Shown here piece after piece: positions 1-64,000 of a stretch of 64,000 nt of DNA. A model generated the notes under the pieces. The model was not told where the DNA came from. It did not search any database and saw only the letters and a list, made by a program, of their open reading frames with translations. Within the stretch, counting starts at the first letter, position 1. Each line of letters begins with the position of its first letter. Position numbers and translations under genes: made by a program. Source of the stretch: an uncultured Chloroflexia bacterium (GTDB lineage Bacteria; Chloroflexota; Anaerolineae; JAAYZQ01); assembly GCA_963700285.1 (NCBI GenBank), contig CAVOXA010000010.1:960001-1024000 (forward strand), given 5' to 3'.

Positions 1-93
1 GGCAACCTGTTCCTGCACTTCTGTCAGCGGTAACAAGAAAACCCTGGATGGAAACCCAGAAACTTGGCACGGAACCCATCGTACATTGTAGGC

Positions 94-146
94 TCCACGC
101 GTGAAGGGGTTCATGCGTGAAGAGATTCACGGGTGAAAGGATTCAC
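94..146. repeat. Tandem 16-bp repeat (3 copies plus a partial) with palindromic core TTCACGCGTGAA
   Basis: tccacgcgtgaagggg / ttcatgcgtgaagaga / ttcacgggtgaaagga / ttcac at 94, 110, 126, 142. Confidence 0.8.
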
Positions 147-147
147 C

Positions 148-966
148 TTGAGCAAGAAGCGCGGGCGCAAGCGACAACAAAAACTAGACATGGCCGTGGC
201 AACCATCCATCAGCGCTACGGCCCCCGGTCACTGATCAAAGGAAGATCAACCCAGACAGCTAGTCCTACCGCTGAGATTCCCCACATCCCTACCGGCTTT
301 GCAAAACTCGACCAAGCTCTGGGCATTGGCGGATTGCCCATAGGGCGGGTGTGCGAGATTGTGGGTCCGGCTACCTCGGGCAAGACAACCCTGGCCCTCA
401 AGTTTCTGGTCCAGGCCCAAGCCAGGGGGGGACAGGTAGCTTATGTCGATCAGGCTCTCTATTTTGATCCTGACTATGCGTACCGGTGTGGCATGGATCT
501 CTCCCGCCTGCTCATCAGCAGGGCCTACGACATGCAGGAAGCTCTGGCCACGGCCGAGGCATTGGCGCGCAGTGGCGCCCTATCGGCCCTGGTTTTTGAT
601 GCTCTGGATTTTGTATGGACCGACCCTGGCACCGTGCTCCATCTGGCGGCCAATCTCAACCGCCTGATACCTTTCCTGGTCCGCTCTGGTACGGTCTTTC
701 TCGTCCTGTACGAATCTTTCCAAGATCGTTCCCCTGCCCTCTCAGCTCTGGCTCATTGTGCTGCTGTACGGCTCAAAGTCGTCCGTGAGAAATGGGTACA
801 CCAATACCGGGACGTCCGAGGCTACGAGGCCCGGGTTGAAGTACTCAAGAACAAGTTGGGACCTGCCGGCCACACTGCGGCCATCACCATCGAGTTCAAC
901 GGCACTGTCCGTGCAATGGGCTGTAGCCCCTTCTGGCAATCGCTGCCTTTGGAGGCAATGCTGTGA
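148..966 (+). CDS. RecA-like ATPase paralog (ImuA/ImuY-like), not canonical RecA
   Basis: IPTGFAKLDQALGIGGLPIGR, Walker A GPATSGKTT, VLKNK. The catalytic Glu region reads VDQALYFD and the C-terminal domain is absent. Start placed at TTG 148 after AAGGA; ORF track starts at 133. Confidence 0.75.
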   Translation: MSKKRGRKRQQKLDMAVATIHQRYGPRSLIKGRSTQTASPTAEIPHIPTGFAKLDQALGIGGLPIGRVCEIVGPATSGKTTLALKFLVQAQARGGQVAYVDQALYFDPDYAYRCGMDLSRLLISRAYDMQEALATAEALARSGALSALVFDALDFVWTDPGTVLHLAANLNRLIPFLVRSGTVFLVLYESFQDRSPALSALAHCAAVRLKVVREKWVHQYRDVRGYEARVEVLKNKLGPAGHTAAITIEFNGTVRAMGCSPFWQSLPLEAML

Positions 967-1070
967 CCAAAGCAAACCGCGTTGCGCCGGTCTTGACCGG
1001 CACAACGCGATCCTGCATGGAGGTTACTATAAAACAGGGCACTGTCGCAACAGAGAAAGGCCGAGTTTGT

Positions 1071-2834
1071 CTATGGCATGGACGCAGGTCGCTCGCCCAA
1101 CGTCACCTCTACCATGGTCTGCTGGCCATCGCGTAACACGGCAAGCGTCACATCTTGGCCTGGCTCGGCTCCCCGCAGGATGGATAACAAATCCTCCATC
1201 TGGGCAACCGGTTCTTCATCCACCGCGACGATGACATCGCCTCCTACCTGGATCTCCTGCCCGTTGAGTTCCAACGCCTCGGAGCCACTGCGCAACCCTG
1301 CCTCAGCAGCAGGGCTGCCCTGCACGACCTCCCCAACCAGGACACCCTGCTGACTGGAACCAAGATCCATCGCTTCAGCGATTTCAGGAGTAACTGTCAG
1401 ACCCATGATACCGAGCCAGGCCCCAGTGGTCGCACCCTGCTCCTGCTGCGCCTGCGCTGGCCGCTCTTCTTGTTTGGGCCGGCCAGCAAGGCTTACCCGA
1501 ACCGCTTCTTTCTCGCCTTCGCGCAGCACCGTCAGAGTGACGGTATCGCCGACGCTCGTGCTGCGGGCCAGGTAGGTCACCAAGTCGTCGAACTCATTCA
1601 CGGGTTCATTGTTGATGGCCACAATCACGTCACCGCCGACCCGAACTTGCTGCCCATCTATATCGACGGATTGGTCGCTTCCCTGCAAACCCGCTTCGCT
1701 GGACGGGCTGTTGTCCACCACTTCAATGACTAGAACTCCTCGCTGGCTGGCATCGAGGTCCATTGTCTGGGCCAGAGCAGAAGTCAGCGAAGTGCCGCTC
1801 ACACCCAGCCACGAATGCTCATAGTAGCCGTCCCGGATCAGCGCCGGTACGACTTTTTTCACAATGGCCGACGGGACGGCAAAGCCGATACCTGCGTTGG
1901 CCCGCACGGGCGATTCGATGGCCGTAGGCACGCCGATAACCCGGCCCCCGTCATCCACCAGCACACCGCCCGAGTTCCCCGGGTTGATGGGCGCATCGGT
2001 CTGGATGATGTCTGGAATGGTGTAGGTTGGCCCCAGCATCGTATCTGCTGCTACTGGCAGCGACCGGCCCAAGGCACTGATAAAACCCACAGTCATGGTA
2101 CCTTCCAGGCCAAAGGGATTGCCGATGGCTACCGCCAACTGTCCCACCCGAACCTCAGTCGAGTCTGCCAGCTGAACCGGCAGCAACTGGCTGGCCGGAA
2201 GGTCTACCTTGACCACTGCCAGGTCGCTATGGGGATCGGTCCCAACCACTTTACCGGCAACAGAGGTATCGTCGTAGAAGGTGACTGTGATCCTTTCCGC
2301 ACCATCGACAACATGGTTGTTGGTCACGATGTGGCCCTCTTTATCCCACACAAAACCAGAGCCCAACCCCCCCTGCTGCGGAGGAAACCCTTCCGGAAGG
2401 GATGGATCCGAGGGCGAACTGGGGATATCGGGATGGCCCGAGGGTAGAGCGCCTGCGCCTTGAACTACCTGGATATTGACCACTGAAGGAGTCACGCCAA
2501 CATAGATCTGCTCCAGCCTCGCCTCCAGGGCATCCAGAAGGCTGGCCAGCATGGGATCGGCTGGGACAGTCCCGGTCAACGGCGTTGCAGGCTGTATCGA
2601 GGATGCCGGCGCGGATGACCCAACCTTTGCCACAGAATCGGCGGCTATGGCTTCGGGCGCTGCCCTGGCCCCAGAGTCCGGCGGCGCTGCCTGCGGATCT
2701 TGGAGCACCCCATTCTGGGGGAACAGTTCCTCTAGCGCAATGGCCCCTAGCGTTGACACTGGCGCGCTGCAACCAGCCAGCGACAGCAGCCAAATCAGGA
2801 GAAATACAAAGACCACAAACAATCGTTTGCTCAC
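1071..2834 (-). CDS. htrA: HtrA/DegP-like serine protease with two PDZ domains, probable lipoprotein
   Basis: LAGC lipobox; TNNHVV, DLAVV, QTDAPINPGNSGG; two WLG-starting PDZ repeats. Confidence 0.92.
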   Translation of the reverse strand: MSKRLFVVFVFLLIWLLSLAGCSAPVSTLGAIALEELFPQNGVLQDPQAAPPDSGARAAPEAIAADSVAKVGSSAPASSIQPATPLTGTVPADPMLASLLDALEARLEQIYVGVTPSVVNIQVVQGAGALPSGHPDIPSSPSDPSLPEGFPPQQGGLGSGFVWDKEGHIVTNNHVVDGAERITVTFYDDTSVAGKVVGTDPHSDLAVVKVDLPASQLLPVQLADSTEVRVGQLAVAIGNPFGLEGTMTVGFISALGRSLPVAADTMLGPTYTIPDIIQTDAPINPGNSGGVLVDDGGRVIGVPTAIESPVRANAGIGFAVPSAIVKKVVPALIRDGYYEHSWLGVSGTSLTSALAQTMDLDASQRGVLVIEVVDNSPSSEAGLQGSDQSVDIDGQQVRVGGDVIVAINNEPVNEFDDLVTYLARSTSVGDTVTLTVLREGEKEAVRVSLAGRPKQEERPAQAQQEQGATTGAWLGIMGLTVTPEIAEAMDLGSSQQGVLVGEVVQGSPAAEAGLRSGSEALELNGQEIQVGGDVIVAVDEEPVAQMEDLLSILRGAEPGQDVTLAVLRDGQQTMVEVTLGERPASMP

Positions 2835-3015
2835 AGCAGATCCTTTCTGTCATTTGTCGTGCAAAGGCATCTGTGGGGTCTAGCCTACCGCAGGATGGAC
2901 GCGCCAATACTCTCCCGAACCCCACAGACACCATCGCCAAGCCCTGATAATCCGTCCAGAGCCTGCGGAAGGCTAAATCTGCCGGTAGCATAACACAGAG
3001 AGTATCGATCTGTCC

Positions 3016-3054
3016 TTAAGGGAGACTACCATAGAGGTTAAGACAACCTTAAGA
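3016..3054 (-). promoter_or_regulatory. Putative response-regulator direct repeats and extended -10 upstream of htrA
   Basis: TTAAG at 3016, 3038, 3049 (multiples of 11 bp apart); minus-strand TGgTAGTCT at ~3023-3031. Confidence 0.45.
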
Positions 3055-3099
3055 AGCTATGCACAACTTGGCCCAAGCCCGCTTGTCGGAGAAAGGCGC

Positions 3100-4611
3100 T
3101 CAGTCTACCACCCAACCCCGGGCTCGATCTATGGCTCGCTGCCAGCCAGCGTAGAGGCTATCTCGCTGGTCGGCTGGCATGGATGGGGTAAACTCGGCGT
3201 CGACCCTCCACTGGCGGGCCACTTCATCCAGTCCAGACCAATAGCCCACGGCCAGCCCGGCAAGATAAGCGGCTCCCAGCGCCGTCGTTTCGGTGACTGC
3301 CGGTCTCTGGACGGGTACGCCCATGATGTCAGCCTGGAACTGCATCAACAGATCGTTGGCAGCAGCGCCTCCGTCGGCCCGCAGCGCCTGCAGGCGAACG
3401 CCCCCCGTGTTGATGGCATCGGCCGCCATCGCTTCCAGCAGATCCCGGCTCTGGTAGCAGATCCCCTCCAGCGCCGCGCGGACCAGGTGTCTCCGGTCAG
3501 TACCTTGTGTCAGTCCCACGATCGTTCCCCGGGCATAGGGGTCCCAGTAGGGCGCACCCAAACCCACAAAGGCGGGAACAAAGTAGACGCCGCCAGTATT
3601 GGCTACCTCACGGGCTAGCGATTCGGTTTCGGCCGCGTGGCTGATGATGCCCAGCCCATCGCGCAGCCACTGGACAACAGCCCCAGCGATGAATACACTG
3701 CCCTCCAGAGCATAGGTCACATCATTGCTCTCATCCAATTGCCAGGCGATCGTCGTCAACAACCCCTGACCCGAAACTACCGCCTGGTCTCCAGTATTCA
3801 GCAGCAGAAAACCACCGGTGCCATAGGTATTCTTGGCCTGCCCCGGCGCGAAACAGGTCTGGCCAAAGAGCGCCGCCTGCTGGTCGCCAGCCGCACCCGC
3901 GATAGGCACTCTTGCACCCAGTAGCTCAGCATCGGCTTGACCATAGACCTGCGACGAGGGCCGCACTTCCGGGAGCATGACCCGGGGGATACGAAGCTCG
4001 GTGATGATATCATCGTCCCAATCCAGCGTACGAATATTGAACAGCATCGTGCGCGAGGCGTTGCTCACGTCAGTCACATGCAGCCGCCCGCTGCTCAGCC
4101 GCCAGATGAGAAAGCTGTCGATGGTGCCAAAGAGCGCATCCCCACGTTCCGCCTTCTCTCGAAGGCCTGACACCTGGTCCAGCAGCCAGGCAAGCTTGGT
4201 GCCCGAGAAATAGGCATCTACTACCAACCCCGTCTTGTCCCGGATTGGGTTCGCCCAGCCATCATCACGGAGATGGTCGCACATTGCAGCGGTCCGCCGG
4301 CACTGCCAGACGATGGCGTTGTGCAATGGCGCGCCTGTTTGCCGATCCCAGACCACCACCGTCTCGCGCTGGTTGGTGATGCCCATGGCCGCCACCTGCG
4401 CCGCTTCGATGCGAGCCTCCCTCAATGCCTGCCGCGCTGTGTCCAATTGGGTATTCCAGATCGCTTCTGGATCATGCTCCACCCAGCCGGGCTGCGGGTA
4501 GAGTTGAGGAAACTCTTGTTGGGCAACGCTGATGACTCGCCCGGAACGATCAAAGACAATGGCCCTCGAGCTACTTGTTCCTTGATCCAGAGCTAGAATA
4601 TAGGTTGCCAT
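3100..4611 (-). CDS. glpK: Glycerol kinase
   Basis: [48 protein letters not shown]; GGAGG RBS before ATG 4611. Confidence 0.97.
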
Positions 4612-4654
4612 GTCGCTGATATCCTCCTCGCGCCCGTGTGGGGTCGACAGGTTA

Positions 4655-5122
4655 CTAGTTCTGATCCTCAAACAGGGCCAGCCAGGCAGCTACCTCGTCC
4701 GGTGTGGGGGGCGTATCCTTCTCGGGGGGCAGCGCATCCTCCTGTGCCGCCCCAGACGCCGGAGCCAGATCGGAGGCAAAGGTATCAGCACTACGTACCC
4801 TGGCGCCATTCCGGGCCACTGTCTCAGCTAGTTGCTGATCCGAAGTGACGACCAGCCAGCCTCGAGGGTCCCGGCTGCGGCGCACGCGCCGGGCTATGAC
4901 GGTATCGGCACTGCTGCCGTGTGGCGCAAAGACGACCTCAATCCCACCCTGGCGGCGGACTTTCGACAGCGAAAAGGCTCCACCAGGATCAAACACGACC
5001 GTGATCCGTTGGCCCGTACGTGCCCGGTAGGACACCAGCATGCGGACGAGTTGATCTTCATCGTCGGGATCTTGCAGAGAGATGGTGGACAGCCGGCCGA
5101 TTAGGTTGTGACCGTCGATCAA
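4655..5122 (-). CDS. NYN-domain (YacP-like) PIN-fold ribonuclease
   Basis: IDGHNL, VVFD, SADTVI, VVTSD acidic motifs; start approximate. Confidence 0.82.
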
Positions 5123-5134
5123 GATAGGCAGCGT

Positions 5135-5668
5135 CTAAACTCCTGTCACACACATGGGCCGTTCAAGGCCCTCCGGCACGTGATCTTGTGCACGTGAGCC
5201 TGGGGAGCGTATATCTTTTTCGGTGGTGACCCGGATCCCGGCACGCTTGAGCAAGGCAGCTGTCACACCGTCACCTCGCACCAGCGTACCTGCAAATCGT
5301 CCTTCGTGGATCTCGCCCACCCCGCAGGAGGGACTGTGGCTCTTGAGGATCGCTTGCCGGATGTCCAGACGTTGTGCCAAGTCCAGGGCTCCTGTGGCCC
5401 CAGCGACGAACTGGGCCGTCACATCGCTGCCATCGCTAGCCACTACGCGCGCCTGCCCGTCCAATACAGCGTTGCCGTCAAGGCCAGCATAGGCCCTCTC
5501 GATCTCTGCTGGCAGGCGCGGCGTCGGCAATCCTCCGGACACCTCCGGGCAGAAAGGAACAATGTATCCTTGGGCTGCCAGCTTGTGCAGCGCCGCCTCT
5601 GGGCAACTCCGACCGTCAAAGCGGCAATCCACCCCTAGCAGACAGGCACTCACCAAGATCAGTGTCAC
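5135..5668 (-). CDS. DUF523 / TudS-like 2-thiouracil desulfidase family Fe-S protein
   Basis: LVSACLLG, CRFDG, FCPE, GLPTPR, LKSHSPSCG, GDGVTA; start trimmed to GTG 5668. Confidence 0.85.
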   Translation of the reverse strand: MTLILVSACLLGVDCRFDGRSCPEAALHKLAAQGYIVPFCPEVSGGLPTPRLPAEIERAYAGLDGNAVLDGQARVVASDGSDVTAQFVAGATGALDLAQRLDIRQAILKSHSPSCGVGEIHEGRFAGTLVRGDGVTAALLKRAGIRVTTEKDIRSPGSRAQDHVPEGLERPMCVTGV

Positions 5669-5908
5669 TTTATGAACCTTTGCTCCTGCCTCACACTCTT
5701 CCTGCCCCAGCCCACGCGTACCCTTGGCTAGAGTCCATGGACCCTTGAGTCTGAGCATTTCACTTTGTGCATTGTAGCACCTCCCCACACCTCTGTCAAC
5801 GCCCGCGCTAACGCTTGCCCCCCCTATCCTTTTGTGTTAGAATACGCTCCATGCCGCCCGCCCCGCCTGGTGCGATTGGGGGCGGTAACTTTTTGGGATA
5901 CAGGAAAG

Positions 5909-7696
5909 ATGCTCGACGCCGTGCCGGTTCTCTTCCAAGCCCTTGTCTGGCCCCTGTTAGGAGCCATCCTGATCCTGATAGGACGGCGATTCCTGCCCAA
6001 TTGGTTGCGCCGGCTGGTCGCACTGGCCGCTGTTCTGGCCTCGCTGGCTGTGCTCTGGTCCCTTCGAACCGGGTCCATTGAGCGGGTCGAGATCTTTTGG
6101 GAGCCCCTCAATCTCTTCCGCATGAGCCCAAGTCTGTGCCCAGACAGCCTGGCGCTGCTGGTTGGGATCACCTTGGCCTGGCTCACAGCGGCTACGGTCT
6201 TGGGCGTTCGCGGTGCACAACCTCAATCAACGGCATGGCACGGGCTGGTCCTGATAGCGCTGGCTGGTTGTCTGGCCATGACCATGGCTACCAATCTAAT
6301 CACACTGGCTATCGCCAGCGCTTTGCTCGACATGGCGCTCATTGCCATGGCTGTGTTTGAGCCACACGATGCCAACCGGGTTGCGTGGCGAATGGCCGTG
6401 CCCGGCATGGCCAGCACGCTCGTGCTCGTCGTCTGCGCCCTGCAGATGGACGCGCTAGTGGGGACCGGTTCGCTCTCGGCCCGTGAGGTTCCACTGGGGA
6501 TTCTCACCATGGTGGGGGTAGCCGGCATGCTTCGCCTTCTGGTCTATCCTCTGCATCCTAGAGGCCTGCATACGCCCGAAAATGCCGTTGGTCTTTTGCT
6601 GTCCGTAGGTGCCGGGATCTATCTCATAGCCCGTGTCCAGACCATTGATCCCGGCCTGGCCGGTCTGCAGTGGATGCCTACCATCGGAGGCGTAGCCTTG
6701 CTAGCCGGGGGAATCCTGGTCTGGACGGGAGCGGATCGCCTGGCGTGGGCGCCTGACCCTTCGGCTTTGCCTCCTCCCGGCGTTCTCGGGACTGAGGAAC
6801 CAGGTTCCCAGCCCAGCGGAGGAGAGGAGCAGCAGGCTAGGAATTCGCCGCAGCCCGCACTCGCCAGGGTCTGGTCTGGAACCGCTGTCCACCAGGCCGG
6901 CCTTGCCCTTGCCTTCGTTCTCCTCGTTGGGAATCCGGTGCCCTGGCCTCTTCTTAGCCTCACGCTGACCCTGGGCATGTTGATCATCTGGTGGGATGGG
7001 GCAAACACGAGGAGAGCCAGCTCCCAGCCCCGGCAGTTCCAGCCGCCGATTCAGAACTGGTGGGCGCAAGTACGGTCGACAACGGCAGGGCGATTTCCCA
7101 CCCTGGCCCGCTATGCCCCCGTCTTTTTGCCAGCCCTGGCCCTGGCATCCCTTGCTAGCATACCACTCACTGCTGGCGCCAGAGGGCATTGGCTATTCTA
7201 TGGCACGTTGTTGGGCAAGGCACAACCCGGTCTGTTGATCCCTGTCCTCGTGGCCGACAGCTTTCTCGTAGCCGGGCTGGCGCTCGCATTCAAGTCTGGC
7301 CTAAAGCGGGCCAGCGATAGGTGGCCATCACCTGGCGCATTCCTGGCCATGCTCGCCCTTGCTGTTCCCTTGATTGTCCTGGGCATCAGGCCCAGTGTTC
7401 TGGGGTTGGATCCCATGCACTTGTCCGACGTCTCGCCCTGGGGTCTCGGGTTCATCTATGTGCTGCCTTGGCTCATTGGTATCTGGCTGGCCCATATCAG
7501 CAACAGGCTGACCAATTACCTCGAACCTGTCTATCGCCTTGTCAATCTGAACTGGCTCTTTCAGGCTATGAATTGGCTCGGCCAACGACTGGGTGGCATC
7601 ATCTATTGGGTCGGGAAGGTAGGTGAAGGACAAGGTTGGTTTGGCTGGATCCTCATTGTCCTCGCCCTGGGTATCATGCTCCTGATTATCCGGTAA
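5909..7696 (+). CDS. Polytopic membrane protein, degenerate antiporter-like (MrpD/NuoM/HyfB-type) subunit
   Basis: Many TM segments; DSLA, TNLITL, YPLH, PLTAG motifs; ATG 5909 after AGGA. Confidence 0.6.
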   Translation: MLDAVPVLFQALVWPLLGAILILIGRRFLPNWLRRLVALAAVLASLAVLWSLRTGSIERVEIFWEPLNLFRMSPSLCPDSLALLVGITLAWLTAATVLGVRGAQPQSTAWHGLVLIALAGCLAMTMATNLITLAIASALLDMALIAMAVFEPHDANRVAWRMAVPGMASTLVLVVCALQMDALVGTGSLSAREVPLGILTMVGVAGMLRLLVYPLHPRGLHTPENAVGLLLSVGAGIYLIARVQTIDPGLAGLQWMPTIGGVALLAGGILVWTGADRLAWAPDPSALPPPGVLGTEEPGSQPSGGEEQQARNSPQPALARVWSGTAVHQAGLALAFVLLVGNPVPWPLLSLTLTLGMLIIWWDGANTRRASSQPRQFQPPIQNWWAQVRSTTAGRFPTLARYAPVFLPALALASLASIPLTAGARGHWLFYGTLLGKAQPGLLIPVLVADSFLVAGLALAFKSGLKRASDRWPSPGAFLAMLALAVPLIVLGIRPSVLGLDPMHLSDVSPWGLGFIYVLPWLIGIWLAHISNRLTNYLEPVYRLVNLNWLFQAMNWLGQRLGGIIYWVGKVGEGQGWFGWILIVLALGIMLLIIR

Positions 7697-7740
7697 GACT
7701 GGAATCCTCCAGTCCCGAGGTGGTATTTCTGAGACAGTGA

Positions 7741-8436
7741 ATGGAAGCATTCTCTAGCCTTTTTGAACTCACGGCTGGCACACCAGCTATCATCGGGCTG
7801 TTTCTGACAGCTCTGGTCATCTTTGTAGCCTCTGACTGGCGGCTGTCTCTGGCGGCGCTGCTGGTTCAGTATCTCCTGGTAGGGTTGGCCCTCACCCGGT
7901 TCATTGAGCCCGAGGTTGCTGTGGTCAAAATCCTGGTGGGGGTACTCGTTGTACCCATTCTTTACTTGGGTAACCGGCATGCACATCGAGTTGATGAGCC
8001 TGGGGACAACGCTGAGGGCGGGCTGCACTTGTTGGGACTGACCGTGGGTTGGGATGCCGGGCCACTGGGTCTGCCCCTGCGCCTGCTGGCAGTACTCTTG
8101 GTCTTTCTGGCCCTTGTACGCCTCCTGGGCCAGTTCCAATCACCCTTGGCACCCACTGGCTTTTCCATCGAACTGGCCTTCGTAGCCATTTGGATGGGCA
8201 GCATGGGCATCATCGGCCTGGTTCTGGGCGGTGGGCCACTGCGCGCGGCCAGTGCCATACTGACCATCCTGGCCGGCTTTGACCTGGTCTATGCCACGTT
8301 GGAACGCAGTCTGGCTATTGTCGGCTTCAATGGCGCCCTCACCCTGTTGACCGCTCTTGCCTTTTCGTACCTGGCTGCCGTCCAGGCCGTGGGCATTGGC
8401 AAGGACAAACCAGACCAAGAAGGGACTGTGCTGTGA
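7741..8436 (+). CDS. Small polytopic membrane protein (possibly HyfE-like)
   Basis: About 6-7 hydrophobic helices; GTGA overlap with the next gene. Confidence 0.6.
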   Translation: MEAFSSLFELTAGTPAIIGLFLTALVIFVASDWRLSLAALLVQYLLVGLALTRFIEPEVAVVKILVGVLVVPILYLGNRHAHRVDEPGDNAEGGLHLLGLTVGWDAGPLGLPLRLLAVLLVFLALVRLLGQFQSPLAPTGFSIELAFVAIWMGSMGIIGLVLGGGPLRAASAILTILAGFDLVYATLERSLAIVGFNGALTLLTALAFSYLAAVQAVGIGKDKPDQEGTVL

Positions 8437-9905
8437 CCCCCGTCCCAGGTCCCATCATCCTCGTGGCCTTACCACTGGCTGCCGCCATCGTAACCTACCT
8501 GATCCGTCGCTGGGCGCTACTGGCTACTTTCATCGCTGCCGCAACCGCGGGCGCATTGGCCCTACTCTGCTTGTACCTGCCCCTGGACCGTTCGGCTTTT
8601 GTGTTGGGGCAGGAGATTGGCTTTGGCCGGCCCGTCGTGATTCTTGGCCGCAACCTGGTACTCGATCCAGGGGGACAAGCATGGATGGCTTTTATCTTTG
8701 GCCTGGCTGTGGTTTTTTACCTGTTTTCCTGGCGGATATCACAGGGGCAGTCGTTCGTCCCTTTTAGTTTGGCGATTCTTAGCCTGTATGCCTTTGTCGT
8801 CTTGCTCCAGACCTTCTCCCTGGCAGTCCTTGTCTTTGCCATTAGCGTGACCCTGGCAGTACTTATCATTCAAGGGGGACGGCGGTCCTCCATCCGCGGT
8901 GCCCAGCGCTATCTGTTGATCACCCTTTTATCGGTTCCACTCTTACTTGCTGCCGCTTGGCTGGTGGACCAATCGCTGCTTGCCCCGGGAAGCGCAGACA
9001 TGACCCGCCAAGCCATGTTGCCTGCTTTGTTGGGTTTCGGCCTGCTTTTGGCCGTTTTCCCGTTTGGAACTTGGATGCCCGCCCTGGCCGCCGATGCACC
9101 GCCAATCGTCACGGCTTTCATCTTTACGGCAGCGCAGGCGATGGCGTTTTACCTGGTTCTGGTCTTTTTGCGCAATGCCTCCTGGACGCTGACCGACCCC
9201 ACCCTTTCCACGGTGATTCAATTGGCTGGGTTGGTGATGGCGGCTATTGGTGGCCTGATGGCTTCTGCGCAGCGCGACTTTGGGCGCTTGTTCGGGTACG
9301 CTGCCCTCAGCAACCTGGGCTTCCTGCTCTTGACCCTGGTCATGGGAGGTAGCCAGGGTCAGGTTCTCGCCCTACTGCACATGGCCAATCGCGCGCTAGC
9401 CATTACCCTATTGGCCGGAGCGCTCTCCATCGTTCGCCACCGTGCTACTACCGACCAGTTTGCCGGCCTTCAGGGAGCGGCGCGACGGCTACCTATCGCC
9501 ACCATGGGATTGGTATTGGGCTGCCTGGCATTGGCAGGCTTTCCGCTCACGGCCGGATTCCCCACCCACTGGGCCCTTGGCCGAGCCGTGTGGAATTGGG
9601 CCCTTCCCTTCTCGTCCCTGGCACAAGGTGCGGGCGCAGTCACTGGTACAACAACTGGAGGACAATGGGCAGGGGGATTGGTTCTCCTCGCCCTCGTTAT
9701 TGCATCGGTTGGCATTGTCATCGGCACACTGCGTGGACTCGGCGCCATGTTGGGTGCTGACCCCCGGGAGGACATGGCCCGCCAACCGATCATTGCCTCA
9801 TTCATGGTCATGGTCCTGGCAGCCCTGGTGGTCCTCTTGGGCCTCTACCCTCAGCTCTTCTTGGACCCGATACTCAACGCTGCAGAGGCTCTTTCTTCAT
9901 TCTAA
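8433..9905 (+). CDS. Proton-conducting-transporter family membrane subunit (NuoN/MrpD/HyfF-like)
   Basis: FPFGTWMP, QRDFGRLFGY, NLGF, LAGFPLTAGF, LGLYPQ. Confidence 0.75.
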   Translation: MTPVPGPIILVALPLAAAIVTYLIRRWALLATFIAAATAGALALLCLYLPLDRSAFVLGQEIGFGRPVVILGRNLVLDPGGQAWMAFIFGLAVVFYLFSWRISQGQSFVPFSLAILSLYAFVVLLQTFSLAVLVFAISVTLAVLIIQGGRRSSIRGAQRYLLITLLSVPLLLAAAWLVDQSLLAPGSADMTRQAMLPALLGFGLLLAVFPFGTWMPALAADAPPIVTAFIFTAAQAMAFYLVLVFLRNASWTLTDPTLSTVIQLAGLVMAAIGGLMASAQRDFGRLFGYAALSNLGFLLLTLVMGGSQGQVLALLHMANRALAITLLAGALSIVRHRATTDQFAGLQGAARRLPIATMGLVLGCLALAGFPLTAGFPTHWALGRAVWNWALPFSSLAQGAGAVTGTTTGGQWAGGLVLLALVIASVGIVIGTLRGLGAMLGADPREDMARQPIIASFMVMVLAALVVLLGLYPQLFLDPILNAAEALSSF

Positions 9906-9966
9906 CCAGTGACGAAGGATAGAAGAAATCCCTGTTTCTTCATACCCTGTCTGAGAGGTAAAGACA

Positions 9967-11262
9967 ATGGACAAAACATCACGTCTTCCAGGCTTCTATG
10001 ATCTGAGTGTCGACGACCGGGCAAGCCGCGTTTCCGAGTGGGCTGGGCTGAACGACGAGGAACACGCAACACTGACCACAAGCGGGTTGTCCTGCGAGCG
10101 GGCTGACCAGATGATCGAGAACGTGGTAGGCATCCATGGCGTCCCGATGGGCATCGCCCCCAACTTTGTCATCAACGGCCGCGAGATCCTGATCCCCATG
10201 GCCATCGAAGAGCCATCCGTGGTTGCTGCTGCCAGCTTTATGGCCAAGATCGTGGGCAGTGCGGGGGGGTTCACTACCTGCTCCTCCGAGCCGGTGATGA
10301 TCGGCCAGATGCAGGTCCTGGAGGTTTCCGATCCATGGGCGGCCAGGTTCGAACTGGTGTGCCAGAAACAACAGCTCCTCGACCTGGCCAACGAGACCGA
10401 CCCGGTGGTGGTCTCCCTTGGGGGTGGAGCACGTGACCTGGAGGTGCGTGTCTTTCCCGACACGCCCGCAGGGCCGTTCCTGGTTGTCCACCTCCTGTAC
10501 GATACCCGCGATGCCATGGGGGCCAACACCGTGAACACCGCTACCGAGGCCCTGGCTCCTTTGGTCGAGGAGATAACAGGCGGTCGAGTGCACTTGCGCA
10601 TCCTCTCCAACCTGGCTGACCGCCGGCTGGCCCGTGCCAAGTGTGTCATCCCGCCGGCACTACTGGCCTTTGGCGATTTTGAGGGCGAGCAGGTGGTACA
10701 AGGAATTGTCGAGGCTTATGCCTTTGCCGTCGTGGATCCTTACCGGGCAACGACCCACAACAAGGGCATCATGAATGGCATTGACGCTGTGGCCCTGGCC
10801 TGCGGACAGGACTGGCGCGCCATTGAGGCGGGGGCTCACGCTTATGCCGCTCGCGACGGGCGCTACACCTCCCTTTCCACCTGGACACGGGATCGGGAGG
10901 GTAACCTGGTAGGCACACTGGAGATGCCGCTGGCGGTGGGCACCATTGGCGGAGCGACACGAGTACATCCTGGGGCTCAGGTCGCCCTCAAGATCTTGGG
11001 GGTTCAGTCCGCACGGGAGCTGGCTGAAGTGATGGCTGCGGCGGGCCTGGCCCAGAACCTAGGCGCCCTTCGTGCCCTGTCTACTGAAGGTATCCAACGA
11101 GGCCATATGACTCTTCACGCCCGACAGGTTGCCATCGCCGCAGGCGCATCGGGAGACCAGGTGCAAGCTGTTGCGGGTCGACTGGTGTCTGAGGGGGTAA
11201 TCCGTCTGGACCGCGCCCAGCAGATCCTGGACGACATGGCAGGGAGTCAGTTGGGCGACTGA
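9967..11262 (+). CDS. mvaA: Class II HMG-CoA reductase
   Basis: MIENVVG, EEPSVVAA, DAMGAN, HNKGIMNG, GQDWRAIEA, GHMTLH. Confidence 0.95.
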   Translation: MDKTSRLPGFYDLSVDDRASRVSEWAGLNDEEHATLTTSGLSCERADQMIENVVGIHGVPMGIAPNFVINGREILIPMAIEEPSVVAAASFMAKIVGSAGGFTTCSSEPVMIGQMQVLEVSDPWAARFELVCQKQQLLDLANETDPVVVSLGGGARDLEVRVFPDTPAGPFLVVHLLYDTRDAMGANTVNTATEALAPLVEEITGGRVHLRILSNLADRRLARAKCVIPPALLAFGDFEGEQVVQGIVEAYAFAVVDPYRATTHNKGIMNGIDAVALACGQDWRAIEAGAHAYAARDGRYTSLSTWTRDREGNLVGTLEMPLAVGTIGGATRVHPGAQVALKILGVQSARELAEVMAAAGLAQNLGALRALSTEGIQRGHMTLHARQVAIAAGASGDQVQAVAGRLVSEGVIRLDRAQQILDDMAGSQLGD

Positions 11263-11266
11263 ACCC

Positions 11267-12103
11267 TTACACCAACACGCGCACTAGCGCCACGGTTGCC
11301 TGTACCCACTCCTCCAGGCTCAGGGTCTCCGCCCTGCGTCGGGGATCGATACCCACACCCTCTAGCGCCCCTTTGACATGGACTGGGGGCAGCGCCAGGC
11401 CGCCGCTCAGAGAATTGCGCAGGGTCTTTCGTCTCTGGCTAAAACCGGCGCGTACTATTCGAAAGTAGGCCGCTACGTCCACGCCCTCGGGCAGCACTAC
11501 AGCTGGCTGCTCGCCTACCTCAATGCGCAAGACCGCCGAGTCGACCTGGGGCGCGGGGTAGAAGGCTCCGGGCGGGATCCGGGTGACGATCTTGGGTTGG
11601 CCGTAGAACTGTACGCTCACCGCCAACAGGCTCATCTCTCCTGGCCCAGCCACGATGCGCTCGGCCACCTCACTCTGGACCGTCACAACCATCAGTTGAG
11701 GACGTGGTTCATCCTCCAGGAAGCGGCGCAGAACTGCCGATGTGATATAGTAAGGCAGATTGCCCACGACTTTATACCCTGGGTATGGGATGCCCCGATC
11801 GGGAATTCGAAGGATGTCACCGTGGATGATCTGGACGTTGCCCAGGTGGGCCAACTCCTGGCGCAGGGCCTGTACCAACCCGTCGTCCAGTTCGACGGCC
11901 ACGACGCGCCCGGCCTGCTGAGCCAGGGGCCGGGTCAAGGTACCCAGGCCAGCCCCTACCTCGATGACGGTATCCTCGGGCGAGAGGTCCGCTGCAGCTA
12001 CAATGCGCTGCAGGGCCAACGGGTCAACGAGAAAGTTCTGCCCCAGCCGTTTTCGCGGATGCAGGTCATGAGCGCGCAGGAGTGCCGGGATGCTCTTTAC
12101 CAC
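11267..12103 (-). CDS. rsmA: 16S rRNA dimethyladenosine transferase
   Basis: LGQNFL, EVGAGLG, NLPYYIT, QRRKTLRN, RAETL; start approximate. Confidence 0.95.
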   Translation of the reverse strand: MVKSIPALLRAHDLHPRKRLGQNFLVDPLALQRIVAAADLSPEDTVIEVGAGLGTLTRPLAQQAGRVVAVELDDGLVQALRQELAHLGNVQIIHGDILRIPDRGIPYPGYKVVGNLPYYITSAVLRRFLEDEPRPQLMVVTVQSEVAERIVAGPGEMSLLAVSVQFYGQPKIVTRIPPGAFYPAPQVDSAVLRIEVGEQPAVVLPEGVDVAAYFRIVRAGFSQRRKTLRNSLSGGLALPPVHVKGALEGVGIDPRRRAETLSLEEWVQATVALVRVLV

Positions 12104-12136
12104 ACTACCCTTTTCTCCTCCCAAGTCGAGGATGAT

Positions 12137-13666
12137 CTATCGCTTGCGGTCGGGATACCTGGGCCAGTCGGGCAGAACCCAACGAATCTCATCTCTGGGC
12201 GGCACCGGGGTCAGGATGTAGATGTCGGACCACCGGTGCCACGACTCGTAGTTGTGTTGGTCAAAGCCGAGGTCGACAAACTTGCCCTTAATACCACCGC
12301 CCGTATCGCCCGCCCGCCCAATTCCATAGCCGGGTATATACATCTGTGCTCGGAGAGGGATGACCTCAGGGTCCACAGCCACAATACCTTTGGTCAGAAA
12401 CCAGCCCAGGCGGGTGTAGCCATAGCGGGGGTGGGTCTTGGGTTTACCCGCAGAGCGCGCTGTGTAGGATGTGGTATAGACCCGCATTTTGCGCCAATAC
12501 TCTATCGGTCCATCGGGGGTATCAAGCGTGCGAACGATAATCTTAGTCCCGTAGGCCATCGTCTTGGTAATGGGCGGCTGTGCTGACCACACGTCTTCCA
12601 GATAGCGATCTACCTCATGGTCATTCTCATACACGATCCGGTAGCGGCGTTTGGTCAGGCCAACCTGGCCTTCTTGTACCAACCGGATGTTGTCGATCTC
12701 TACGTCTGGGTCGCCTACCCACACTGTCTCGAAGGGGATCGGCTCAAACTCAACCTCCAACTCTTCCCGGACCCGGGTCACACTGATGGTCATGTCTGGC
12801 TGAACCGGATCCGGCAAATCTGGCTCAACGCGATCCTTGCCTACCAGGGCGATTGCTTCCTGGCCCAGAACTCCGGCTACGCTCTCAGCCAGCGTCCGGG
12901 TACGTATCGTGCGTCCATCGGCTTTGACTTGGACCGGCACAGAGCGCTGAATCTGCAACGACATTCCTGGCGTGACACGCTCCTGAAGGCTAGGGCTCAC
13001 GCTATCGCCCATAAAGAGGATCACACCGTGCTCCTGCAACACCTGGCCCACCGTGGTCAAGGTCGTGTGGAGGGTCCTCGTCGTACCGCCATCGTCCAGG
13101 GTGAGAGAGGTGGCCCGGTGGATCCGGATGGTTGGTGGATTGCCCGTGTCGTCACCATCCGAGGGGAGTGGGCCTCCACCCTGGCGCTGCTGGCCCGAAC
13201 GCAGTGCACGGGTTACTGGTGCGCTCAGATCCACAAGCTGACCATCCAGCCAAATCTCATCTGCGGGACCAACCTCCACCTCAGCTTCAGCCAGGAACTC
13301 CCCAACCGTTGTAGCATGGGTACGGATCCGAAGAACCTGGTCATCTGCGCTCAACACGACCGGCAGCGCCCGCTGTACCCGGATGACGGTATCAGCAACC
13401 AAAGGGACATCCAAGTCGGGCCAGACCAGGTCCTCAGGGTAAAGGTCCAGCCCTGCATGGTCCAGGGCTGCAGCCACCGTCGCAGCATGCGTACGTACCT
13501 GGGATCGTGTACCATCCACCTCCACGACTATCGGCAAGCGGGTTCGCTTCAGGCCGAGGGCCAAGAGTCCTAGCATGCTTGCCGCCAAGATCACGGCCAG
13601 CAGCCCCTGCATCCAACCGGGTACGGTCCACCTGATGCGTCTTTGCGTGATCTCTTTAGATGCCAA
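12137..13666 (-). CDS. YabE/RpfB-like protein: TM, DUF348 repeats, G5 and 3D domains
   Basis: Repeated RTHA-TV units, G5-like GQVG...YEND...GTK, 3D-like AVDPEVIP...DTGGGIKG; conserved adjacency to rsmA. Confidence 0.85.
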   Translation of the reverse strand: MASKEITQRRIRWTVPGWMQGLLAVILAASMLGLLALGLKRTRLPIVVEVDGTRSQVRTHAATVAAALDHAGLDLYPEDLVWPDLDVPLVADTVIRVQRALPVVLSADDQVLRIRTHATTVGEFLAEAEVEVGPADEIWLDGQLVDLSAPVTRALRSGQQRQGGGPLPSDGDDTGNPPTIRIHRATSLTLDDGGTTRTLHTTLTTVGQVLQEHGVILFMGDSVSPSLQERVTPGMSLQIQRSVPVQVKADGRTIRTRTLAESVAGVLGQEAIALVGKDRVEPDLPDPVQPDMTISVTRVREELEVEFEPIPFETVWVGDPDVEIDNIRLVQEGQVGLTKRRYRIVYENDHEVDRYLEDVWSAQPPITKTMAYGTKIIVRTLDTPDGPIEYWRKMRVYTTSYTARSAGKPKTHPRYGYTRLGWFLTKGIVAVDPEVIPLRAQMYIPGYGIGRAGDTGGGIKGKFVDLGFDQHNYESWHRWSDIYILTPVPPRDEIRWVLPDWPRYPDRKR

Positions 13667-13693
13667 TCAACCATCCTCTGCCGCGTGCCAGCG

Positions 13694-15043
13694 CTATCTC
13701 TGCTGGCTCGATGAACGAAACGGGCTCGCGCCAGTCACAGACGTCGAGGCCGCCCTCCCTGCTACGTAGCCGGTTGAGAAAGCCGCCTGCAGGTTGTATC
13801 CACCGGTGTCGGCCTGCACGTTCAGAACCTCACCCGCAAAGTACAGGCCTCCGACCAAGCGTGAAGCCATCGAGCGGGGATCGATCTCACGCGTATCCAC
13901 TCCCCCGGCTGTCACGATTGCCTCCTCCAGCGGGCGGTGCCCGACGATGGTTAGGCGAAAGTCGTGGAGCAGATCCCGCAGCCGTCGCCGCTCGACGGCC
14001 GTAATCTGGTGGCCTGGCTTGTGGGGCGGGATACCACTGCGCGCCGCAACGACGTCGATCATCTTCTGCGGGAGCAATCCCTTGAGCAGATTGCGGTAGG
14101 TCCGCTTGCCGTATTGATCCAGATCGCGTCGCAGCCGGGAATCCAGCTTCTCTGGGCTGAGACCAGGCTTGAGATTGATGGCTGCTTCCAGATGGCCTCG
14201 ACCCAGCCGGACTACGGCTGGCCCACTCAAAGTGAGAATGATCGGGCCAGAGATACCATAGTGAGTGAATAGCATCTCGCCAAAATCACGGGCTACCTCC
14301 CGCCCATCCAGCAACAGGCGTACCTCAACGTTCCGCAGCGAAAGGCCCATCATCGCCTGGGGCTCTGTACCCGAGACAACCAGGGGTACGAGCGCGGGCC
14401 GGATAGGTACCACTTTGTGGCCAACCTGCTCTGCCAACCAGTAGCCATCGCCACTGGATCCGGTCTTGGGGTAAGAAGCTCCACCTGTGGCAATGATGAC
14501 AGCCCCGCCACTTATCCGCTCCCCGTCCTCCAGGGCCACACCCAGCAGCCGGTCATCCTCATGGAGAAGACGAGCGACTCTGCTCTGAAGCCGGATCTGC
14601 ACACCTTGCTCCAGAGCGAAACGAGCGAGTGCCTCTGCTACCTGGTTAGCGCCAGCCATCCCGCTGGAGGAATTGCCCCCAACCGGAAAGACCCGCCCTC
14701 CACGCTCTACGACTGTCGCGAGCCCCAAGTCCTCAAAAAAGGCCAGCAGGTCGGGTGCAAAAAAGCGGGCAAAGACGTTACGTACAAAGAGACGAGAGTC
14801 ACCCCCGGGAAGGCCACCGGGCATCTCCGCCTGGTCCGGGAAAGCAAAGTGTTGGATAAAGTCGTCCAGTTCAGCGGTGTTGGTAAGGTTACAGCGGCCC
14901 TTACCCGTGATCCGCAGCTTGGTGCCCAGGCGCGCAGTCCTCTCCAGCAGCAGAACCCGCGCGCCAGCGACGGCTGCCTGCCCAGCAGCCATTAGCCCTG
15001 CCGCCCCGCCGCCAACTATGACCACCTGACTGCTTTGATCCAT
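13694..15043 (-). CDS. HI0933/YhiN-family flavoprotein
   Basis: GGGAAG, TGKGRCNLTN, ATGGASYP, LFTHYGISGP, GGYNLQAA. Confidence 0.92.
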   Translation of the reverse strand: MDQSSQVVIVGGGAAGLMAAGQAAVAGARVLLLERTARLGTKLRITGKGRCNLTNTAELDDFIQHFAFPDQAEMPGGLPGGDSRLFVRNVFARFFAPDLLAFFEDLGLATVVERGGRVFPVGGNSSSGMAGANQVAEALARFALEQGVQIRLQSRVARLLHEDDRLLGVALEDGERISGGAVIIATGGASYPKTGSSGDGYWLAEQVGHKVVPIRPALVPLVVSGTEPQAMMGLSLRNVEVRLLLDGREVARDFGEMLFTHYGISGPIILTLSGPAVVRLGRGHLEAAINLKPGLSPEKLDSRLRRDLDQYGKRTYRNLLKGLLPQKMIDVVAARSGIPPHKPGHQITAVERRRLRDLLHDFRLTIVGHRPLEEAIVTAGGVDTREIDPRSMASRLVGGLYFAGEVLNVQADTGGYNLQAAFSTGYVAGRAASTSVTGASPFRSSSQQR

Positions 15044-15059
15044 GGTTCTCCAAAAGAAC

Positions 15060-15125
15060 AAGCTGGAGTTTCGAGCCTGGGCGAAGCATTTTCTGCCCTC
15101 CGTCCACAGCTCACCACTCCAGCTT
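15060..15125 (-). terminator. Long stem-loop downstream of SRP RNA (terminator or processing structure)
   Basis: AAGCTGGAGT...ACTCCAGCTT 10-bp inverted repeat with inner stems, followed by GTTCTTTT on the minus strand. Confidence 0.45.
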
Positions 15126-15137
15126 CCTATAAGTGCT

Positions 15138-15406
15138 GGTCGTGCACCCCCTGTCGAACCTGTTCGCCCGGCTTACCAGAACCAGCCTGCTCCGGCCAGG
15201 CTCCCCTGCGGCACCCAAGAGTTTGCGCTTACCGTTGCTTCCTCCCGGACCTGGCGGGGTTCACGGACTCTTGCCGCGCAGGACCCAACCTTCTTCGCCA
15301 CTTAGCCTAGCAGTCCCGTCCGACCTCCGGCCCTCGAGAGGGAATTCGACCCCGCTACGGCGGATTGCGGGTACAGGGCACCGCCAGCTCCCCGTCTAGC
15401 ACGACC
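15138..15406 (-). ncRNA. ffs: Large bacterial signal recognition particle RNA (with Alu domain)
   Basis: Minus strand GGTCGTGC...GCACGACC terminal helix; Alu-like GGGGAGCTGGCGGTGCCCTGTACCCGCAATCCGC; S-domain GCCAGGTCCGGGAGGAAGCAACGG; ~269 nt. Confidence 0.92.
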
Positions 15407-15412
15407 AAGCAG

Positions 15413-15441
15413 ATGGTACCACAGAACCAATGATTGGTCAA
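15413..15441 (-). promoter_or_regulatory. Sigma70 promoter of SRP RNA
   Basis: TTGACC-N17-TACCAT with TG extension, 6 nt before the RNA 5' end. Confidence 0.75.
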
Positions 15442-15542
15442 ACAACGGGCACAACAGGTTTTTGCTCCAGATGCTGTGCAGGCATTGGGTACACAGCATC
15501 CGCCAAGTTCGGAGCGTTCGCCGCCTCAGGCCAGATGTATCG

Positions 15543-16643
15543 TTATGGTTCGTAAAACCGGCGTACAGCACTGGCTACCTGTTCGATCTGCTCGTCGGTC
15601 ATCTCTGGGTAGATCGGCAGCGATAGAACCTCTTTGGCCGCCAGCTCGGACTCGGGCAACCTCCCCTCCCCCAGATCCAGGCCAGCATACATTTCCTGCC
15701 GGTGCAAAGGCACCGGGTAGTAGATCATGGATCCGACGCCCTGCTCGCCCAAAAAGGCGCGCAGTTCGTCCCGGCGAGGCGCGCGGATGGTGTACTGGTG
15801 GTAGACATGCTTCATCCCGGGCGCAACGTAGGGTGTAGTGACCGGCGAATCAGCAAGCAATTCATCATAGCGAGCCGCCACCCTGCGCCGCTGGACGCCC
15901 CACTCCTCCAGGTAGCGAAGCTTGACGCGCAAGATGGCCGCCTGGATCTCGTCCAAACGGCTGTTATAACCCACGCGCTCATGGAAATACTTGACGCGCC
16001 CGCCGTGCCTGCGCAGTACATCCAGATTCTCAGCTATTTCGGGGTTGCAGGTCACAGCCATGCCTCCATCCCCATAGGCTCCCAGGTTTTTCGTGGGGTA
16101 GAAGCTCAGGCAGCCGATAATACCGAAAGAGCAAGCCTGCTGGCCGTTGTAGGTCGCGCCAATTGCCTGGGCGCTGTCTTCGATCACAGGCAGGTCATAG
16201 CGTACAGCCAGTTCCATGATCGCATCCATGTCCGCAATCTGGCCGAACAGGTGCACAGGGAGGATCGCCTTGGTACGGTCAGTGATGGCCCGCTCTACCA
16301 GGAGCGGATTGAGGTTGAAAGTTCGTGGATCGATATCTACAAACACAGGTCTAGCTCCGGCCCGCGAGATGGTATTGCCCGTAGCGATGAAGGTGAATGG
16401 CGTCGTGATCACCTCATCGCCGGGACCAATCTCCAGTGCATCCATCGCCAGACGCAAAGCGTCCGTACCAGAGGCCACACCGATGCCATATTCGCAGCCG
16501 CAGTAGCGGGCCACCTCCTGTTCCAGGGCCTTGACATTTGGCCCCAGGACGAAATGGCCGCTCTCTAGCACGCCGAGCACCGCAGCGTCCATCTCCTCGC
16601 GGATGTTTTGGTACTGTCTTTGCAGATCAAGTATTGGAATCAT
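15543..16643 (-). CDS. DegT/DnrJ/EryC1/StrS PLP-dependent sugar aminotransferase (WlbC/WbpE-like)
   Basis: SGTDAL, PVHLFGQ, IEDSAQA, SFYPTKNLGAYGDGG, NSRLDEIQAA. Confidence 0.93.
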   Translation of the reverse strand: MIPILDLQRQYQNIREEMDAAVLGVLESGHFVLGPNVKALEQEVARYCGCEYGIGVASGTDALRLAMDALEIGPGDEVITTPFTFIATGNTISRAGARPVFVDIDPRTFNLNPLLVERAITDRTKAILPVHLFGQIADMDAIMELAVRYDLPVIEDSAQAIGATYNGQQACSFGIIGCLSFYPTKNLGAYGDGGMAVTCNPEIAENLDVLRRHGGRVKYFHERVGYNSRLDEIQAAILRVKLRYLEEWGVQRRRVAARYDELLADSPVTTPYVAPGMKHVYHQYTIRAPRRDELRAFLGEQGVGSMIYYPVPLHRQEMYAGLDLGEGRLPESELAAKEVLSLPIYPEMTDEQIEQVASAVRRFYEP

Positions 16644-16668
16644 TCCAGGTCCTTTCGTGTTTTTCGCA

Positions 16669-17445
16669 CTATTGATTCTCGGCCCACTCGCGCTCTGGCA
16701 CGGGCCGTACTGGACGGGCAGGTACCCCCATTACCAACGTAGCCGGGGGCACATCACGAGTCACGACAGAACCAGCTGCCACAAATGCCTCGCGGCCGAT
16801 CTCAATGCCCGGCAGCAGGGTCGCATTGGCTCCTACTCGCGCCCCGTGGCGAATGGTCGCTCCCTTGCGGAACTTGAATCGCTCTGGCGTGCGTCCCATA
16901 AAGTTGTCATTGGTAGTATAGACGCCCGGGGCTATGAACACGTGATCCTCCACGGTCATATAGGCGGTCAAATAGGTCCCTGTCTGGATTTTTACATAGT
17001 TGCCGATGATTGTCTCATTCTCTACCGTCACACCCCTACCCACGATGACATAGTCGCCGATCGTACATTTCTCCCGCACAAAAGCCTGGTCGGCAATCAT
17101 CGTCTGGCATCCAATCCTGGTTCCGGCGTAGACGATTGCCCCGGCGCCGATGCTGGACCCACCGCCCACTACCAGGCCCGAGAGCGGCTCGCGGATCTTG
17201 ACTGTACTGGTTGGGCCCGGGCGAGGCTGCTTGCCCAATACCGCGTTGTCGCCGACCACTACACCTTCACCCAGGATAGTACCATACTGGATGACGACAT
17301 TGTGCCCGATCGTGCATCCAGCACCGATCTTGACACCCGCCTGAACCACCACGTTCTTCCCAAACTCACATGCCTGCCCAACGCTGGCAGTCGGATCGAC
17401 CAAGTCTGTGCCACCCTGAGCCTGATTCAGGTTTTCGCCACTCAT
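16669..17445 (-). CDS. Hexapeptide-repeat N-acetyltransferase (WlbB/WbpD-like)
   Basis: Left-handed beta-helix hexapeptides, TTND, GSVVTRDVP, GVPARP. Confidence 0.88.
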   Translation of the reverse strand: MSGENLNQAQGGTDLVDPTASVGQACEFGKNVVVQAGVKIGAGCTIGHNVVIQYGTILGEGVVVGDNAVLGKQPRPGPTSTVKIREPLSGLVVGGGSSIGAGAIVYAGTRIGCQTMIADQAFVREKCTIGDYVIVGRGVTVENETIIGNYVKIQTGTYLTAYMTVEDHVFIAPGVYTTNDNFMGRTPERFKFRKGATIRHGARVGANATLLPGIEIGREAFVAAGSVVTRDVPPATLVMGVPARPVRPVPEREWAENQ

Positions 17446-18446
17446 AGGTACATCAATTCCCCTTCATTGTCCAATGATCGCTGCAGGGCATCCAATATGC
17501 GCAGTACCTGCAGTCCGTTTTGTCCGTCCGATAAAGGTTGTTGTCTCTTCTCGACACAGTCCAAGAAATGCTGGCACTCGAGTCTGAGCGGCTCGCGCAT
17601 CTCGATATTCGGGGCATAGATATCGCCAAAGCGCAACGTGAGGGCATCGCCATAGGAACTGTACTCTGGCACCCGGTCCACACCCTTATCATAGATCCGC
17701 AGCTTTTCCGTAGGCTCCACATCGTCAAAGACCGCCATCTGCTGGCTCCCGACCACTGTCAGGCGTCGCACCTTATGAGGATCTAGCCAACTCACGTGAC
17801 TATGCACCAGCCGTCCGTCGGAAAAACGCAGCGTAAAGAACACCGTGTCCTCAAGGCCCGGCTGTAGATAAGCCTGCCCCTGTGCGGCCACCGTCACCGG
17901 CATTTCCCTCAGCAAGTGTAAGGCCACCGAGATGTCGTGAGGGGCGAGGCTCCACATGGCATTCTCGTCCTGGCGGACCTTGCCCAAGTTTCGCCGCTCA
18001 GTGTAGACATAGTAGACATCGCCCAACTTGCCCTCATCCACCATCTTTTTCAAGTGTGTAACAGCGGGATGGTAGAGCAGCAGGTGACCGACCATTAGTA
18101 TCAGCCCACCCACGCCGGCAATATCAACCATTTCTTCCGCTTCCTTGACCTTTAAGGCAATTGGCTTTTCGACAAAGACATCCTTGCCCGCCTCCAAGGC
18201 CGCCCGCGCCACGGGAAAGTGGGTCGCCGCCGAGGTGGTTACAACAATTGCATCGATCTCTGGATCCCGGAAGAGGTCTTTGGGGCTTTTTGTGCAGACA
18301 AGACGAGGATACTGCTCTCGCGCCCGCGCCAAAGCTCCTTCATCCAGGTCACACACCGCTTTGACCCTGGCTTCCGGCAGTCTTGCGAAATTGCGTAGCA
18401 GGTTCGGGCCCCAGTAACCCAGGCCTACCTGCCCAAGCGTAATCAT
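17442..18446 (-). CDS. Gfo/Idh/MocA NAD-dependent oxidoreductase (WlbA/WbpB-like)
   Basis: GLGYWG, VFVEKP, LAPHD. Confidence 0.9.
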   Translation of the reverse strand: MITLGQVGLGYWGPNLLRNFARLPEARVKAVCDLDEGALARAREQYPRLVCTKSPKDLFRDPEIDAIVVTTSAATHFPVARAALEAGKDVFVEKPIALKVKEAEEMVDIAGVGGLILMVGHLLLYHPAVTHLKKMVDEGKLGDVYYVYTERRNLGKVRQDENAMWSLAPHDISVALHLLREMPVTVAAQGQAYLQPGLEDTVFFTLRFSDGRLVHSHVSWLDPHKVRRLTVVGSQQMAVFDDVEPTEKLRIYDKGVDRVPEYSSYGDALTLRFGDIYAPNIEMREPLRLECQHFLDCVEKRQQPLSDGQNGLQVLRILDALQRSLDNEGELMYL

Positions 18447-18466
18447 ATGCGTCTCCCTAATTCGTT

Positions 18467-19084
18467 CTATTCCAGCAAAGCCTTGATGCGCGCAGCAATG
18501 AGATCCATGGCCACCTCGTTGTGGCCACCTTCCGGGATGATGATGTCGGAATACCGTTTGCTGGGCTCAACGAACTGCTCGTGCATGGGCCGAACAGTCG
18601 CCAAGTATTGGTGAACAACCGACTCCATTGTCCGGCCACGTTCTGCGATATCGCGTTGCAGGCGGCGAATGAAACGGATGTCGGCCTGGGTGTCTACAAA
18701 GATCTTGACGTCCATCAGCGATCGCAGGACTTTATCAGCAAAAATAAGAATACCCTCAAGAAGGATAACCCGGTTGGGCTCGACTCTTTGGGTCTTCCCT
18801 GTGCGCGTGTGCGTCGTAAAGTCATAGATCGGCATCTGGATGGACTGCCCAGTTTTGAGATCCTGCAAGTGGGTGATCAACAGATTGTTGTCCAGAGCAT
18901 CCGGATGGTCAAAATTGCGTATGGCTCGTTGAGCCAGGGGCAAGTCGCCCAGATCCTTGTAATAGGCGTCATGTTGAATGAGCGAGATCTGGCTGGTGCC
19001 GGCGCGATTTAGAATCGCACGGGCCACTGTTGATTTTCCCGACCCCGTGCCCCCGGCAACGCCAATGATCACTGGTTCCATCAC
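18467..19084 (-). CDS. udk: Uridine kinase
   Basis: GGTGSGKS, DAYYKD, NFDHPDA, EGIL, RDIAERGR, FVEPSK. Confidence 0.95.
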   Translation of the reverse strand: MMEPVIIGVAGGTGSGKSTVARAILNRAGTSQISLIQHDAYYKDLGDLPLAQRAIRNFDHPDALDNNLLITHLQDLKTGQSIQMPIYDFTTHTRTGKTQRVEPNRVILLEGILIFADKVLRSLMDVKIFVDTQADIRFIRRLQRDIAERGRTMESVVHQYLATVRPMHEQFVEPSKRYSDIIIPEGGHNEVAMDLIAARIKALLE

Positions 19085-19095
19085 TCCCCCTTCAC

Positions 19096-19935
19096 CTACG
19101 CTTTCAAATAGCGCAGAAGATCAATCCCGGTCAGCAGCCCCAGGATCGCAACCGCAGCTGCGACCATAACCAGACCGGCAGTCCAACGCCCCCACCGCCC
19201 TCCAGTCCGTCTCGCCAAGAAACTCATCGCCGCAACTAGCAGGGCGACAATGACCCAACCCTCACGGGGACCACGGGTTATAGAGACCCCCTGCATTTGC
19301 CAAGACCACCAGAGACTCACGACAAGTCCAGCCCCCAAAGAAACCAGGGCCAATGCTGTTGCTCGTTTCAGCAGAGCATGCAGATGGATCCAGCGAGGCC
19401 ATTGTACCCTGGGGATACGCCGGGACAGCAAAGCACGGAGGGCCAAGGTTAGCCCGGTGCTGCCGGCCACAGTCAGCCCACCAGTTCCTATCAAGAACAA
19501 CACACATTGGAGTTGTGAAGGGATCGTGCGCTTGTCACAATCCAGTGGAAGCTCACTCACATCGGCCATGAAACCTGCCGTAAAGACCAGAACCAAAACC
19601 AACAGATCCACCACCAATCTGGCAGCATCGACAGGCAGCCGCCATGCTAGCACGAGCTGGACCACCAGCGTCGCCAGGGCCAAGCCCAGTACCACCAACC
19701 GCGGGTCGAGGGATTGGGCTGCAAGCAGCACCTGCCACAAGTGGCCATGTGTGGTTGCTATCACAACCAGTGCCACAGCCAGGGCAATCACAGCCCCGAC
19801 CGTTGCGCCTACGGCCAACAAGCTCCACCTGCCCCCAACGCGAAACAGCGCCAAGCACAAGGCGACCATCGCGATCACCAGCAACAGCACCGCTAGCCCC
19901 ACCCACAGGTCCGGAGCGGATGATTCACCCGTCAT
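19096..19935 (-). CDS. CcsA/ResC-like membrane protein, degenerate
   Basis: About 8 TM helices; WWSWQMQG...PREGW occupies the WWD position; overlaps the resB-like gene. Confidence 0.6.
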   Translation of the reverse strand: MTGESSAPDLWVGLAVLLLVIAMVALCLALFRVGGRWSLLAVGATVGAVIALAVALVVIATTHGHLWQVLLAAQSLDPRLVVLGLALATLVVQLVLAWRLPVDAARLVVDLLVLVLVFTAGFMADVSELPLDCDKRTIPSQLQCVLFLIGTGGLTVAGSTGLTLALRALLSRRIPRVQWPRWIHLHALLKRATALALVSLGAGLVVSLWWSWQMQGVSITRGPREGWVIVALLVAAMSFLARRTGGRWGRWTAGLVMVAAAVAILGLLTGIDLLRYLKA

Positions 19936-21424
19936 CAGCCAGCATCTCTCCCAGCCGGGCAGCGAGTGGCTGCCGCCAGAGACTCCCCCTGGCCTTGGGT
20001 AGTGCGAGTATCTGAACGAGGGCCGAACCGCCCTCGCCCGCGCTCACTGTAATCCACAACAACCGCGGTCGCACAAGCCAGCCGGCAGCCATCGCGATCA
20101 ACGCAACCATCATCCCGGCCAGGATCAAGCCCACGCCAGGACGATGCTCCGCCCCAAGAATTGGACGGTAAGCTAGCTCCACCTCTATGTGCAGATTCTC
20201 TAGTTCTACCAGGCCACTTTCATCGATCACCACCTGTGCCCGCTGTTCCGCGCTGCTGGCATCAGGACTTCCGGCTTGAAGGAGTAGCATCTGCAACGCC
20301 GGCTTGCTCTGGGCGCAAGCCGGCTCAAAGGTCAGTGCCAGGAACCGATCGTGACCCAGTACGAGGATCAAGGCCTGGTCTTCCGGTGTGGCGAGGACAA
20401 CCTCGATGTCGTTGGACACGCTCAGACTCTCAGCCTCTGCTTGAAAGGTCAGCGGCCGCCCAGTATCATCTTTGCCACGCATCCTGATGACAGGCACATA
20501 CCCGGCCTGCCTCACTGTCACCCCCGGGAGCATGACAGGGTGTCCAGTACTCACCATGCCTTGTCCGACTGCAGCCCCATCCTGTAGCCAAGTGACCTTG
20601 CTCCCATAATCGAGCAGCCGCCCGACCTCATCCTGCCGCACTTCAAACTCATCCAGGCGGACCATAAGGCCCGTACCGCGGCCTACCGAATGGCTCTCTC
20701 CAGGAGCAGGTTGCCAATCCTGAGCTTGCCAGCCCCAACTGCTCACGACTCCCATGCCAAGCAGCATTGCCAGTAGAGCGCCGTAGACAACCGGCTCAGC
20801 CCAAAGGGCCGGTGCCCGCCTGACAGCCACCCGATTTGAGTTTGCCAAGCCAGGAACATCGATCCAACTATAGCCGGTTTGGTCAAGGACCTCGCAAAGT
20901 CGGGGCAGGGCAGTCTGAGGAGAATGTGAACTATACAGACGGATCCGGGGCGCGTATCTCCCCCACGAGGCAAAATCAGCGGCAGCCCATCGCTTTTGAA
21001 CAGCGGCTTTCCAGGCCAGACTGGCTGTTTCCACACACCATACAAACAGGGTCAGCCCAGTCAAAGCCAGCAGCATGTGGAACCAGAACGCATGGTAGAC
21101 GTCAAACAGGCCCATCGCATAGATGAGGCCGCTCGCTTGACCGAGGACGCCTAGCTGAAGCGCGAGCCAGGCCTGAGGGTCATCCACCGCTTGCGGGGGT
21201 ATCTGTGGGATGACCGTGCCCAGCACCACAGCCAGGGCGACAAAGCCCAACAACACCATCAGGGCCTGGGGGAAGGCAAGGACTCGCCATATCAGGCTCA
21301 GCGGTTCGGGCCTTGGCCCTGAGCCTGAATCCACAGGAGCCTCAGCCCCAGGGCCGGCGGTGTCGGTTGGCCGTGAAGTTGGGGTATCCTCAGTCATCGG
21401 TTCCGTTCTTGGGCATGGTTCCAA
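19925..21424 (-). CDS. ResB/CcsB-like membrane protein with a large extracytoplasmic domain
   Basis: GTVIPQ, GLFDVYHAFWF, YGSKV, C-terminal PG...TM...RLW; start may be 21397. Confidence 0.75.
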   Translation of the reverse strand: MEPCPRTEPMTEDTPTSRPTDTAGPGAEAPVDSGSGPRPEPLSLIWRVLAFPQALMVLLGFVALAVVLGTVIPQIPPQAVDDPQAWLALQLGVLGQASGLIYAMGLFDVYHAFWFHMLLALTGLTLFVWCVETASLAWKAAVQKRWAAADFASWGRYAPRIRLYSSHSPQTALPRLCEVLDQTGYSWIDVPGLANSNRVAVRRAPALWAEPVVYGALLAMLLGMGVVSSWGWQAQDWQPAPGESHSVGRGTGLMVRLDEFEVRQDEVGRLLDYGSKVTWLQDGAAVGQGMVSTGHPVMLPGVTVRQAGYVPVIRMRGKDDTGRPLTFQAEAESLSVSNDIEVVLATPEDQALILVLGHDRFLALTFEPACAQSKPALQMLLLQAGSPDASSAEQRAQVVIDESGLVELENLHIEVELAYRPILGAEHRPGVGLILAGMMVALIAMAAGWLVRPRLLWITVSAGEGGSALVQILALPKARGSLWRQPLAARLGEMLADDG

Positions 21425-21582
21425 ATGCGGGTGGAACCCGCGTTTTGCGCCACACCTTAAGAAGACAGTTTTCCGCAGTCACATGATTGGACAGGATCTG
21501 AAATCCTCAGCCAGGGCAGACGAAAGGCCCCAACCGAAACCTGGGTGCCAGGCGTTGTTGGGGCCTGTCGCTATAGGTACTG

Positions 21583-21655
21583 AGCCACCCAAGGGACTTG
21601 AACCCTTAACCTGGCGCTTACGAAGCGTCTGCTCTGCCGTTTGAGCTAGGGTGGC
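21583..21655 (-). tRNA. tRNA-Thr (anticodon CGT)
   Basis: GCCACCC acceptor stem, TAGCTCAAACGGCAGAGC D-arm, TT-CGT-AA loop, GGTTCAAGTCC T-arm; CCA not encoded. Confidence 0.95.
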
Positions 21656-21686
21656 ATCGCACCGGAACCCGGCCGATGACAGGGTC

Positions 21687-21715
21687 ATTATACCAGCCTT
21701 GCCGCCAGATCGCAA
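21687..21715 (-). promoter_or_regulatory. Sigma70 promoter upstream of tRNA-Thr
   Basis: TTGCGA-N17-TATAAT with TG extension. Confidence 0.75.
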
Positions 21716-21786
21716 ATTGGATGCGGGGAAAGTGTCCTGCCGTCGTTGCGGCTACCGCCAGATCCTCAGCCTTTTCCGAAATTCAA

Positions 21787-23418
21787 CTAAGCCTCGGTTT
21801 GTTCCCGATCGTTTTGGTGCTTCACCACAGCCTTGATGAAGGACTGAAACAATGGATGAGGGCGCGTGGGCCGTGACTTGAGTTCAGGATGGAACTGAGA
21901 GCCCACCATAAAGGGATGGTCCACTAGTTCACCGATTTCCACCAAACGACCATCAGGCGACAGCCCCGAAAAAACCATGCCCGCAGCGGCCAACAGGTTA
22001 CGATAGGCATTGTTCACTTCAAAGCGGTGACGGTGCCGTTCCTGTATCAATTCGGCGTGCTCGTAAGCTTTTGCTGCCCTGGTGTTGGGCACCAGTTGGC
22101 ACGGGTACAGCCCCAAGCGCATAGTCCCCCCCATCTCGGCGATATCCCGCTGATCCGGCATGAGGTCAATTACCGGGTACTCGGTCTTTATGTCAAATTC
22201 GGTAGAGTTGGGTTCGTCACTTCTCAGGGCGGTGCGGGCCAGATCGATAACCATGACCTGGAGGCCCAAACAGAGTCCCAGATAAGGCACCCGGTTCTCC
22301 CTGGCGAAGCGTGCTGCCGCCACCTTGCCTTCGATGCCACGGTAGCCAAAGCCTCCCGGCACGACGATACCATCGAGGTCGTTTAGCCTCTCTACGCCAT
22401 GGCGTTCAATTTCCTCTGCGTTGATCCAGTCTATCTTTACAGCCACATCGTGGCGCAAGCCGGCGTGGTACAGCGCCTCCCGCACACTGAGATAGGCATC
22501 GTGCAGTTCAACGTACTTGCCCACCATCCCTACCCGTACTGGCCGTTTGGAACGTTGTTCGCGCATAGATTCCACAACAGCTTTCCAGCCATCGAGATTG
22601 GGAGGATGAGCCGAAGCCAGCCCCAAGCGCTCGACCAAGTAATCACCAATGCCGGCTTCTTCCAGAATCAATGGTACTTCATAGATAATTGGTGTCGTGA
22701 CCAGCGAGATGACAGCCCGCTTCTCCACATCACAGAAGAGAGCGAGTTTGTCTCGCACACCATCATCAATGGCATAGTCTGAGCGGGCGACAATGATGTC
22801 GGGCTGGATGCCGATCCCTCGCAATTCACGAACGCTGTGCTGGGTGGGCTTGGTCTTGATCTCGCCCGTGGAGGAGATGTGCGGTAGCAATGTCACGTGG
22901 ATATAGACCGTGTTCTCCCGTCCAACGTCCACGCGCATCTGGCGGATGGCCTCCAGGAAGGGCAGGCCCTCAATGTCCCCCACAGTGCCGCCGATCTCAA
23001 CAATGACTACTTCAGCGCCGCTCACACGTCCCACCAGACCGATGCGGCGCTTCATCTCATTGGTGACATGGGGGATCACCTGAATCGTTCCGCCAAGATA
23101 GTCGCCGCGGCGCTCTTTGGCGATCACCTCGGCATACACCTGGCCTGAAGTGACATTGCTAGCTCCCGTCAGGTTCTCGTTGATAAAGCGCTCATAGTGA
23201 CCCAGATCCAGGTCCGTCTCTGCGCCATCATCGAGAACGAATACTTCTCCATGTTGATATGGCGACATGGTGCCGGGATCTACGTTCAAGTAGGGGTCGA
23301 GTTTTTGAATGGCGACCCGAACCCCACGGCTCTTGAGGATCCGCCCAATAGCAGCAGCGGTTACGCCCTTGCCTACAGAAGAGGCCACGCCGCCCGTACA
23401 AAAGATATACTTTGTCAT
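21787..23418 (-). CDS. pyrG: CTP synthase
   Basis: [48 protein letters not shown]. Confidence 0.98.
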
Positions 23419-23490
23419 TCTCTAGCACCCCAATGCTGTTCAGCGACTACCAACCAGGCCCTGATGTTCGACTATGGCCGAAGCCACAGG

Positions 23491-26166
23491 CTATTGCCCA
23501 CCACCCTCAACGTGCCGGTACAATCGTTCGTAGATGATATATCCCTGATAGACCCTCTGAAGATATACCCGGGACTGGTCGAAGGCGATGGCCTCTACAA
23601 AAAAGTCTAGATCGTCGCCGCCAGCCTCCAGCCAGCGACGTGTGTTGCCTGGCCCGCCGTTGTAGGCAGCCAAGGCCACCAAGATCTGTTCTTCAAACAC
23701 GTTCATCTGAACTGCCAGGTAGTAGGCTGCAAACTGGACGCTGATCGAGGGCCGGTAGAGATCCTCCACAGTGAAACCCTCCACGCCCAGGCTGCGCGCA
23801 ATCCCTCTCCCCGTAGCCGGCATCACCTGGCCCAAGCCCCGCGCACCAGCATAGGACTCGGCGGTAGGTTCAAAAAGGCTTTCCTGCCGGATCAGGGAGG
23901 CCAGGATCAGAGGATCCAAGCCTCGCATCTGAGCCTCGCTTGAAAGCAGATCGGTATAAGCCAAGGGATAGGCCAACCGCTGTACCTCCGCGGGCGCGCT
24001 ATAGATGGAACCTTGCGGCCACAGTGCCGCCACTCGGAGAGCAGAACGCGCGGCTAACCCGTGAAATCCCTGCTCGCGCAGAAAAAAGGCCAGTTGGGTC
24101 AATAGCAGAGGATCGTCCCAAGCTGAGGCACGAACTCGGTCGAATGCGTCGACGGCATTTTCCCGTAGCCCAACGGCCAGCAATGCCGCCCCCCGCTCCA
24201 GGTCGAGGTCACTGGCCAGGGATGCGGGCATTTCGAGCGAGTCGGTACTGTCCGGCACCTGCGCCCAGTCTTTCAACCAAGCCAACACATCCTCCTGAGC
24301 CTCGGCCTCACTCCAGGATACCAGATTCAGATCATTGGTGATAAAGCGTGTCGCCGTCAGTGACTCCCCGGCGCGGATCTGATTCACGCGTAGGGCGTAA
24401 TAGACATTCGGCGCCTCAGCGACGAGCTGGTCCCAATAATCGCCGTATTCTTGGGATTCAGGTGTGACACCGAGCTTGCCCAGCCAGTAAAGGCTCTTGT
24501 CCCGGTAGGAAGACGTGGTATAGGTGTTCACCAGAAGCTGCCAGTCAGCCACTGCCTTGTCCAGGCTTCCAAACCGATAGTGAGCCAGGCCCGCCCGCCA
24601 TAGGGCTTCCTGAGCATCCTTGGTGCCTGGGAAACTCGCTTGCATGTCCTCATAGAGTGCCGCGGCTCTGGCGTAATCGCCCTCACGCTCACGGACCGTG
24701 GCTGCTTGCCAGAGTGCCTGCGGGGCCAGCTCATGAGATGGGAATGCTTTTGCCAGGTCTTGATAGATCTTGATGGCCTGGTTGCTGCGCCCCAGCCATG
24801 CCTGTATGTCAGCCACCTCCATCCGGGCAAGGACCCTCCAACTGCTTTCTGGATGATCCGCGAGCAAGCGATTCAGCGTCTCCAAGGCTGCACCCGCCTG
24901 GTCGAGGTCACGGTACGCCTGGGCTTTGCGATAGAGAGCCTCGTCAGTCTTTTCGGCGGGGCCCGTCGACAGGTAGCGGTCAAAGGCCCGGATGGCAGCG
25001 GTGGTTGCGTCCGGGTGGTTCTTGCCGGCCCAATAGTCCACGAGACCGCGCTGAAACTCGTCTACCTCAATGCCTGCGTCTACCAACTCTTTCAGAGAAA
25101 GATAGGCGGAATCCGCTTGCGGATAGTTGTCCACGGCATGACGGTAGCGAGCATGAGCAGCCGTCGTCTGACCGGCAGCAGCCAGAGCCTGCCCAGCCAA
25201 GTATTCTGTGTCGGCCCGTTGGTAGTCAAAGCTGGCAAGAGGAAGCATCGCATCATACTCGGCCACGGCAGCCTCATAGTTCTCAAGGGCCAGGTAAGCA
25301 GCCGCTGTCTTTTCCCGGAGGATGAGCCGGGTAGATCTGTCATTGGTTGCAGCAAGTCCCTGTTGATAGGCATCAATGGCTGCCTCAATATCTCCCTCGG
25401 CGTTGAGACAGTCTCCGAGCCACCCCTGTACCATGTCAGCCAAGACAGTATCTTCTGCCAGATAGATCCGGTAGTGGGGGATAGCCTGGGAGCACTGTGC
25501 GGCCGCATGGTAGGCGTGAGCCAGCATGAGCACCGCTTGGGGCAGGCGGGGGTCATCCGGGTGGTTGGCAACAAAGACTTCCCAGGCTGCGGCAGCGTCC
25601 GCATAGTCACGATTCAGCAGGTAACTCTCAGCCAGACGATAGCGTGCCTGCCTGATCTGCTCGGGCGTGGGGGAATCGTCCAACAGGGCAAGATAGGCAG
25701 AGATCGCCTTGTCATAGTCACCGTTGGACTGGTATCGCTGGGCTGCCTCCAGTTGTGCGTCGGGTTGAGGGCTTGGCGTGGAGGTCATGGTCGAAGTCGG
25801 TGTCCAAGTTGGACTGATGGTGTCTGTCGAGGCCGGGGTCAGGGTTGGAGTTGATGTCCGAGCTGGTCTGGTTGTATTTGTCGGTCTCGGAGCCGGTGTA
25901 GAGGGTGCTGCTTCGGTTGGCGCGGCATCCAAGATCACTTGCAGCGGGGTCGAGGTTGGAATGGGGGTCTCGCTAGGCATCGCCATGGCGCTGCGTACTT
26001 GGGTGGTGGCAAGAGTCAGCGGGGCAGCCATCGCCGCTGGGGTCGGTGTGGCCGCTGACGCCACTGTGGATGTTGGCGGGGCGTCTGTGCAACCCACCAA
26101 CAACACACAAGTTCCAAGCGCCATCAACAGGAGAAACTCTATTGACAGCTTGGGACGTTGTTGCAT
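23491..26166 (-). CDS. Lipoprotein with Pro/Thr linker, TPR repeats and a soluble lytic transglycosylase domain
   Basis: LLVGC lipobox, many TPRs, IRQESLF, GLGQVMP, AYNGG. Confidence 0.9.
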   Translation of the reverse strand: MQQRPKLSIEFLLLMALGTCVLLVGCTDAPPTSTVASAATPTPAAMAAPLTLATTQVRSAMAMPSETPIPTSTPLQVILDAAPTEAAPSTPAPRPTNTTRPARTSTPTLTPASTDTISPTWTPTSTMTSTPSPQPDAQLEAAQRYQSNGDYDKAISAYLALLDDSPTPEQIRQARYRLAESYLLNRDYADAAAAWEVFVANHPDDPRLPQAVLMLAHAYHAAAQCSQAIPHYRIYLAEDTVLADMVQGWLGDCLNAEGDIEAAIDAYQQGLAATNDRSTRLILREKTAAAYLALENYEAAVAEYDAMLPLASFDYQRADTEYLAGQALAAAGQTTAAHARYRHAVDNYPQADSAYLSLKELVDAGIEVDEFQRGLVDYWAGKNHPDATTAAIRAFDRYLSTGPAEKTDEALYRKAQAYRDLDQAGAALETLNRLLADHPESSWRVLARMEVADIQAWLGRSNQAIKIYQDLAKAFPSHELAPQALWQAATVREREGDYARAAALYEDMQASFPGTKDAQEALWRAGLAHYRFGSLDKAVADWQLLVNTYTTSSYRDKSLYWLGKLGVTPESQEYGDYWDQLVAEAPNVYYALRVNQIRAGESLTATRFITNDLNLVSWSEAEAQEDVLAWLKDWAQVPDSTDSLEMPASLASDLDLERGAALLAVGLRENAVDAFDRVRASAWDDPLLLTQLAFFLREQGFHGLAARSALRVAALWPQGSIYSAPAEVQRLAYPLAYTDLLSSEAQMRGLDPLILASLIRQESLFEPTAESYAGARGLGQVMPATGRGIARSLGVEGFTVEDLYRPSISVQFAAYYLAVQMNVFEEQILVALAAYNGGPGNTRRWLEAGGDDLDFFVEAIAFDQSRVYLQRVYQGYIIYERLYRHVEGGGQ

Positions 26167-26332
26167 GGGCCCATTATCTCCCTAAAGGCGAACCTTGTCA
26201 ATTCCACCACCAGCCTGATCTTGGACGCCTTGCGCATTCTCGGCTGCACCCGGTGGATGCATTGTGGTCCTGAATCAGGCAGTCAATGAATGGGCCTCCG
26301 GTACATCAGCCTACCCAATGGTCCCGTGGATT

Positions 26333-26361
26333 TTGACAAATGGGACCGAGTATGCTACCAT
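26333..26361 (+). promoter_or_regulatory. Sigma70 promoter of the SAM-cycle operon
   Basis: TTGACA-N17-TACCAT with TG extension. Confidence 0.8.
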
Positions 26362-26386
26362 TCCCACCGCAATAACTAACCTGGAC

Positions 26387-26529
26387 ACTCATCCAGAGGG
26401 GTGGAGGGACCGGCCCTATGAAACCCCGGCAACCAGTTGCTCGCTCGACGCTGGGCGAGGACCGTGGTGCCAATTCCGGCAGGGTACAAAAGCACGCAGC
26501 AACTGCTGGCGAACCCTGAGAGATGAGAG
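26387..26529 (+). promoter_or_regulatory. SAM-I (S-box) riboswitch
   Basis: CTCATCCAGAG...GGAGGGACCGGCCC-ATGAAACC-CGGCAACC...GGTGCCAATTCC...GAGAGATGAG, upstream of Met/SAM genes. Confidence 0.95.
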
Positions 26530-26542
26530 GCGGCATATCGCC

Positions 26543-26570
26543 AAAAGCTCTCATCGTGGGAGCTTTTTTT
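26543..26570 (+). terminator. Riboswitch-controlled intrinsic terminator
   Basis: AAAAGCTCTCA-TCG-TGGGAGCTTTTTTT; its 5' arm CTCTCATC can pair with the P1 3' strand GATGAGAG (antiterminator). Confidence 0.9.
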
Positions 26571-26590
26571 GTGCAGTGAGGAGGGTACCT

Positions 26591-27736
26591 GTGCGCACGA
26601 TAGAGTGGAATGATACCGCGGACGGAGACCAACTGGCCGGTACAGTCAAGATGATTGACCAACGCCTTCTGCCCCTAGAGTTCGTCGTCGTTGAGTTTGA
26701 CGACTACCGGCACGTGGCCGTGGCCATCAAGGAGATGTACATCCGGGGTGCGCCAGCCATTGGCGCAGCCGCAGCCTTTGGCATGGCGCTGGCAGCTCAG
26801 CAGAGCGAAGCGACCACGCCCAAGGATCTGATGGTTGACCTCGACACAGCAGCCAGCGTCATCCGCGCTACTCGCCCCACGGCAGTGAACCTCTTCTGGG
26901 CAGTAGATCTCATGTTGCGGACAGCACAAGGCTCCACACAGGCGAATGTAGCGGGCATCGTTCAGGATTTGATCGCTGAGGCAAAGCGTATCGCCGACGA
27001 GGATGTGGAGATCAACCGCCGCATGGGTGCTCACGGGGCAACCCTCGTCGAGGAAGGTACTGACAGGGCCTGCAACATCTTGACCCACTGCAACGCCGGC
27101 GCCCTGGCCACAGTGGACTACGGCACCGCCCTGGCTATAGTCCGCGCTGCCCACGAGCAGGGCAAGCAGATCCATGTGTGGGTCGACGAGACAAGACCCC
27201 GGTTGCAGGGCGCCCGGCTGACATCGTGGGAATTGATGAACGAAGGCATACCCATGACCCTCATTGCCGACAACGTGGCAGGTCATCTGATGCGCACCGG
27301 CCAAGTTGACATCGTCTTTGTTGGCTCGGACCGGACTGCGGCCAACGGCGACGTGGCCAACAAGATTGGTACTTACAAGCTGGCGGTACTGGCCAAGGAG
27401 AATGGCATACCCTTCTACGCTGTGGTGCCCACCTCTACGATAGACCTATCGGTACCCACCGGCGATGACATCCCCATCGAGGTGCGGGAAGACCGGGAGG
27501 TGACCCACGTTCGCGAATGCCAGGTCGCACCTGACGGTGTGCAAGTCTTGAACTTGGCTTTTGACGTGACACCCCACCGCTATGTAACCGGTATCATTAC
27601 CGAGAACGGCATTGCCTATCCCCCCTTCAAACGAAGCCTGCAGAGAATGGTTGAGACCTGTCCAGAGACATCCGTCGAGGCCCAAGTCAAGGAGCCTGTC
27701 CAGAGGGAATCCCAAGGGGCTAGCCGAAGGAGATGA
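26591..27736 (+). CDS. mtnA: Methylthioribose-1-phosphate isomerase
   Basis: [47 protein letters not shown]; GTG start after GGAGG. Confidence 0.95.
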
Positions 27737-28785
27737 GCAAGTCATTTGAGGCAGGACTTCGGTCACTTGCTGCGGGAAGCCTGCCTCACACCGACCCAGC
27801 GATTGCTTGCCGGCTCGCGTCGGAAGCGTTGGACATCCCAACTTGGCCCCAACTGCCGCGGCGATCGTTCCTGGAGAACATGTATGTCCAGTACAGTGAG
27901 CAATTCCCTGGCATAGTTGTGAATGGGGGCCGGATCTATGTAGATCGAGCTCAGGATCTGGATCCCGCTCTCGAAAAGCTGTATATCGCCTACTTGATGA
28001 ACGACCTGGAGCACGCGGCTATCAGCACTGACTATGCCGCGGGGCTGCATTCATTTCTGAAACCGGATCTAGACCGGTCGCCGCCTTCTAAAACTGGCAG
28101 GGACAGACGATCTCTGGTCAAGGGCCAGGTGACGGGGCCGGTGAGTTGGGGGCTGACGGTGGTGGATCAGAACCGGAAGCCTGTGCTCTATGACGACGTT
28201 TTGGCCGAAGCGGTAGCCAGTCATCTGCGACTCAAGGCCACGTGGATGGAGCAAAAGTTACGCAAGTTGTCCCCTCAGACCCTCATTTTCCTGGACGAGC
28301 CCTATATGAGTAGTATCGGCTCGGCCTTCTTTTCCCTGAACCGTGAACAGGTCATCGCCCTGATGGAAGAGGTCTTTGCCGGGATTGAGGGTCTGAAAGG
28401 CGTGCATTGCTGTGGCAACACCGACTGGTCGCTGCTGCTATCCACCAGTGTGGATATCCTCAACGTGGATGCCTACAACTATGCCAAAGCCCTGGCGCTC
28501 TATCCTGAAGATGTGGGTGCCTTCCTGGAGCGGGGCGGCGCTATTGCCTGGGGCATCGTCCCATCTAGTGATCAGGCACTGGACGAGACGGTGGGCAGTC
28601 TGGTGGATCGATTCCATCACACCATTGGCCTCTTGACGGCTAAAGGATTGCATCAGGATGATTTATTGGCCTCGGCCCTGATCATGCCCTCCTGTGGCTG
28701 TGGCTCGCTGGCGGTCGAGACAGCGGAACGGGTGCTAGAATTGACTGTCGGAGTGGCAGAGGCACTGCAACAACGGTATGGATAG
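27733..28785 (+). CDS. Single-barrel 'core' methionine synthase, MesB-like
   Basis: GSLPHTD, WPQLP, KGQVTGP, DEP, Zn-site GVHCC, WGIVP, PSCG; 350 aa; sits in a SAM-riboswitch operon. Confidence 0.82.
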
Positions 28786-28872
28786 CTACAGCGGGACGAA
28801 CTGCACAGACAAGAGAAAGATGCTGTCTCCAAGAGGATCGGGTCCGCACAGAGAGGAAGAAGACGCAGTCAC

Positions 28873-31153
<2,281 letters not shown>

Positions 31154-31155
31154 AA

Positions 31156-31181
31156 CCCGGCTTCCTGACGGGGAAGCCGGG
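31156..31181 (+). other. GC-rich intergenic hairpin between ahcY and metK
   Basis: CCCGGCTTCC...GGAAGCCGGG with no U-tract; possibly mRNA-stabilising. Confidence 0.55.
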
Positions 31182-31210
31182 ACAGCAACCCTACGCAAAG
31201 GAGAAACAGT

Positions 31211-32422
31211 ATGACTACGACCTTTATGACCTCACCAAAGCACTTTTTCACCTCCGAATCGGTCACCGAGGGCCATCCAGACAAAATCTGCGACCAGATT
31301 TCAGATGCTGTGTTGGACGCAATGATCGCCGACGATCCTGATGCCCGAGTAGCGTGCGAAACCGCCGTCACGACCGGCCTGGTGCTGGTGATGGGCGAGA
31401 TTACCACCAGCACCTACGTCGACATCAACAGCCTGGTGCGCGATGTGGTCTGGGATATTGGCTACACTCGGGCCAAATTCGGCTTTGACGGTGAGACCTG
31501 CGGTGTCTTGGTGTCTATTAAGGAACAGAGTGGAGATATTGCCTTAGGCGTGGACAAGGCGCTGGAAGCCAAGCTCGGGGAGATGGGCGAGGAGGAAATC
31601 GAATCCCTCGGCGCCGGTGACCAGGGCATGATGGTTGGTTTCGCCTGTACCGAGACGCCGGAATTGATGCCCATGCCCATCATGTTTGCCCACAAGCTTT
31701 GCCGCAGGCTGACCCAAGTACGAAAAGAAGGGGTCCTGCCTTATCTACGGCCTGATGGCAAGAGCCAGGTGACGATCGAGTACGAGTACGGCAAGCCCAA
31801 GCGCGTGGAGGCGGTCGTCATTTCGACCCAGCACTCGGCCGACGTGGATCAGGGCAAAATCCGCGACGATATCATCCGGCGGGTTATCAAGTACGTGGTA
31901 CCCAATGGCATGATGGATGAAGACACAAAGATCTATGTCAATCCCACGGGCCGCTTTGTCGTAGGCGGTCCCAAGGGCGATGCCGGCGTCACAGGTCGCA
32001 AGATCATTGTGGATACCTACGGCGGCATGGCCAGCCACGGCGGCGGCGCCTTCTCGGGCAAGGATCCAACCAAGGTAGACCGCTCAGGAGCCTACTATGC
32101 CCGTTACGTAGCCAAGAACGTGGTAGCGGCCGGACTGGCCGATCGCGTGGATCTGCAGGTGAGCTATGCCATCGGCGTGGCCCAGCCCCTTTCACTGGCC
32201 GTAGAGACTTATGGCACCGGCCAGGTATCTGAAGAGACGATCCTGGGGCTGATCGACAAGCACTTTGACTTCCGACCGGCGGCCATCATACAGGAACTGG
32301 ACCTGCGACGGCCCATTTATCGCGCGACGGCTGCCTATGGTCATTTTGGCCGGGACGATATCGATGCCCCGTGGGAGCTCACCGACAAGGCTGACATCTT
32401 GCGTCAGGAAGCGGGACTGTAA
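31211..32422 (+). CDS. metK: S-adenosylmethionine synthetase
   Basis: [39 protein letters not shown]. Confidence 0.98.
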
Positions 32423-32433
32423 TTCAATACGGA

Positions 32434-32461
32434 GCGGGCGGCCCACACCAAGGCCGCCCGC
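32434..32461. terminator. Hairpin between convergent metK and the dehydrogenase gene
   Basis: GCGGGCGGCC-N8-GGCCGCCCGC. Confidence 0.6.
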
Positions 32462-32502
32462 CGTTCAACTATTTTCACCCAGCATCATTCCCCGTTGTTA
32501 CC

Positions 32503-33468
32503 TCACCGGTCAGATAGTGTTTCAAGGAAGCCTCGAGCACGTAGCCACCGCAACATCTCCAGCAATGCCTCGTCACGCTGGCGAATGACCCGCGCCTCCT
32601 GACCCGGTGGCCAGTCATAGAATCCTTTGCCGGCTTTCGCGCCCAGCTCGCCGCGCGTGACCTTGTCCCGGATCAACTGCATGGGCTCAGTTGAGCGGTT
32701 CAACTCCGGAAGCAAGTACGTTTGGATCGCCAGCGTGAGATCCAGACCACCCAAATCGGCAGTCTCCAACGGACCGACAAAGGGAAATCGCAGGCCAAAG
32801 CTCAACCTGGCGATACGATCGACGTCCTCAGGGGTGGCGATACCCTCAGCAACGATGGCGATGGCCTCCCGGCGCAAGGCATGCTGCAGGCGATTTCCGA
32901 CAAAGCCAGGAACATCTTTCCTGACCAATGCAGGGCACTTGCCGGCGGATTCTAGAAGCGTACAGGTAGCTTTGACAACTTCATCCGAAGCAAGATCTCC
33001 AGGCATGACTTCTACGACAGGGATGAGGTAGGGAGGATTCCAAAAGTGTGTCACCAGGAACCGTTCCGGATGCTTGAGGACAGCCGCCATGTCGCGGACA
33101 CAATACCCAGAGGTCGTACTGGCAATAAGCATACCGGGCGGGCAATGCTCCTCCAACTGCCGCAGCACATCGTGTTTGACAGCGAGATTCTCAATGACAG
33201 CCTCGACCACAAAGTCGGCCTCGGAAGCTGCTTCAGCCAAATTGGGCGCCCAATCGATACGTTCAAGCACACTTGCGACCCGGTTCTTTTCGCCCGGGCT
33301 GGCCCCCAGACAGGTCTCGAGGTTCACCTCGATGCGCTGGATGGCATTGCCAAGAACACGGGCATCCGAATCGGTCATCACCACCGGAAAACCAGCCAGG
33401 GCAAACAGTTGAGCTATGCCATGCCCCATGGTTCCAGCTCCAATGATCGCTATCTTGTTGATCTCCAT
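32503..33468 (-). CDS. 3-hydroxyacyl-CoA dehydrogenase family protein
   Basis: GAGTMG, EAVIE, HFWNPP, GFVGNRLQ, GPLETAD, GAKAGKGFY. Confidence 0.9.
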   Translation of the reverse strand: MEINKIAIIGAGTMGHGIAQLFALAGFPVVMTDSDARVLGNAIQRIEVNLETCLGASPGEKNRVASVLERIDWAPNLAEAASEADFVVEAVIENLAVKHDVLRQLEEHCPPGMLIASTTSGYCVRDMAAVLKHPERFLVTHFWNPPYLIPVVEVMPGDLASDEVVKATCTLLESAGKCPALVRKDVPGFVGNRLQHALRREAIAIVAEGIATPEDVDRIARLSFGLRFPFVGPLETADLGGLDLTLAIQTYLLPELNRSTEPMQLIRDKVTRGELGAKAGKGFYDWPPGQEARVIRQRDEALLEMLRWLRARGFLETLSDR

Positions 33469-33498
33469 ATGATTCTCCTCAAGGGTCATCCGTTTTTG

Positions 33499-34500
33499 CT
33501 ACACGATCTGATTCGGCCAAAGATGCGCACCCATCGAGCGAGCGACAATCTCCCTGCATATCTTCAGCCCATTGCCACTATTGGTCATAATCACAACCCC
33601 AGATCCCAGCTCCCTACATCCAATGGCGAATGCCTGGATCCCTGAGGATTTGCCATGTTGCCAAAGAAAGACAGCGTTGTCACTCTGTGTTATGCCCCAT
33701 CCCAGGCCCCAAGAGATGGAATCACTAATCTTGATCTGCGATCTCGACATCTCATTCGTCAGCATCTCGCTCAGGTGGGAAGCGTTCTCTCCAGGGGGCT
33801 GGATGATCTCAATGATGAATTTCGCAAAGTCAGTTGGTGTGCTGAAAAGGCTACCAGCCGCGTTGCTGAAGCGGATGCGTTGGGTGAAAGGCATGCCCTT
33901 TTCGTCATGAGCTTCAGCGGCTCCTCTAATGTCGTCGCGTGCGCATACGAAGCGGCTAGCGTGCATCTCAAATGGGACTAGAAGGTTCGCTTCCATGTAC
34001 TTAGCCACCAATTGACCAGATAGGTGCTCTATGACCTTCTGCAGGTAGACGTAACCCTCGCCAGAATACGAGAATCTCTCCCCAGGGGCAAACAGCATGT
34101 GCAGCGACTGGCCACTCGGTCGCCAGTTTGGCAAGCCAGAGGTATGGGACAGGACATGGCGCATCGTGATGAGGTTCAGTCGGCGCTCGTCGGCTATGTA
34201 GGGCTCGGGCAGGTACTTGGTCAACGGGGTATCCAAGTCCAGCAAACCTGTCTGGCACATACGGAGAGCAGCATAAGCAAACGCAGGTTTGCTCAGCGAT
34301 TGGGCCGAGAAGACCGTGTCAGTCGTGACAGCTTCTCCCGAAAGCGTGCTCTTGGTCCCAAAACCTTGGGCCCAGAACAGCTCTGCGTCTTTGACCAGGG
34401 CGATGGAAAGTCCTGGGATTACAAAGCCTTCCATCCAGATGGGGATCAGCGCTTTTAGATCGGCAACGAGCATGCCGGCAGAAACTGCCGCCATGATCAC
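33499..34500 (-). CDS. Serine hydrolase, beta-lactamase-related family
   Basis: SxxK (SLSK), LSHTSGL, FSYSGEGY, AGSL, WQHG. Confidence 0.88.
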   Translation of the reverse strand: MIMAAVSAGMLVADLKALIPIWMEGFVIPGLSIALVKDAELFWAQGFGTKSTLSGEAVTTDTVFSAQSLSKPAFAYAALRMCQTGLLDLDTPLTKYLPEPYIADERRLNLITMRHVLSHTSGLPNWRPSGQSLHMLFAPGERFSYSGEGYVYLQKVIEHLSGQLVAKYMEANLLVPFEMHASRFVCARDDIRGAAEAHDEKGMPFTQRIRFSNAAGSLFSTPTDFAKFIIEIIQPPGENASHLSEMLTNEMSRSQIKISDSISWGLGWGITQSDNAVFLWQHGKSSGIQAFAIGCRELGSGVVIMTNSGNGLKICREIVARSMGAHLWPNQIV

Positions 34501-35261
34501 GTTCCGACAACAAAGGCGCCATCCACCCGCATCACAGCGCCTGAGACAAAACTCGCCTCGTCAGATGCCAGGAAGAGATAGACATTGGCCACCTCCCGTG
34601 ACCGGCCCATCCGCCCCAGGGGGATGCGAGCCCGCATCGCCTCCAAGACCTTTTCAGGCATCGAGTCGAGGATTTCAGTGGCAATGAGTCCCGGCGCCAC
34701 CGCGTTGACCCGGATATTATGGCGCCCAAACTCGCGGGCCCAGACCTTGGTCATTCCGATCACGCCGGCCTTGGTAGCGACATAGTTCGTCTGGCCAAAG
34801 TTGCCATCCAAGCCCACGACAGAGCTGGCGTTGAGGATCACACCCCCTCCCTGCCGGATCATATAGGGCGCAACGGCTTGGGTACAGTTGAACACTCCTT
34901 TGAGATTGACGGCAATGACCCGGTCAAAATCGGCCTCGGTCATCTGCTTCACCAACTCACCATCCTTGACCTTGACCAGCGCGGCATCGGCCAGAATCCC
35001 GGCGTTGTTGACCAGCACATCGATCTGGCCCAGCTTTTCTGCGACATCATCCACCCAGGCCTGTACGGCTTCCCTGTCGGCGACGTCTACCTTGTAGAAC
35101 GTGACTTTGGGTCCAAGCTCCTGAACTACAGCTTGGCCCGCCTCCTCTCGCACATCGCAGATAACGACCTGGGCCCCTTCTTCCAGAAAACGCTCCGCCG
35201 TGGCTTTGCCAATCCCGGCCGCACCACCGGTGATGAGGGCTACTTTGCCTTCGAGACGCAT
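34497..35261 (-). CDS. fabG: FabG-like short-chain dehydrogenase/reductase
   Basis: TGGAAGIG, NNAG, NFGQTNYVATK, NAVAPG. Confidence 0.85.
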   Translation of the reverse strand: MRLEGKVALITGGAAGIGKATAERFLEEGAQVVICDVREEAGQAVVQELGPKVTFYKVDVADREAVQAWVDDVAEKLGQIDVLVNNAGILADAALVKVKDGELVKQMTEADFDRVIAVNLKGVFNCTQAVAPYMIRQGGGVILNASSVVGLDGNFGQTNYVATKAGVIGMTKVWAREFGRHNIRVNAVAPGLIATEILDSMPEKVLEAMRARIPLGRMGRSREVANVYLFLASDEASFVSGAVMRVDGAFVVGT

Positions 35262-35467
35262 GTCCCTGCCTCCCTTCTCTGGTGTATTTTGAGCACGAAA
35301 CGGCATCATGGTACCCTACTCCAGGGGCATTGTCAAACCCTGCAGCACTACAGCGTGATGGATCAAGCTGCCTACGATAGCAAGACAGGGCCTTCAACTA
35401 GAAGGGGATTGAAGACGGGGCATAAATCAGTCAGATCTCTGCGGATGGGCCTTTGATTCCACCCGAT

Positions 35468-35496
35468 TGGACAAATCCCGGTCAAAGATGTATAAT
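35468..35496 (+). promoter_or_regulatory. Sigma70 promoter of the fumarate hydratase-Hdr cluster
   Basis: TGGACA-N17-TATAAT. Confidence 0.65.
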
Positions 35497-35665
35497 TCGG
35501 GACCTTAGCTTCAATGGGGAGGCCACCGTGAAAGAGCGGATCGTCCAACCTGAAGGATCGGGGACCGGCGGTGTCGTCGTATATTGTCTAAGCAGGCACC
35601 TCAGGAGCTAGATGACAGGCTTGAACACAATGAGGTGCCTTTGTGATCCAAGAGAGGGTAGCGAC

Positions 35666-36511
35666 GTGAAAGAGATTGACGCAAAGCAGATTACGGAAAC
35701 CGTCGCCCAATTGTGCATCGAGAGCAACTATAATCTGGGTGAAGATGTATTGGCCGCGCTACGCTCCTACCGCGAGGCGGAGGTCTCGCCGGTTGGACGT
35801 GAGGTATTGGATCAAATCCTCGAGAACGCAGACATTGCCCAAAAGGAGCAAGTCCCCCTCTGCCAGGATTGTGGCCTGACCGTTGTTTTTTTGGAACTCG
35901 GCCAGGATGTGCATATCGCCGGTGGTGACCTGAACGAGGCCATCGCCGAGGGGGTACGCCAAGGATACGAAAAAGGCTACCTTCGCAATTCCATGGTGAA
36001 CCAGCCTTTCTCCGCTCGGATCAATACCAATGACAATACTCCACCCGTTGTCCATACCACCATCGTGCCTGGCAATGAACTCAAGATTACCGTGGCCCCA
36101 AAAGGTGGTGGCAGCGAGAACATGAGCCGGTTAGCCATGCTCAAGCCCGCCGATGGGCGTGAGGGGGTGGTCGACTTTGTGGTCGAGTCGGTGCGGCGAG
36201 CGGGGGCCAACCCCTGCCCGCCGATCATTGTCGGTGTGGGTATCGGCGGTTCAGCCGAGAAGGCGATGTGGTTGGCCAAGTATTCGCTCCTGCGCCAAGT
36301 GGGCCAGCCCAACCCTGATCCCGAAGTTTCTGAACTGGAAGCCGACATCCTGGTTCGAGTGAATCGCATCGGCATCGGGCCACAGGGCTTTGGCGGCCGC
36401 ACCACGGCGTTGGCGGTACACGCGGAGACCTTCCCATGCCACATTGCCAGCCTGCCCGTTGCTGTCAATATTCAGTGCCACTCTGCCCGGCACAAGGAGG
36501 CGATGCTGTGA
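35666..36511 (+). CDS. Class I Fe-S fumarate hydratase, alpha subunit
   Basis: PLCQDCG, KGGGSEN, NPCPP, CHIAS, QCHSARH. Confidence 0.9.
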   Translation: MKEIDAKQITETVAQLCIESNYNLGEDVLAALRSYREAEVSPVGREVLDQILENADIAQKEQVPLCQDCGLTVVFLELGQDVHIAGGDLNEAIAEGVRQGYEKGYLRNSMVNQPFSARINTNDNTPPVVHTTIVPGNELKITVAPKGGGSENMSRLAMLKPADGREGVVDFVVESVRRAGANPCPPIIVGVGIGGSAEKAMWLAKYSLLRQVGQPNPDPEVSELEADILVRVNRIGIGPQGFGGRTTALAVHAETFPCHIASLPVAVNIQCHSARHKEAML

Positions 36512-37053
36512 AGCTAACAACCCCCTTGACGGATGACGCTATCGAAAAACTCCACGCCGGCGACAAGGTCAGTATCACCGGTGTCATCTATGTTGGGCGA
36601 GACGCAGCCCATAAGCGCATCGTGGCAAGTATGGATGCCGATGAGCAGTTGCCCTTTGATCCTCAAGGCCAGATCATCTATTACATGGGCCCCGCTCCGG
36701 CCAAACCGGGCGATCCCATCGGCTCAGCGGGTCCGACGACCAGCTACCGCATGGATCCCTACGCTCACCGCCTCATGGAGGCAGGGCTGAAGGGCATGAT
36801 CGGCAAGGGCAACCGTTCCGTGCCGGTACGCGAGGCAATGCAGAAGCACAAGGCGATCTATATGGGCGCCATTGGTGGGGCAGGGGCTCTCATCGCCAAG
36901 AGCATCAAAAAGGCAGAGGTGATTGCCTACGACGATCTGGGTGCCGAAGCGCTCCGCCGGCTGGAGGTGGAGGACTTTCCGGCCATTGTGGTGAACGACA
37001 TCCATGGCGGCGACGCCTACGAGGATGGATTGCGGGAGCACAATCAGGAATAG
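36508..37053 (+). CDS. Class I Fe-S fumarate hydratase, beta subunit
   Basis: GRDAAH, YYMGP, GPTTSYRM, IGKG, GAEA; GTGA overlap with alpha. Confidence 0.9.
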   Translation: MKLTTPLTDDAIEKLHAGDKVSITGVIYVGRDAAHKRIVASMDADEQLPFDPQGQIIYYMGPAPAKPGDPIGSAGPTTSYRMDPYAHRLMEAGLKGMIGKGNRSVPVREAMQKHKAIYMGAIGGAGALIAKSIKKAEVIAYDDLGAEALRRLEVEDFPAIVVNDIHGGDAYEDGLREHNQE

Positions 37054-37062
37054 GGGGCAGCG

Positions 37063-37482
37063 ATGAGGGTCCGGCTATCGGCAGAATCGGTGCACAGCGA
37101 GCTGGTGCACCGCATCGAAGAGTACAGTGGTCAAGACCTGATGGCCTGCTATCAGTGTGGAAAATGTGCTGCCGGATGCCCGGTGGCCTTTGCCATGGAC
37201 ATACTCCCCAGCCAGGTGATCCGCTATGCCCAGTTGGGCCTTGTTGATCGGCTGCTCGACAGCCAGACCATCTGGCTGTGCGCAGCCTGCCAGACCTGTT
37301 ATACCCGCTGCCCCAAGGGTATCGATCTGAGCCGGATCATGGAAGCCCTTAGAGAGATCGCTATGTATGAAAAAGGTAGTCACATGGACTATGACGACCT
37401 GGGCCACGCCATCCCGCCTGAAGAAATGGCTAGCTGGCCGCAGCAGGCCTTCATTGGCGGCTTTCGCAAGTATACAGTATGA
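37063..37482 (+). CDS. hdrC: HdrC-like 2x[4Fe-4S] subunit (HdrC1)
   Basis: CYQCGKCAAGCP, WLCAACQTCYTRCP. Confidence 0.88.
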   Translation: MRVRLSAESVHSELVHRIEEYSGQDLMACYQCGKCAAGCPVAFAMDILPSQVIRYAQLGLVDRLLDSQTIWLCAACQTCYTRCPKGIDLSRIMEALREIAMYEKGSHMDYDDLGHAIPPEEMASWPQQAFIGGFRKYTV

Positions 37483-37574
37483 CGGACAGAATACCCAGCG
37501 CCTGCTATCCTACAACCAGTGGCTGCTCGCCCTTGTTTTTCGGATATTGAGAGTGCAATGGGAGGCACGAACCC

Positions 37575-38456
37575 ATGAAGGTACCCTATTTCCCCGGTTG
37601 TACCCTCAACACGACCGGCAAGGGCTTTGACAACGCCGTACGGGCTTCGACTGCAGCGGTGGGACTAGAGTTGGTCGAGCTGCCCGAATGGAACTGTTGC
37701 GGTGCGACCTATCCCCTCATTGTCGACAACATGCTTGAATTGGCTGCCCCTGCCCACATTCTGGTGGCAGCGCGTGAGGAGGGGAGCACGGTCACGACCG
37801 CCTGCACCACATGCTACAACGTCCTGAAGCGGACGAACAGATTTATCCGCGATCACAAAGAGGAACGGGATCGGATCAACGACTTTATCGAAGCCGAATA
37901 CAGCGGTGAAGTGGAGGTAATGGACATCCTGCATCTGCTGCGTGACCAGATTGGCTTTGATGCTGTCAGGGAAAAAGTACAGAAACCACTCAAAGATCTA
38001 CAGGTAGCCTCATATTATGGCTGCATGGTGCTCCGCCCGCCCGGCGAAGTCGCTTATGACGACCCCGACCACCCCCGGTCATTGGACGATCTTATGGCCG
38101 CTTTGGGTGCCACGCCGGTGGACTTTGCCCACAAGAACGAGTGCTGTGGCGCGTACCTGGCAGTCAAGGATGCCCGGATCACCCGGGAAATGGTCTATAC
38201 CATTCTTAGATCCGCCCAGGCCGCCGGGGCTGAAGCCGTGGCTACCAACTGTCCCCTGTGCCAATTCAATCTGGACAAGCAACAGGCTGAGATGCGCAAG
38301 ATCTATGCAGGCTACCAACCCATCCCCATCTTTTACTTCAGCCAGTTGATGGGCCTGGCACTGGGCCTTGACGCCAGCGAATATGGATGGGACCAACACT
38401 ATATTGACGGGCAGCCGCTCTTGACCGAACGAGGTCTCTGGGCGCACTCTGCGTGA
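37575..38456 (+). CDS. hdrB: HdrB-like CCG-domain subunit (HdrB1)
   Basis: YFPGC, WNCCG, ACTTC, YYGC, ECCG, NCPLC. Confidence 0.92.
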   Translation: MKVPYFPGCTLNTTGKGFDNAVRASTAAVGLELVELPEWNCCGATYPLIVDNMLELAAPAHILVAAREEGSTVTTACTTCYNVLKRTNRFIRDHKEERDRINDFIEAEYSGEVEVMDILHLLRDQIGFDAVREKVQKPLKDLQVASYYGCMVLRPPGEVAYDDPDHPRSLDDLMAALGATPVDFAHKNECCGAYLAVKDARITREMVYTILRSAQAAGAEAVATNCPLCQFNLDKQQAEMRKIYAGYQPIPIFYFSQLMGLALGLDASEYGWDQHYIDGQPLLTERGLWAHSA

Positions 38457-38477
38457 GGTTGGAGAAGGCAACGACTG

Positions 38478-39863
38478 ATGGCAGCTAGCGCCAAGGCACA
38501 GAACGAATACAGCAAACGGGTGATGATCGTTGGCGCTGGCATCGCCGGCATGCAGGCTGCGTTGGACATTGCCAGTTCCGGGTACCAAGTGGTGTTGGTG
38601 GACCGACTGCCTTCCATCGGCGGTCACATGCACCAGCTCTCCGAAACCTTCCCAACCCTGGACTGCGCCCAGTGCATCATGACGCCGCGTACCGTGGATG
38701 TGGGACGCCATGAAAACATCCTGCTCCACGTTTATGCCGAGATCGAGGATATCTCTGGTGAGGTGGGCGATTTCCGGGTACGCATCAGGCGCAAGCCTGC
38801 CTTCGTTAACTGGGATGCCTGTACTGCCTGTGGGGAGTGCACCGAAGCATGTCCTCAACTGATACCTGTCGACTTTGATCGCAATATGGAGATGGCTGCG
38901 GTGATGCGCAGTGGCAGAGTACGGCACGTCGGTACAGGCAAGGCCATCTATACCTTGTCACCCCAGGCCGTACCCAAAAAACCCGTGATCGATGTCGACT
39001 ATTGCACCTATTTCCTGCGGGGCAAGTGCCGCATCTGCGAAAAGGTCTGCCCCGTAGGTGCCATCGATTTTGAACAGGAGCCTGCCTGGGTAGAGGAACG
39101 CGTTGGGGCCATCATCCTGGCCACAGGCTACGAACTCTATCCTTTGGAGAACCTGGGCGAATATGGTGGTGGTCAGGTGCCAGACGTCATCGACGCCCTG
39201 GCCATGGAACGCCTCCTGAGCGCCTCGGGACCAACGGCCGGTACCATGCGCCGCCCTTCCGACGGCCGACAGCCCCGGGAGGTTGTCTGGATCCAATGCG
39301 CCGGCTCCCGGGACCCGGAGTTGGGGATGCCGTACTGCTCCAAAATCTGCTGCATGTATAGCGCAAAGCAAGCCATGCTCTACAAACACAAGGTTCACGA
39401 TGGGCAGGCCTACGTGTTCTATATCGACATCCGCTCGGCGGGAAAGCGCTATGAGGAGTTCATCCAGCGGGCCATGGAGGAAGATCAGGTGCTTTTCGTT
39501 CGCGGCAAGGTAAGCAAGGTCTTCCGCGAAGGTGAAAAGGTCATGGTCTGGGGTGTAGATACCCTGACCGACCTGCCGGTTGAAGTAGCTGCTGACCTGG
39601 TGGTGGTTTCACCGGCGATGGTTCCTTCTGAAGGCACACGAGAGTTGGGCGCGATGCTGGGGCTCGACGTCGATCAGTTCGGGTGGTGGACCGAAGGAGA
39701 GGCAAATCTTGCCCCCCTCGAGACAGCGCAACCCGGCGTTTTCTTGGCCGGAGCCGGGATCGGGCCCAAGGACATCCCTGAAGCGGTCTCACAGGGAAGC
39801 GGAGCAGCGGGCAAAGTTCTTTCGCTCCTGCGCCGCTGGGGCAGTCAGGGAGGCCAGGACTGA
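38478..39863 (+). CDS. hdrA: HdrA-like flavoprotein, short form (FAD domain plus inserted ferredoxin)
   Basis: GAGIAG, TFPTLDCAQC, CTACGEC...CP, QCAGSR...YCSKICCMYSAK, PKDIPE; lacks N- and C-terminal Fe-S domains. Confidence 0.88.
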   Translation: MAASAKAQNEYSKRVMIVGAGIAGMQAALDIASSGYQVVLVDRLPSIGGHMHQLSETFPTLDCAQCIMTPRTVDVGRHENILLHVYAEIEDISGEVGDFRVRIRRKPAFVNWDACTACGECTEACPQLIPVDFDRNMEMAAVMRSGRVRHVGTGKAIYTLSPQAVPKKPVIDVDYCTYFLRGKCRICEKVCPVGAIDFEQEPAWVEERVGAIILATGYELYPLENLGEYGGGQVPDVIDALAMERLLSASGPTAGTMRRPSDGRQPREVVWIQCAGSRDPELGMPYCSKICCMYSAKQAMLYKHKVHDGQAYVFYIDIRSAGKRYEEFIQRAMEEDQVLFVRGKVSKVFREGEKVMVWGVDTLTDLPVEVAADLVVVSPAMVPSEGTRELGAMLGLDVDQFGWWTEGEANLAPLETAQPGVFLAGAGIGPKDIPEAVSQGSGAAGKVLSLLRRWGSQGGQD

Positions 39864-39994
39864 TATCTCTGCCCCATCCCAGGAGGAAGGAATACGGAAG
39901 GCTTTGTCACCAGATCCTGCTGATGGCTCCTAACATTCAGCGGTTGGGGTGAGCAACGCGCCAGGCAGTTGGCCGCGGCCATACAGGAAAACGC

Positions 39995-41806
39995 ATGAAG
40001 CGCATCGGTGTCTTTGTCTGCCATTGTGGAACGAATATCGCCAGCACGATCGACGTGGAACGTGTGGTTGAAGCGGTACACGAGTTCCCTGATGTCGTGT
40101 ACGTTATCGACTACAAGTACGTCTGCTCCGATCCTGGCCAACAGCTCATCCGCGATCATATCCGTGATGATAGGCTGGATGCGGTTATTATCGCCGCATG
40201 TTCACCGGCCATGCACGAGACGACTTTCCGCAGGACGGCCCAAGCGGCCGGCATCAACCCTTACCAGACCGAGATCGCCAACATTCGCGAGCAGTCGAGC
40301 TGGGTTCACCAGACGCAGCAGGAAGCAGCCACCAACAAGGCCATTGAAACCATACGCACTATCGTCGCCAAGGCCCATTACAATCAATCGCTGACCCCAC
40401 ATTTCCTGCCCCTGGTCAAGCGGGCGATGGTAGTGGGTGGGGGCATCGCCGGGATACAGGCCACATTGGACCTGGCCGATGCAGGCTATCCCACTGTACT
40501 GGTGGAAAAGGCTGGGCATTTGGGCGGGCGTATGGCAGAACTGTCGTCCCTGTACCTTGATTTCGGTGCAGCACCGGACCTGCTCAGGGAAAAGATCAAA
40601 GCGGTCAAGACCCACGCCAACATCCAGGTGATCACTAACGCCGAGGTCGCACAAGTGGGCGGCTATGTCGGAAATTTCGTCGTCACGGTAGAGCAAAAAG
40701 CTGACGAGGAGATTTCCTATTCCTTTGACATTGGCGCGATGATTATCGCTACCGGATTTGACCTCTACGACCAGGAACGCCTAGGTGAGTACGGTGGCAA
40801 ACGCTATCCAGACGTGATCGATGGCCTGCAGTTCGAAGAGATGCTACGTCCCGACGGCCCCACCGGCGGTGAGATCCGCCGCCCTTCGGACGGCAAGATC
40901 CCCAGGGATGTAGTGTGGGTGCAGTGTGCTGGCTCCCGGGATCCCGAACTGCACATGCCGTACTGCTCCAAAGTGTGCTGCATGTACGTGGCCAAGCAGA
41001 CCATCCTCTTCAAACAGCAGGTTCCTGAAGGACAGGCTACCGTCTTTTACATCGATATCCGCAGCCAGGGGAAGGGCTATGAAGAGTTTGTCCAGCGGGC
41101 GATGGAGGATTATGATGTGCTCTACCTGCGGGGCAAGGCTTCCAAGGTCTTTCAGGAGCCTGCAATGCCTGTCCCTGAACATCCGCCTGGCGAGAACTCG
41201 GTGAGCCTGAGCGACCTGTCGAGAGGCGATGCCAGGAGGAATAGAGCAGGTCCGAATGGGCGAGTTACGGTCTGGGGTGTGGACACATTGACCAATCTGC
41301 CGATCGAGGTCGAGGCCGACCTGGTCGTGCTGGCCACAGCAACGGTCCCTCGCGCGGACGCCCAGGCACTGGGCCAGAAGCTGCGGATCAGCACTGACGA
41401 GCACGGCTTCTTTAGCGAAGCGCACCCCAAGCTGCGCCCGGTGGAAAGCCTGACAGCGGGCGTCTTTCTCGCCGGGGCAGCCCAGTTCCCCAAGGACATC
41501 CCGGAGACGGTGGCTCAAGCAAGTGGCGCCGCAGCCAAAGTGCTCAGCCTGTTCTCTCAGCGACAGATGGTCCAGGAACCAACCATTGCTTATGTGGAGC
41601 CCGATCTCTGCTCTGGCTGCGGTCTTTGCATCCCATCGTGTCCTTACGATGCGCGCATGATGCACGATTGGCAACACATCGCCATAGTGAACACCGCCCT
41701 GTGCCAGGGTTGCGGGGCTTGCACCATGGTCTGTCCCAACAAGGCTTGCCAGGTGCGCAACCTAGCCCACCGGCAGATCCTCTCGATGATGGAGGCCTAT
41801 CTGTAG
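39995..41806 (+). CDS. hdrA: HdrA-like flavoprotein (N-terminal Fe-S, FAD, C-terminal ferredoxin)
   Basis: GVFVCHCG, ACSP, NIREQ, GGGIAG, YCSKVCCMYVAK, CSGCGLC...CQGCGAC. Confidence 0.9.
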   Translation: MKRIGVFVCHCGTNIASTIDVERVVEAVHEFPDVVYVIDYKYVCSDPGQQLIRDHIRDDRLDAVIIAACSPAMHETTFRRTAQAAGINPYQTEIANIREQSSWVHQTQQEAATNKAIETIRTIVAKAHYNQSLTPHFLPLVKRAMVVGGGIAGIQATLDLADAGYPTVLVEKAGHLGGRMAELSSLYLDFGAAPDLLREKIKAVKTHANIQVITNAEVAQVGGYVGNFVVTVEQKADEEISYSFDIGAMIIATGFDLYDQERLGEYGGKRYPDVIDGLQFEEMLRPDGPTGGEIRRPSDGKIPRDVVWVQCAGSRDPELHMPYCSKVCCMYVAKQTILFKQQVPEGQATVFYIDIRSQGKGYEEFVQRAMEDYDVLYLRGKASKVFQEPAMPVPEHPPGENSVSLSDLSRGDARRNRAGPNGRVTVWGVDTLTNLPIEVEADLVVLATATVPRADAQALGQKLRISTDEHGFFSEAHPKLRPVESLTAGVFLAGAAQFPKDIPETVAQASGAAAKVLSLFSQRQMVQEPTIAYVEPDLCSGCGLCIPSCPYDARMMHDWQHIAIVNTALCQGCGACTMVCPNKACQVRNLAHRQILSMMEAYL

Positions 41807-41839
41807 CAGCAAGCCAGCAAGTACTGAGACAAGAAGGTC

Positions 41840-42397
41840 ATGCTCAAGGAAAATACCATGCAGCCCGATCTAACCTTCATCGGACAGGTCAGCGAACTGA
41901 GCCAGCAGAACGTAAGCCGCTGCTACTACTGCCTGCGCTGCTCGGCAGGCTGCCCGTCGGCTTACGCCATGGAATACACGCCGGCCCAGATCTTGCGTTT
42001 GGTCCAACTGGGTCAGAAGGACGCCCTCCTTCGCTCCTCGGCCATCTGGCTGTGCATCGGCTGCGAGACCTGCGGCACCCGTTGCCCCAACGAGATCCAC
42101 CCCGGCGCCGTCATCGACGCCCTGCGCCACATCGCCCTGGCCGAAGGGGTCAGCCCGGCAGAGCAATCGGTGTTCAAGCTGCACCAGGCCTTTCTGGACA
42201 GCATCCGCACCTGGGGCCGGCTGCACGAATTGACCATGATCCTCCAGCACAAGCTCACCAGCCGCGACCTGTTCAGCAACCTGGACATGGGGTTGGACAT
42301 GTTCCTCAAGGGCAAGATCCATCCCCTGCCCAAGCGCATCCAGAACATCGGCCAGGTCAAGGAACTGTTTGAGCTGGGGGATGAGGATTCAGGGTGA
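41840..42397 (+). CDS. hdrC: HdrC-like subunit (HdrC2)
   Basis: CYYCLRCSAGCP, WLCIGCETCGTRCP, GRLHE. Confidence 0.88.
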   Translation: MLKENTMQPDLTFIGQVSELSQQNVSRCYYCLRCSAGCPSAYAMEYTPAQILRLVQLGQKDALLRSSAIWLCIGCETCGTRCPNEIHPGAVIDALRHIALAEGVSPAEQSVFKLHQAFLDSIRTWGRLHELTMILQHKLTSRDLFSNLDMGLDMFLKGKIHPLPKRIQNIGQVKELFELGDEDSG

Positions 42398-42404
42398 GGT
42401 CGGG

Positions 42405-43301
42405 ATGACGAGACGGTATGCCTTCTATCCGGGCTGCACGCTGCATTCGACGGGCGTGGAGTTTGGGGTCAGCAGCGAGCTGGTCTGCCAGGCGCTGGAC
42501 CTGGAGATGGTCGAGATCCCCGACTGGAACTGCTGCGGGGCGTCGTCGGCCCACTCTATGGATCCCGCCCTCTTTCTGGCCCTGCCAGCCCGCAACCTGG
42601 CCCAGGCGCAGAAAGTGGGCCTGGACGATATGGCCATCCCCTGCGCCGCCTGCTACTCGCGGCTGGCAGCCGCCGACCTGGCCCTGCAGCAGGACGGCGC
42701 CTTCCGGGCCAGGATGGAGTCGGTGCTGGACTTTGAGTATGAAGGCCGGGTGCGGCCCCGCAGCCTGCTGGACATCCTGGCCAACGACCTGTCCAGGGAG
42801 GCGTTGACGGCCAGGGTCAAGGCGCCGCTGGAAGGCCTAAAGGTCGCAGCCTACTATGGCTGCCTGCTCATCCGGCCGCCCAAGTATACCGGTCGCTGGG
42901 ACGACCCGGAGCACCCGCAGACGATGGACCATATCATCGAGCTGATGGGTGCCGAGGCGATGCCCTGGAGCTACGGCGTGGACTGCTGCGGCGGCAGCCT
43001 GACCCTGAACCGCAGCGACGTAGTGGTCCATCTGGTGGACAGACTGGCCATCGCCGCCCACGAGGCGGGGGCCGATGCCCTGGTCACGGCCTGCCCTATG
43101 TGCATGGCCAACGTCGATGGGCGGCAGCTTTACCGCGGCGGACCGCCGCTGCCGCGACCACCCAAACCCGGTTATGAACCGCTGCCCATCTTTTACTTCA
43201 CCGAGTTGATGGCCTTGGCCTATGGTCTGTCTTTGAAAAAGGTATTGGGCAAGCACCTGGTCAACCCCCGGCCGCTCTTGGGCCGGTTGGGCCTGGTCTA
43301 G
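42405..43301 (+). CDS. hdrB: HdrB-like subunit (HdrB2)
   Basis: FYPGC, WNCCG, PCAAC, YYGC, DCCG, ACPMC. Confidence 0.92.
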   Translation: MTRRYAFYPGCTLHSTGVEFGVSSELVCQALDLEMVEIPDWNCCGASSAHSMDPALFLALPARNLAQAQKVGLDDMAIPCAACYSRLAAADLALQQDGAFRARMESVLDFEYEGRVRPRSLLDILANDLSREALTARVKAPLEGLKVAAYYGCLLIRPPKYTGRWDDPEHPQTMDHIIELMGAEAMPWSYGVDCCGGSLTLNRSDVVVHLVDRLAIAAHEAGADALVTACPMCMANVDGRQLYRGGPPLPRPPKPGYEPLPIFYFTELMALAYGLSLKKVLGKHLVNPRPLLGRLGLV

Positions 43302-43317
43302 CGCAGGAGCTTTCAAC

Positions 43318-46300
43318 GTGGAAAGAGCCGATTCACTGGACAAAGGCAAGCACAGCGTCCTGGTCGCCGGTGGGGGGATCGCCGGCATGGCAGCGGCGAT
43401 GCACCTGGCCGAGCTGGGCATCGAGGTCTACCTGCTGGACGCCGCGCCGGCCATTGGCGGCTCGATGCACCTGCTGGACCATACCTTTCCCACCAACTCT
43501 TGCGGCATCTGCCTCATGCTGCCCCGGCAGCCGGCTTTCTGCCCCACCTTCGAGTGCGAAGCCAGAGAGGATGTCCACCTCTTGCCCTACGCCGAGGTCT
43601 CGGCCGTAGATTGGGGTGCTGGTGGACCGGGAAACGGGGCGCCCCAGGTCACTGTCAACCACAAGGCCCGCTACGTGGACGTGGACCGGTGCAATGGCTG
43701 TGGCGACTGCGCCGCCGTCTGCCCCGAAGCCCGGCCCCACGACCACGAGGGCAGGCTTTCGCCGGTCAAGGCCATCTACCGGCCCCCGGGACTGCGGGCG
43801 GTGCCCGATGCCTGGGTCATCGACATGGAAACCTGCACCCGCTGTGGCGCCTGCGTGGATGCCTGCCCTACCGGCGCCATCGACCTGGAGATGGCGGACC
43901 GCAAGCAGGTCCTGGACGTGGACGCCGTGTTGCTGGCGCCCGGCTATGCGCCCTTTGAGGCCCGGGTCAAGGGTGAGTACGGCTACGGGGTCTATGACAA
44001 TGTGCTCTCCGCCCTGGAGTTTGAACGGATGGCCAGCCTGGCGGGCTCCAGCGTGGCCCACCTGGCCCGGCCGTCGGACGGCAAGGCACCGAAGCGGGTC
44101 GCCTTTGTGCACTGCGTCGGCTCGCGGGACAACCTCTGCGGAGCGGGCTACTGCTCCTCGGTCTGCTGCATGTACACGGCCAAGCAGGTGGCCCTGGCCA
44201 AGGAGTTGGACCCGGAGCTGGAAGCGACGGTCTTTACCATGGACCTGCGCGCCTTTGGCAAGGATTTCGAGGCCTACATAGAGGGGGTGCAGGCGTTGCC
44301 AGGGGTGAGGTACCTGCGGGCCATGCCCTCGTCGGTCTACCAGCGGCAGCGCACGCGGGACCTGGCCGTAACCTACGTGGGCGAAGAGGGCAAGCTGCGG
44401 GAGGAAGCCTTTGACCTGCTGGTGCTGGCGGTGGGCTTGGCGCCTCCGGCGGGGATGCAGGCCCTGGCCCGCGAGCTGGGGGTGGCGCTGAACGAGTACG
44501 GCTTTGCCCGGACGGGCGGCTACCAGCCGACGCACATGGACCACCCTGGCGTGTTCGTAGCCGGCGCTTTCCGCGAGCCAAAGGATATCCCCGAGACGGT
44601 GGCCGAGGCGGCGGGGGCGGCGGCTGAGGTGGCGGGGTACCTGGCTGGACAGACACAGCGGATGCAGGCATCCGGCGACAGGCGACGGACGCCAGACGAC
44701 AGAGGGCAGACAGCGGAAGGATATCGCGACGTTTCGGATGAGGAGCCCAGGGTGGGGGTCTTTGTCTGTGAGTGCAACGGCGAACTGGCGCCTGTTGGCG
44801 TACCAGAATTGGCAGCTTGGGCGAAGGAGCTGCCTGGGGTGGCCCTGGCGCGGGCCGTGCCGGAGGGTTGCTCGCCGGAGGGGCGGGCCGCCATGGGTGC
44901 GGCCATTGAGTCTGAGGGACTGAACCGGGTCGTGGTCGCCGGCTGTTCGCCGCGGCTGTTCGGCGGCGAATTCGAGGCGATGATGCGGGATGCCGGACTG
45001 GACCCCCGGCTGCTGGCGCGGGCCAACCTGCGGGAGCAGGTGGTCTACCCCCACCGCGGCAACGGGGCGGATCTGGCCCGGGAAGCCCAGGTCGGGAAAG
45101 CCCGATCCCTGGTCGGCATGGCCGTGGCCGGCCTGAGGACCATGGCCGGGGTGGAAGCCCTGGCGCTGGGCGGTAGCCAAACGCTGACTCGCCGGGCGGT
45201 GGTGGTTGGCGGTGGGGCGGCGGGGATGGCGGCCGCGCTGGCCCTGGCCCGGTTGGACATTCCCGTGGTCCTGGTGGAGCGGGAATCGAGCCTGGGCGGC
45301 CAGTGGCGTCACATCCACTATCAGGCCGACGGCAGTGATCCGCAGGCGGCCCTGGCTGACTTGGTCGCCCAGGTGGCGGCTGAGGAGCGGATCAGGGTTC
45401 ATCTAGGCGCCGAAGTGGTGGACTACCAGGGCAAAGCCGGCCAGTATCGGACGACCGTCGGCGTGAACGGTCGGCAAGAGGTGGTGGACCACGGCGTGCT
45501 GGTGGTGGCCACCGGCGGCGGACCAGCGGTGACGGAGGAATACCTCTACGGCCAGGACCCGCGGGTGCTGACGCAGCGCGAGCTGGAGCAGCAGATCGCC
45601 GACGGCACGCTGGCCACAGTGCAGCGGGTAGTCATGATCCAGTGTGTTGGTTCTCGGGAGCCGGAGCGGCCCTATTGCAGCCGGGTATGCTGTACCCTGG
45701 CGGTCAAGAACGCCCTGAAGCTCAAGGAATTGAAGCCCAGGCTGGAGGTCTATGTCCTCTACCGCGAGGTGCGGACCTACGGCTTTCGCGAAGCCTACTA
45801 TCAGGCGGCGCGGGATGCGGGGGTGGTGTTCCTGCGCTACGAGCTGCCGGACAAGCCCGCCGTCAGGGCGGAGGGGGACCGGCTGGCGGTGAGCCTCGTC
45901 GAGCCGGTGACCGGACAGTCGCTGGTATTGGAAGCCGGATTGCTGGTCCTTAGCGTGGGCATCGACGCTGAGGAAGAGGGGGCGCTGGCGGGAAAGTTGG
46001 GGCTGACGTTGGACGGCGACGGTTTTTTCCGGGAGGAGCAGGCCAAGATGAAGCCGCTGGATCTTCAGAGCGCGAAAGGGGGCGGCATCTATGTGGCGGG
46101 GCTGGCCCACAGTCCCCGCTTCCTGGAAGAGACGCTGGTCCAGGGACGGGGGGCGGCGATGCGGGCCGCGGCTTTTCTGGCGCCGGAGGTGGTGGAGGAC
46201 CGGCCAACGTCGGTGTGGGTCAACGAACGGCTGTGCAGCTTCTGCGGTCTGTGCGAGGAAGCTTGTCCCTACGGTGCGCGGGTGATGAACCAGGACACGC

Positions 46301-46434
46301 GGGTGGCGGACGTGGATTATGTCTTGTGCCAGGGCTGTGGGGTGTGCGCCATGGTCTGTCCCAACAAGGCCACCCTGCAAAAGACCTTTGAGCACAAACA
46401 ACTGATGGCTGCTGTTGACATGGCCATGTCGTAG
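43318..46434 (+). CDS. hdrA: Large tandem HdrA-like flavoprotein (two FAD modules)
   Basis: Two GGGxAG motifs, two CVGSR...CSxxCC motifs, internal GVFVCEC, inserted and C-terminal ferredoxins. Confidence 0.9.
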   Translation: MERADSLDKGKHSVLVAGGGIAGMAAAMHLAELGIEVYLLDAAPAIGGSMHLLDHTFPTNSCGICLMLPRQPAFCPTFECEAREDVHLLPYAEVSAVDWGAGGPGNGAPQVTVNHKARYVDVDRCNGCGDCAAVCPEARPHDHEGRLSPVKAIYRPPGLRAVPDAWVIDMETCTRCGACVDACPTGAIDLEMADRKQVLDVDAVLLAPGYAPFEARVKGEYGYGVYDNVLSALEFERMASLAGSSVAHLARPSDGKAPKRVAFVHCVGSRDNLCGAGYCSSVCCMYTAKQVALAKELDPELEATVFTMDLRAFGKDFEAYIEGVQALPGVRYLRAMPSSVYQRQRTRDLAVTYVGEEGKLREEAFDLLVLAVGLAPPAGMQALARELGVALNEYGFARTGGYQPTHMDHPGVFVAGAFREPKDIPETVAEAAGAAAEVAGYLAGQTQRMQASGDRRRTPDDRGQTAEGYRDVSDEEPRVGVFVCECNGELAPVGVPELAAWAKELPGVALARAVPEGCSPEGRAAMGAAIESEGLNRVVVAGCSPRLFGGEFEAMMRDAGLDPRLLARANLREQVVYPHRGNGADLAREAQVGKARSLVGMAVAGLRTMAGVEALALGGSQTLTRRAVVVGGGAAGMAAALALARLDIPVVLVERESSLGGQWRHIHYQADGSDPQAALADLVAQVAAEERIRVHLGAEVVDYQGKAGQYRTTVGVNGRQEVVDHGVLVVATGGGPAVTEEYLYGQDPRVLTQRELEQQIADGTLATVQRVVMIQCVGSREPERPYCSRVCCTLAVKNALKLKELKPRLEVYVLYREVRTYGFREAYYQAARDAGVVFLRYELPDKPAVRAEGDRLAVSLVEPVTGQSLVLEAGLLVLSVGIDAEEEGALAGKLGLTLDGDGFFREEQAKMKPLDLQSAKGGGIYVAGLAHSPRFLEETLVQGRGAAMRAAAFLAPEVVEDRPTSVWVNERLCSFCGLCEEACPYGARVMNQDTRVADVDYVLCQGCGVCAMVCPNKATLQKTFEHKQLMAAVDMAMS
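44677..44711 (+). repeat. Degenerate heptamer array (consensus GACAGAC) in the HdrA linker
   Basis: GACAGGC GACGGAC GCCAGAC GACAGAG GGCAGAC. Confidence 0.6.
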
Positions 46435-46449
46435 CAGAAAAGAGGATCT

Positions 46450-46878
46450 ATGGCTGAGGCCGAGTTTGAACCCAGAATCATCGCCTTTCTGTGCAACTGG
46501 TGCACCTATACCGGTGCCGACCTGGCGGGTACCTCTCGCATCCAGTACCCGCCCAACATCCGCATCATCCGCCTCATGTGCTCCGGCGGCCTGGACCCGG
46601 TCTATGTCTCCAAAGCCCTGTTGGAGGGCGCCGACGGCGTCCTCGTCGGCGGCTGCCATCCCGGCGACTGCCACTACCAGAGCGGCAACTACAAAGCCCG
46701 CCGCCGGATGGCCATTCTGCAGAATATCCTGGACCAGATGGGCTTTGATTCCGACCGTGTCTGGCTGCGCTGGATCAGCGCCAGCGAGGGCCAGTACTTT
46801 GCCGACACCGTGACTGACATGGTGGCGACCCTGAAAGCGAAGGGACCCAATCCACTCAAGGGTGTTGGGTCGATCTGA
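46450..46878 (+). CDS. mvhD: MvhD/FlpD (FlxD)-like [2Fe-2S] protein
   Basis: FLCNWCTY, MCSG, GCHPGDCHY, WISASEG. Confidence 0.93.
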   Translation: MAEAEFEPRIIAFLCNWCTYTGADLAGTSRIQYPPNIRIIRLMCSGGLDPVYVSKALLEGADGVLVGGCHPGDCHYQSGNYKARRRMAILQNILDQMGFDSDRVWLRWISASEGQYFADTVTDMVATLKAKGPNPLKGVGSI

Positions 46879-46931
46879 TCTGGAGATTGGCAGCGACGGG
46901 GTGGGTTTCATATTTGGCGCGAGGGTGAGGG

Positions 46932-48071
46932 ATGATTGAAGCAACCATAGAGGTACAAGACGGCACGCTGGCGACGATTCAGGGTCTGTTGAGAAAGCTG
47001 CTGGACAAGCATGTCGTAGACGCCTTGCTGGTACCCATGACGTTGCCTGGTGGAACCGTCGCGCCGATGTTGGTGAGCGACCCGGAGGCGCTGCAGAGGG
47101 CCGATCCCCTGGCGCCGGTGCTGCCCATCAACGCCGCGCGGGCGGTGGCCAACCTGACGGTGACCGGCCACCAAGAGAAGCTCGGGGTGGTCCTGCGCGC
47201 CTGTGAGATCCGGGCTCTGGTCGAACTGGTCAAGTTCCAGCAGGCCAAGGCCAATGCGAGATCCGGGGACCAGGTCCTGATCGTGGGCATCGATTGCCTG
47301 GGCACGTATGGCGTCACCGACTACCAGGCTGTGGAGGACAAGGGCCAGTTGGTGGCAGAGCTGCTGGCCGGTGCGGAGGGGGGCGAGCCCAAGCCCCGCG
47401 AGGCCATGGCCTTCCGGGCCGCCTGCCAGATGTGCGAGCAACCGCTGCCCGATGGCGACCACGTGGACTTGACCATCGGCTTGGTGGGGGTTGAGCCGGG
47501 CAAGGTCTATCTCAAGGCACGAGATACGCTGGCCGCACCGCTGGGCGTGGCGGCCAACGGTGCACCGGCCGGTAGGGTGGAGGCCGTAGAAAAGCTGGTT
47601 GCAGCCCGCGTGGAGGCCCGCGATGCTGCCTTTGCTGCGTTCAGGGACCGGGTGGACAGTATGGGGGGGCTGCTGCAAGAGTTTTCCACCTGCATCCGCT
47701 GTCACAACTGCATGATCAACTGTCCCATCTGCTACTGCAAGGAGTGCATCTTTCGAACGGCGACCTTTGAGCACGAGTCGCAGCTTTACTACCAGTGGGC
47801 GGCGCGCAAGGGCGAGGTACGGATGCTGCCTGACACGCTGCTGTTCCACCTGACGCGCCTGAACCACATGGTGACCAGTTGTGTGGGCTGCGGACTATGC
47901 ACCGAGGCCTGTCCTGTGGACATTCCCGTGGGTACGGTCTTTCGGGCCGTAGGGGAAAAGGTGCAGGCCATCTTTGACTACCATCCTGGCCGGAGCCTGG
48001 CGGAGGCAGCACCGGTACAAGAGTTCCGCGAGGATGAATTGACAACCCTAGGCGAAAGGCCCCGCCCGTGA
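46932..48071 (+). CDS. FdhB/FrhB (FlxC)-like Fe-S protein
   Basis: LRACE, GIDCLG, RAACQMC, CIRCHNC...CPICYCKEC, FHLTR, CVGCGLCTEACP. Confidence 0.82.
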   Translation: MIEATIEVQDGTLATIQGLLRKLLDKHVVDALLVPMTLPGGTVAPMLVSDPEALQRADPLAPVLPINAARAVANLTVTGHQEKLGVVLRACEIRALVELVKFQQAKANARSGDQVLIVGIDCLGTYGVTDYQAVEDKGQLVAELLAGAEGGEPKPREAMAFRAACQMCEQPLPDGDHVDLTIGLVGVEPGKVYLKARDTLAAPLGVAANGAPAGRVEAVEKLVAARVEARDAAFAAFRDRVDSMGGLLQEFSTCIRCHNCMINCPICYCKECIFRTATFEHESQLYYQWAARKGEVRMLPDTLLFHLTRLNHMVTSCVGCGLCTEACPVDIPVGTVFRAVGEKVQAIFDYHPGRSLAEAAPVQEFREDELTTLGERPRP

Positions 48072-48177
48072 AACGTATTTCGTGCTGCGCATTGCACCAT
48101 GTATCTGGTCCAGGCACAGCATGCGTTCTTGAACCCATAGTATGTTTCACGCATTACGATTGACCGTGGAGGTTCCT

Positions 48178-48861
48178 ATGATCGAAGCCAAGATGATCCC
48201 CATATATGTCATGGGCAAACGCTACTCCGTGCCCGATTCACTGACGATTATGGGTGCTCTGGAGTATGCTGGCTACAAGTTGATCCGTGGGGTGGGCTGC
48301 CGGGCAGCCTTCTGCGGAGCATGCGCGACCGTCTATCGGATTGATGGCGATCCAAAGTTGCACATCGGACTGGCCTGTGGTACCCAGGTCGAACCAGGCA
48401 TGTATCTGACGCAGATTCCATTCTATCCCGCTGAACGCACTCAGTACCATTTGGATGAACTGGAGCCGACTTTTGCCACAATGGTCCGCCTCTATCCCCA
48501 GGTGCTCAAATGCCTGGGCTGCGGTACCTGTACCAAAAGTTGTCCTCAGGACCTGCAGGTCAAGGACTATATGGCAGCCGCGATGCGAGGAGACATCGCC
48601 CGGGTGGCCGACCTGTCTTTTGACTGCATCATGTGTGGCATGTGTGTTTCCCGCTGCCCTGCTGAAGAGGCACAACCCAACATCGCCATTCTTGCCCGGC
48701 GGCTCTACGGTCGTTATTTGGCTCCGAAAGCCCAACACCTGGCCGAGCGTGTTGACGAGATCCAAGCCGGGGCGTACGACGATGACCTGGCCAACCTCAA
48801 GGTCATGCCCGAAGCCGAACTGCGCCAAAGGTACAACACCCGGGACATTGAGCCGGACTAG
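48178..48861 (+). CDS. Fumarate reductase/succinate dehydrogenase-type Fe-S subunit
   Basis: [2Fe-2S] GCRAAFCGAC...LAC; CLGCGTCTKSCP; CIMCGMCVSRCP; GGAGG RBS. Confidence 0.82.
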   Translation: MIEAKMIPIYVMGKRYSVPDSLTIMGALEYAGYKLIRGVGCRAAFCGACATVYRIDGDPKLHIGLACGTQVEPGMYLTQIPFYPAERTQYHLDELEPTFATMVRLYPQVLKCLGCGTCTKSCPQDLQVKDYMAAAMRGDIARVADLSFDCIMCGMCVSRCPAEEAQPNIAILARRLYGRYLAPKAQHLAERVDEIQAGAYDDDLANLKVMPEAELRQRYNTRDIEPD

Positions 48862-48910
48862 AGGATCTGTCCCAAGCGCACCAGGAGCGTATTGCTGAAG
48901 GAGAAATGGA

Positions 48911-50530
48911 ATGATTGATGGATACACACCCACCATGCGCGAATTGATCAAGCGAGTAGAGACTACCCGCCCTGCCCGGCTGCAAGAAACTTGGCCCATG
49001 ATGTCTCCAGCCGAGAAGCAGGAGATCCTCCGCCAGTTCCATCCCGACTACAAGCCCGAAGGGATGCGAGAACTGCGCGTAGGGCCTGCTAAAGGTATGC
49101 GTACCCCTCACGAATTGGCCGACCTGCTGGAGGCACACAGCTCGCTGAGAAACGTCGACTTGGATCTGAGCCAGATCGACTTTGAGACCGACGTTCTAGT
49201 CATCGGTGGTGGGGGCGCAGGCTCGGCAGCCGCGCTACTGGCCCGGCAGCAAGGCGCCAGTGTGTTGATGGTCACCAAGTTGCGCCACGGCGACGCCAAT
49301 ACAATGATGGCACAGGGTGGCATTCAGGCAGCCGACAAGCCTAACGACAACCCGGCCATCCACTACCTGGACATGATGGGTGGTGGTCACTTTAGCAATG
49401 ATCCAGATCTCGTGGAGGCGCTGGTGCGTGATGCGCCGGAGGCAATCGCCTGGTTGGAGAGTCTTGGCTGCATGTTCGATAAAGAGCCAGACGGGACACT
49501 CGTCACCATACATGGCGGTGGCACAAGCCGCAAGCGTATGCACTCTGCACGGGACTATTCTGGCGCCGAGATCATGCGTACCCTACGCGATGAGGTCCGT
49601 TCCTACCCGGAGGATATCACCGTCATCGAGTTTTCCCCGGCCGTCGAACTCTTGCTGGATGATAATGGACAAGCAACGGGAGCCGTGCTACAGAACTTGG
49701 AGACAGGAGAATACTGCATCGTCCGGGCCAAGACGACAGTACTGGCCACCGGTGGCAGCGGGCGGCTTCACTACCAGGGATTTGCCACCACCAATCACTA
49801 TGGGGCTACTGGCGATGGTGTGGTCTTGGCTTACCGCGCAGGCGCGGATCTGTCTTTTCTGGATACGATGCAATATCACCCCACCGGGGCTGCCTATCCG
49901 GCCCAGATCGTCGGCCTGTTGGTAACTGAAAAAGTGCGCGGTCTGGGAGCCCAGGTATGCAACATCCACGGCAGCCAGTTCGTCTATCCCCGTGAGACCC
50001 GCGATATAGAGGCCAGCGCCATCATCCGTGAATGTACTGGGCGGGGCAACGGCGTCGTCACTCCCACCGGATTTGTCGGAATCTGGCTAGATTCGCCCAT
50101 GATCGACGTCATCCACGGCCCCGGTACCATCGAGAAGGAACTCCCGGCCATGGTCCGCCAGTTCGCCCGCTTTGGGCTCGACATCGTCAAAGACCCGATG
50201 CTGGTCTATCCAACCCTACACTACCAAAACGGTGGCGCTACCCTCAAACCCGACGGATCGACCAGCGTGCCCAACCTTTATGGGGCGGGTGAAATCAGCG
50301 GTGGGGTACACGGCCGCAACCGGCTTATGGGCAACTCGCTTCTAGAAGTCACAGTCTATGGGCGGCGAGCTGGCCTGGCGGCGGGACAGAAGGCTCAGAA
50401 GATCACGCCAGGCAAGCTGTCCCTAGGTCACATAGTTGCCTGGGAGAAACAACTCCATAAAGCAGGAATCGAGACAGGCATCGAATCGCCCGCTATCCTT
50501 CCGGACTACACCCGGCGGGCATCTGCATAG
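48911..50530 (+). CDS. Fumarate reductase/succinate dehydrogenase-family flavoprotein (TfrA-like)
   Basis: GGGGAG, AQGG, QYHPT, TEKVRG, TRD, HYQNGG, HGRNRLMGNSL. Confidence 0.88.
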   Translation: MIDGYTPTMRELIKRVETTRPARLQETWPMMSPAEKQEILRQFHPDYKPEGMRELRVGPAKGMRTPHELADLLEAHSSLRNVDLDLSQIDFETDVLVIGGGGAGSAAALLARQQGASVLMVTKLRHGDANTMMAQGGIQAADKPNDNPAIHYLDMMGGGHFSNDPDLVEALVRDAPEAIAWLESLGCMFDKEPDGTLVTIHGGGTSRKRMHSARDYSGAEIMRTLRDEVRSYPEDITVIEFSPAVELLLDDNGQATGAVLQNLETGEYCIVRAKTTVLATGGSGRLHYQGFATTNHYGATGDGVVLAYRAGADLSFLDTMQYHPTGAAYPAQIVGLLVTEKVRGLGAQVCNIHGSQFVYPRETRDIEASAIIRECTGRGNGVVTPTGFVGIWLDSPMIDVIHGPGTIEKELPAMVRQFARFGLDIVKDPMLVYPTLHYQNGGATLKPDGSTSVPNLYGAGEISGGVHGRNRLMGNSLLEVTVYGRRAGLAAGQKAQKITPGKLSLGHIVAWEKQLHKAGIETGIESPAILPDYTRRASA

Positions 50531-50546
50531 GCGACGTCCCAACTTG

Positions 50547-50584
50547 AAAACTCCTACCGGGTGTTGTATCCGGCAGGAGTTTTT
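50547..50584. terminator. Bidirectional intrinsic terminator
   Basis: AAAACTCCTACCGG...CCGGCAGGAGTTTTT between convergent units. Confidence 0.85.
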
Positions 50585-50592
50585 CTATGTAG

Positions 50593-50663
50593 CTGGGGGA
50601 CAGGGATTTGAACCCCGACTAGACGATCCAGAGTCGCCTGTCCTACCATTAGACGATCCCCCA
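50593..50663 (-). tRNA. tRNA-Gln (anticodon CTG)
   Basis: TGGGGGA acceptor stem, CT-CTG-GA loop, GGTTCAAATCC T-arm; CCA not encoded. Confidence 0.95.
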
Positions 50664-50701
50664 CTAGTGCGCCAAGAACAGCCGCCGTCCCAGGCAACAC
50701 A

Positions 50702-50730
50702 ATTCTAGCATGAAATTATCGTCCTGACAA
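50702..50730 (-). promoter_or_regulatory. Sigma70 promoter of tRNA-Gln
   Basis: TTGTCA-N17-TAGAAT with TG extension. Confidence 0.75.
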
Positions 50731-50731
50731 A

Positions 50732-52198
50732 TTAAACCGCCAGGGAAGCAAGTTTTTCGACTGCCCTGTCCATGCGCTCAAGGCAACACGGCTTGCCCAA
50801 GACCGCCATTGTATCAAACAATGGCGGCGCCACGTTCTTCCCCGTAACCGCGACCCTGACAATACCAAACAGCGATCCGGCCTTGAGCCCCAGCTCGGCC
50901 ACCAACTCGCGCATTGGAGATTCCATCATCTCAGGCTCAAAGTCGGACAGGACGACCAGGGCCTCGCGCACCTGCTGCAAAGCGCCCAGTGACTCTTCAG
51001 CCGTCATCTTTTTGCCGACCAGCAATTTAGCATCATAGGCCAGTTCATCTTGAAAGAAAAAATCAGTCTTTTCTACCACCTCACCCAGAGTTCTGAGCCG
51101 CTCCTGGATCAGCGGCACGATGGGCGTCATGTCTGCGGTCGTGACATCAAAACCAGCCTCGAGCATGAAAGGAACTACTTGCTCGGCCAAGGCTTCCGTC
51201 TCAAGCTGCCGGATGTAGTAACCATTCATCCAGTCCAGCCGCTCGTACGAGAAGCGTGCCGGCGAACTGTTGACCCCGGATAGATCAAAGTAATTGATCA
51301 ATTCCTCCCGGCCAAAGATCTCGGTCTTGTCATCATAGCTCCAACCCACGCGGGCCAGGTAATTGATCATAGCATCCGGAAGATAGCCCTGCCGGCGAAA
51401 CTCGCAGATCTCTACTCCCCCGTGGCGCTTGCTCAGCTTCCCCTTGCCGGTGGGATCCAAGATCAGCGGAAGATGGGCAAAAACGGGGATCTCCCAGCCG
51501 AAAGCGTTATACAGCAAGATGTGCTTGGGCACTGAGGAAAGCCACTCATCCCCGCGCATGATGTGGCTGATGGCCATGGCATGATCGTCTACGACAACCG
51601 CCAAGTGATAGGTAGGATAGCCATCGCTCTTGAGCAAAACCAAGTCGTCCAGTTTCTGGTTCTCCACGGTGATGGTCCCATAGAGTACATCTTGAAAGCT
51701 AGTTTGACCTTCCAGCGGTACCTTGAACCTGATCACCGGCGTAATGCCTTTGGCCTCGTACTCTGCGCGCTGCACGGCGCTCAGAGCACGACAGTGGCGA
51801 TCATAGCCAATATCCTGCTTTGCCCGGCGCTGTTCCTCCCGTAGGACGGCCAAGCGCTTGGGCGAGCAGTAGCACTTGTAGGCAGATCCTTCTTCCACCA
51901 ACAGATCGGCATAGCGCTGATACAGGGCGAGCCGCTCAGACTGGTAGTAAGGACCATAGTCGCCACCGACCTCCGGACCCTCGTCCCAATCCAGCCCCAG
52001 CCAGCGCAGGCTAGCCACCAGGTCAGGCACAGCATCCGGGTTATAGCGGGTACGGTCCGTATCTTCCACACGTACAATAAACGCTCCGCCATGATGGCGG
52101 GCAAAGAGCCAATTAAACAGTGCCGTCCGCGCCGAACCGACATGAAAATAGCCGGTAGGACTGGGTGCAATACGGACACGTACAGGTTTGTCAATCAT
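50732..52198 (-). CDS. gltX: Glutamate-tRNA ligase
   Basis: RIAPSPTG, HVGS, RVEDTD, PTYHLA, RGDEW, KLSKR. Confidence 0.97.
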   Translation of the reverse strand: MIDKPVRVRIAPSPTGYFHVGSARTALFNWLFARHHGGAFIVRVEDTDRTRYNPDAVPDLVASLRWLGLDWDEGPEVGGDYGPYYQSERLALYQRYADLLVEEGSAYKCYCSPKRLAVLREEQRRAKQDIGYDRHCRALSAVQRAEYEAKGITPVIRFKVPLEGQTSFQDVLYGTITVENQKLDDLVLLKSDGYPTYHLAVVVDDHAMAISHIMRGDEWLSSVPKHILLYNAFGWEIPVFAHLPLILDPTGKGKLSKRHGGVEICEFRRQGYLPDAMINYLARVGWSYDDKTEIFGREELINYFDLSGVNSSPARFSYERLDWMNGYYIRQLETEALAEQVVPFMLEAGFDVTTADMTPIVPLIQERLRTLGEVVEKTDFFFQDELAYDAKLLVGKKMTAEESLGALQQVREALVVLSDFEPEMMESPMRELVAELGLKAGSLFGIVRVAVTGKNVAPPLFDTMAVLGKPCCLERMDRAVEKLASLAV

Positions 52199-52303
52199 GC
52201 ATTCCCTCTTTAGGTTTCTGGTTTGGCTGCGCACGAACTGGTACCCAACCACCCATTGCCAGTTCGGGCACAGTATACCACGCCGTTCAAAGAGGCGGTA
52301 ATC

Positions 52304-52870
52304 TCAAGAACATCGAGTCAGGGCCAATCGCTCTTCCACCGTCTGTCGAAGGGCGCCAACGGTAGTGATGCGTGGCGCAAAACCCAGATCTGCCCAAAAA
52401 CTGGCGGCTGCCTCATTGCCCACCACATAGCGGAGGGACAGATCATGGACGCCACTTTCGCCAAAAAAGCGGCACAACTCTTCTACCAGCTGAGATCCGA
52501 CGCCGGCCCGTCTGTGGCACTCGTCCACGAATATCTGGTCCACGATGCCCGTTCGAGTTGGAGAATAGCGCTTGTTGGCTGCAACCCTTCCAAAGATGAC
52601 ACCCACTACACCATCGCTGTGGTGTTCTGCAACAAGAGCACAAGCACCCGCCGCCTTCAGTCGAGAGGTTACTTGGCCCCTGAACTGTGCCCGGGCATCT
52701 GGCTTCATCCGCCACACCTCCGGGTTCGACGCTTCCAGGTGGTCCTGAAGGCCCAACAACAGTTCTACCATGCGGTCCAGGTCAACTGCCCGGGCAGGCC
52801 GGATGACATAGGCTTGGGCCTGGCTGAAACGGGCGCTCTGGTCCGTTACTATGGGAGGTTGGGGATCCAC
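52304..52870 (-). CDS. GNAT-family acetyltransferase
   Basis: IRPA, FVDECHRRAGVG motif A, NEAA...FW...GF; start uncertain. Confidence 0.8.
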   Translation of the reverse strand: MDPQPPIVTDQSARFSQAQAYVIRPARAVDLDRMVELLLGLQDHLEASNPEVWRMKPDARAQFRGQVTSRLKAAGACALVAEHHSDGVVGVIFGRVAANKRYSPTRTGIVDQIFVDECHRRAGVGSQLVEELCRFFGESGVHDLSLRYVVGNEAAASFWADLGFAPRITTVGALRQTVEERLALTRCS

Positions 52871-53949
52871 TTCAGGTACTTTTCGGATTGGCGCATCTTC
52901 CACCCAAGCTGGCGGCGGTAGGTAGTATGGGGCTGAAACGACCGAGAGCAATCAGCCACTGCTGCGTTGCCCGCAATGTCGATCTGCGACAGATCACCCA
53001 CACCTAACCCCATCTGCCTGCAATAGTGGAGGTAGCCCACGTGATCAACGGAAAAACCCATCAGTGTTGTGCCTACCGCATCCGCAGCGAGAGCATCTGT
53101 GCTCGCCAATGCCAGACGCCACGGTACCATGGTGCCCGTGCTGGGCCCATTGCCTTCCATCGCCTCGTAGCCATCTATCACTGCCAGGTGGGGAACCACC
53201 AACGGCGCTAGCAGGGCAAGATTCAGGTTAATAACCGGGTAACTCTGGTGCATCTTCATCTTGTCGCTAGGTTTCTGGGCACTCATTGCCCGAAACTCCA
53301 ACCACTCTGCAGGGGGCAAACCCCGGACCCATTGGGGCATTGTCCGCCACAGGGCCTGGCTCACTTTCCGCATGGGCCCCGAACCCCCATTTTGGGAAGG
53401 GGTACCATGGGAAAGACGGCTGATCAGGGAGCCCATAATCATATTCTTCAGGCTGAGGGTGACAATGACTACATCGTGTGTCTTGGGAGGGCCCACCGAG
53501 ATACGAAAATCGCTCTCCACTACACTGCGAGCCAGATGCAGATGCAGGGGCCGCATCCGCCAATCGAATACTTCTACCGGCAGTGGCTCGTCGTAGTTCA
53601 GATCCACCAATACCGCATCATAAGCTTGGGCCAGAGGCTCATAGCCCAGGAGGCGGAATGCATCGGCCGCTGGCTCCGCGGACGGCCCTTCGGCGATGGT
53701 GAGAGGGCCATCGTAGCGAACCCGCACGAAATCAAGTACAGCCCGCACAGCATCTGCGTGAGTGCAAGCCAGCGGGTTGCGAGCCATTACGAAATTGGGC
53801 TTGATCAGTACCTGTTTTTTGCCGGTGAGGTCTATGCCCTCGGAGAGCAATCTCAATGCATGGCTGATATTCTCATACCGGCCGCCAAGTTCACCACCCT
53901 CCTGAACAAGGGCAACCTGGCTTCGCGCGTCACCTAGTTTGCATTGCAT
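52849..53949 (-). CDS. DUF362-domain protein
   Basis: VLIKPN, IAEG, PKTH, TLSLKN, IDG...MEGNGP, DALAAD. Confidence 0.85.
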   Translation of the reverse strand: MQCKLGDARSQVALVQEGGELGGRYENISHALRLLSEGIDLTGKKQVLIKPNFVMARNPLACTHADAVRAVLDFVRVRYDGPLTIAEGPSAEPAADAFRLLGYEPLAQAYDAVLVDLNYDEPLPVEVFDWRMRPLHLHLARSVVESDFRISVGPPKTHDVVIVTLSLKNMIMGSLISRLSHGTPSQNGGSGPMRKVSQALWRTMPQWVRGLPPAEWLEFRAMSAQKPSDKMKMHQSYPVINLNLALLAPLVVPHLAVIDGYEAMEGNGPSTGTMVPWRLALASTDALAADAVGTTLMGFSVDHVGYLHYCRQMGLGVGDLSQIDIAGNAAVADCSRSFQPHTTYRRQLGWKMRQSEKYLKWIPNLP

Positions 53950-55451
53950 CAGTCAAATTCGAGCTTTTTTTGGCGCATGGCCACGCTCTCAACCAAACCA
54001 ATGCCCAACATAAGAGTAATAAAGGAGCTGCCCCCATAGCTGACAAAGGGCAATGGAATACCAGTTACCGGTGTCAAGCCCAGGTTCATGCCAATGTTGA
54101 TCAGGCTCTGGAACAAAATCAGTGCCGCTACACCTCCAGCGATGAGTCGCCCAAAAACGTCTCTCGACCGCTCAGCAACGCGGACGATTCGCCACAAGAC
54201 AAAGAACAGCAGGCACATCATGGCCACAGCACCCAGAAAGCCCAATTCTTCGGCAGTGACGGAAAAGATAAAGTCGGTATGACGGACCCGAAGAAAGTGA
54301 AGTTGGCTTTGTGTACCCTGGGTTAGTCCCTTGCCAGTCCACCCACCAGAGCCGATGCTGACCAGGGCCTGGTGAACGTTGAAATAGGAATCAGGGTCAC
54401 TGGCCGGATTGAGAAACAGCATGAGCCGTCGCTGCATATAGTCCTGAAGACTCAACCATACCAGCGGCAGCACAACCACACCTGCTCCCGCCATGGCAAG
54501 CAAGTGTCGCAGCCGGATCCTGGCCATCCAGGCTACTACCACCCATATCGCCAACAGGGTCAATGCAGTACCCAAGTCAGGCTGGAGATAGATCAGAAAC
54601 ATCGGCAAGGCAACCACGGCCAGCGACACCAAGACAGTACTGAACTGCTCCATGCGTTCCTCCCGGTCCGCAAAGAACTTGGCCAGCACAAGGATGACCA
54701 GGATCTTGGCCAACTCGGAAGGTTGTACTGTACCCGCCCCAAGCCAACGCTGCGAACCGCCGGCTACCTGCCCGATCACAAAGACAATGCCCAGTAGCAT
54801 CAGAGTCAGCACATAGATTGGGTTCCGAAGTATGTCCGTGACACGAAGGGTAAGACAATCCAGTGCATAGGCCACAGCCAGACCTACGACCATCAGATAA
54901 GGAGTGGACTCTGTCAGGTAGTCAGGCAGGGCAGCAATGGAAGCGGCGTCCACCAGGCGGGGGAGGGCGAGGATGCCCGCACCTATTACCCCGATGAGCA
55001 CCGCCGCCAGCACCGTGCGTGTGAGCACCAGATCTAACTTTGAGATCCACAGACTATCTGCAATGAACACAGCGCTCACCAGCGCCGCTGCCAGAAGGGC
55101 CGGAGTGATGTCGGTCAGAAGGATGGCCAGAGGTGAAGTGGCCTCAGCAGTTGGGAATTGCCCGACACGCCAGGTAATGATCATACCAACACTTGCCAAT
55201 CCCAATACAAGGGGGGTAAGGACGGCGAATGGATGTTGGGCAATTTCAAGCAGCCGATAATCGACGGAGGCGGTGACCAACAAAAGTACAGTACCGGCAA
55301 CCAAGTACATAATCTGGCGCTGGATCGCATCTTCCACCCCAAGAGTACCAAGGGTCGCGCTATAAATCATGGTCGCGCCGTAGGCCGATAAGAGCAACAA
55401 TGCACCTAGAAGAAAATAGTCGAATCTGCGCCAGGAACGCCTAGACATCAT
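53949..55451 (-). CDS. rodA: RodA SEDS peptidoglycan glycosyltransferase with an internal membrane insertion
   Basis: SQRW, QPSELAK, QPDLGT, IGSGG, HTDFIF, PVTGIPLPFVSYGGSS; mre/min context. Confidence 0.92.
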   Translation of the reverse strand: MMSRRSWRRFDYFLLGALLLLSAYGATMIYSATLGTLGVEDAIQRQIMYLVAGTVLLLVTASVDYRLLEIAQHPFAVLTPLVLGLASVGMIITWRVGQFPTAEATSPLAILLTDITPALLAAALVSAVFIADSLWISKLDLVLTRTVLAAVLIGVIGAGILALPRLVDAASIAALPDYLTESTPYLMVVGLAVAYALDCLTLRVTDILRNPIYVLTLMLLGIVFVIGQVAGGSQRWLGAGTVQPSELAKILVILVLAKFFADREERMEQFSTVLVSLAVVALPMFLIYLQPDLGTALTLLAIWVVVAWMARIRLRHLLAMAGAGVVVLPLVWLSLQDYMQRRLMLFLNPASDPDSYFNVHQALVSIGSGGWTGKGLTQGTQSQLHFLRVRHTDFIFSVTAEELGFLGAVAMMCLLFFVLWRIVRVAERSRDVFGRLIAGGVAALILFQSLINIGMNLGLTPVTGIPLPFVSYGGSSFITLMLGIGLVESVAMRQKKLEFD

Positions 55452-55457
55452 TGCACG

Positions 55458-55784
55458 TCATCCCGTGCCATCACCTCCGGCTCTTACGGCGGTCTGCCCG
55501 CGTCCGGGCCGGCCGCGGCTGCCAGGTGCCTTTGCTGGCCCAACTACCGGTATGTCGGCCACCAACCGGCTCTCTCGCCTGCCCTGAGTAAAAGTCACTT
55601 CTACCCCACTGGATTCGATCTCGACGTAGCGGGAAATAACGGTGATCAGTTCATCCTTCATCTGATCCAGCAGAGCAGGCGAGATCTTGATTCGGTCGTG
55701 GACCAAGACCAGTTGCAGTCGCTCCTTCGCAATCTCACGGCTAGTCGGCTCTCGGCGCTTGAACAAGCCATCCAGAAAACCCAT
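55458..55784 (-). CDS. minE: Cell division topological specificity factor
   Basis: AKERLQLVLVHDR, VISRYV. Confidence 0.93.
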   Translation of the reverse strand: MGFLDGLFKRREPTSREIAKERLQLVLVHDRIKISPALLDQMKDELITVISRYVEIESSGVEVTFTQGRRESRLVADIPVVGPAKAPGSRGRPGRGQTAVRAGGDGTG

Positions 55785-55912
55785 AGTGCCTCCTGACCCC
55801 AAAATCTCAATATGCGTATGCACAAATCAGTAAGCGCTCGTAGGCGGGCCCTAGCGGCCAACCTGAAAGTTCTGCTGGTTGCTCACTCGCCCGTCTACCC
55901 ATCTTCCTATCC

Positions 55913-56707
55913 TCAGCCGCGGACAAAGCGGGCCAGATGGTCAAACACACTCGACGATTCCTTGATGGGCATAAACGGAATGTCCTGTCCCAGCAGCCGG
56001 CCGGCGACGTTGCGGAAGGCTTGGCCCGAAGGGGTCTTGCCATCCATCACTACCGGCGTACCTCGGTTAGAGGAGATCACGATCTCCTTGTCTTCGGGGA
56101 TAATGCCAATCAGATCGATGGCCAGGATCTCCACTACATCGGCCGTACTGAGCATCTGCCCACGGCGGACCATCGCCGGATCCAGGCGGTTGACGATCAG
56201 CTCAGGTTGATCTTTTTCTTCGGCCTCGACCAACCCTACGATCCGGTCAGCATCACGCACCGCTGACACCTGAGGTGTGGTGACTATGAGTACCCGGTCA
56301 GCAGGGGCGACGGCATTGCGGTAGCCCTGCTCAATGCCGGCCGGTGAATCTATGAGGATAAAGTCAAAGTCGGGCCGCAGTTGGTCGCACAGATCGACCA
56401 TCTGCTCCGGATTCACAGCCGTCTTGTCGCGAGTCTGGGCCGCCGGAAGCAAATAGAGTTCTGACAACCGTTTGTCACGGATCAGAGCCTGGCGCAGGCG
56501 GCAATGACCCTCCACAACATCCACCAGATCGTAGACAATGCGGTTTTCTAGGCCCATGATGACGTCCAGGTTGCGCAGCCCAATATCAGCATCGACCGTC
56601 ACCACACGCTGCCCCAACATAGCCAACGCCACGCCCAAGTTCGCCGTTGTAGTGGTTTTGCCGACCCCACCTTTGCCTGACGTGATGGTGATAACCGTTG
56701 CACTCAT
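55913..56707 (-). CDS. minD: Septum site-determining ATPase
   Basis: SGKGGVGKTT, GLRNLD, DSPAGIE, RDADR. Confidence 0.97.
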   Translation of the reverse strand: MSATVITITSGKGGVGKTTTTANLGVALAMLGQRVVTVDADIGLRNLDVIMGLENRIVYDLVDVVEGHCRLRQALIRDKRLSELYLLPAAQTRDKTAVNPEQMVDLCDQLRPDFDFILIDSPAGIEQGYRNAVAPADRVLIVTTPQVSAVRDADRIVGLVEAEEKDQPELIVNRLDPAMVRRGQMLSTADVVEILAIDLIGIIPEDKEIVISSNRGTPVVMDGKTPSGQAFRNVAGRLLGQDIPFMPIKESSSVFDHLARFVRG

Positions 56708-56759
56708 GTCCGTCTCCTATCCAGTTCGGGGGGCTCAGAGCAGGTGGCAGCTGGTAAAC

Positions 56760-57512
56760 CTATCTTTGCCCAAACAGGGCCCTCAACCTCAAATTCCAGC
56801 GTCCAAGCCCGAACTTCTCGCCTCCAAGCCTTGACTTTTGCTCTCCCAGCGCATTCCATCGCTCTACCACAATTGCTCCCTCATGGACCAGAGCCATTTC
56901 AGGCACCGTGGGCAGGCGGCCGCGCTCAGGCGAGCGTGCGATGTGCGTCCCGATGCGGATCTGGCTGGGCGCAAGTTGCAGAGCACAAATGATCGCGTCT
57001 TCATCTCCCATTGCCCCGGCATGTACCGTACCCCACAGCTTGCCCCAAACAATAATGTCACCGCCTGCTACAACTTCGGCTCCTGGGTTCACATCCCCAA
57101 TCAGCGCAATATGCCCTGCATGGCGGAGTGCTTGCCCCGAACGGAGAGTCCGTCGCACGACAAAGCCTGCGACATCTTGGTGAGAAAGCTCTACGGGCAC
57201 AGCGGGCGCAGGAGAGTCCTGGAGAACTTCCAGTCCCAGTTCACGCGCCGACAGACAGGTAGATGGGTGCGTGCCTTCGACGGCCCAAAGCATCACGCCA
57301 ATCTCCTCGAGCATGCTACCAATCGCCGTCAATTGCTCGCTCGAAAGCGCTCGGTCGCCGACACTCAACGCCACCCTTCCCCCGACGAAGAACGAGGCTT
57401 TGGAGCTTAGCTGGGCTTCCATTTCACCCACAACTTGCTCAAAGGGACCGTCGCCCAGCGTGATGACCAGCCCATCACTTGTGCCCTTGATTGTTATTGC
57501 TCCCCCCGCCAT
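56760..57512 (-). CDS. minC: Septum site-determining protein
   Basis: IKG, TLRSGQ, GDVNPGAE, VHAG, QIRIG. Confidence 0.93.
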   Translation of the reverse strand: MAGGAITIKGTSDGLVITLGDGPFEQVVGEMEAQLSSKASFFVGGRVALSVGDRALSSEQLTAIGSMLEEIGVMLWAVEGTHPSTCLSARELGLEVLQDSPAPAVPVELSHQDVAGFVVRRTLRSGQALRHAGHIALIGDVNPGAEVVAGGDIIVWGKLWGTVHAGAMGDEDAIICALQLAPSQIRIGTHIARSPERGRLPTVPEMALVHEGAIVVERWNALGEQKSRLGGEKFGLGRWNLRLRALFGQR

Positions 57513-57843
57513 AAAGCCGCCTTTTCACACCGGTTCCCACCAAGGAACCACATGTTCCTGCCTGTTACCTCCCAAGATAATCCGATTTGGGCGTATACTT
57601 GACTGGTCCAACCGCCTCAATCACCCACATCATTGTATCACTGCGATCTAATTCCCCCAATCCTCTTCAGGGCGTATGTCAAGGAGTAATGTCTTGCACC
57701 CTGTGTCCTAGGCCCTGAACAAAGCCAAGTGTAATTTGGGACTACTCACATGCCTCCGCAGCCCGCAGCTTTTGTGAGAAGCTAGCCTCCAGTGGGGCAT
57801 CGGGGTTCTTCCATGTCCAGACCTTCCATTCCAGACTTCAGGG

Positions 57844-58824
57844 TCATGGTCCCGCTACCTCGATGGCCATGTCGCCAAAGTAACCCAAGGCACGCCGAAA
57901 ATCGGCAGTCGCATAGAACTCGGTCTGTGCATCCCAGGGATCGTTGGCCCAAACGCCTTCTTGATTGTAGCCAGTGACCACAACGACGTGCTGCCAGGGT
58001 ACCAGGGTCACCGCTTCGCCATCAATCGTAACCGTCGTCGGTGTGCTTGGCTGGCAGTCATAGGTCACCCAGGCAATGACCGGGTTGCCCCGGGCTATGG
58101 CAGCCTTGATCCCATCGAGCCCTCCCTTCACTAGCCGGGCTCGGAGCCCACGGTGGTTCAAGACATCCAGGACCGGGCCGGCATAGACACCATAGTCCTC
58201 AATCCCACCCGTAGGGCCATCCACGTTCCCTCGAAAGCCAAGATGAGGATTCGGATTCAGCGGTAGGGCAACAAGCACATCTGCTTCAGTGAGGTCGACG
58301 TCATGGTATTGGGCACTCATGGATGCTGCAGAAGACTCGCAACTCAGATTGTGGCTCTGCCTTTGCCGGGCAACCTCCAACCGGGCCTCAGGCGGTAGCA
58401 CATCTTCTGTTTCGAGAGGATTCATCCGTCCCCCAAGGCTGTCCAGGGCACTCTGAAAGCCGTCGACTTTTGCCTGGATCGCGGCCACAGACGCCCGCAA
58501 GTCAGTCATCTGCTGTGAATCCCCGGACGTTGCCACTACTGCCTGAAGCGCTGCTAGCTGCTGGCTCACATCGTTGTTTTCAAGGGTGGCAAGGCGAGCC
58601 TCTAACGAGGTGATAGCGTTCTGTACTGCAAGAATTTTGGATTCGGCCTCCTGGCGCTCATTCTGCAACCTGGTCACATCGGCCTGTAGGCTCTGAACCC
58701 TCTTTGTCTCCTGCCAGACCCACACCCCCAGTACAAGAAAAGCCAGTGCCATCACGGTCATCAATGCCAGCAGGAGCCAGACAGCACCAGAGGCCGGCTG
58801 TTGTTGCCGATCACCCTGGGTCAT
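57844..58824 (-). CDS. Membrane-anchored coiled-coil protein with a C39-like peptidase domain
   Basis: N-terminal TM, heptad coiled coil, QSHNLSCE (Cys), PVIAW, QHVVVVTGY (His), NDP (Asp). Confidence 0.8.
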   Translation of the reverse strand: MTQGDRQQQPASGAVWLLLALMTVMALAFLVLGVWVWQETKRVQSLQADVTRLQNERQEAESKILAVQNAITSLEARLATLENNDVSQQLAALQAVVATSGDSQQMTDLRASVAAIQAKVDGFQSALDSLGGRMNPLETEDVLPPEARLEVARQRQSHNLSCESSAASMSAQYHDVDLTEADVLVALPLNPNPHLGFRGNVDGPTGGIEDYGVYAGPVLDVLNHRGLRARLVKGGLDGIKAAIARGNPVIAWVTYDCQPSTPTTVTIDGEAVTLVPWQHVVVVTGYNQEGVWANDPWDAQTEFYATADFRRALGYFGDMAIEVAGP

Positions 58825-60833
58825 GGTGTGTCCTCCTCGCGATTCTGGCCAAAGTAATAGTTCAAGATCTCATTCGCCACGGGCACTGCCGTGGCAGATC
58901 CCTCGCCACCGCCAAAGACGAACACCACCAGCGCGATTTCCGGGTTTTCATAGGGCGCAAAGGCTGTGAACCAGGCATGCGTGGGCAAGTTCCCTTCACG
59001 GTCGCGATCGGGGATGCCATCCTTGTTCTGATCAACAAAGAACTCTGCAGTACCTGTCTTGCCGGCGACGGCAACACCTGGGACATCAATACCTCGAGCT
59101 GTAGCACCGGGGCCGGCCACAGCGGAACGCATGCCCTGACGCACGATTTCGAGGTTCTCTGCCGAGATAGGCAGGTGACGGATCACATCGGGGGCAAATG
59201 CTCGGGTCAACTTCCCCTCAGCATCAATGACCTCTCGTACGATCTGGGGACGGTAGAGCGTACCGCCATTGGCAATGGGAGTCACAGCGTTTAACACTTG
59301 CAGAGGAGTAGCCAATACAAAACCCTGGCCGATCGCCATATTATAGGTATCGCCCGTCACCCAAGACTCGCTATAGTTCACGCGCTTCCATTTGGTAGTG
59401 GGCACCAAACCAGGAGCTTCCCCCGGCAGATCAATGCCTGTGCGGGTTCCCATGCCAAAGAGCTCGGCATAGTAGCCGAGTCGCTCTTCACCCAGACCCT
59501 CAAACTCATTGCGATAACCGCCACCTACCTGATAGAAAAAGATGTCGCACGACTGGCCCAGGGCAGATACCACGCTCAATGAACCGTGCTGACCATGATA
59601 ATCGTGGTGGATCCAGCAATAGAATGGCTGCGCCAGGCTGGGATCCTCAGGATAGAAGCGGTTAGGCAGCCACAAGATACCGCCACAGAAACGGCGTGTC
59701 TGGGGAGTGATAACCTCCTCCTCCAGTGCACCTGAGGCCGGTATGATCTTGTACGTGGACCCTGGTGGGAACTGACCCGAGATGGCATGGTTCACCATCG
59801 GACGGCTAGGATCTTCTTGCAGGACCTGGTATTCCCTGGTCGAAATACCCCCTGTGAATTCGTTGTTGTCGTAACTAGGCAGCGAAACCATGCCCAGGAT
59901 CTCGCCGGTCTGGGGGTTCATGGCCACGACGACGCCCTGCTTCTTGTAGTAAGTTTTCAGTTGGCGCTGGAGAATGTCCTCCATCGCCCGTTGCAGTTCC
60001 AGATCCAGCGTAAGGCGCAGGTTGTTGCCAGCAACGGCAGGCTCTAGCTCACTAGCCGTCTGCACCTCCCTGCCGGCAACATCTACCTCTATCAGCTTCT
60101 GACCATCATGACCCCGCAGGTCCTCCTCAAAGGAGAATTCCACACCAACAAGTCCTACTTCCTGTTGGTAGCGATCGTACCCTCGGGCTTCGTAGTCTTC
60201 TGCTTGTTCCACCGGGATCGGCCCAACATAACCCAACATGTGAGCCAGCAGGGGGCCGTACAGATACTCTCGTACGGGCTCCACCTGAACCAACACCCCA
60301 GGCCAATCCAGATGCTCCTCCTCTAGAACCAGAGCGACCTCACGGGGGACATCGACCTTCAGGCGGGCTGGGCGGTACGGAGCCATTTCCGCATCTTCAA
60401 GCACATCCAGGATACCCACCTTCGAATTGCCATAGGTTGTAGACGTAGCTATAAGCGGATCGTTGGCCCCATGGCCAACCATCGGCATTTTTAACAGTTC
60501 AGCCAGTTCTAGCAACAACATATTGCGCTCAGACTCATCTTCCGGGAGGTAGGCCGGGACAACTGACACCGTAAGCTGGGGTTGATTTCGTACCAGGAGA
60601 TGGCCCCGGCGATCATAGATCACGCCTCTTGCGGCAGGACTACCTTCCAGGCGAAAGCGATTGACATCGGCCGCTTTCTGATAGTAGTCACCCCGGATCA
60701 TCTGCAGGCGCCAGAGCTGGGTGATCAGCCCCAAGAAAGCGACGATGAGAAGAATCCGAAATACCGTCAGCCTGCCCTTTGTGTCCGGCGGCGGCGCGCT
60801 TGGCTGCCAGTCACGTCGAATGTCATGCTGCAA
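58821..60833 (-). CDS. mrdA: Penicillin-binding protein 2
   Basis: RGVIYDR, PGSTYK (SxxK), SCD, GKTGTAE, HAWF; start placed at TTG 60833. Confidence 0.93.
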   Translation of the reverse strand: MQHDIRRDWQPSAPPPDTKGRLTVFRILLIVAFLGLITQLWRLQMIRGDYYQKAADVNRFRLEGSPAARGVIYDRRGHLLVRNQPQLTVSVVPAYLPEDESERNMLLLELAELLKMPMVGHGANDPLIATSTTYGNSKVGILDVLEDAEMAPYRPARLKVDVPREVALVLEEEHLDWPGVLVQVEPVREYLYGPLLAHMLGYVGPIPVEQAEDYEARGYDRYQQEVGLVGVEFSFEEDLRGHDGQKLIEVDVAGREVQTASELEPAVAGNNLRLTLDLELQRAMEDILQRQLKTYYKKQGVVVAMNPQTGEILGMVSLPSYDNNEFTGGISTREYQVLQEDPSRPMVNHAISGQFPPGSTYKIIPASGALEEEVITPQTRRFCGGILWLPNRFYPEDPSLAQPFYCWIHHDYHGQHGSLSVVSALGQSCDIFFYQVGGGYRNEFEGLGEERLGYYAELFGMGTRTGIDLPGEAPGLVPTTKWKRVNYSESWVTGDTYNMAIGQGFVLATPLQVLNAVTPIANGGTLYRPQIVREVIDAEGKLTRAFAPDVIRHLPISAENLEIVRQGMRSAVAGPGATARGIDVPGVAVAGKTGTAEFFVDQNKDGIPDRDREGNLPTHAWFTAFAPYENPEIALVVFVFGGGEGSATAVPVANEILNYYFGQNREEDTP

Positions 60834-60834
60834 G

Positions 60835-61335
60835 CTACCACTCCAACTCTTCCTGGCCAAAGCGCACGTGCAACCACCGCATAGGCAAGAAGATGATCGG
60901 CGCCAGTACTGCATTCAGTACTGCTGAAGGCAGAACAATGCGGACAAAACTATCCAACCAGATCACAGGCTGGCCCGAGATCCACACAATCAAGAGAAAA
61001 CACACGTTGTATAGTACCGTGGCCAAAAACATGATTACAGCCGGGAAAACGATGTGAACCGTAAACGCGCTGTTCTTTCCCAGTCCCGATAGAAAACCGA
61101 CAAGCATCAGGGACAATGTAGCCGCGCCAAAGGGTGCCCCCGAAATCAGATCCACGACAACGCCAGCGATAAATCCCCAGAGGATGCCTTCCCTAGGACC
61201 TCGCAGGAGCCCCCAGCTGACCACGAGCAGTACTGGCAAATCGGCGAAAACACCCCAAACAGCCAAGTGCGGTACAACTGTGGCCTGCAAGATGACAACA
61301 ACAACCAGGAACGGCACAATCAGATAGGTAGTCAC
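60835..61335 (-). CDS. mreD: Rod shape-determining protein MreD
   Basis: Small polytopic membrane protein, ADL...GF.AG...D; lies between mreC and mrdA. Confidence 0.9.
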   Translation of the reverse strand: MTTYLIVPFLVVVVILQATVVPHLAVWGVFADLPVLLVVSWGLLRGPREGILWGFIAGVVVDLISGAPFGAATLSLMLVGFLSGLGKNSAFTVHIVFPAVIMFLATVLYNVCFLLIVWISGQPVIWLDSFVRIVLPSAVLNAVLAPIIFLPMRWLHVRFGQEELEW

Positions 61336-61344
61336 AGCCTACTT

Positions 61345-62199
61345 TCATCGGTTCTCGTCTACCTGAACAGCATCCTGGACGGCCTCAAAGTTGGTGATAA
61401 CCAACACAACTTCCAAGTGATCAAAGTCCACCGTCGCTTGGACAGCAGCCATCTGGTACAGATCGGAATCCTTGCGCTCCACCTCGGTGATCTGGCCGAT
61501 CAGGATCTGGCGCGGAAAATTCCCTCCCAGACCCGAGGTAAAGACTGTATCACCAACACTTAGGGTATCGCTCTGGAGAACCTTGTGCAGTTTCAGCGAT
61601 CCGTCTGCTTGGCCCTGGATCAACCCGCTGGCTCGTGTACTCTGAGTCAAGGCATTCACCAAGCTACTCTGATCGATAATCAACAACGCCCTGGACCAGC
61701 CATCGCCTACTTCGGAAATCCGCCCTACCAGACCCCGATCGGTGGCCACTGGCATATTCCGGGCAATGCCTTCCTCTCGCCCCACATTCAGGGTAATATA
61801 GCGTTGGAGGTTGCTGGGGTCCCGGCCAATCACCCGCCCTACCACGTGTGCTCCCTGCACATCGAAAGAGGGATTCGCGTGGGAAAAGTTCACCAGATCG
61901 CGCAGGAGGGCGGCTTCGCCTTCCAATTCTCGGTAACGCACGTTCTCTAGCAAGAGACGAGCATTTTCTGATTCCAGATCGCGATTGCGCTGCCGTAGAT
62001 CGCGCAAGTCACGGGCCGTCCGAGCCAGCTCGCCAAATCGCCCCATGACCATGCTCGTCCCCTCTTGAAGGGGCGTGGTAACTCTGGCCAGCACTCCTTC
62101 AACCGGTGCCCACAGGCCGGCGCGATGGAGCACAAAGCCGGTCAGCGCAAGCAGAATTAATCCGAGGGGGAGCAGGCCTTGGAAACGCTCGCGGCTCAT
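61345..62199 (-). CDS. mreC: Rod shape-determining protein MreC
   Basis: TM plus coiled coil, GLVGRI, GDTVFTSGLGG. Confidence 0.93.
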   Translation of the reverse strand: MSRERFQGLLPLGLILLALTGFVLHRAGLWAPVEGVLARVTTPLQEGTSMVMGRFGELARTARDLRDLRQRNRDLESENARLLLENVRYRELEGEAALLRDLVNFSHANPSFDVQGAHVVGRVIGRDPSNLQRYITLNVGREEGIARNMPVATDRGLVGRISEVGDGWSRALLIIDQSSLVNALTQSTRASGLIQGQADGSLKLHKVLQSDTLSVGDTVFTSGLGGNFPRQILIGQITEVERKDSDLYQMAAVQATVDFDHLEVVLVITNFEAVQDAVQVDENR

Positions 62200-62210
62200 C
62201 GCTGTGTGGG

Positions 62211-62278
62211 ATCGAGGCTTGAGGTTGGAGATCCTACATCGAACCACAAATCCTCAACTTCGAACTCCGAACATCGAA
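62211..62278. repeat. Heptamer array in the mreB-mreC intergenic region
   Basis: CATCGAA CCACAAA TCCTCAA CTTCGAA CTCCGAA CATCGAA (62237-62278), preceded by inverted-sense TCGAGG/TTGAGG/TTGGAG units. Confidence 0.65.
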
Positions 62279-62290
62279 GGTTGGACATGG

Positions 62291-63352
62291 CTAGTGGACG
62301 GTACTGCCCCGCTGCAGACTAGCCAATACCGTGTGCAATCGATCCAAATCCTCCAGGATTCTGCCAGCCCCACGCGCTACACATGTCATGGCATCGTCAG
62401 CCACATAGACTCGCATCTTGGTCTCTTCTGACAAACGTTGATCCAGACCCTGCAATAACGCTCCACCACCAGCCAAGGCAATCCCTTGCTCCATCAGATC
62501 GGCAATGAGTTCGGGCGGAGTCTCGTCTACTGCATCGCGCACAGTATCAACGATGATGCTTACCGAGTTGGCCAGGGCTTCGCGGATTTCGACACTGCTC
62601 ACCTCGATTGATTCTGGCAGGCCAGTGATCAGATTCCGCCCCTGAATAGGCATTGTCTGCTCCTGGGGCAGAGGGTAGGCCGAACCAATGGTAATCTTGA
62701 CCCTCTCGGCCATCCGCTCACCGATGAGCAGGTTGTACTTCTGACGGGCGTACTGGATGATGTCTTCATCCATTTCATCGCCAGCCACGCGAAGACTGCG
62801 ACTGACAACAATACCGCCCAAAGCTATCACAGCCACCTCAGTGGTACCTCCGCCAATATCAACAATCATGCTACCCAATGATTCAGTGATAGGCAATCCA
62901 GCGCCGATGGCGGCGGCCATTGGCTCTTCGATCAGATAAGCCTCGCGCGCGCCAGCCGAAAGGGTAGCATCATGGACGGCTCGCTTTTCTACCTCGGTCA
63001 CGCCTGAGGGAATGCCAACGACGACGCGGGGGCGCGCCACAGGCAACAGCGACCGGTCATGGACTTTTTTGATGAAATAATGCAACATCCGCTCAGTGAC
63101 GTCAAAGTCGCTGATCACCCCGTCACGCAGTGGGCGGATGGCAACAATGTTTGCAGGTGTTCGTCCCACCATCTCCTTGGCGTCAAGGCCAATCGCCAGA
63201 ACTTTTTTGGTGTTCTTTTCGATCGCCACGACTGAGGGCTCGTTGATGATGATCCCCTTGTTGCGCACATTGACCAGTGTGTTGGCCGTTCCCAGGTCTA
63301 TTCCGATGTCCTGGGAGAAAAGCCCCAGGATAGAATTCAAAGGACTAAACAC
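62291..63352 (-). CDS. mreB: Actin-like rod shape protein MreB
   Basis: IGIDLGTANT, EEPMAAAIG, DIGGGTTE, GGGALL; start approximate. Confidence 0.97.
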   Translation of the reverse strand: MFSPLNSILGLFSQDIGIDLGTANTLVNVRNKGIIINEPSVVAIEKNTKKVLAIGLDAKEMVGRTPANIVAIRPLRDGVISDFDVTERMLHYFIKKVHDRSLLPVARPRVVVGIPSGVTEVEKRAVHDATLSAGAREAYLIEEPMAAAIGAGLPITESLGSMIVDIGGGTTEVAVIALGGIVVSRSLRVAGDEMDEDIIQYARQKYNLLIGERMAERVKITIGSAYPLPQEQTMPIQGRNLITGLPESIEVSSVEIREALANSVSIIVDTVRDAVDETPPELIADLMEQGIALAGGGALLQGLDQRLSEETKMRVYVADDAMTCVARGAGRILEDLDRLHTVLASLQRGSTVH

Positions 63353-63426
63353 AAAAGACCCCTCTTCAGTGAGATACCGCCGGGACATACAGACCCATGG
63401 CTCAGACCGGCGGTGCGTTCCGGGTC

Positions 63427-63499
63427 ATTATACCACAGCATCAACAAATGGGAAAACGGCTTGCATCTATTTGCCACGCTTGCTCGAGCATGGTATAAT
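63427..63499. promoter_or_regulatory. Divergent promoters for mreB (-) and secG (+)
   Basis: Minus: TGgTATAAT at 63427-63435. Plus: TTGCCA(63471)-N17-TATAAT(63494) with TG. Confidence 0.75.
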
Positions 63500-63574
63500 T
63501 CCCTGATGTTACCGGGCAGCTCCGGAAGATGCCGCGGTGACAAGACTGCATCGGTAACAACTTGGAGGAATGCT

Positions 63575-63805
63575 GTGGACTCGTTCATACCTTATATTCA
63601 GCTCGTACAGATCATCATCTCAATCGCCCTGATTGTTGTTATCTTGGTTCAATCCAAGGGGGCAGGCGGTCTCGGTGGCATTTTTGGTGGTGATTCAACT
63701 GTCTACCGTACTCGCCGTGGCGTGGAAAAGACCCTGTTCAACGCAACCGTTGGTTTGGCGCTGGCCTTTTTCGTCATCTCTATCATTAGCGTTCTTGTTG
63801 TGTGA
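63575..63805 (+). CDS. secG: Preprotein translocase subunit SecG
   Basis: Two TMs flanking QSKG...GLGGIFGG...RRGVEKTL; GGAGG RBS before GTG. Confidence 0.92.
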   Translation: MDSFIPYIQLVQIIISIALIVVILVQSKGAGGLGGIFGGDSTVYRTRRGVEKTLFNATVGLALAFFVISIISVLVV

Positions 63806-63833
63806 TGATATCCTCCGTTTCACACCTGATCAC

Positions 63834-63873
63834 AAGGGTGTTCCATGGCACACACTGGCCAGGGAACACCTTT
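63834..63873 (+). terminator. Hairpin after secG
   Basis: AAGGGTGTTCC...GGAACACCTTT. Confidence 0.6.
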
Positions 63874-63893
63874 CGTGTCACAGGAGAGATCGC

Positions 63894-64000
63894 GTGACAC
63901 GTCACATCGTATGGCAGGCTGCACTGGCCTTCTTGGGCATTGTCCTCGTCTTTTTCATCCTCTTTCAGTTGGCCTCCAGCCAGACACCCGTGGAAACCGT
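63894..64000 (+). CDS. 5' fragment of a membrane-anchored or exported protein, truncated by the window end
   Basis: AGGAG RBS, GTG start, RHIVWQAALAFLGIVLVFFILF hydrophobic segment, open to the end. Confidence 0.55.
   Translation, partial: MTRHIVWQAALAFLGIVLVFFILFQLASSQTPVET

Follow-up and report, generated by a model that had tools for sequence, protein, structure and literature searches.

A candidate Hdr-linked, membrane-free fumarate-reducing operon in an uncultured Anaerolineae bacterium

Overview

The 64,000-nucleotide window analysed here comes from an uncultured Anaerolineae bacterium (source genome G000, 89% complete) and carries a 13-gene cluster that joins fumarase, Hdr and fumarate reductase-like genes. 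The cluster is proposed to encode a fumarase and a membrane-free fumarate-reducing flavoenzyme wired to HdrB1, and this flavoenzyme would form the high-potential arm of HdrA bifurcation with NAD(P)H input from a second locus (locus B); our confidence in this reading is about even. FumAB would convert malate to fumarate, in line with their family assignment. NAD(P)H would enter through the GltD- or NuoEF-type domain of HdrL in locus B, and HdrC2, HdrB2, HdrA3, MvhD and FdhB', which are shared between the two loci, may serve as a general Fe-S/flavin relay that is not specific to Frd. On the model of methanogen HdrA, the FAD of HdrA1/A2 would send one electron to ferredoxin via the inserted ferredoxin domain and the other to HdrC1. 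From HdrC1 the electron would enter HdrB1 at its proximal non-cubane cluster, move to the distal one and on to FrdB, at a predicted docking site, and reach fumarate over the FAD of FrdA. A free thiol would not be required in this direct HdrB1-FrdB wire.

Organization of the operon

All 13 open reading frames of the initial annotation (35666-50530) lie on the plus strand without frameshifts, with intergenic gaps of -4 to 131 bp, and domain calls agree with its gene list. Both flanking signals it had named are present. The sigma-70-like promoter (35468-35496, plus strand) is a consensus match only (11/12) and the best of eight plus-strand sigma-70 sites; shuffles yield 6.4, so the site count itself is at chance level. 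The terminator-like hairpin (about 50546-50583) folds with -23.4 kcal/mol (z -3.5) and was matched in stability by 0 of 200 shuffles; it was not listed in the consensus terminator scan. A minus-strand tRNA-Gln (50592-50663) converges on the hairpin, which is therefore likely bidirectional. The hydropathy scan predicted a membrane helix in 0 of the 13 proteins, in agreement with the claim that a membrane anchor is missing from the operon. RNA runs yielded no usable sign that the genes are expressed.

fumA (35666-36511) encodes a class I fumarate hydratase alpha subunit of 281 aa (NF004885, 418 bits against a cut-off of 276), and fumB (36508-37053) matches the profile of the beta subunit (181 aa); both exceed the NCBIfam cut-off. 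Tartrate dehydratase alpha was rejected for fumA because its profile score is under the cut-off.

Linkage of FrdA orthologs with hdr genes

Orthologs were surveyed in 80 GTDB loci, the best 80 of 559. Most come from related gut Clostridia, so the loci are not independent. Gene content was counted in the 57 long loci among these best 80 of 559. The synteny search suggested as a check on the initial annotation found FrdA orthologs adjoining hdr genes in 55 of the 57, and both hdrA and hdrB missing in 2; hdrA itself occurs in 54. Fumarase is present in 41 of the 57, with two unrelated classes recurring; 34 contain a malate dehydrogenase family member, and 19 contain an Asp-Al_Ex exporter. In five loci (L065, L071, L078, L085 and L123), the fetched stretch contains hdrC1B1 and frdBA but neither mvhD nor fdhB', and in L071 and L123 it contains only hdrC-hdrB-frdBA, with no hdrA. 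In the HdrB tree, all 31 HdrB1 rows linked to Frd fall into a single clade (100/99) that excludes the 19 other HdrB rows, and this dedicated clade co-occurs with FrdA across phyla. Orthologous FrdBA, Frd-clade HdrBC, HdrA and fumarase were found in one cluster, the arrangement described for the 'succinate operon' type.

HdrB1 and its predicted contact with FrdB

hdrC1 (37063-37482) encodes a 139-aa protein with two [4Fe-4S] motifs, and hdrB1 (37575-38456) a 293-aa member of the Frd-linked clade. HdrB1 scores 189 bits against the SdhE profile (cut-off 500) and 193 against that of HdrB (cut-off 345). A model of HdrB1, HdrC1 and FrdB scored 0.71 and the best control 0.00, where the score is the model's own confidence and, out of HdrB1, HdrB2, HdrA and FdhB', HdrB1 was the one paired with FrdB. 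In the calibration, 116 of 157 solved pairs and 2 of 215 mismatched pairs came up to the score mark; unlike the calibration, this model has three chains and custom alignments. It is also possible that the score stems from memorised HdrC-HdrB or SdhB-SdhE-like complexes. The runs share at least 91% of contacts, and partner pLDDT is at least 81. The predicted interface comprises C9 and C41 of HdrB1 and the first CxxCxxC of FrdB, and the C-terminal residues 110-138 of HdrC1 are predicted to touch FrdB. Compared with type E SQR/MFR, a FrdB-HdrB1 contact is predicted, yet a separate HdrC1 is present.

FrdB is thereby predicted to sit on the N-terminal, non-cubane cluster of HdrB1. In the available part of a preprint on ETF:(methyl)menaquinone oxidoreductase (EMO), the distal position belongs to the N-terminal CCG cluster, and the non-cubane clusters do no more than conduct electrons (bioRxiv 10.64898/2026.08.18.745454). 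The predicted dock at the distal cluster, together with the Frd-linked clade of HdrB1, makes a direct wire more plausible than a thiol shuttle. Such a shuttle through the two HdrBC modules had been offered in the initial annotation as one of two routes. In this reading, patterned on archaeal Tfr, HdrA3/B2C2 would reduce a disulfide by bifurcation, and HdrB1C1 would re-oxidise the thiols and feed FrdBA. We consider it possible but unlikely. HdrB1 and HdrB2 (hdrB2, 42405-43301, 298 aa, outside the Frd-linked clade) both retain 10 of 10 Cys of two five-Cys non-cubane motifs, a pattern that would also fit thiol chemistry. TfrA is the best NCBIfam match of FrdA (339 bits, short of the 718 set as its cut-off), and according to the available part of one report, Flx-Hdr passes electrons to ferredoxin and to thiols (PMC7282089). 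Against the shuttle, 46 of 52 loci in which HdrB was counted (from the best 80 of 559) have a single HdrBC, which makes it impossible for both thiol half-reactions to run on separate modules; in all 46, HdrB scores higher against HdrB1 than against HdrB2. Moreover, HdrB2C2 belongs to a cassette common to a locus without Frd. His154, proposed for disulfide chemistry, has no equivalent in 53 of 53 HdrB1 sequences (Met151 in this operon). HdrB2 has Leu at that position and so shares the loss with HdrB1. Also absent is the GAGGG-R stretch (CoM/CoB-site) that methanogen HdrB carries.

HdrA proteins and electron input

The two HdrABC sets of the initial annotation hold for HdrBC, of which there are two, but not for HdrA: three hdrA genes encode four FAD domains. 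HdrA1 (hdrA1, 38478-39863, 461 aa), with a FAD domain and an inserted ferredoxin domain, and HdrA2 (hdrA2, 39995-41806, 603 aa), with an N-terminal domain, a FAD domain and a C-terminal ferredoxin domain, are a split version of the fused two-FAD HdrA3 (hdrA3, 43318-46434, 1038 aa), a pseudo-dimer. Equivalents of Glu356 and Lys409 and the four-Cys cluster, which we take to be the bifurcation site of HdrA, occur in each of the four FAD domains, with residue numbers read from the alignment to 5ODC. From these residues we infer that the HdrA of the cluster would carry out flavin bifurcation. In the hdrA3 of two relatives (G030 and G045), a GltD-like NAD(P)H domain is inserted; the copy studied here has none.

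mvhD (46450-46878, 142 aa, PF02662) is followed by fdhB' (46932-48071, 379 aa), which encodes an FdhB/FlxC-like Fe-S protein. The best PDB matches of FdhB' are methanogen FdhB, and it is 22-25% identical to FlxC of orthologous loci. FdhB' keeps the Cys ligands. The presumably flavin-associated motifs of methanogen FdhB (glycine and GSLH) are missing from it, and they are absent in 22 aligned homologs; judged by these motifs, FdhB' is likely flavin-free. An F420-dependent FdhB/FrhB was rejected on the same absence and because no F420 ligase was found in the 89% complete source genome.

Domain searches found no NAD-binding domain in the 13 proteins, and neither Flx nor another NAD(P)H-binding input in the operon. 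A complete Flx-Hdr (FlxABCD-HdrABC) was rejected because the NAD-binding subunit FlxA and FlxB are absent from the operon; the FlxD (MvhD) and FlxC-like (FdhB') parts are present. The only FlxA/FlxB-like pair in the source genome sits in a hydrogenase operon. With no electron-input module, the operon is not self-contained. The source genome also has three additional Hdr loci and one FdhA-like gene, which could supply electrons.

The shared cassette and locus B

The operon's five middle genes, hdrC2-hdrB2-hdrA3-mvhD-fdhB', recur on contig C15 of the source genome at 99.6-99.8% identity. The first tract, hdrC2-hdrB2-hdrA3 (41856-46437, plus strand), is 99.6% identical to G000:C15:245263-240682, with 18 mismatches in 4582 positions, and the second, from the mvhD ATG to the fdhB' stop (46450-48071, plus strand), is 99.75% identical to G000:C15:240070-238449. 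hdrC2 (41840-42397, 185 aa from the first ATG) has its likely start at 41858. The second copy lies upstream of hdrL-hdrD-hdrA-etfBA and forms locus B with these genes. HdrL, with its GltD- or NuoEF-type domain, is encoded in locus B in the source genome; in several relatives its gene lies within the cluster itself. The electron donor is likely supplied from locus B.

Among 23 family genomes, 13 have two cassette copies, which are mostly alike within each genome; the duplication is old, and the copies are closer within than between genomes. This pattern suggests old copies homogenised by gene conversion, which likely keeps them alike. Concerted evolution of duplicated bacterial genes is known from tufA/tufB. 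As with that pair, the copies resemble each other most within a genome and the tracts end at gene borders, but the cassette is a five-gene redox block in two operons with different terminal modules. Exceptions to homogenisation are G021 (hdrC2B2A3), G001 (mvhD tree) and G006 (tail at 91%).

A simple sink, in which the same wire would dump NAD(P)H, ferredoxin or ETF electrons on fumarate and yield no low-potential ferredoxin, is rather improbable. L071 and L123 would suit it, as would hdrD and etfBA of locus B, which resemble the soluble part of EMO. The presence of hdrA in nearly all long loci (54 of 57; best 80 of 559) and the bifurcation-site residues kept in all four FAD domains argue against it.

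FrdA, FrdB and the direction of the reaction

frdB (48142-48861, likely start 48178) encodes a protein with 12 invariant Cys in one [2Fe-2S] and two full [4Fe-4S] motifs; eight Cys serve the two [4Fe-4S] clusters, there is no [3Fe-4S] distal cluster, and the profile search found no CCG domain. frdA (48911-50530) encodes a FAD_binding_2 flavoprotein of 539 aa with a 90-aa N-terminal extension and, in the profile search, no Succ_DH_flav_C match. Its closest folds are SdhA/FrdA, at 29-37% identity to the closest solved structures. Mapped onto E. coli SdhA, the six residues of the Sdh/Frd superfamily dicarboxylate site (H323, T339, E340, R364, H437 and R471) are intact and invariant in 81 of 81 rows of the flavoprotein alignment, drawn from the best 80 of 559 GTDB loci. 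The relative G048 has Ala at the Glu340 position.

Asn130 occupies the position of the covalent-FAD His, with Asn in 80 of these 81 rows (best 80 of 559 loci). The single His row is seemingly the second, canonical flavoprotein of a two-flavoprotein locus. Enzymes with non-covalent FAD are usually unable to oxidise succinate. By this substitution, the FAD of FrdA is likely non-covalent and the enzyme likely works reductively, from fumarate to succinate. The source genome has its own sdhCDAB operon for oxidation, with both Sdh_cyt anchors directly upstream of sdhAB. With the active site intact, the FAD non-covalent, the hdr linkage conserved in 55 of 57 long loci (best 80 of 559) and the anchors in that separate operon, the claim of a soluble fumarate-reducing module tied to Hdr is supported.

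Canonical quinol:fumarate reductase and SQR types A-D were rejected for want of a covalent-FAD His, an anchor and a [3Fe-4S] distal cluster. NadB was also rejected: Gly202 (Gly in 79 of 81 rows; best 80 of 559 loci) replaces the NadB Glu, which we take to be E121 in E. coli and to bind L-aspartate. A separate NadB-like gene with this Glu exists in the source genome (32% identity).

Succinate oxidation with confurcation of reduced ferredoxin, giving NAD(P)H for the Wood-Ljungdahl pathway, is very improbable. Acetyl-CoA synthase is encoded in the source genome, and the available part of one report describes an anchorless Syntrophobacter FrdABEF that was also detected in succinate-oxidising growth, with reversibility discussed (PMC5947623). 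The non-covalent FAD and the separate SdhCDAB speak against it, as do the clostridial orthologs beside malate dehydrogenase, fumarase and the exporter, an operon that comes from a succinate producer in the part of its description available. There is only a slight chance that FrdA uses another enoate, or that an anchor is encoded elsewhere and the Hdr linkage is co-regulation only: FrdA falls below every NCBIfam cut-off and has only distant solved relatives, and two Sdh_cyt anchors exist in the genome, but the alignment shows no variation at the dicarboxylate site, fumarases of two unrelated classes occur repeatedly next to FrdA, the anchors adjoin their own sdhAB, and a dedicated HdrB clade accompanies FrdA across phyla.

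Relation to known systems

The initial annotation knew of no biochemical characterisation of this architecture, and none was found in the literature available; the idea itself, Hdr-coupled fumarate reduction driving ferredoxin reduction, had already been proposed in 2019-2020. What is added here is the Frd-linked HdrB1 clade, the predicted FrdB-HdrB1 dock, an operon without Flx or NAD(P)H input, and a cassette common to a second locus. In the available part of PMC7282089, the unpurified 'succinate operon' of Pseudoclostridium thermosuccinogenes comprises fumarate hydratase, Flx-Hdr, a two-gene fumarate reductase and a putative transporter; the proposal is that it links the formation of succinate to the reduction of ferredoxin. 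By that description, both operons combine fumarase and Hdr with an anchorless fumarate reductase of two genes, and in 43 of 57 long loci (best 80 of 559) clostridial FrdA orthologs (57-62% identity) show this order of genes. The present operon differs in having no FlxA/FlxB, three HdrA, two HdrBC, an HdrL-type input in trans and a duplicated, homogenised cassette.

Tubeworm symbionts and Thioflavicoccus carry a flxABCD-hdrABC/korABCD/tfrAB cluster, whose Hdr-Flx is proposed, in the part of the paper available, to pass electrons directly to a putative Tfr and 2-oxoglutarate synthase (Rubin-Blum 2019, PMC6315080). Compared by description, the operon studied here lacks Flx and Kor; the wiring may already be described in Note 3 of Text S1 and in Fig. 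S5 of that paper.

Methanogen TfrAB is likewise soluble, provides the best profile match of FrdA and has associated CCG domains. It differs in that both subunits here score below their cut-offs (TfrA 339 against 718, TfrB 38 against 385), the CCG domains are in a separate HdrB instead of fused to TfrB, and CoM/CoB-site motifs are absent. Methanogen HdrABC-MvhADG and HdrABC-MvhD-FdhAB (5ODC, 7BKB) share the HdrA FAD-site residues, HdrBC, MvhD and an FdhB homolog, but here the operon has no hydrogenase or FdhA, HdrA is a split or fused pseudo-dimer, and FdhB' lacks the flavin-associated motifs. In EMO, as far as the available part of the preprint describes it, the non-cubane clusters of an HdrBC-like unit wire it to a flavoprotein docked on it, much as proposed here (bioRxiv 10.64898/2026.08.18.745454). 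EMO is a single membrane-bound heme protein, whereas the system here is soluble, with five Cys per cluster and FrdB as its predicted partner.

Organization of the putative operon

The putative operon occupies positions 35666-50530 on the plus strand and contains 13 intact open reading frames separated by -4 to 131 bp. Profile matches give the order fumA, fumB, hdrC1, hdrB1, hdrA1, hdrA2, hdrC2, hdrB2, hdrA3, mvhD, fdhB', frdB, and frdA. This agrees with the initial annotation, which had described 13 co-oriented genes with the fumarase pair first and frdB-frdA last; its statement that the cluster lacks a membrane anchor gene also held, with a membrane helix found by hydropathy scan in none of the 13 proteins. 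Close homologs with a named source originate from Anaerolineae or Chloroflexota. The promoter-like site at 35468 (11/12) is a consensus match only, and the total of eight such sites is at the level of chance (6.4 expected), as is a weak site (9/12) at 46887-46914, in the mvhD-fdhB' spacer. The hairpin 3' of frdA (z -3.5) opposes tRNA-Gln.

Two compositional layers are present. The outer layer, fumAB-hdrC1B1-hdrA1A2 and frdBA, has a GC3 of 0.66-0.72, and the inner layer, the cassette hdrC2-hdrB2-hdrA3-mvhD-fdhB', has a GC3 of 0.79-0.86. Two loci of relatives (L065 and L078) carry the outer layer without the inner one. None of the public sequencing runs screened for sampled words contained half of them. 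The four runs compared consist of low-depth contigs, and the higher depth over the cassette in one of them, X1, is no measure of copy number.

Proposed mechanism

FumAB would convert malate to fumarate, and NAD(P)H would enter via HdrL, supplied in trans. HdrA would then bifurcate electrons to ferredoxin and to HdrC1-HdrB1, from which they would pass directly from HdrB1 through FrdB and FrdA to fumarate (about +30 mV according to the available part of PMC5947623). This mechanism as a whole, which joins observed gene content, residues, linkage, and duplication to a predicted docking and a postulated electron path, donor, and bifurcation, has roughly even chances of being correct. Many gut and sediment anaerobes would then gain reduced ferredoxin from succinate formation, with no membrane involved, provided that fumarate is indeed the high-potential sink of HdrA bifurcation. 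A search of the genome for Rnf, as a user of the reduced ferredoxin, gave no match above the cut-off.

Conservation of the Frd-Hdr linkage

Of 61 related genomes, 34 yielded FrdA orthologs. A GTDB scan confirmed at least 559 relatives among at least 599 stretches, and the best 80 were analysed; the 57 of these loci with at least 9 kb upstream form the counted set, and the 23 shorter ones were excluded. The synteny search, which had been called for beforehand, upheld the linkage, as hdrA or hdrB was present in 55 of the 57 long loci among the best 80 of at least 559. In the same set, mvhD was present in 48, flxA/B/C in 43, fumarase in 41 (36 class II and 5 class I), a malate dehydrogenase family gene in 34, and an Asp-Al_Ex exporter in 19; these counts are not independent, because most of the loci belong to related gut Clostridia.

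The clostridial order mdh-fumC-hdrBCA-mvhD-flxCBA-frdBA-transporter is that of the 'succinate operon' of P. thermosuccinogenes, for which the accessible part of PMC7282089 assumes a fumarate-to-ferredoxin reduction link, from a 2019 preprint. A similar complex was proposed from gene order by Rubin-Blum 2019 (PMC6315080, available part). The portions at hand of PMC7325909, PMC2702500, and PMC5736913 concern other clusters (anchorless frdAB, HdrL, HdrBCA-MvhD-FdhBA) and give context only. The core proposal is already known, and the operon is a new, Flx-less version of a system so far only proposed. Within a literature search of main texts with thin coverage of subscription journals, no biochemical characterisation of such a system was found, and Hdr, fumarate reductase, Anaerolineae, and MvhD in combination gave no match.

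In one relative (L032:11150-14059, G030:C111), the frd cluster has two genes inserted between hdrL and mvhD, one for an FGGY kinase and one of the RuBisCO-large-chain family. Elsewhere on the contig of the operon, L006 (G000:C10:835000-852000) holds sucC, a korA-like gene, and a 1201-aa GltD-containing gene with mvhD, hdrD-like, and hdrA genes; genes of this type directly flank frdBA in other taxa.

HdrB1 and HdrA

What bacterial HdrBC reduces in organisms that lack CoM-CoB has long been a puzzle. The HdrB tree was built from 50 rows, taken from the window and 40 selected loci, with a midpoint root and with exclusion of rows with stops or short coverage. All 31 Frd-linked HdrB1 rows form one clade (100/99) spanning Chloroflexota, Bacillota, Spirochaetota, and Thermoplasmatota, and the other 19 HdrB rows fall outside it. 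Where a locus has a single HdrB, it scores better against HdrB1 in 46 of 46 cases (among the best 80 of at least 559).

A thiol shuttle, in place of direct transfer from HdrB1 to FrdB, is unlikely. His154, proposed for disulfide chemistry in the available part of bioRxiv 10.64898/2026.08.25.746951, has no equivalent in 53 of 53 HdrB1 sequences, but HdrB2 lacks it as well.

Direct transfer is backed by a model of the contact. The structure prediction of FrdB with HdrBC, likewise called for beforehand, consisted of one complex prediction (HdrB1+HdrC1+FrdB, 53-row alignments) and scored 0.71 against 0.00 for the best control. Among complexes of known structure, 116 of 157 attained the calibration mark, as did 2 of 215 mismatched pairs; these counts apply only roughly to this three-chain prediction. 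The runs agreed in at least 91% of contacts, with a partner pLDDT of at least 81. The model supports a putative binding of FrdB to HdrB1, and its score may reflect memory of like complexes. In the predicted interface, the first CxxCxxC of FrdB faces HdrB1 residues 9, 38-41, and 54-61 and the helices at the C-terminus of HdrC1. The C42/C81 cluster of methanogen HdrB is distal and its C234 cluster proximal (accessible parts of bioRxiv 10.64898/2026.08.18.745454 and 10.64898/2026.08.25.746951); therefore, FrdB would sit at the end away from HdrC. The ETF:(methyl)menaquinone oxidoreductase (EMO) uses the same clusters as an electron conduit to a docked flavoprotein (10.64898/2026.08.18.745454, available part). 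The predicted arrangement resembles it, with non-cubane clusters as a wire and FrdB as the predicted partner. This contact is a small four-protein question (FrdBA and HdrC1B1), and Sporomusa rhizae and Ruminococcus flavefaciens are cultured relatives.

HdrA1 and HdrA2 together have the same domain order as the fused HdrA3. A plain electron sink, with fumarate reduction uncoupled from ferredoxin, is a still less likely reading. The equivalents of Glu356, Lys409, and the four cluster Cys of methanogen HdrA, which we take to be bifurcation-site residues, are present in all four FAD domains.

Putative fumarate reductase FrdBA

The dicarboxylate site of FrdA aligns with that of E. coli SdhA. H323, T339, E340, R364, H437, and R471 are present in 81 of 81 flavoproteins, and Asn replaces the covalent-FAD His in 80 of 81 (best 80 of at least 559 GTDB loci). 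Family members with non-covalent FAD are, as a rule, reductases only, and succinate oxidation by FrdBA is accordingly improbable. FrdA has a conserved N-terminal extension of 90 residues, and a profile search found no match to the C-terminal Sdh domain. The AlphaFold model of FrdA is moderate (pLDDT 72.8, bad around the flavin loops) and yielded only a fold assignment; its nearest structures are SdhA and FrdA (29-37% identity). The NadB and SdhA of the genome were rejected as identities of FrdA, being separate genes with 32% and 33% identity, respectively. FrdB contains 12 invariant Cys, corresponding to one [2Fe-2S] and two [4Fe-4S] clusters, and a domain search found no CCG domain in it. Another substrate, or an anchor encoded elsewhere, is the least probable reading: the substrate residues are invariant, and both Sdh_cyt anchors of the genome lie directly upstream of their own sdhAB on contig C15.

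A second FrdA paralog (61-63% identity) occurs at L047:1564-7544 (G005:C40) and L042:16782-18371 (G011:C14), with no frdB or hdr match close by. In G005, the paralog is encoded by an ORF of 761 aa, upstream of which lie succinyl-CoA-ligase-like genes and a gene of the citrate-lyase family.

Duplication of the cassette

The cassette has a second copy, at locus B on contig C15, with 99.6% identity over 41856-46437 and 99.75% over 46450-48071; the latter tract extends from the mvhD ATG to the fdhB' stop. An assembly artefact or a contaminating strain was rejected (contamination of the genome is 6.5%): 22 sites distinguish the two copies, their gene contexts are not alike, and both contexts recur in 12 further genomes. 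Of 23 family genomes, 13 have two fdhB' copies (12 by one survey, plus G021). Ten short-read genomes were examined; in these, frdBA lies beyond one fdhB' tail and hdrL-type genes beyond the other.

Identity of the fdhB' tails within a genome is 97.9-100% in nine of these and 91% in the tenth, G006; between genomes it is 72-89%. The 100% identity across contig-end stubs of 55-165 bp is partly inherent in graph assembly; the longer overlaps, of 427 bp in G016 and 199 bp in G019, are 98.4% and 99.0% identical, respectively. Full cassette copies within a genome share 96.8-99.8% (G000, the genome of the operon), 93.8-99.7% (G001), and 96.2-99.8% (G015), and between genomes 89-96% (G000 vs G001) and 69-81% (to G015). 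Single-copy flanking genes of G000 and G001 differ by 6-8%, and locus-specific alleles persist in both over the initial 33 nt of hdrC2, so the duplication predates their split; a recent duplication confined to G000 is thereby ruled out. Copies that resemble each other more within a genome than across genomes suggest concerted evolution, probably through gene conversion. Two observations speak against concerted evolution: the hdrC2B2A3 copies of G021 share only 73-74% DNA identity, and the G001 pair is not grouped in the mvhD tree. In G021 (L060 and L061; C19 and C5), homogenisation has lapsed over hdrC2B2A3 and persists over the mvhD and fdhB' stretch, in which the assembly collapses. The literature search, with its thin subscription-journal coverage, found no report of the shared cassette or of gene conversion or concerted evolution of heterodisulfide reductase genes; gene conversion between duplicates is itself ordinary.

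In G001, G015, G021, and G003, hdrA3 and mvhD of the frd locus are separated by a CBS-domain gene. In G000 this gene is at locus B (L001:14075-14668; G000:C15:240667-240074), and its GC3 of 0.67 fits the frd locus. The G000 frd locus has a 15-bp spacer instead (46435-46449), as at G001 locus B. This placement is either a real swap or assembly mis-phasing, and the operon may therefore have 14 genes. The cassette breaks short-read assemblies, so the operon appears fragmented or FdhB'-less in many metagenome assemblies. Some redundancy exists in the G000 assembly, with a 5.5-kb overlap at 99.6% between the end of the operon's contig and the start of another (C10:2147173-2152723 vs C20:1-5551).

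Putative electron donor and related Hdr clusters

A domain search found no NAD(P)H-input domain in any operon protein. FdhB' retains the Cys ligands, but neither the glycine motif nor the GSLH motif of methanogen FdhB is present; judging by these motifs, the protein is likely without flavin. F420 as donor via FdhB' is unsupported, given these missing motifs and a search of G000 (89% complete) that found no F420 ligase; a CofD-family match is uninformative, being also positive in 11 of 14 control genomes. The Flx match elsewhere in the genome is a hydrogenase subunit.

Downstream of the cassette at locus B (L001:1245-12412, minus strand of G000:C15) come first hdrL, coding for a 927-aa protein that contains a GltD-like domain, and then hdrD, a complete hdrA, and etfBA. 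The GGGNVA...YRRSR motif of this domain is presumably of the NADPH type. HdrL in relatives carries GltD or is replaced by HdrA-N and NuoE/NuoF-type genes. In other families, both gene sets share one cluster (G037, L067, L069; in G027 and G042, with hdrD and without GltD), or GltD lies inside HdrA3 (G030, G045). From this we infer one ancestral supercluster, split in the family of the window with each half retaining a core copy.

A more speculative reading, less likely than not, is a modular and fully soluble redox switchboard in these Anaerolineae, in which an HdrC2B2A3-MvhD-FdhB' core, kept identical by gene conversion, would serve two operons with two high-potential terminals, Frd (docked at HdrB1's distal non-cubane cluster) and ETF via HdrD, and HdrB would be a through-wire without disulfide chemistry. 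If true, fumarate reduction would power NADPH-driven ferredoxin reduction without quinone or thiol, and the role of many bacterial HdrBC without CoM-CoB or DsrC would be explained.

Locus B resembles a soluble EMO-like ETF module; its etf genes are frameshifted, and it also includes a peptidase S58 and two small ORFs, putatively a toxin-antitoxin pair. A third Hdr cluster (L003/L004; G000:C22:47600-63900 and G000:C22:32889), about 15 kb from acetyl-CoA synthase, has an HdrA3-like gene, a GltD-containing HdrL, two mvhD, and two hdrCB, together with genes that we take to resemble metV and metF. A fourth (L005; G000:C7:66700-76100), a possible H2 or NADH input, combines hdrCB, a split hdrA with a NuoF-like insert, mvhD, and an MvhA-like NiFe hydrogenase. 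At G000:C1:62886-69915, hdrD-like, NuoF-like, and FdhA-like genes occur together, and the FdhA-like match contains one in-frame TGA, possibly encoding selenocysteine.
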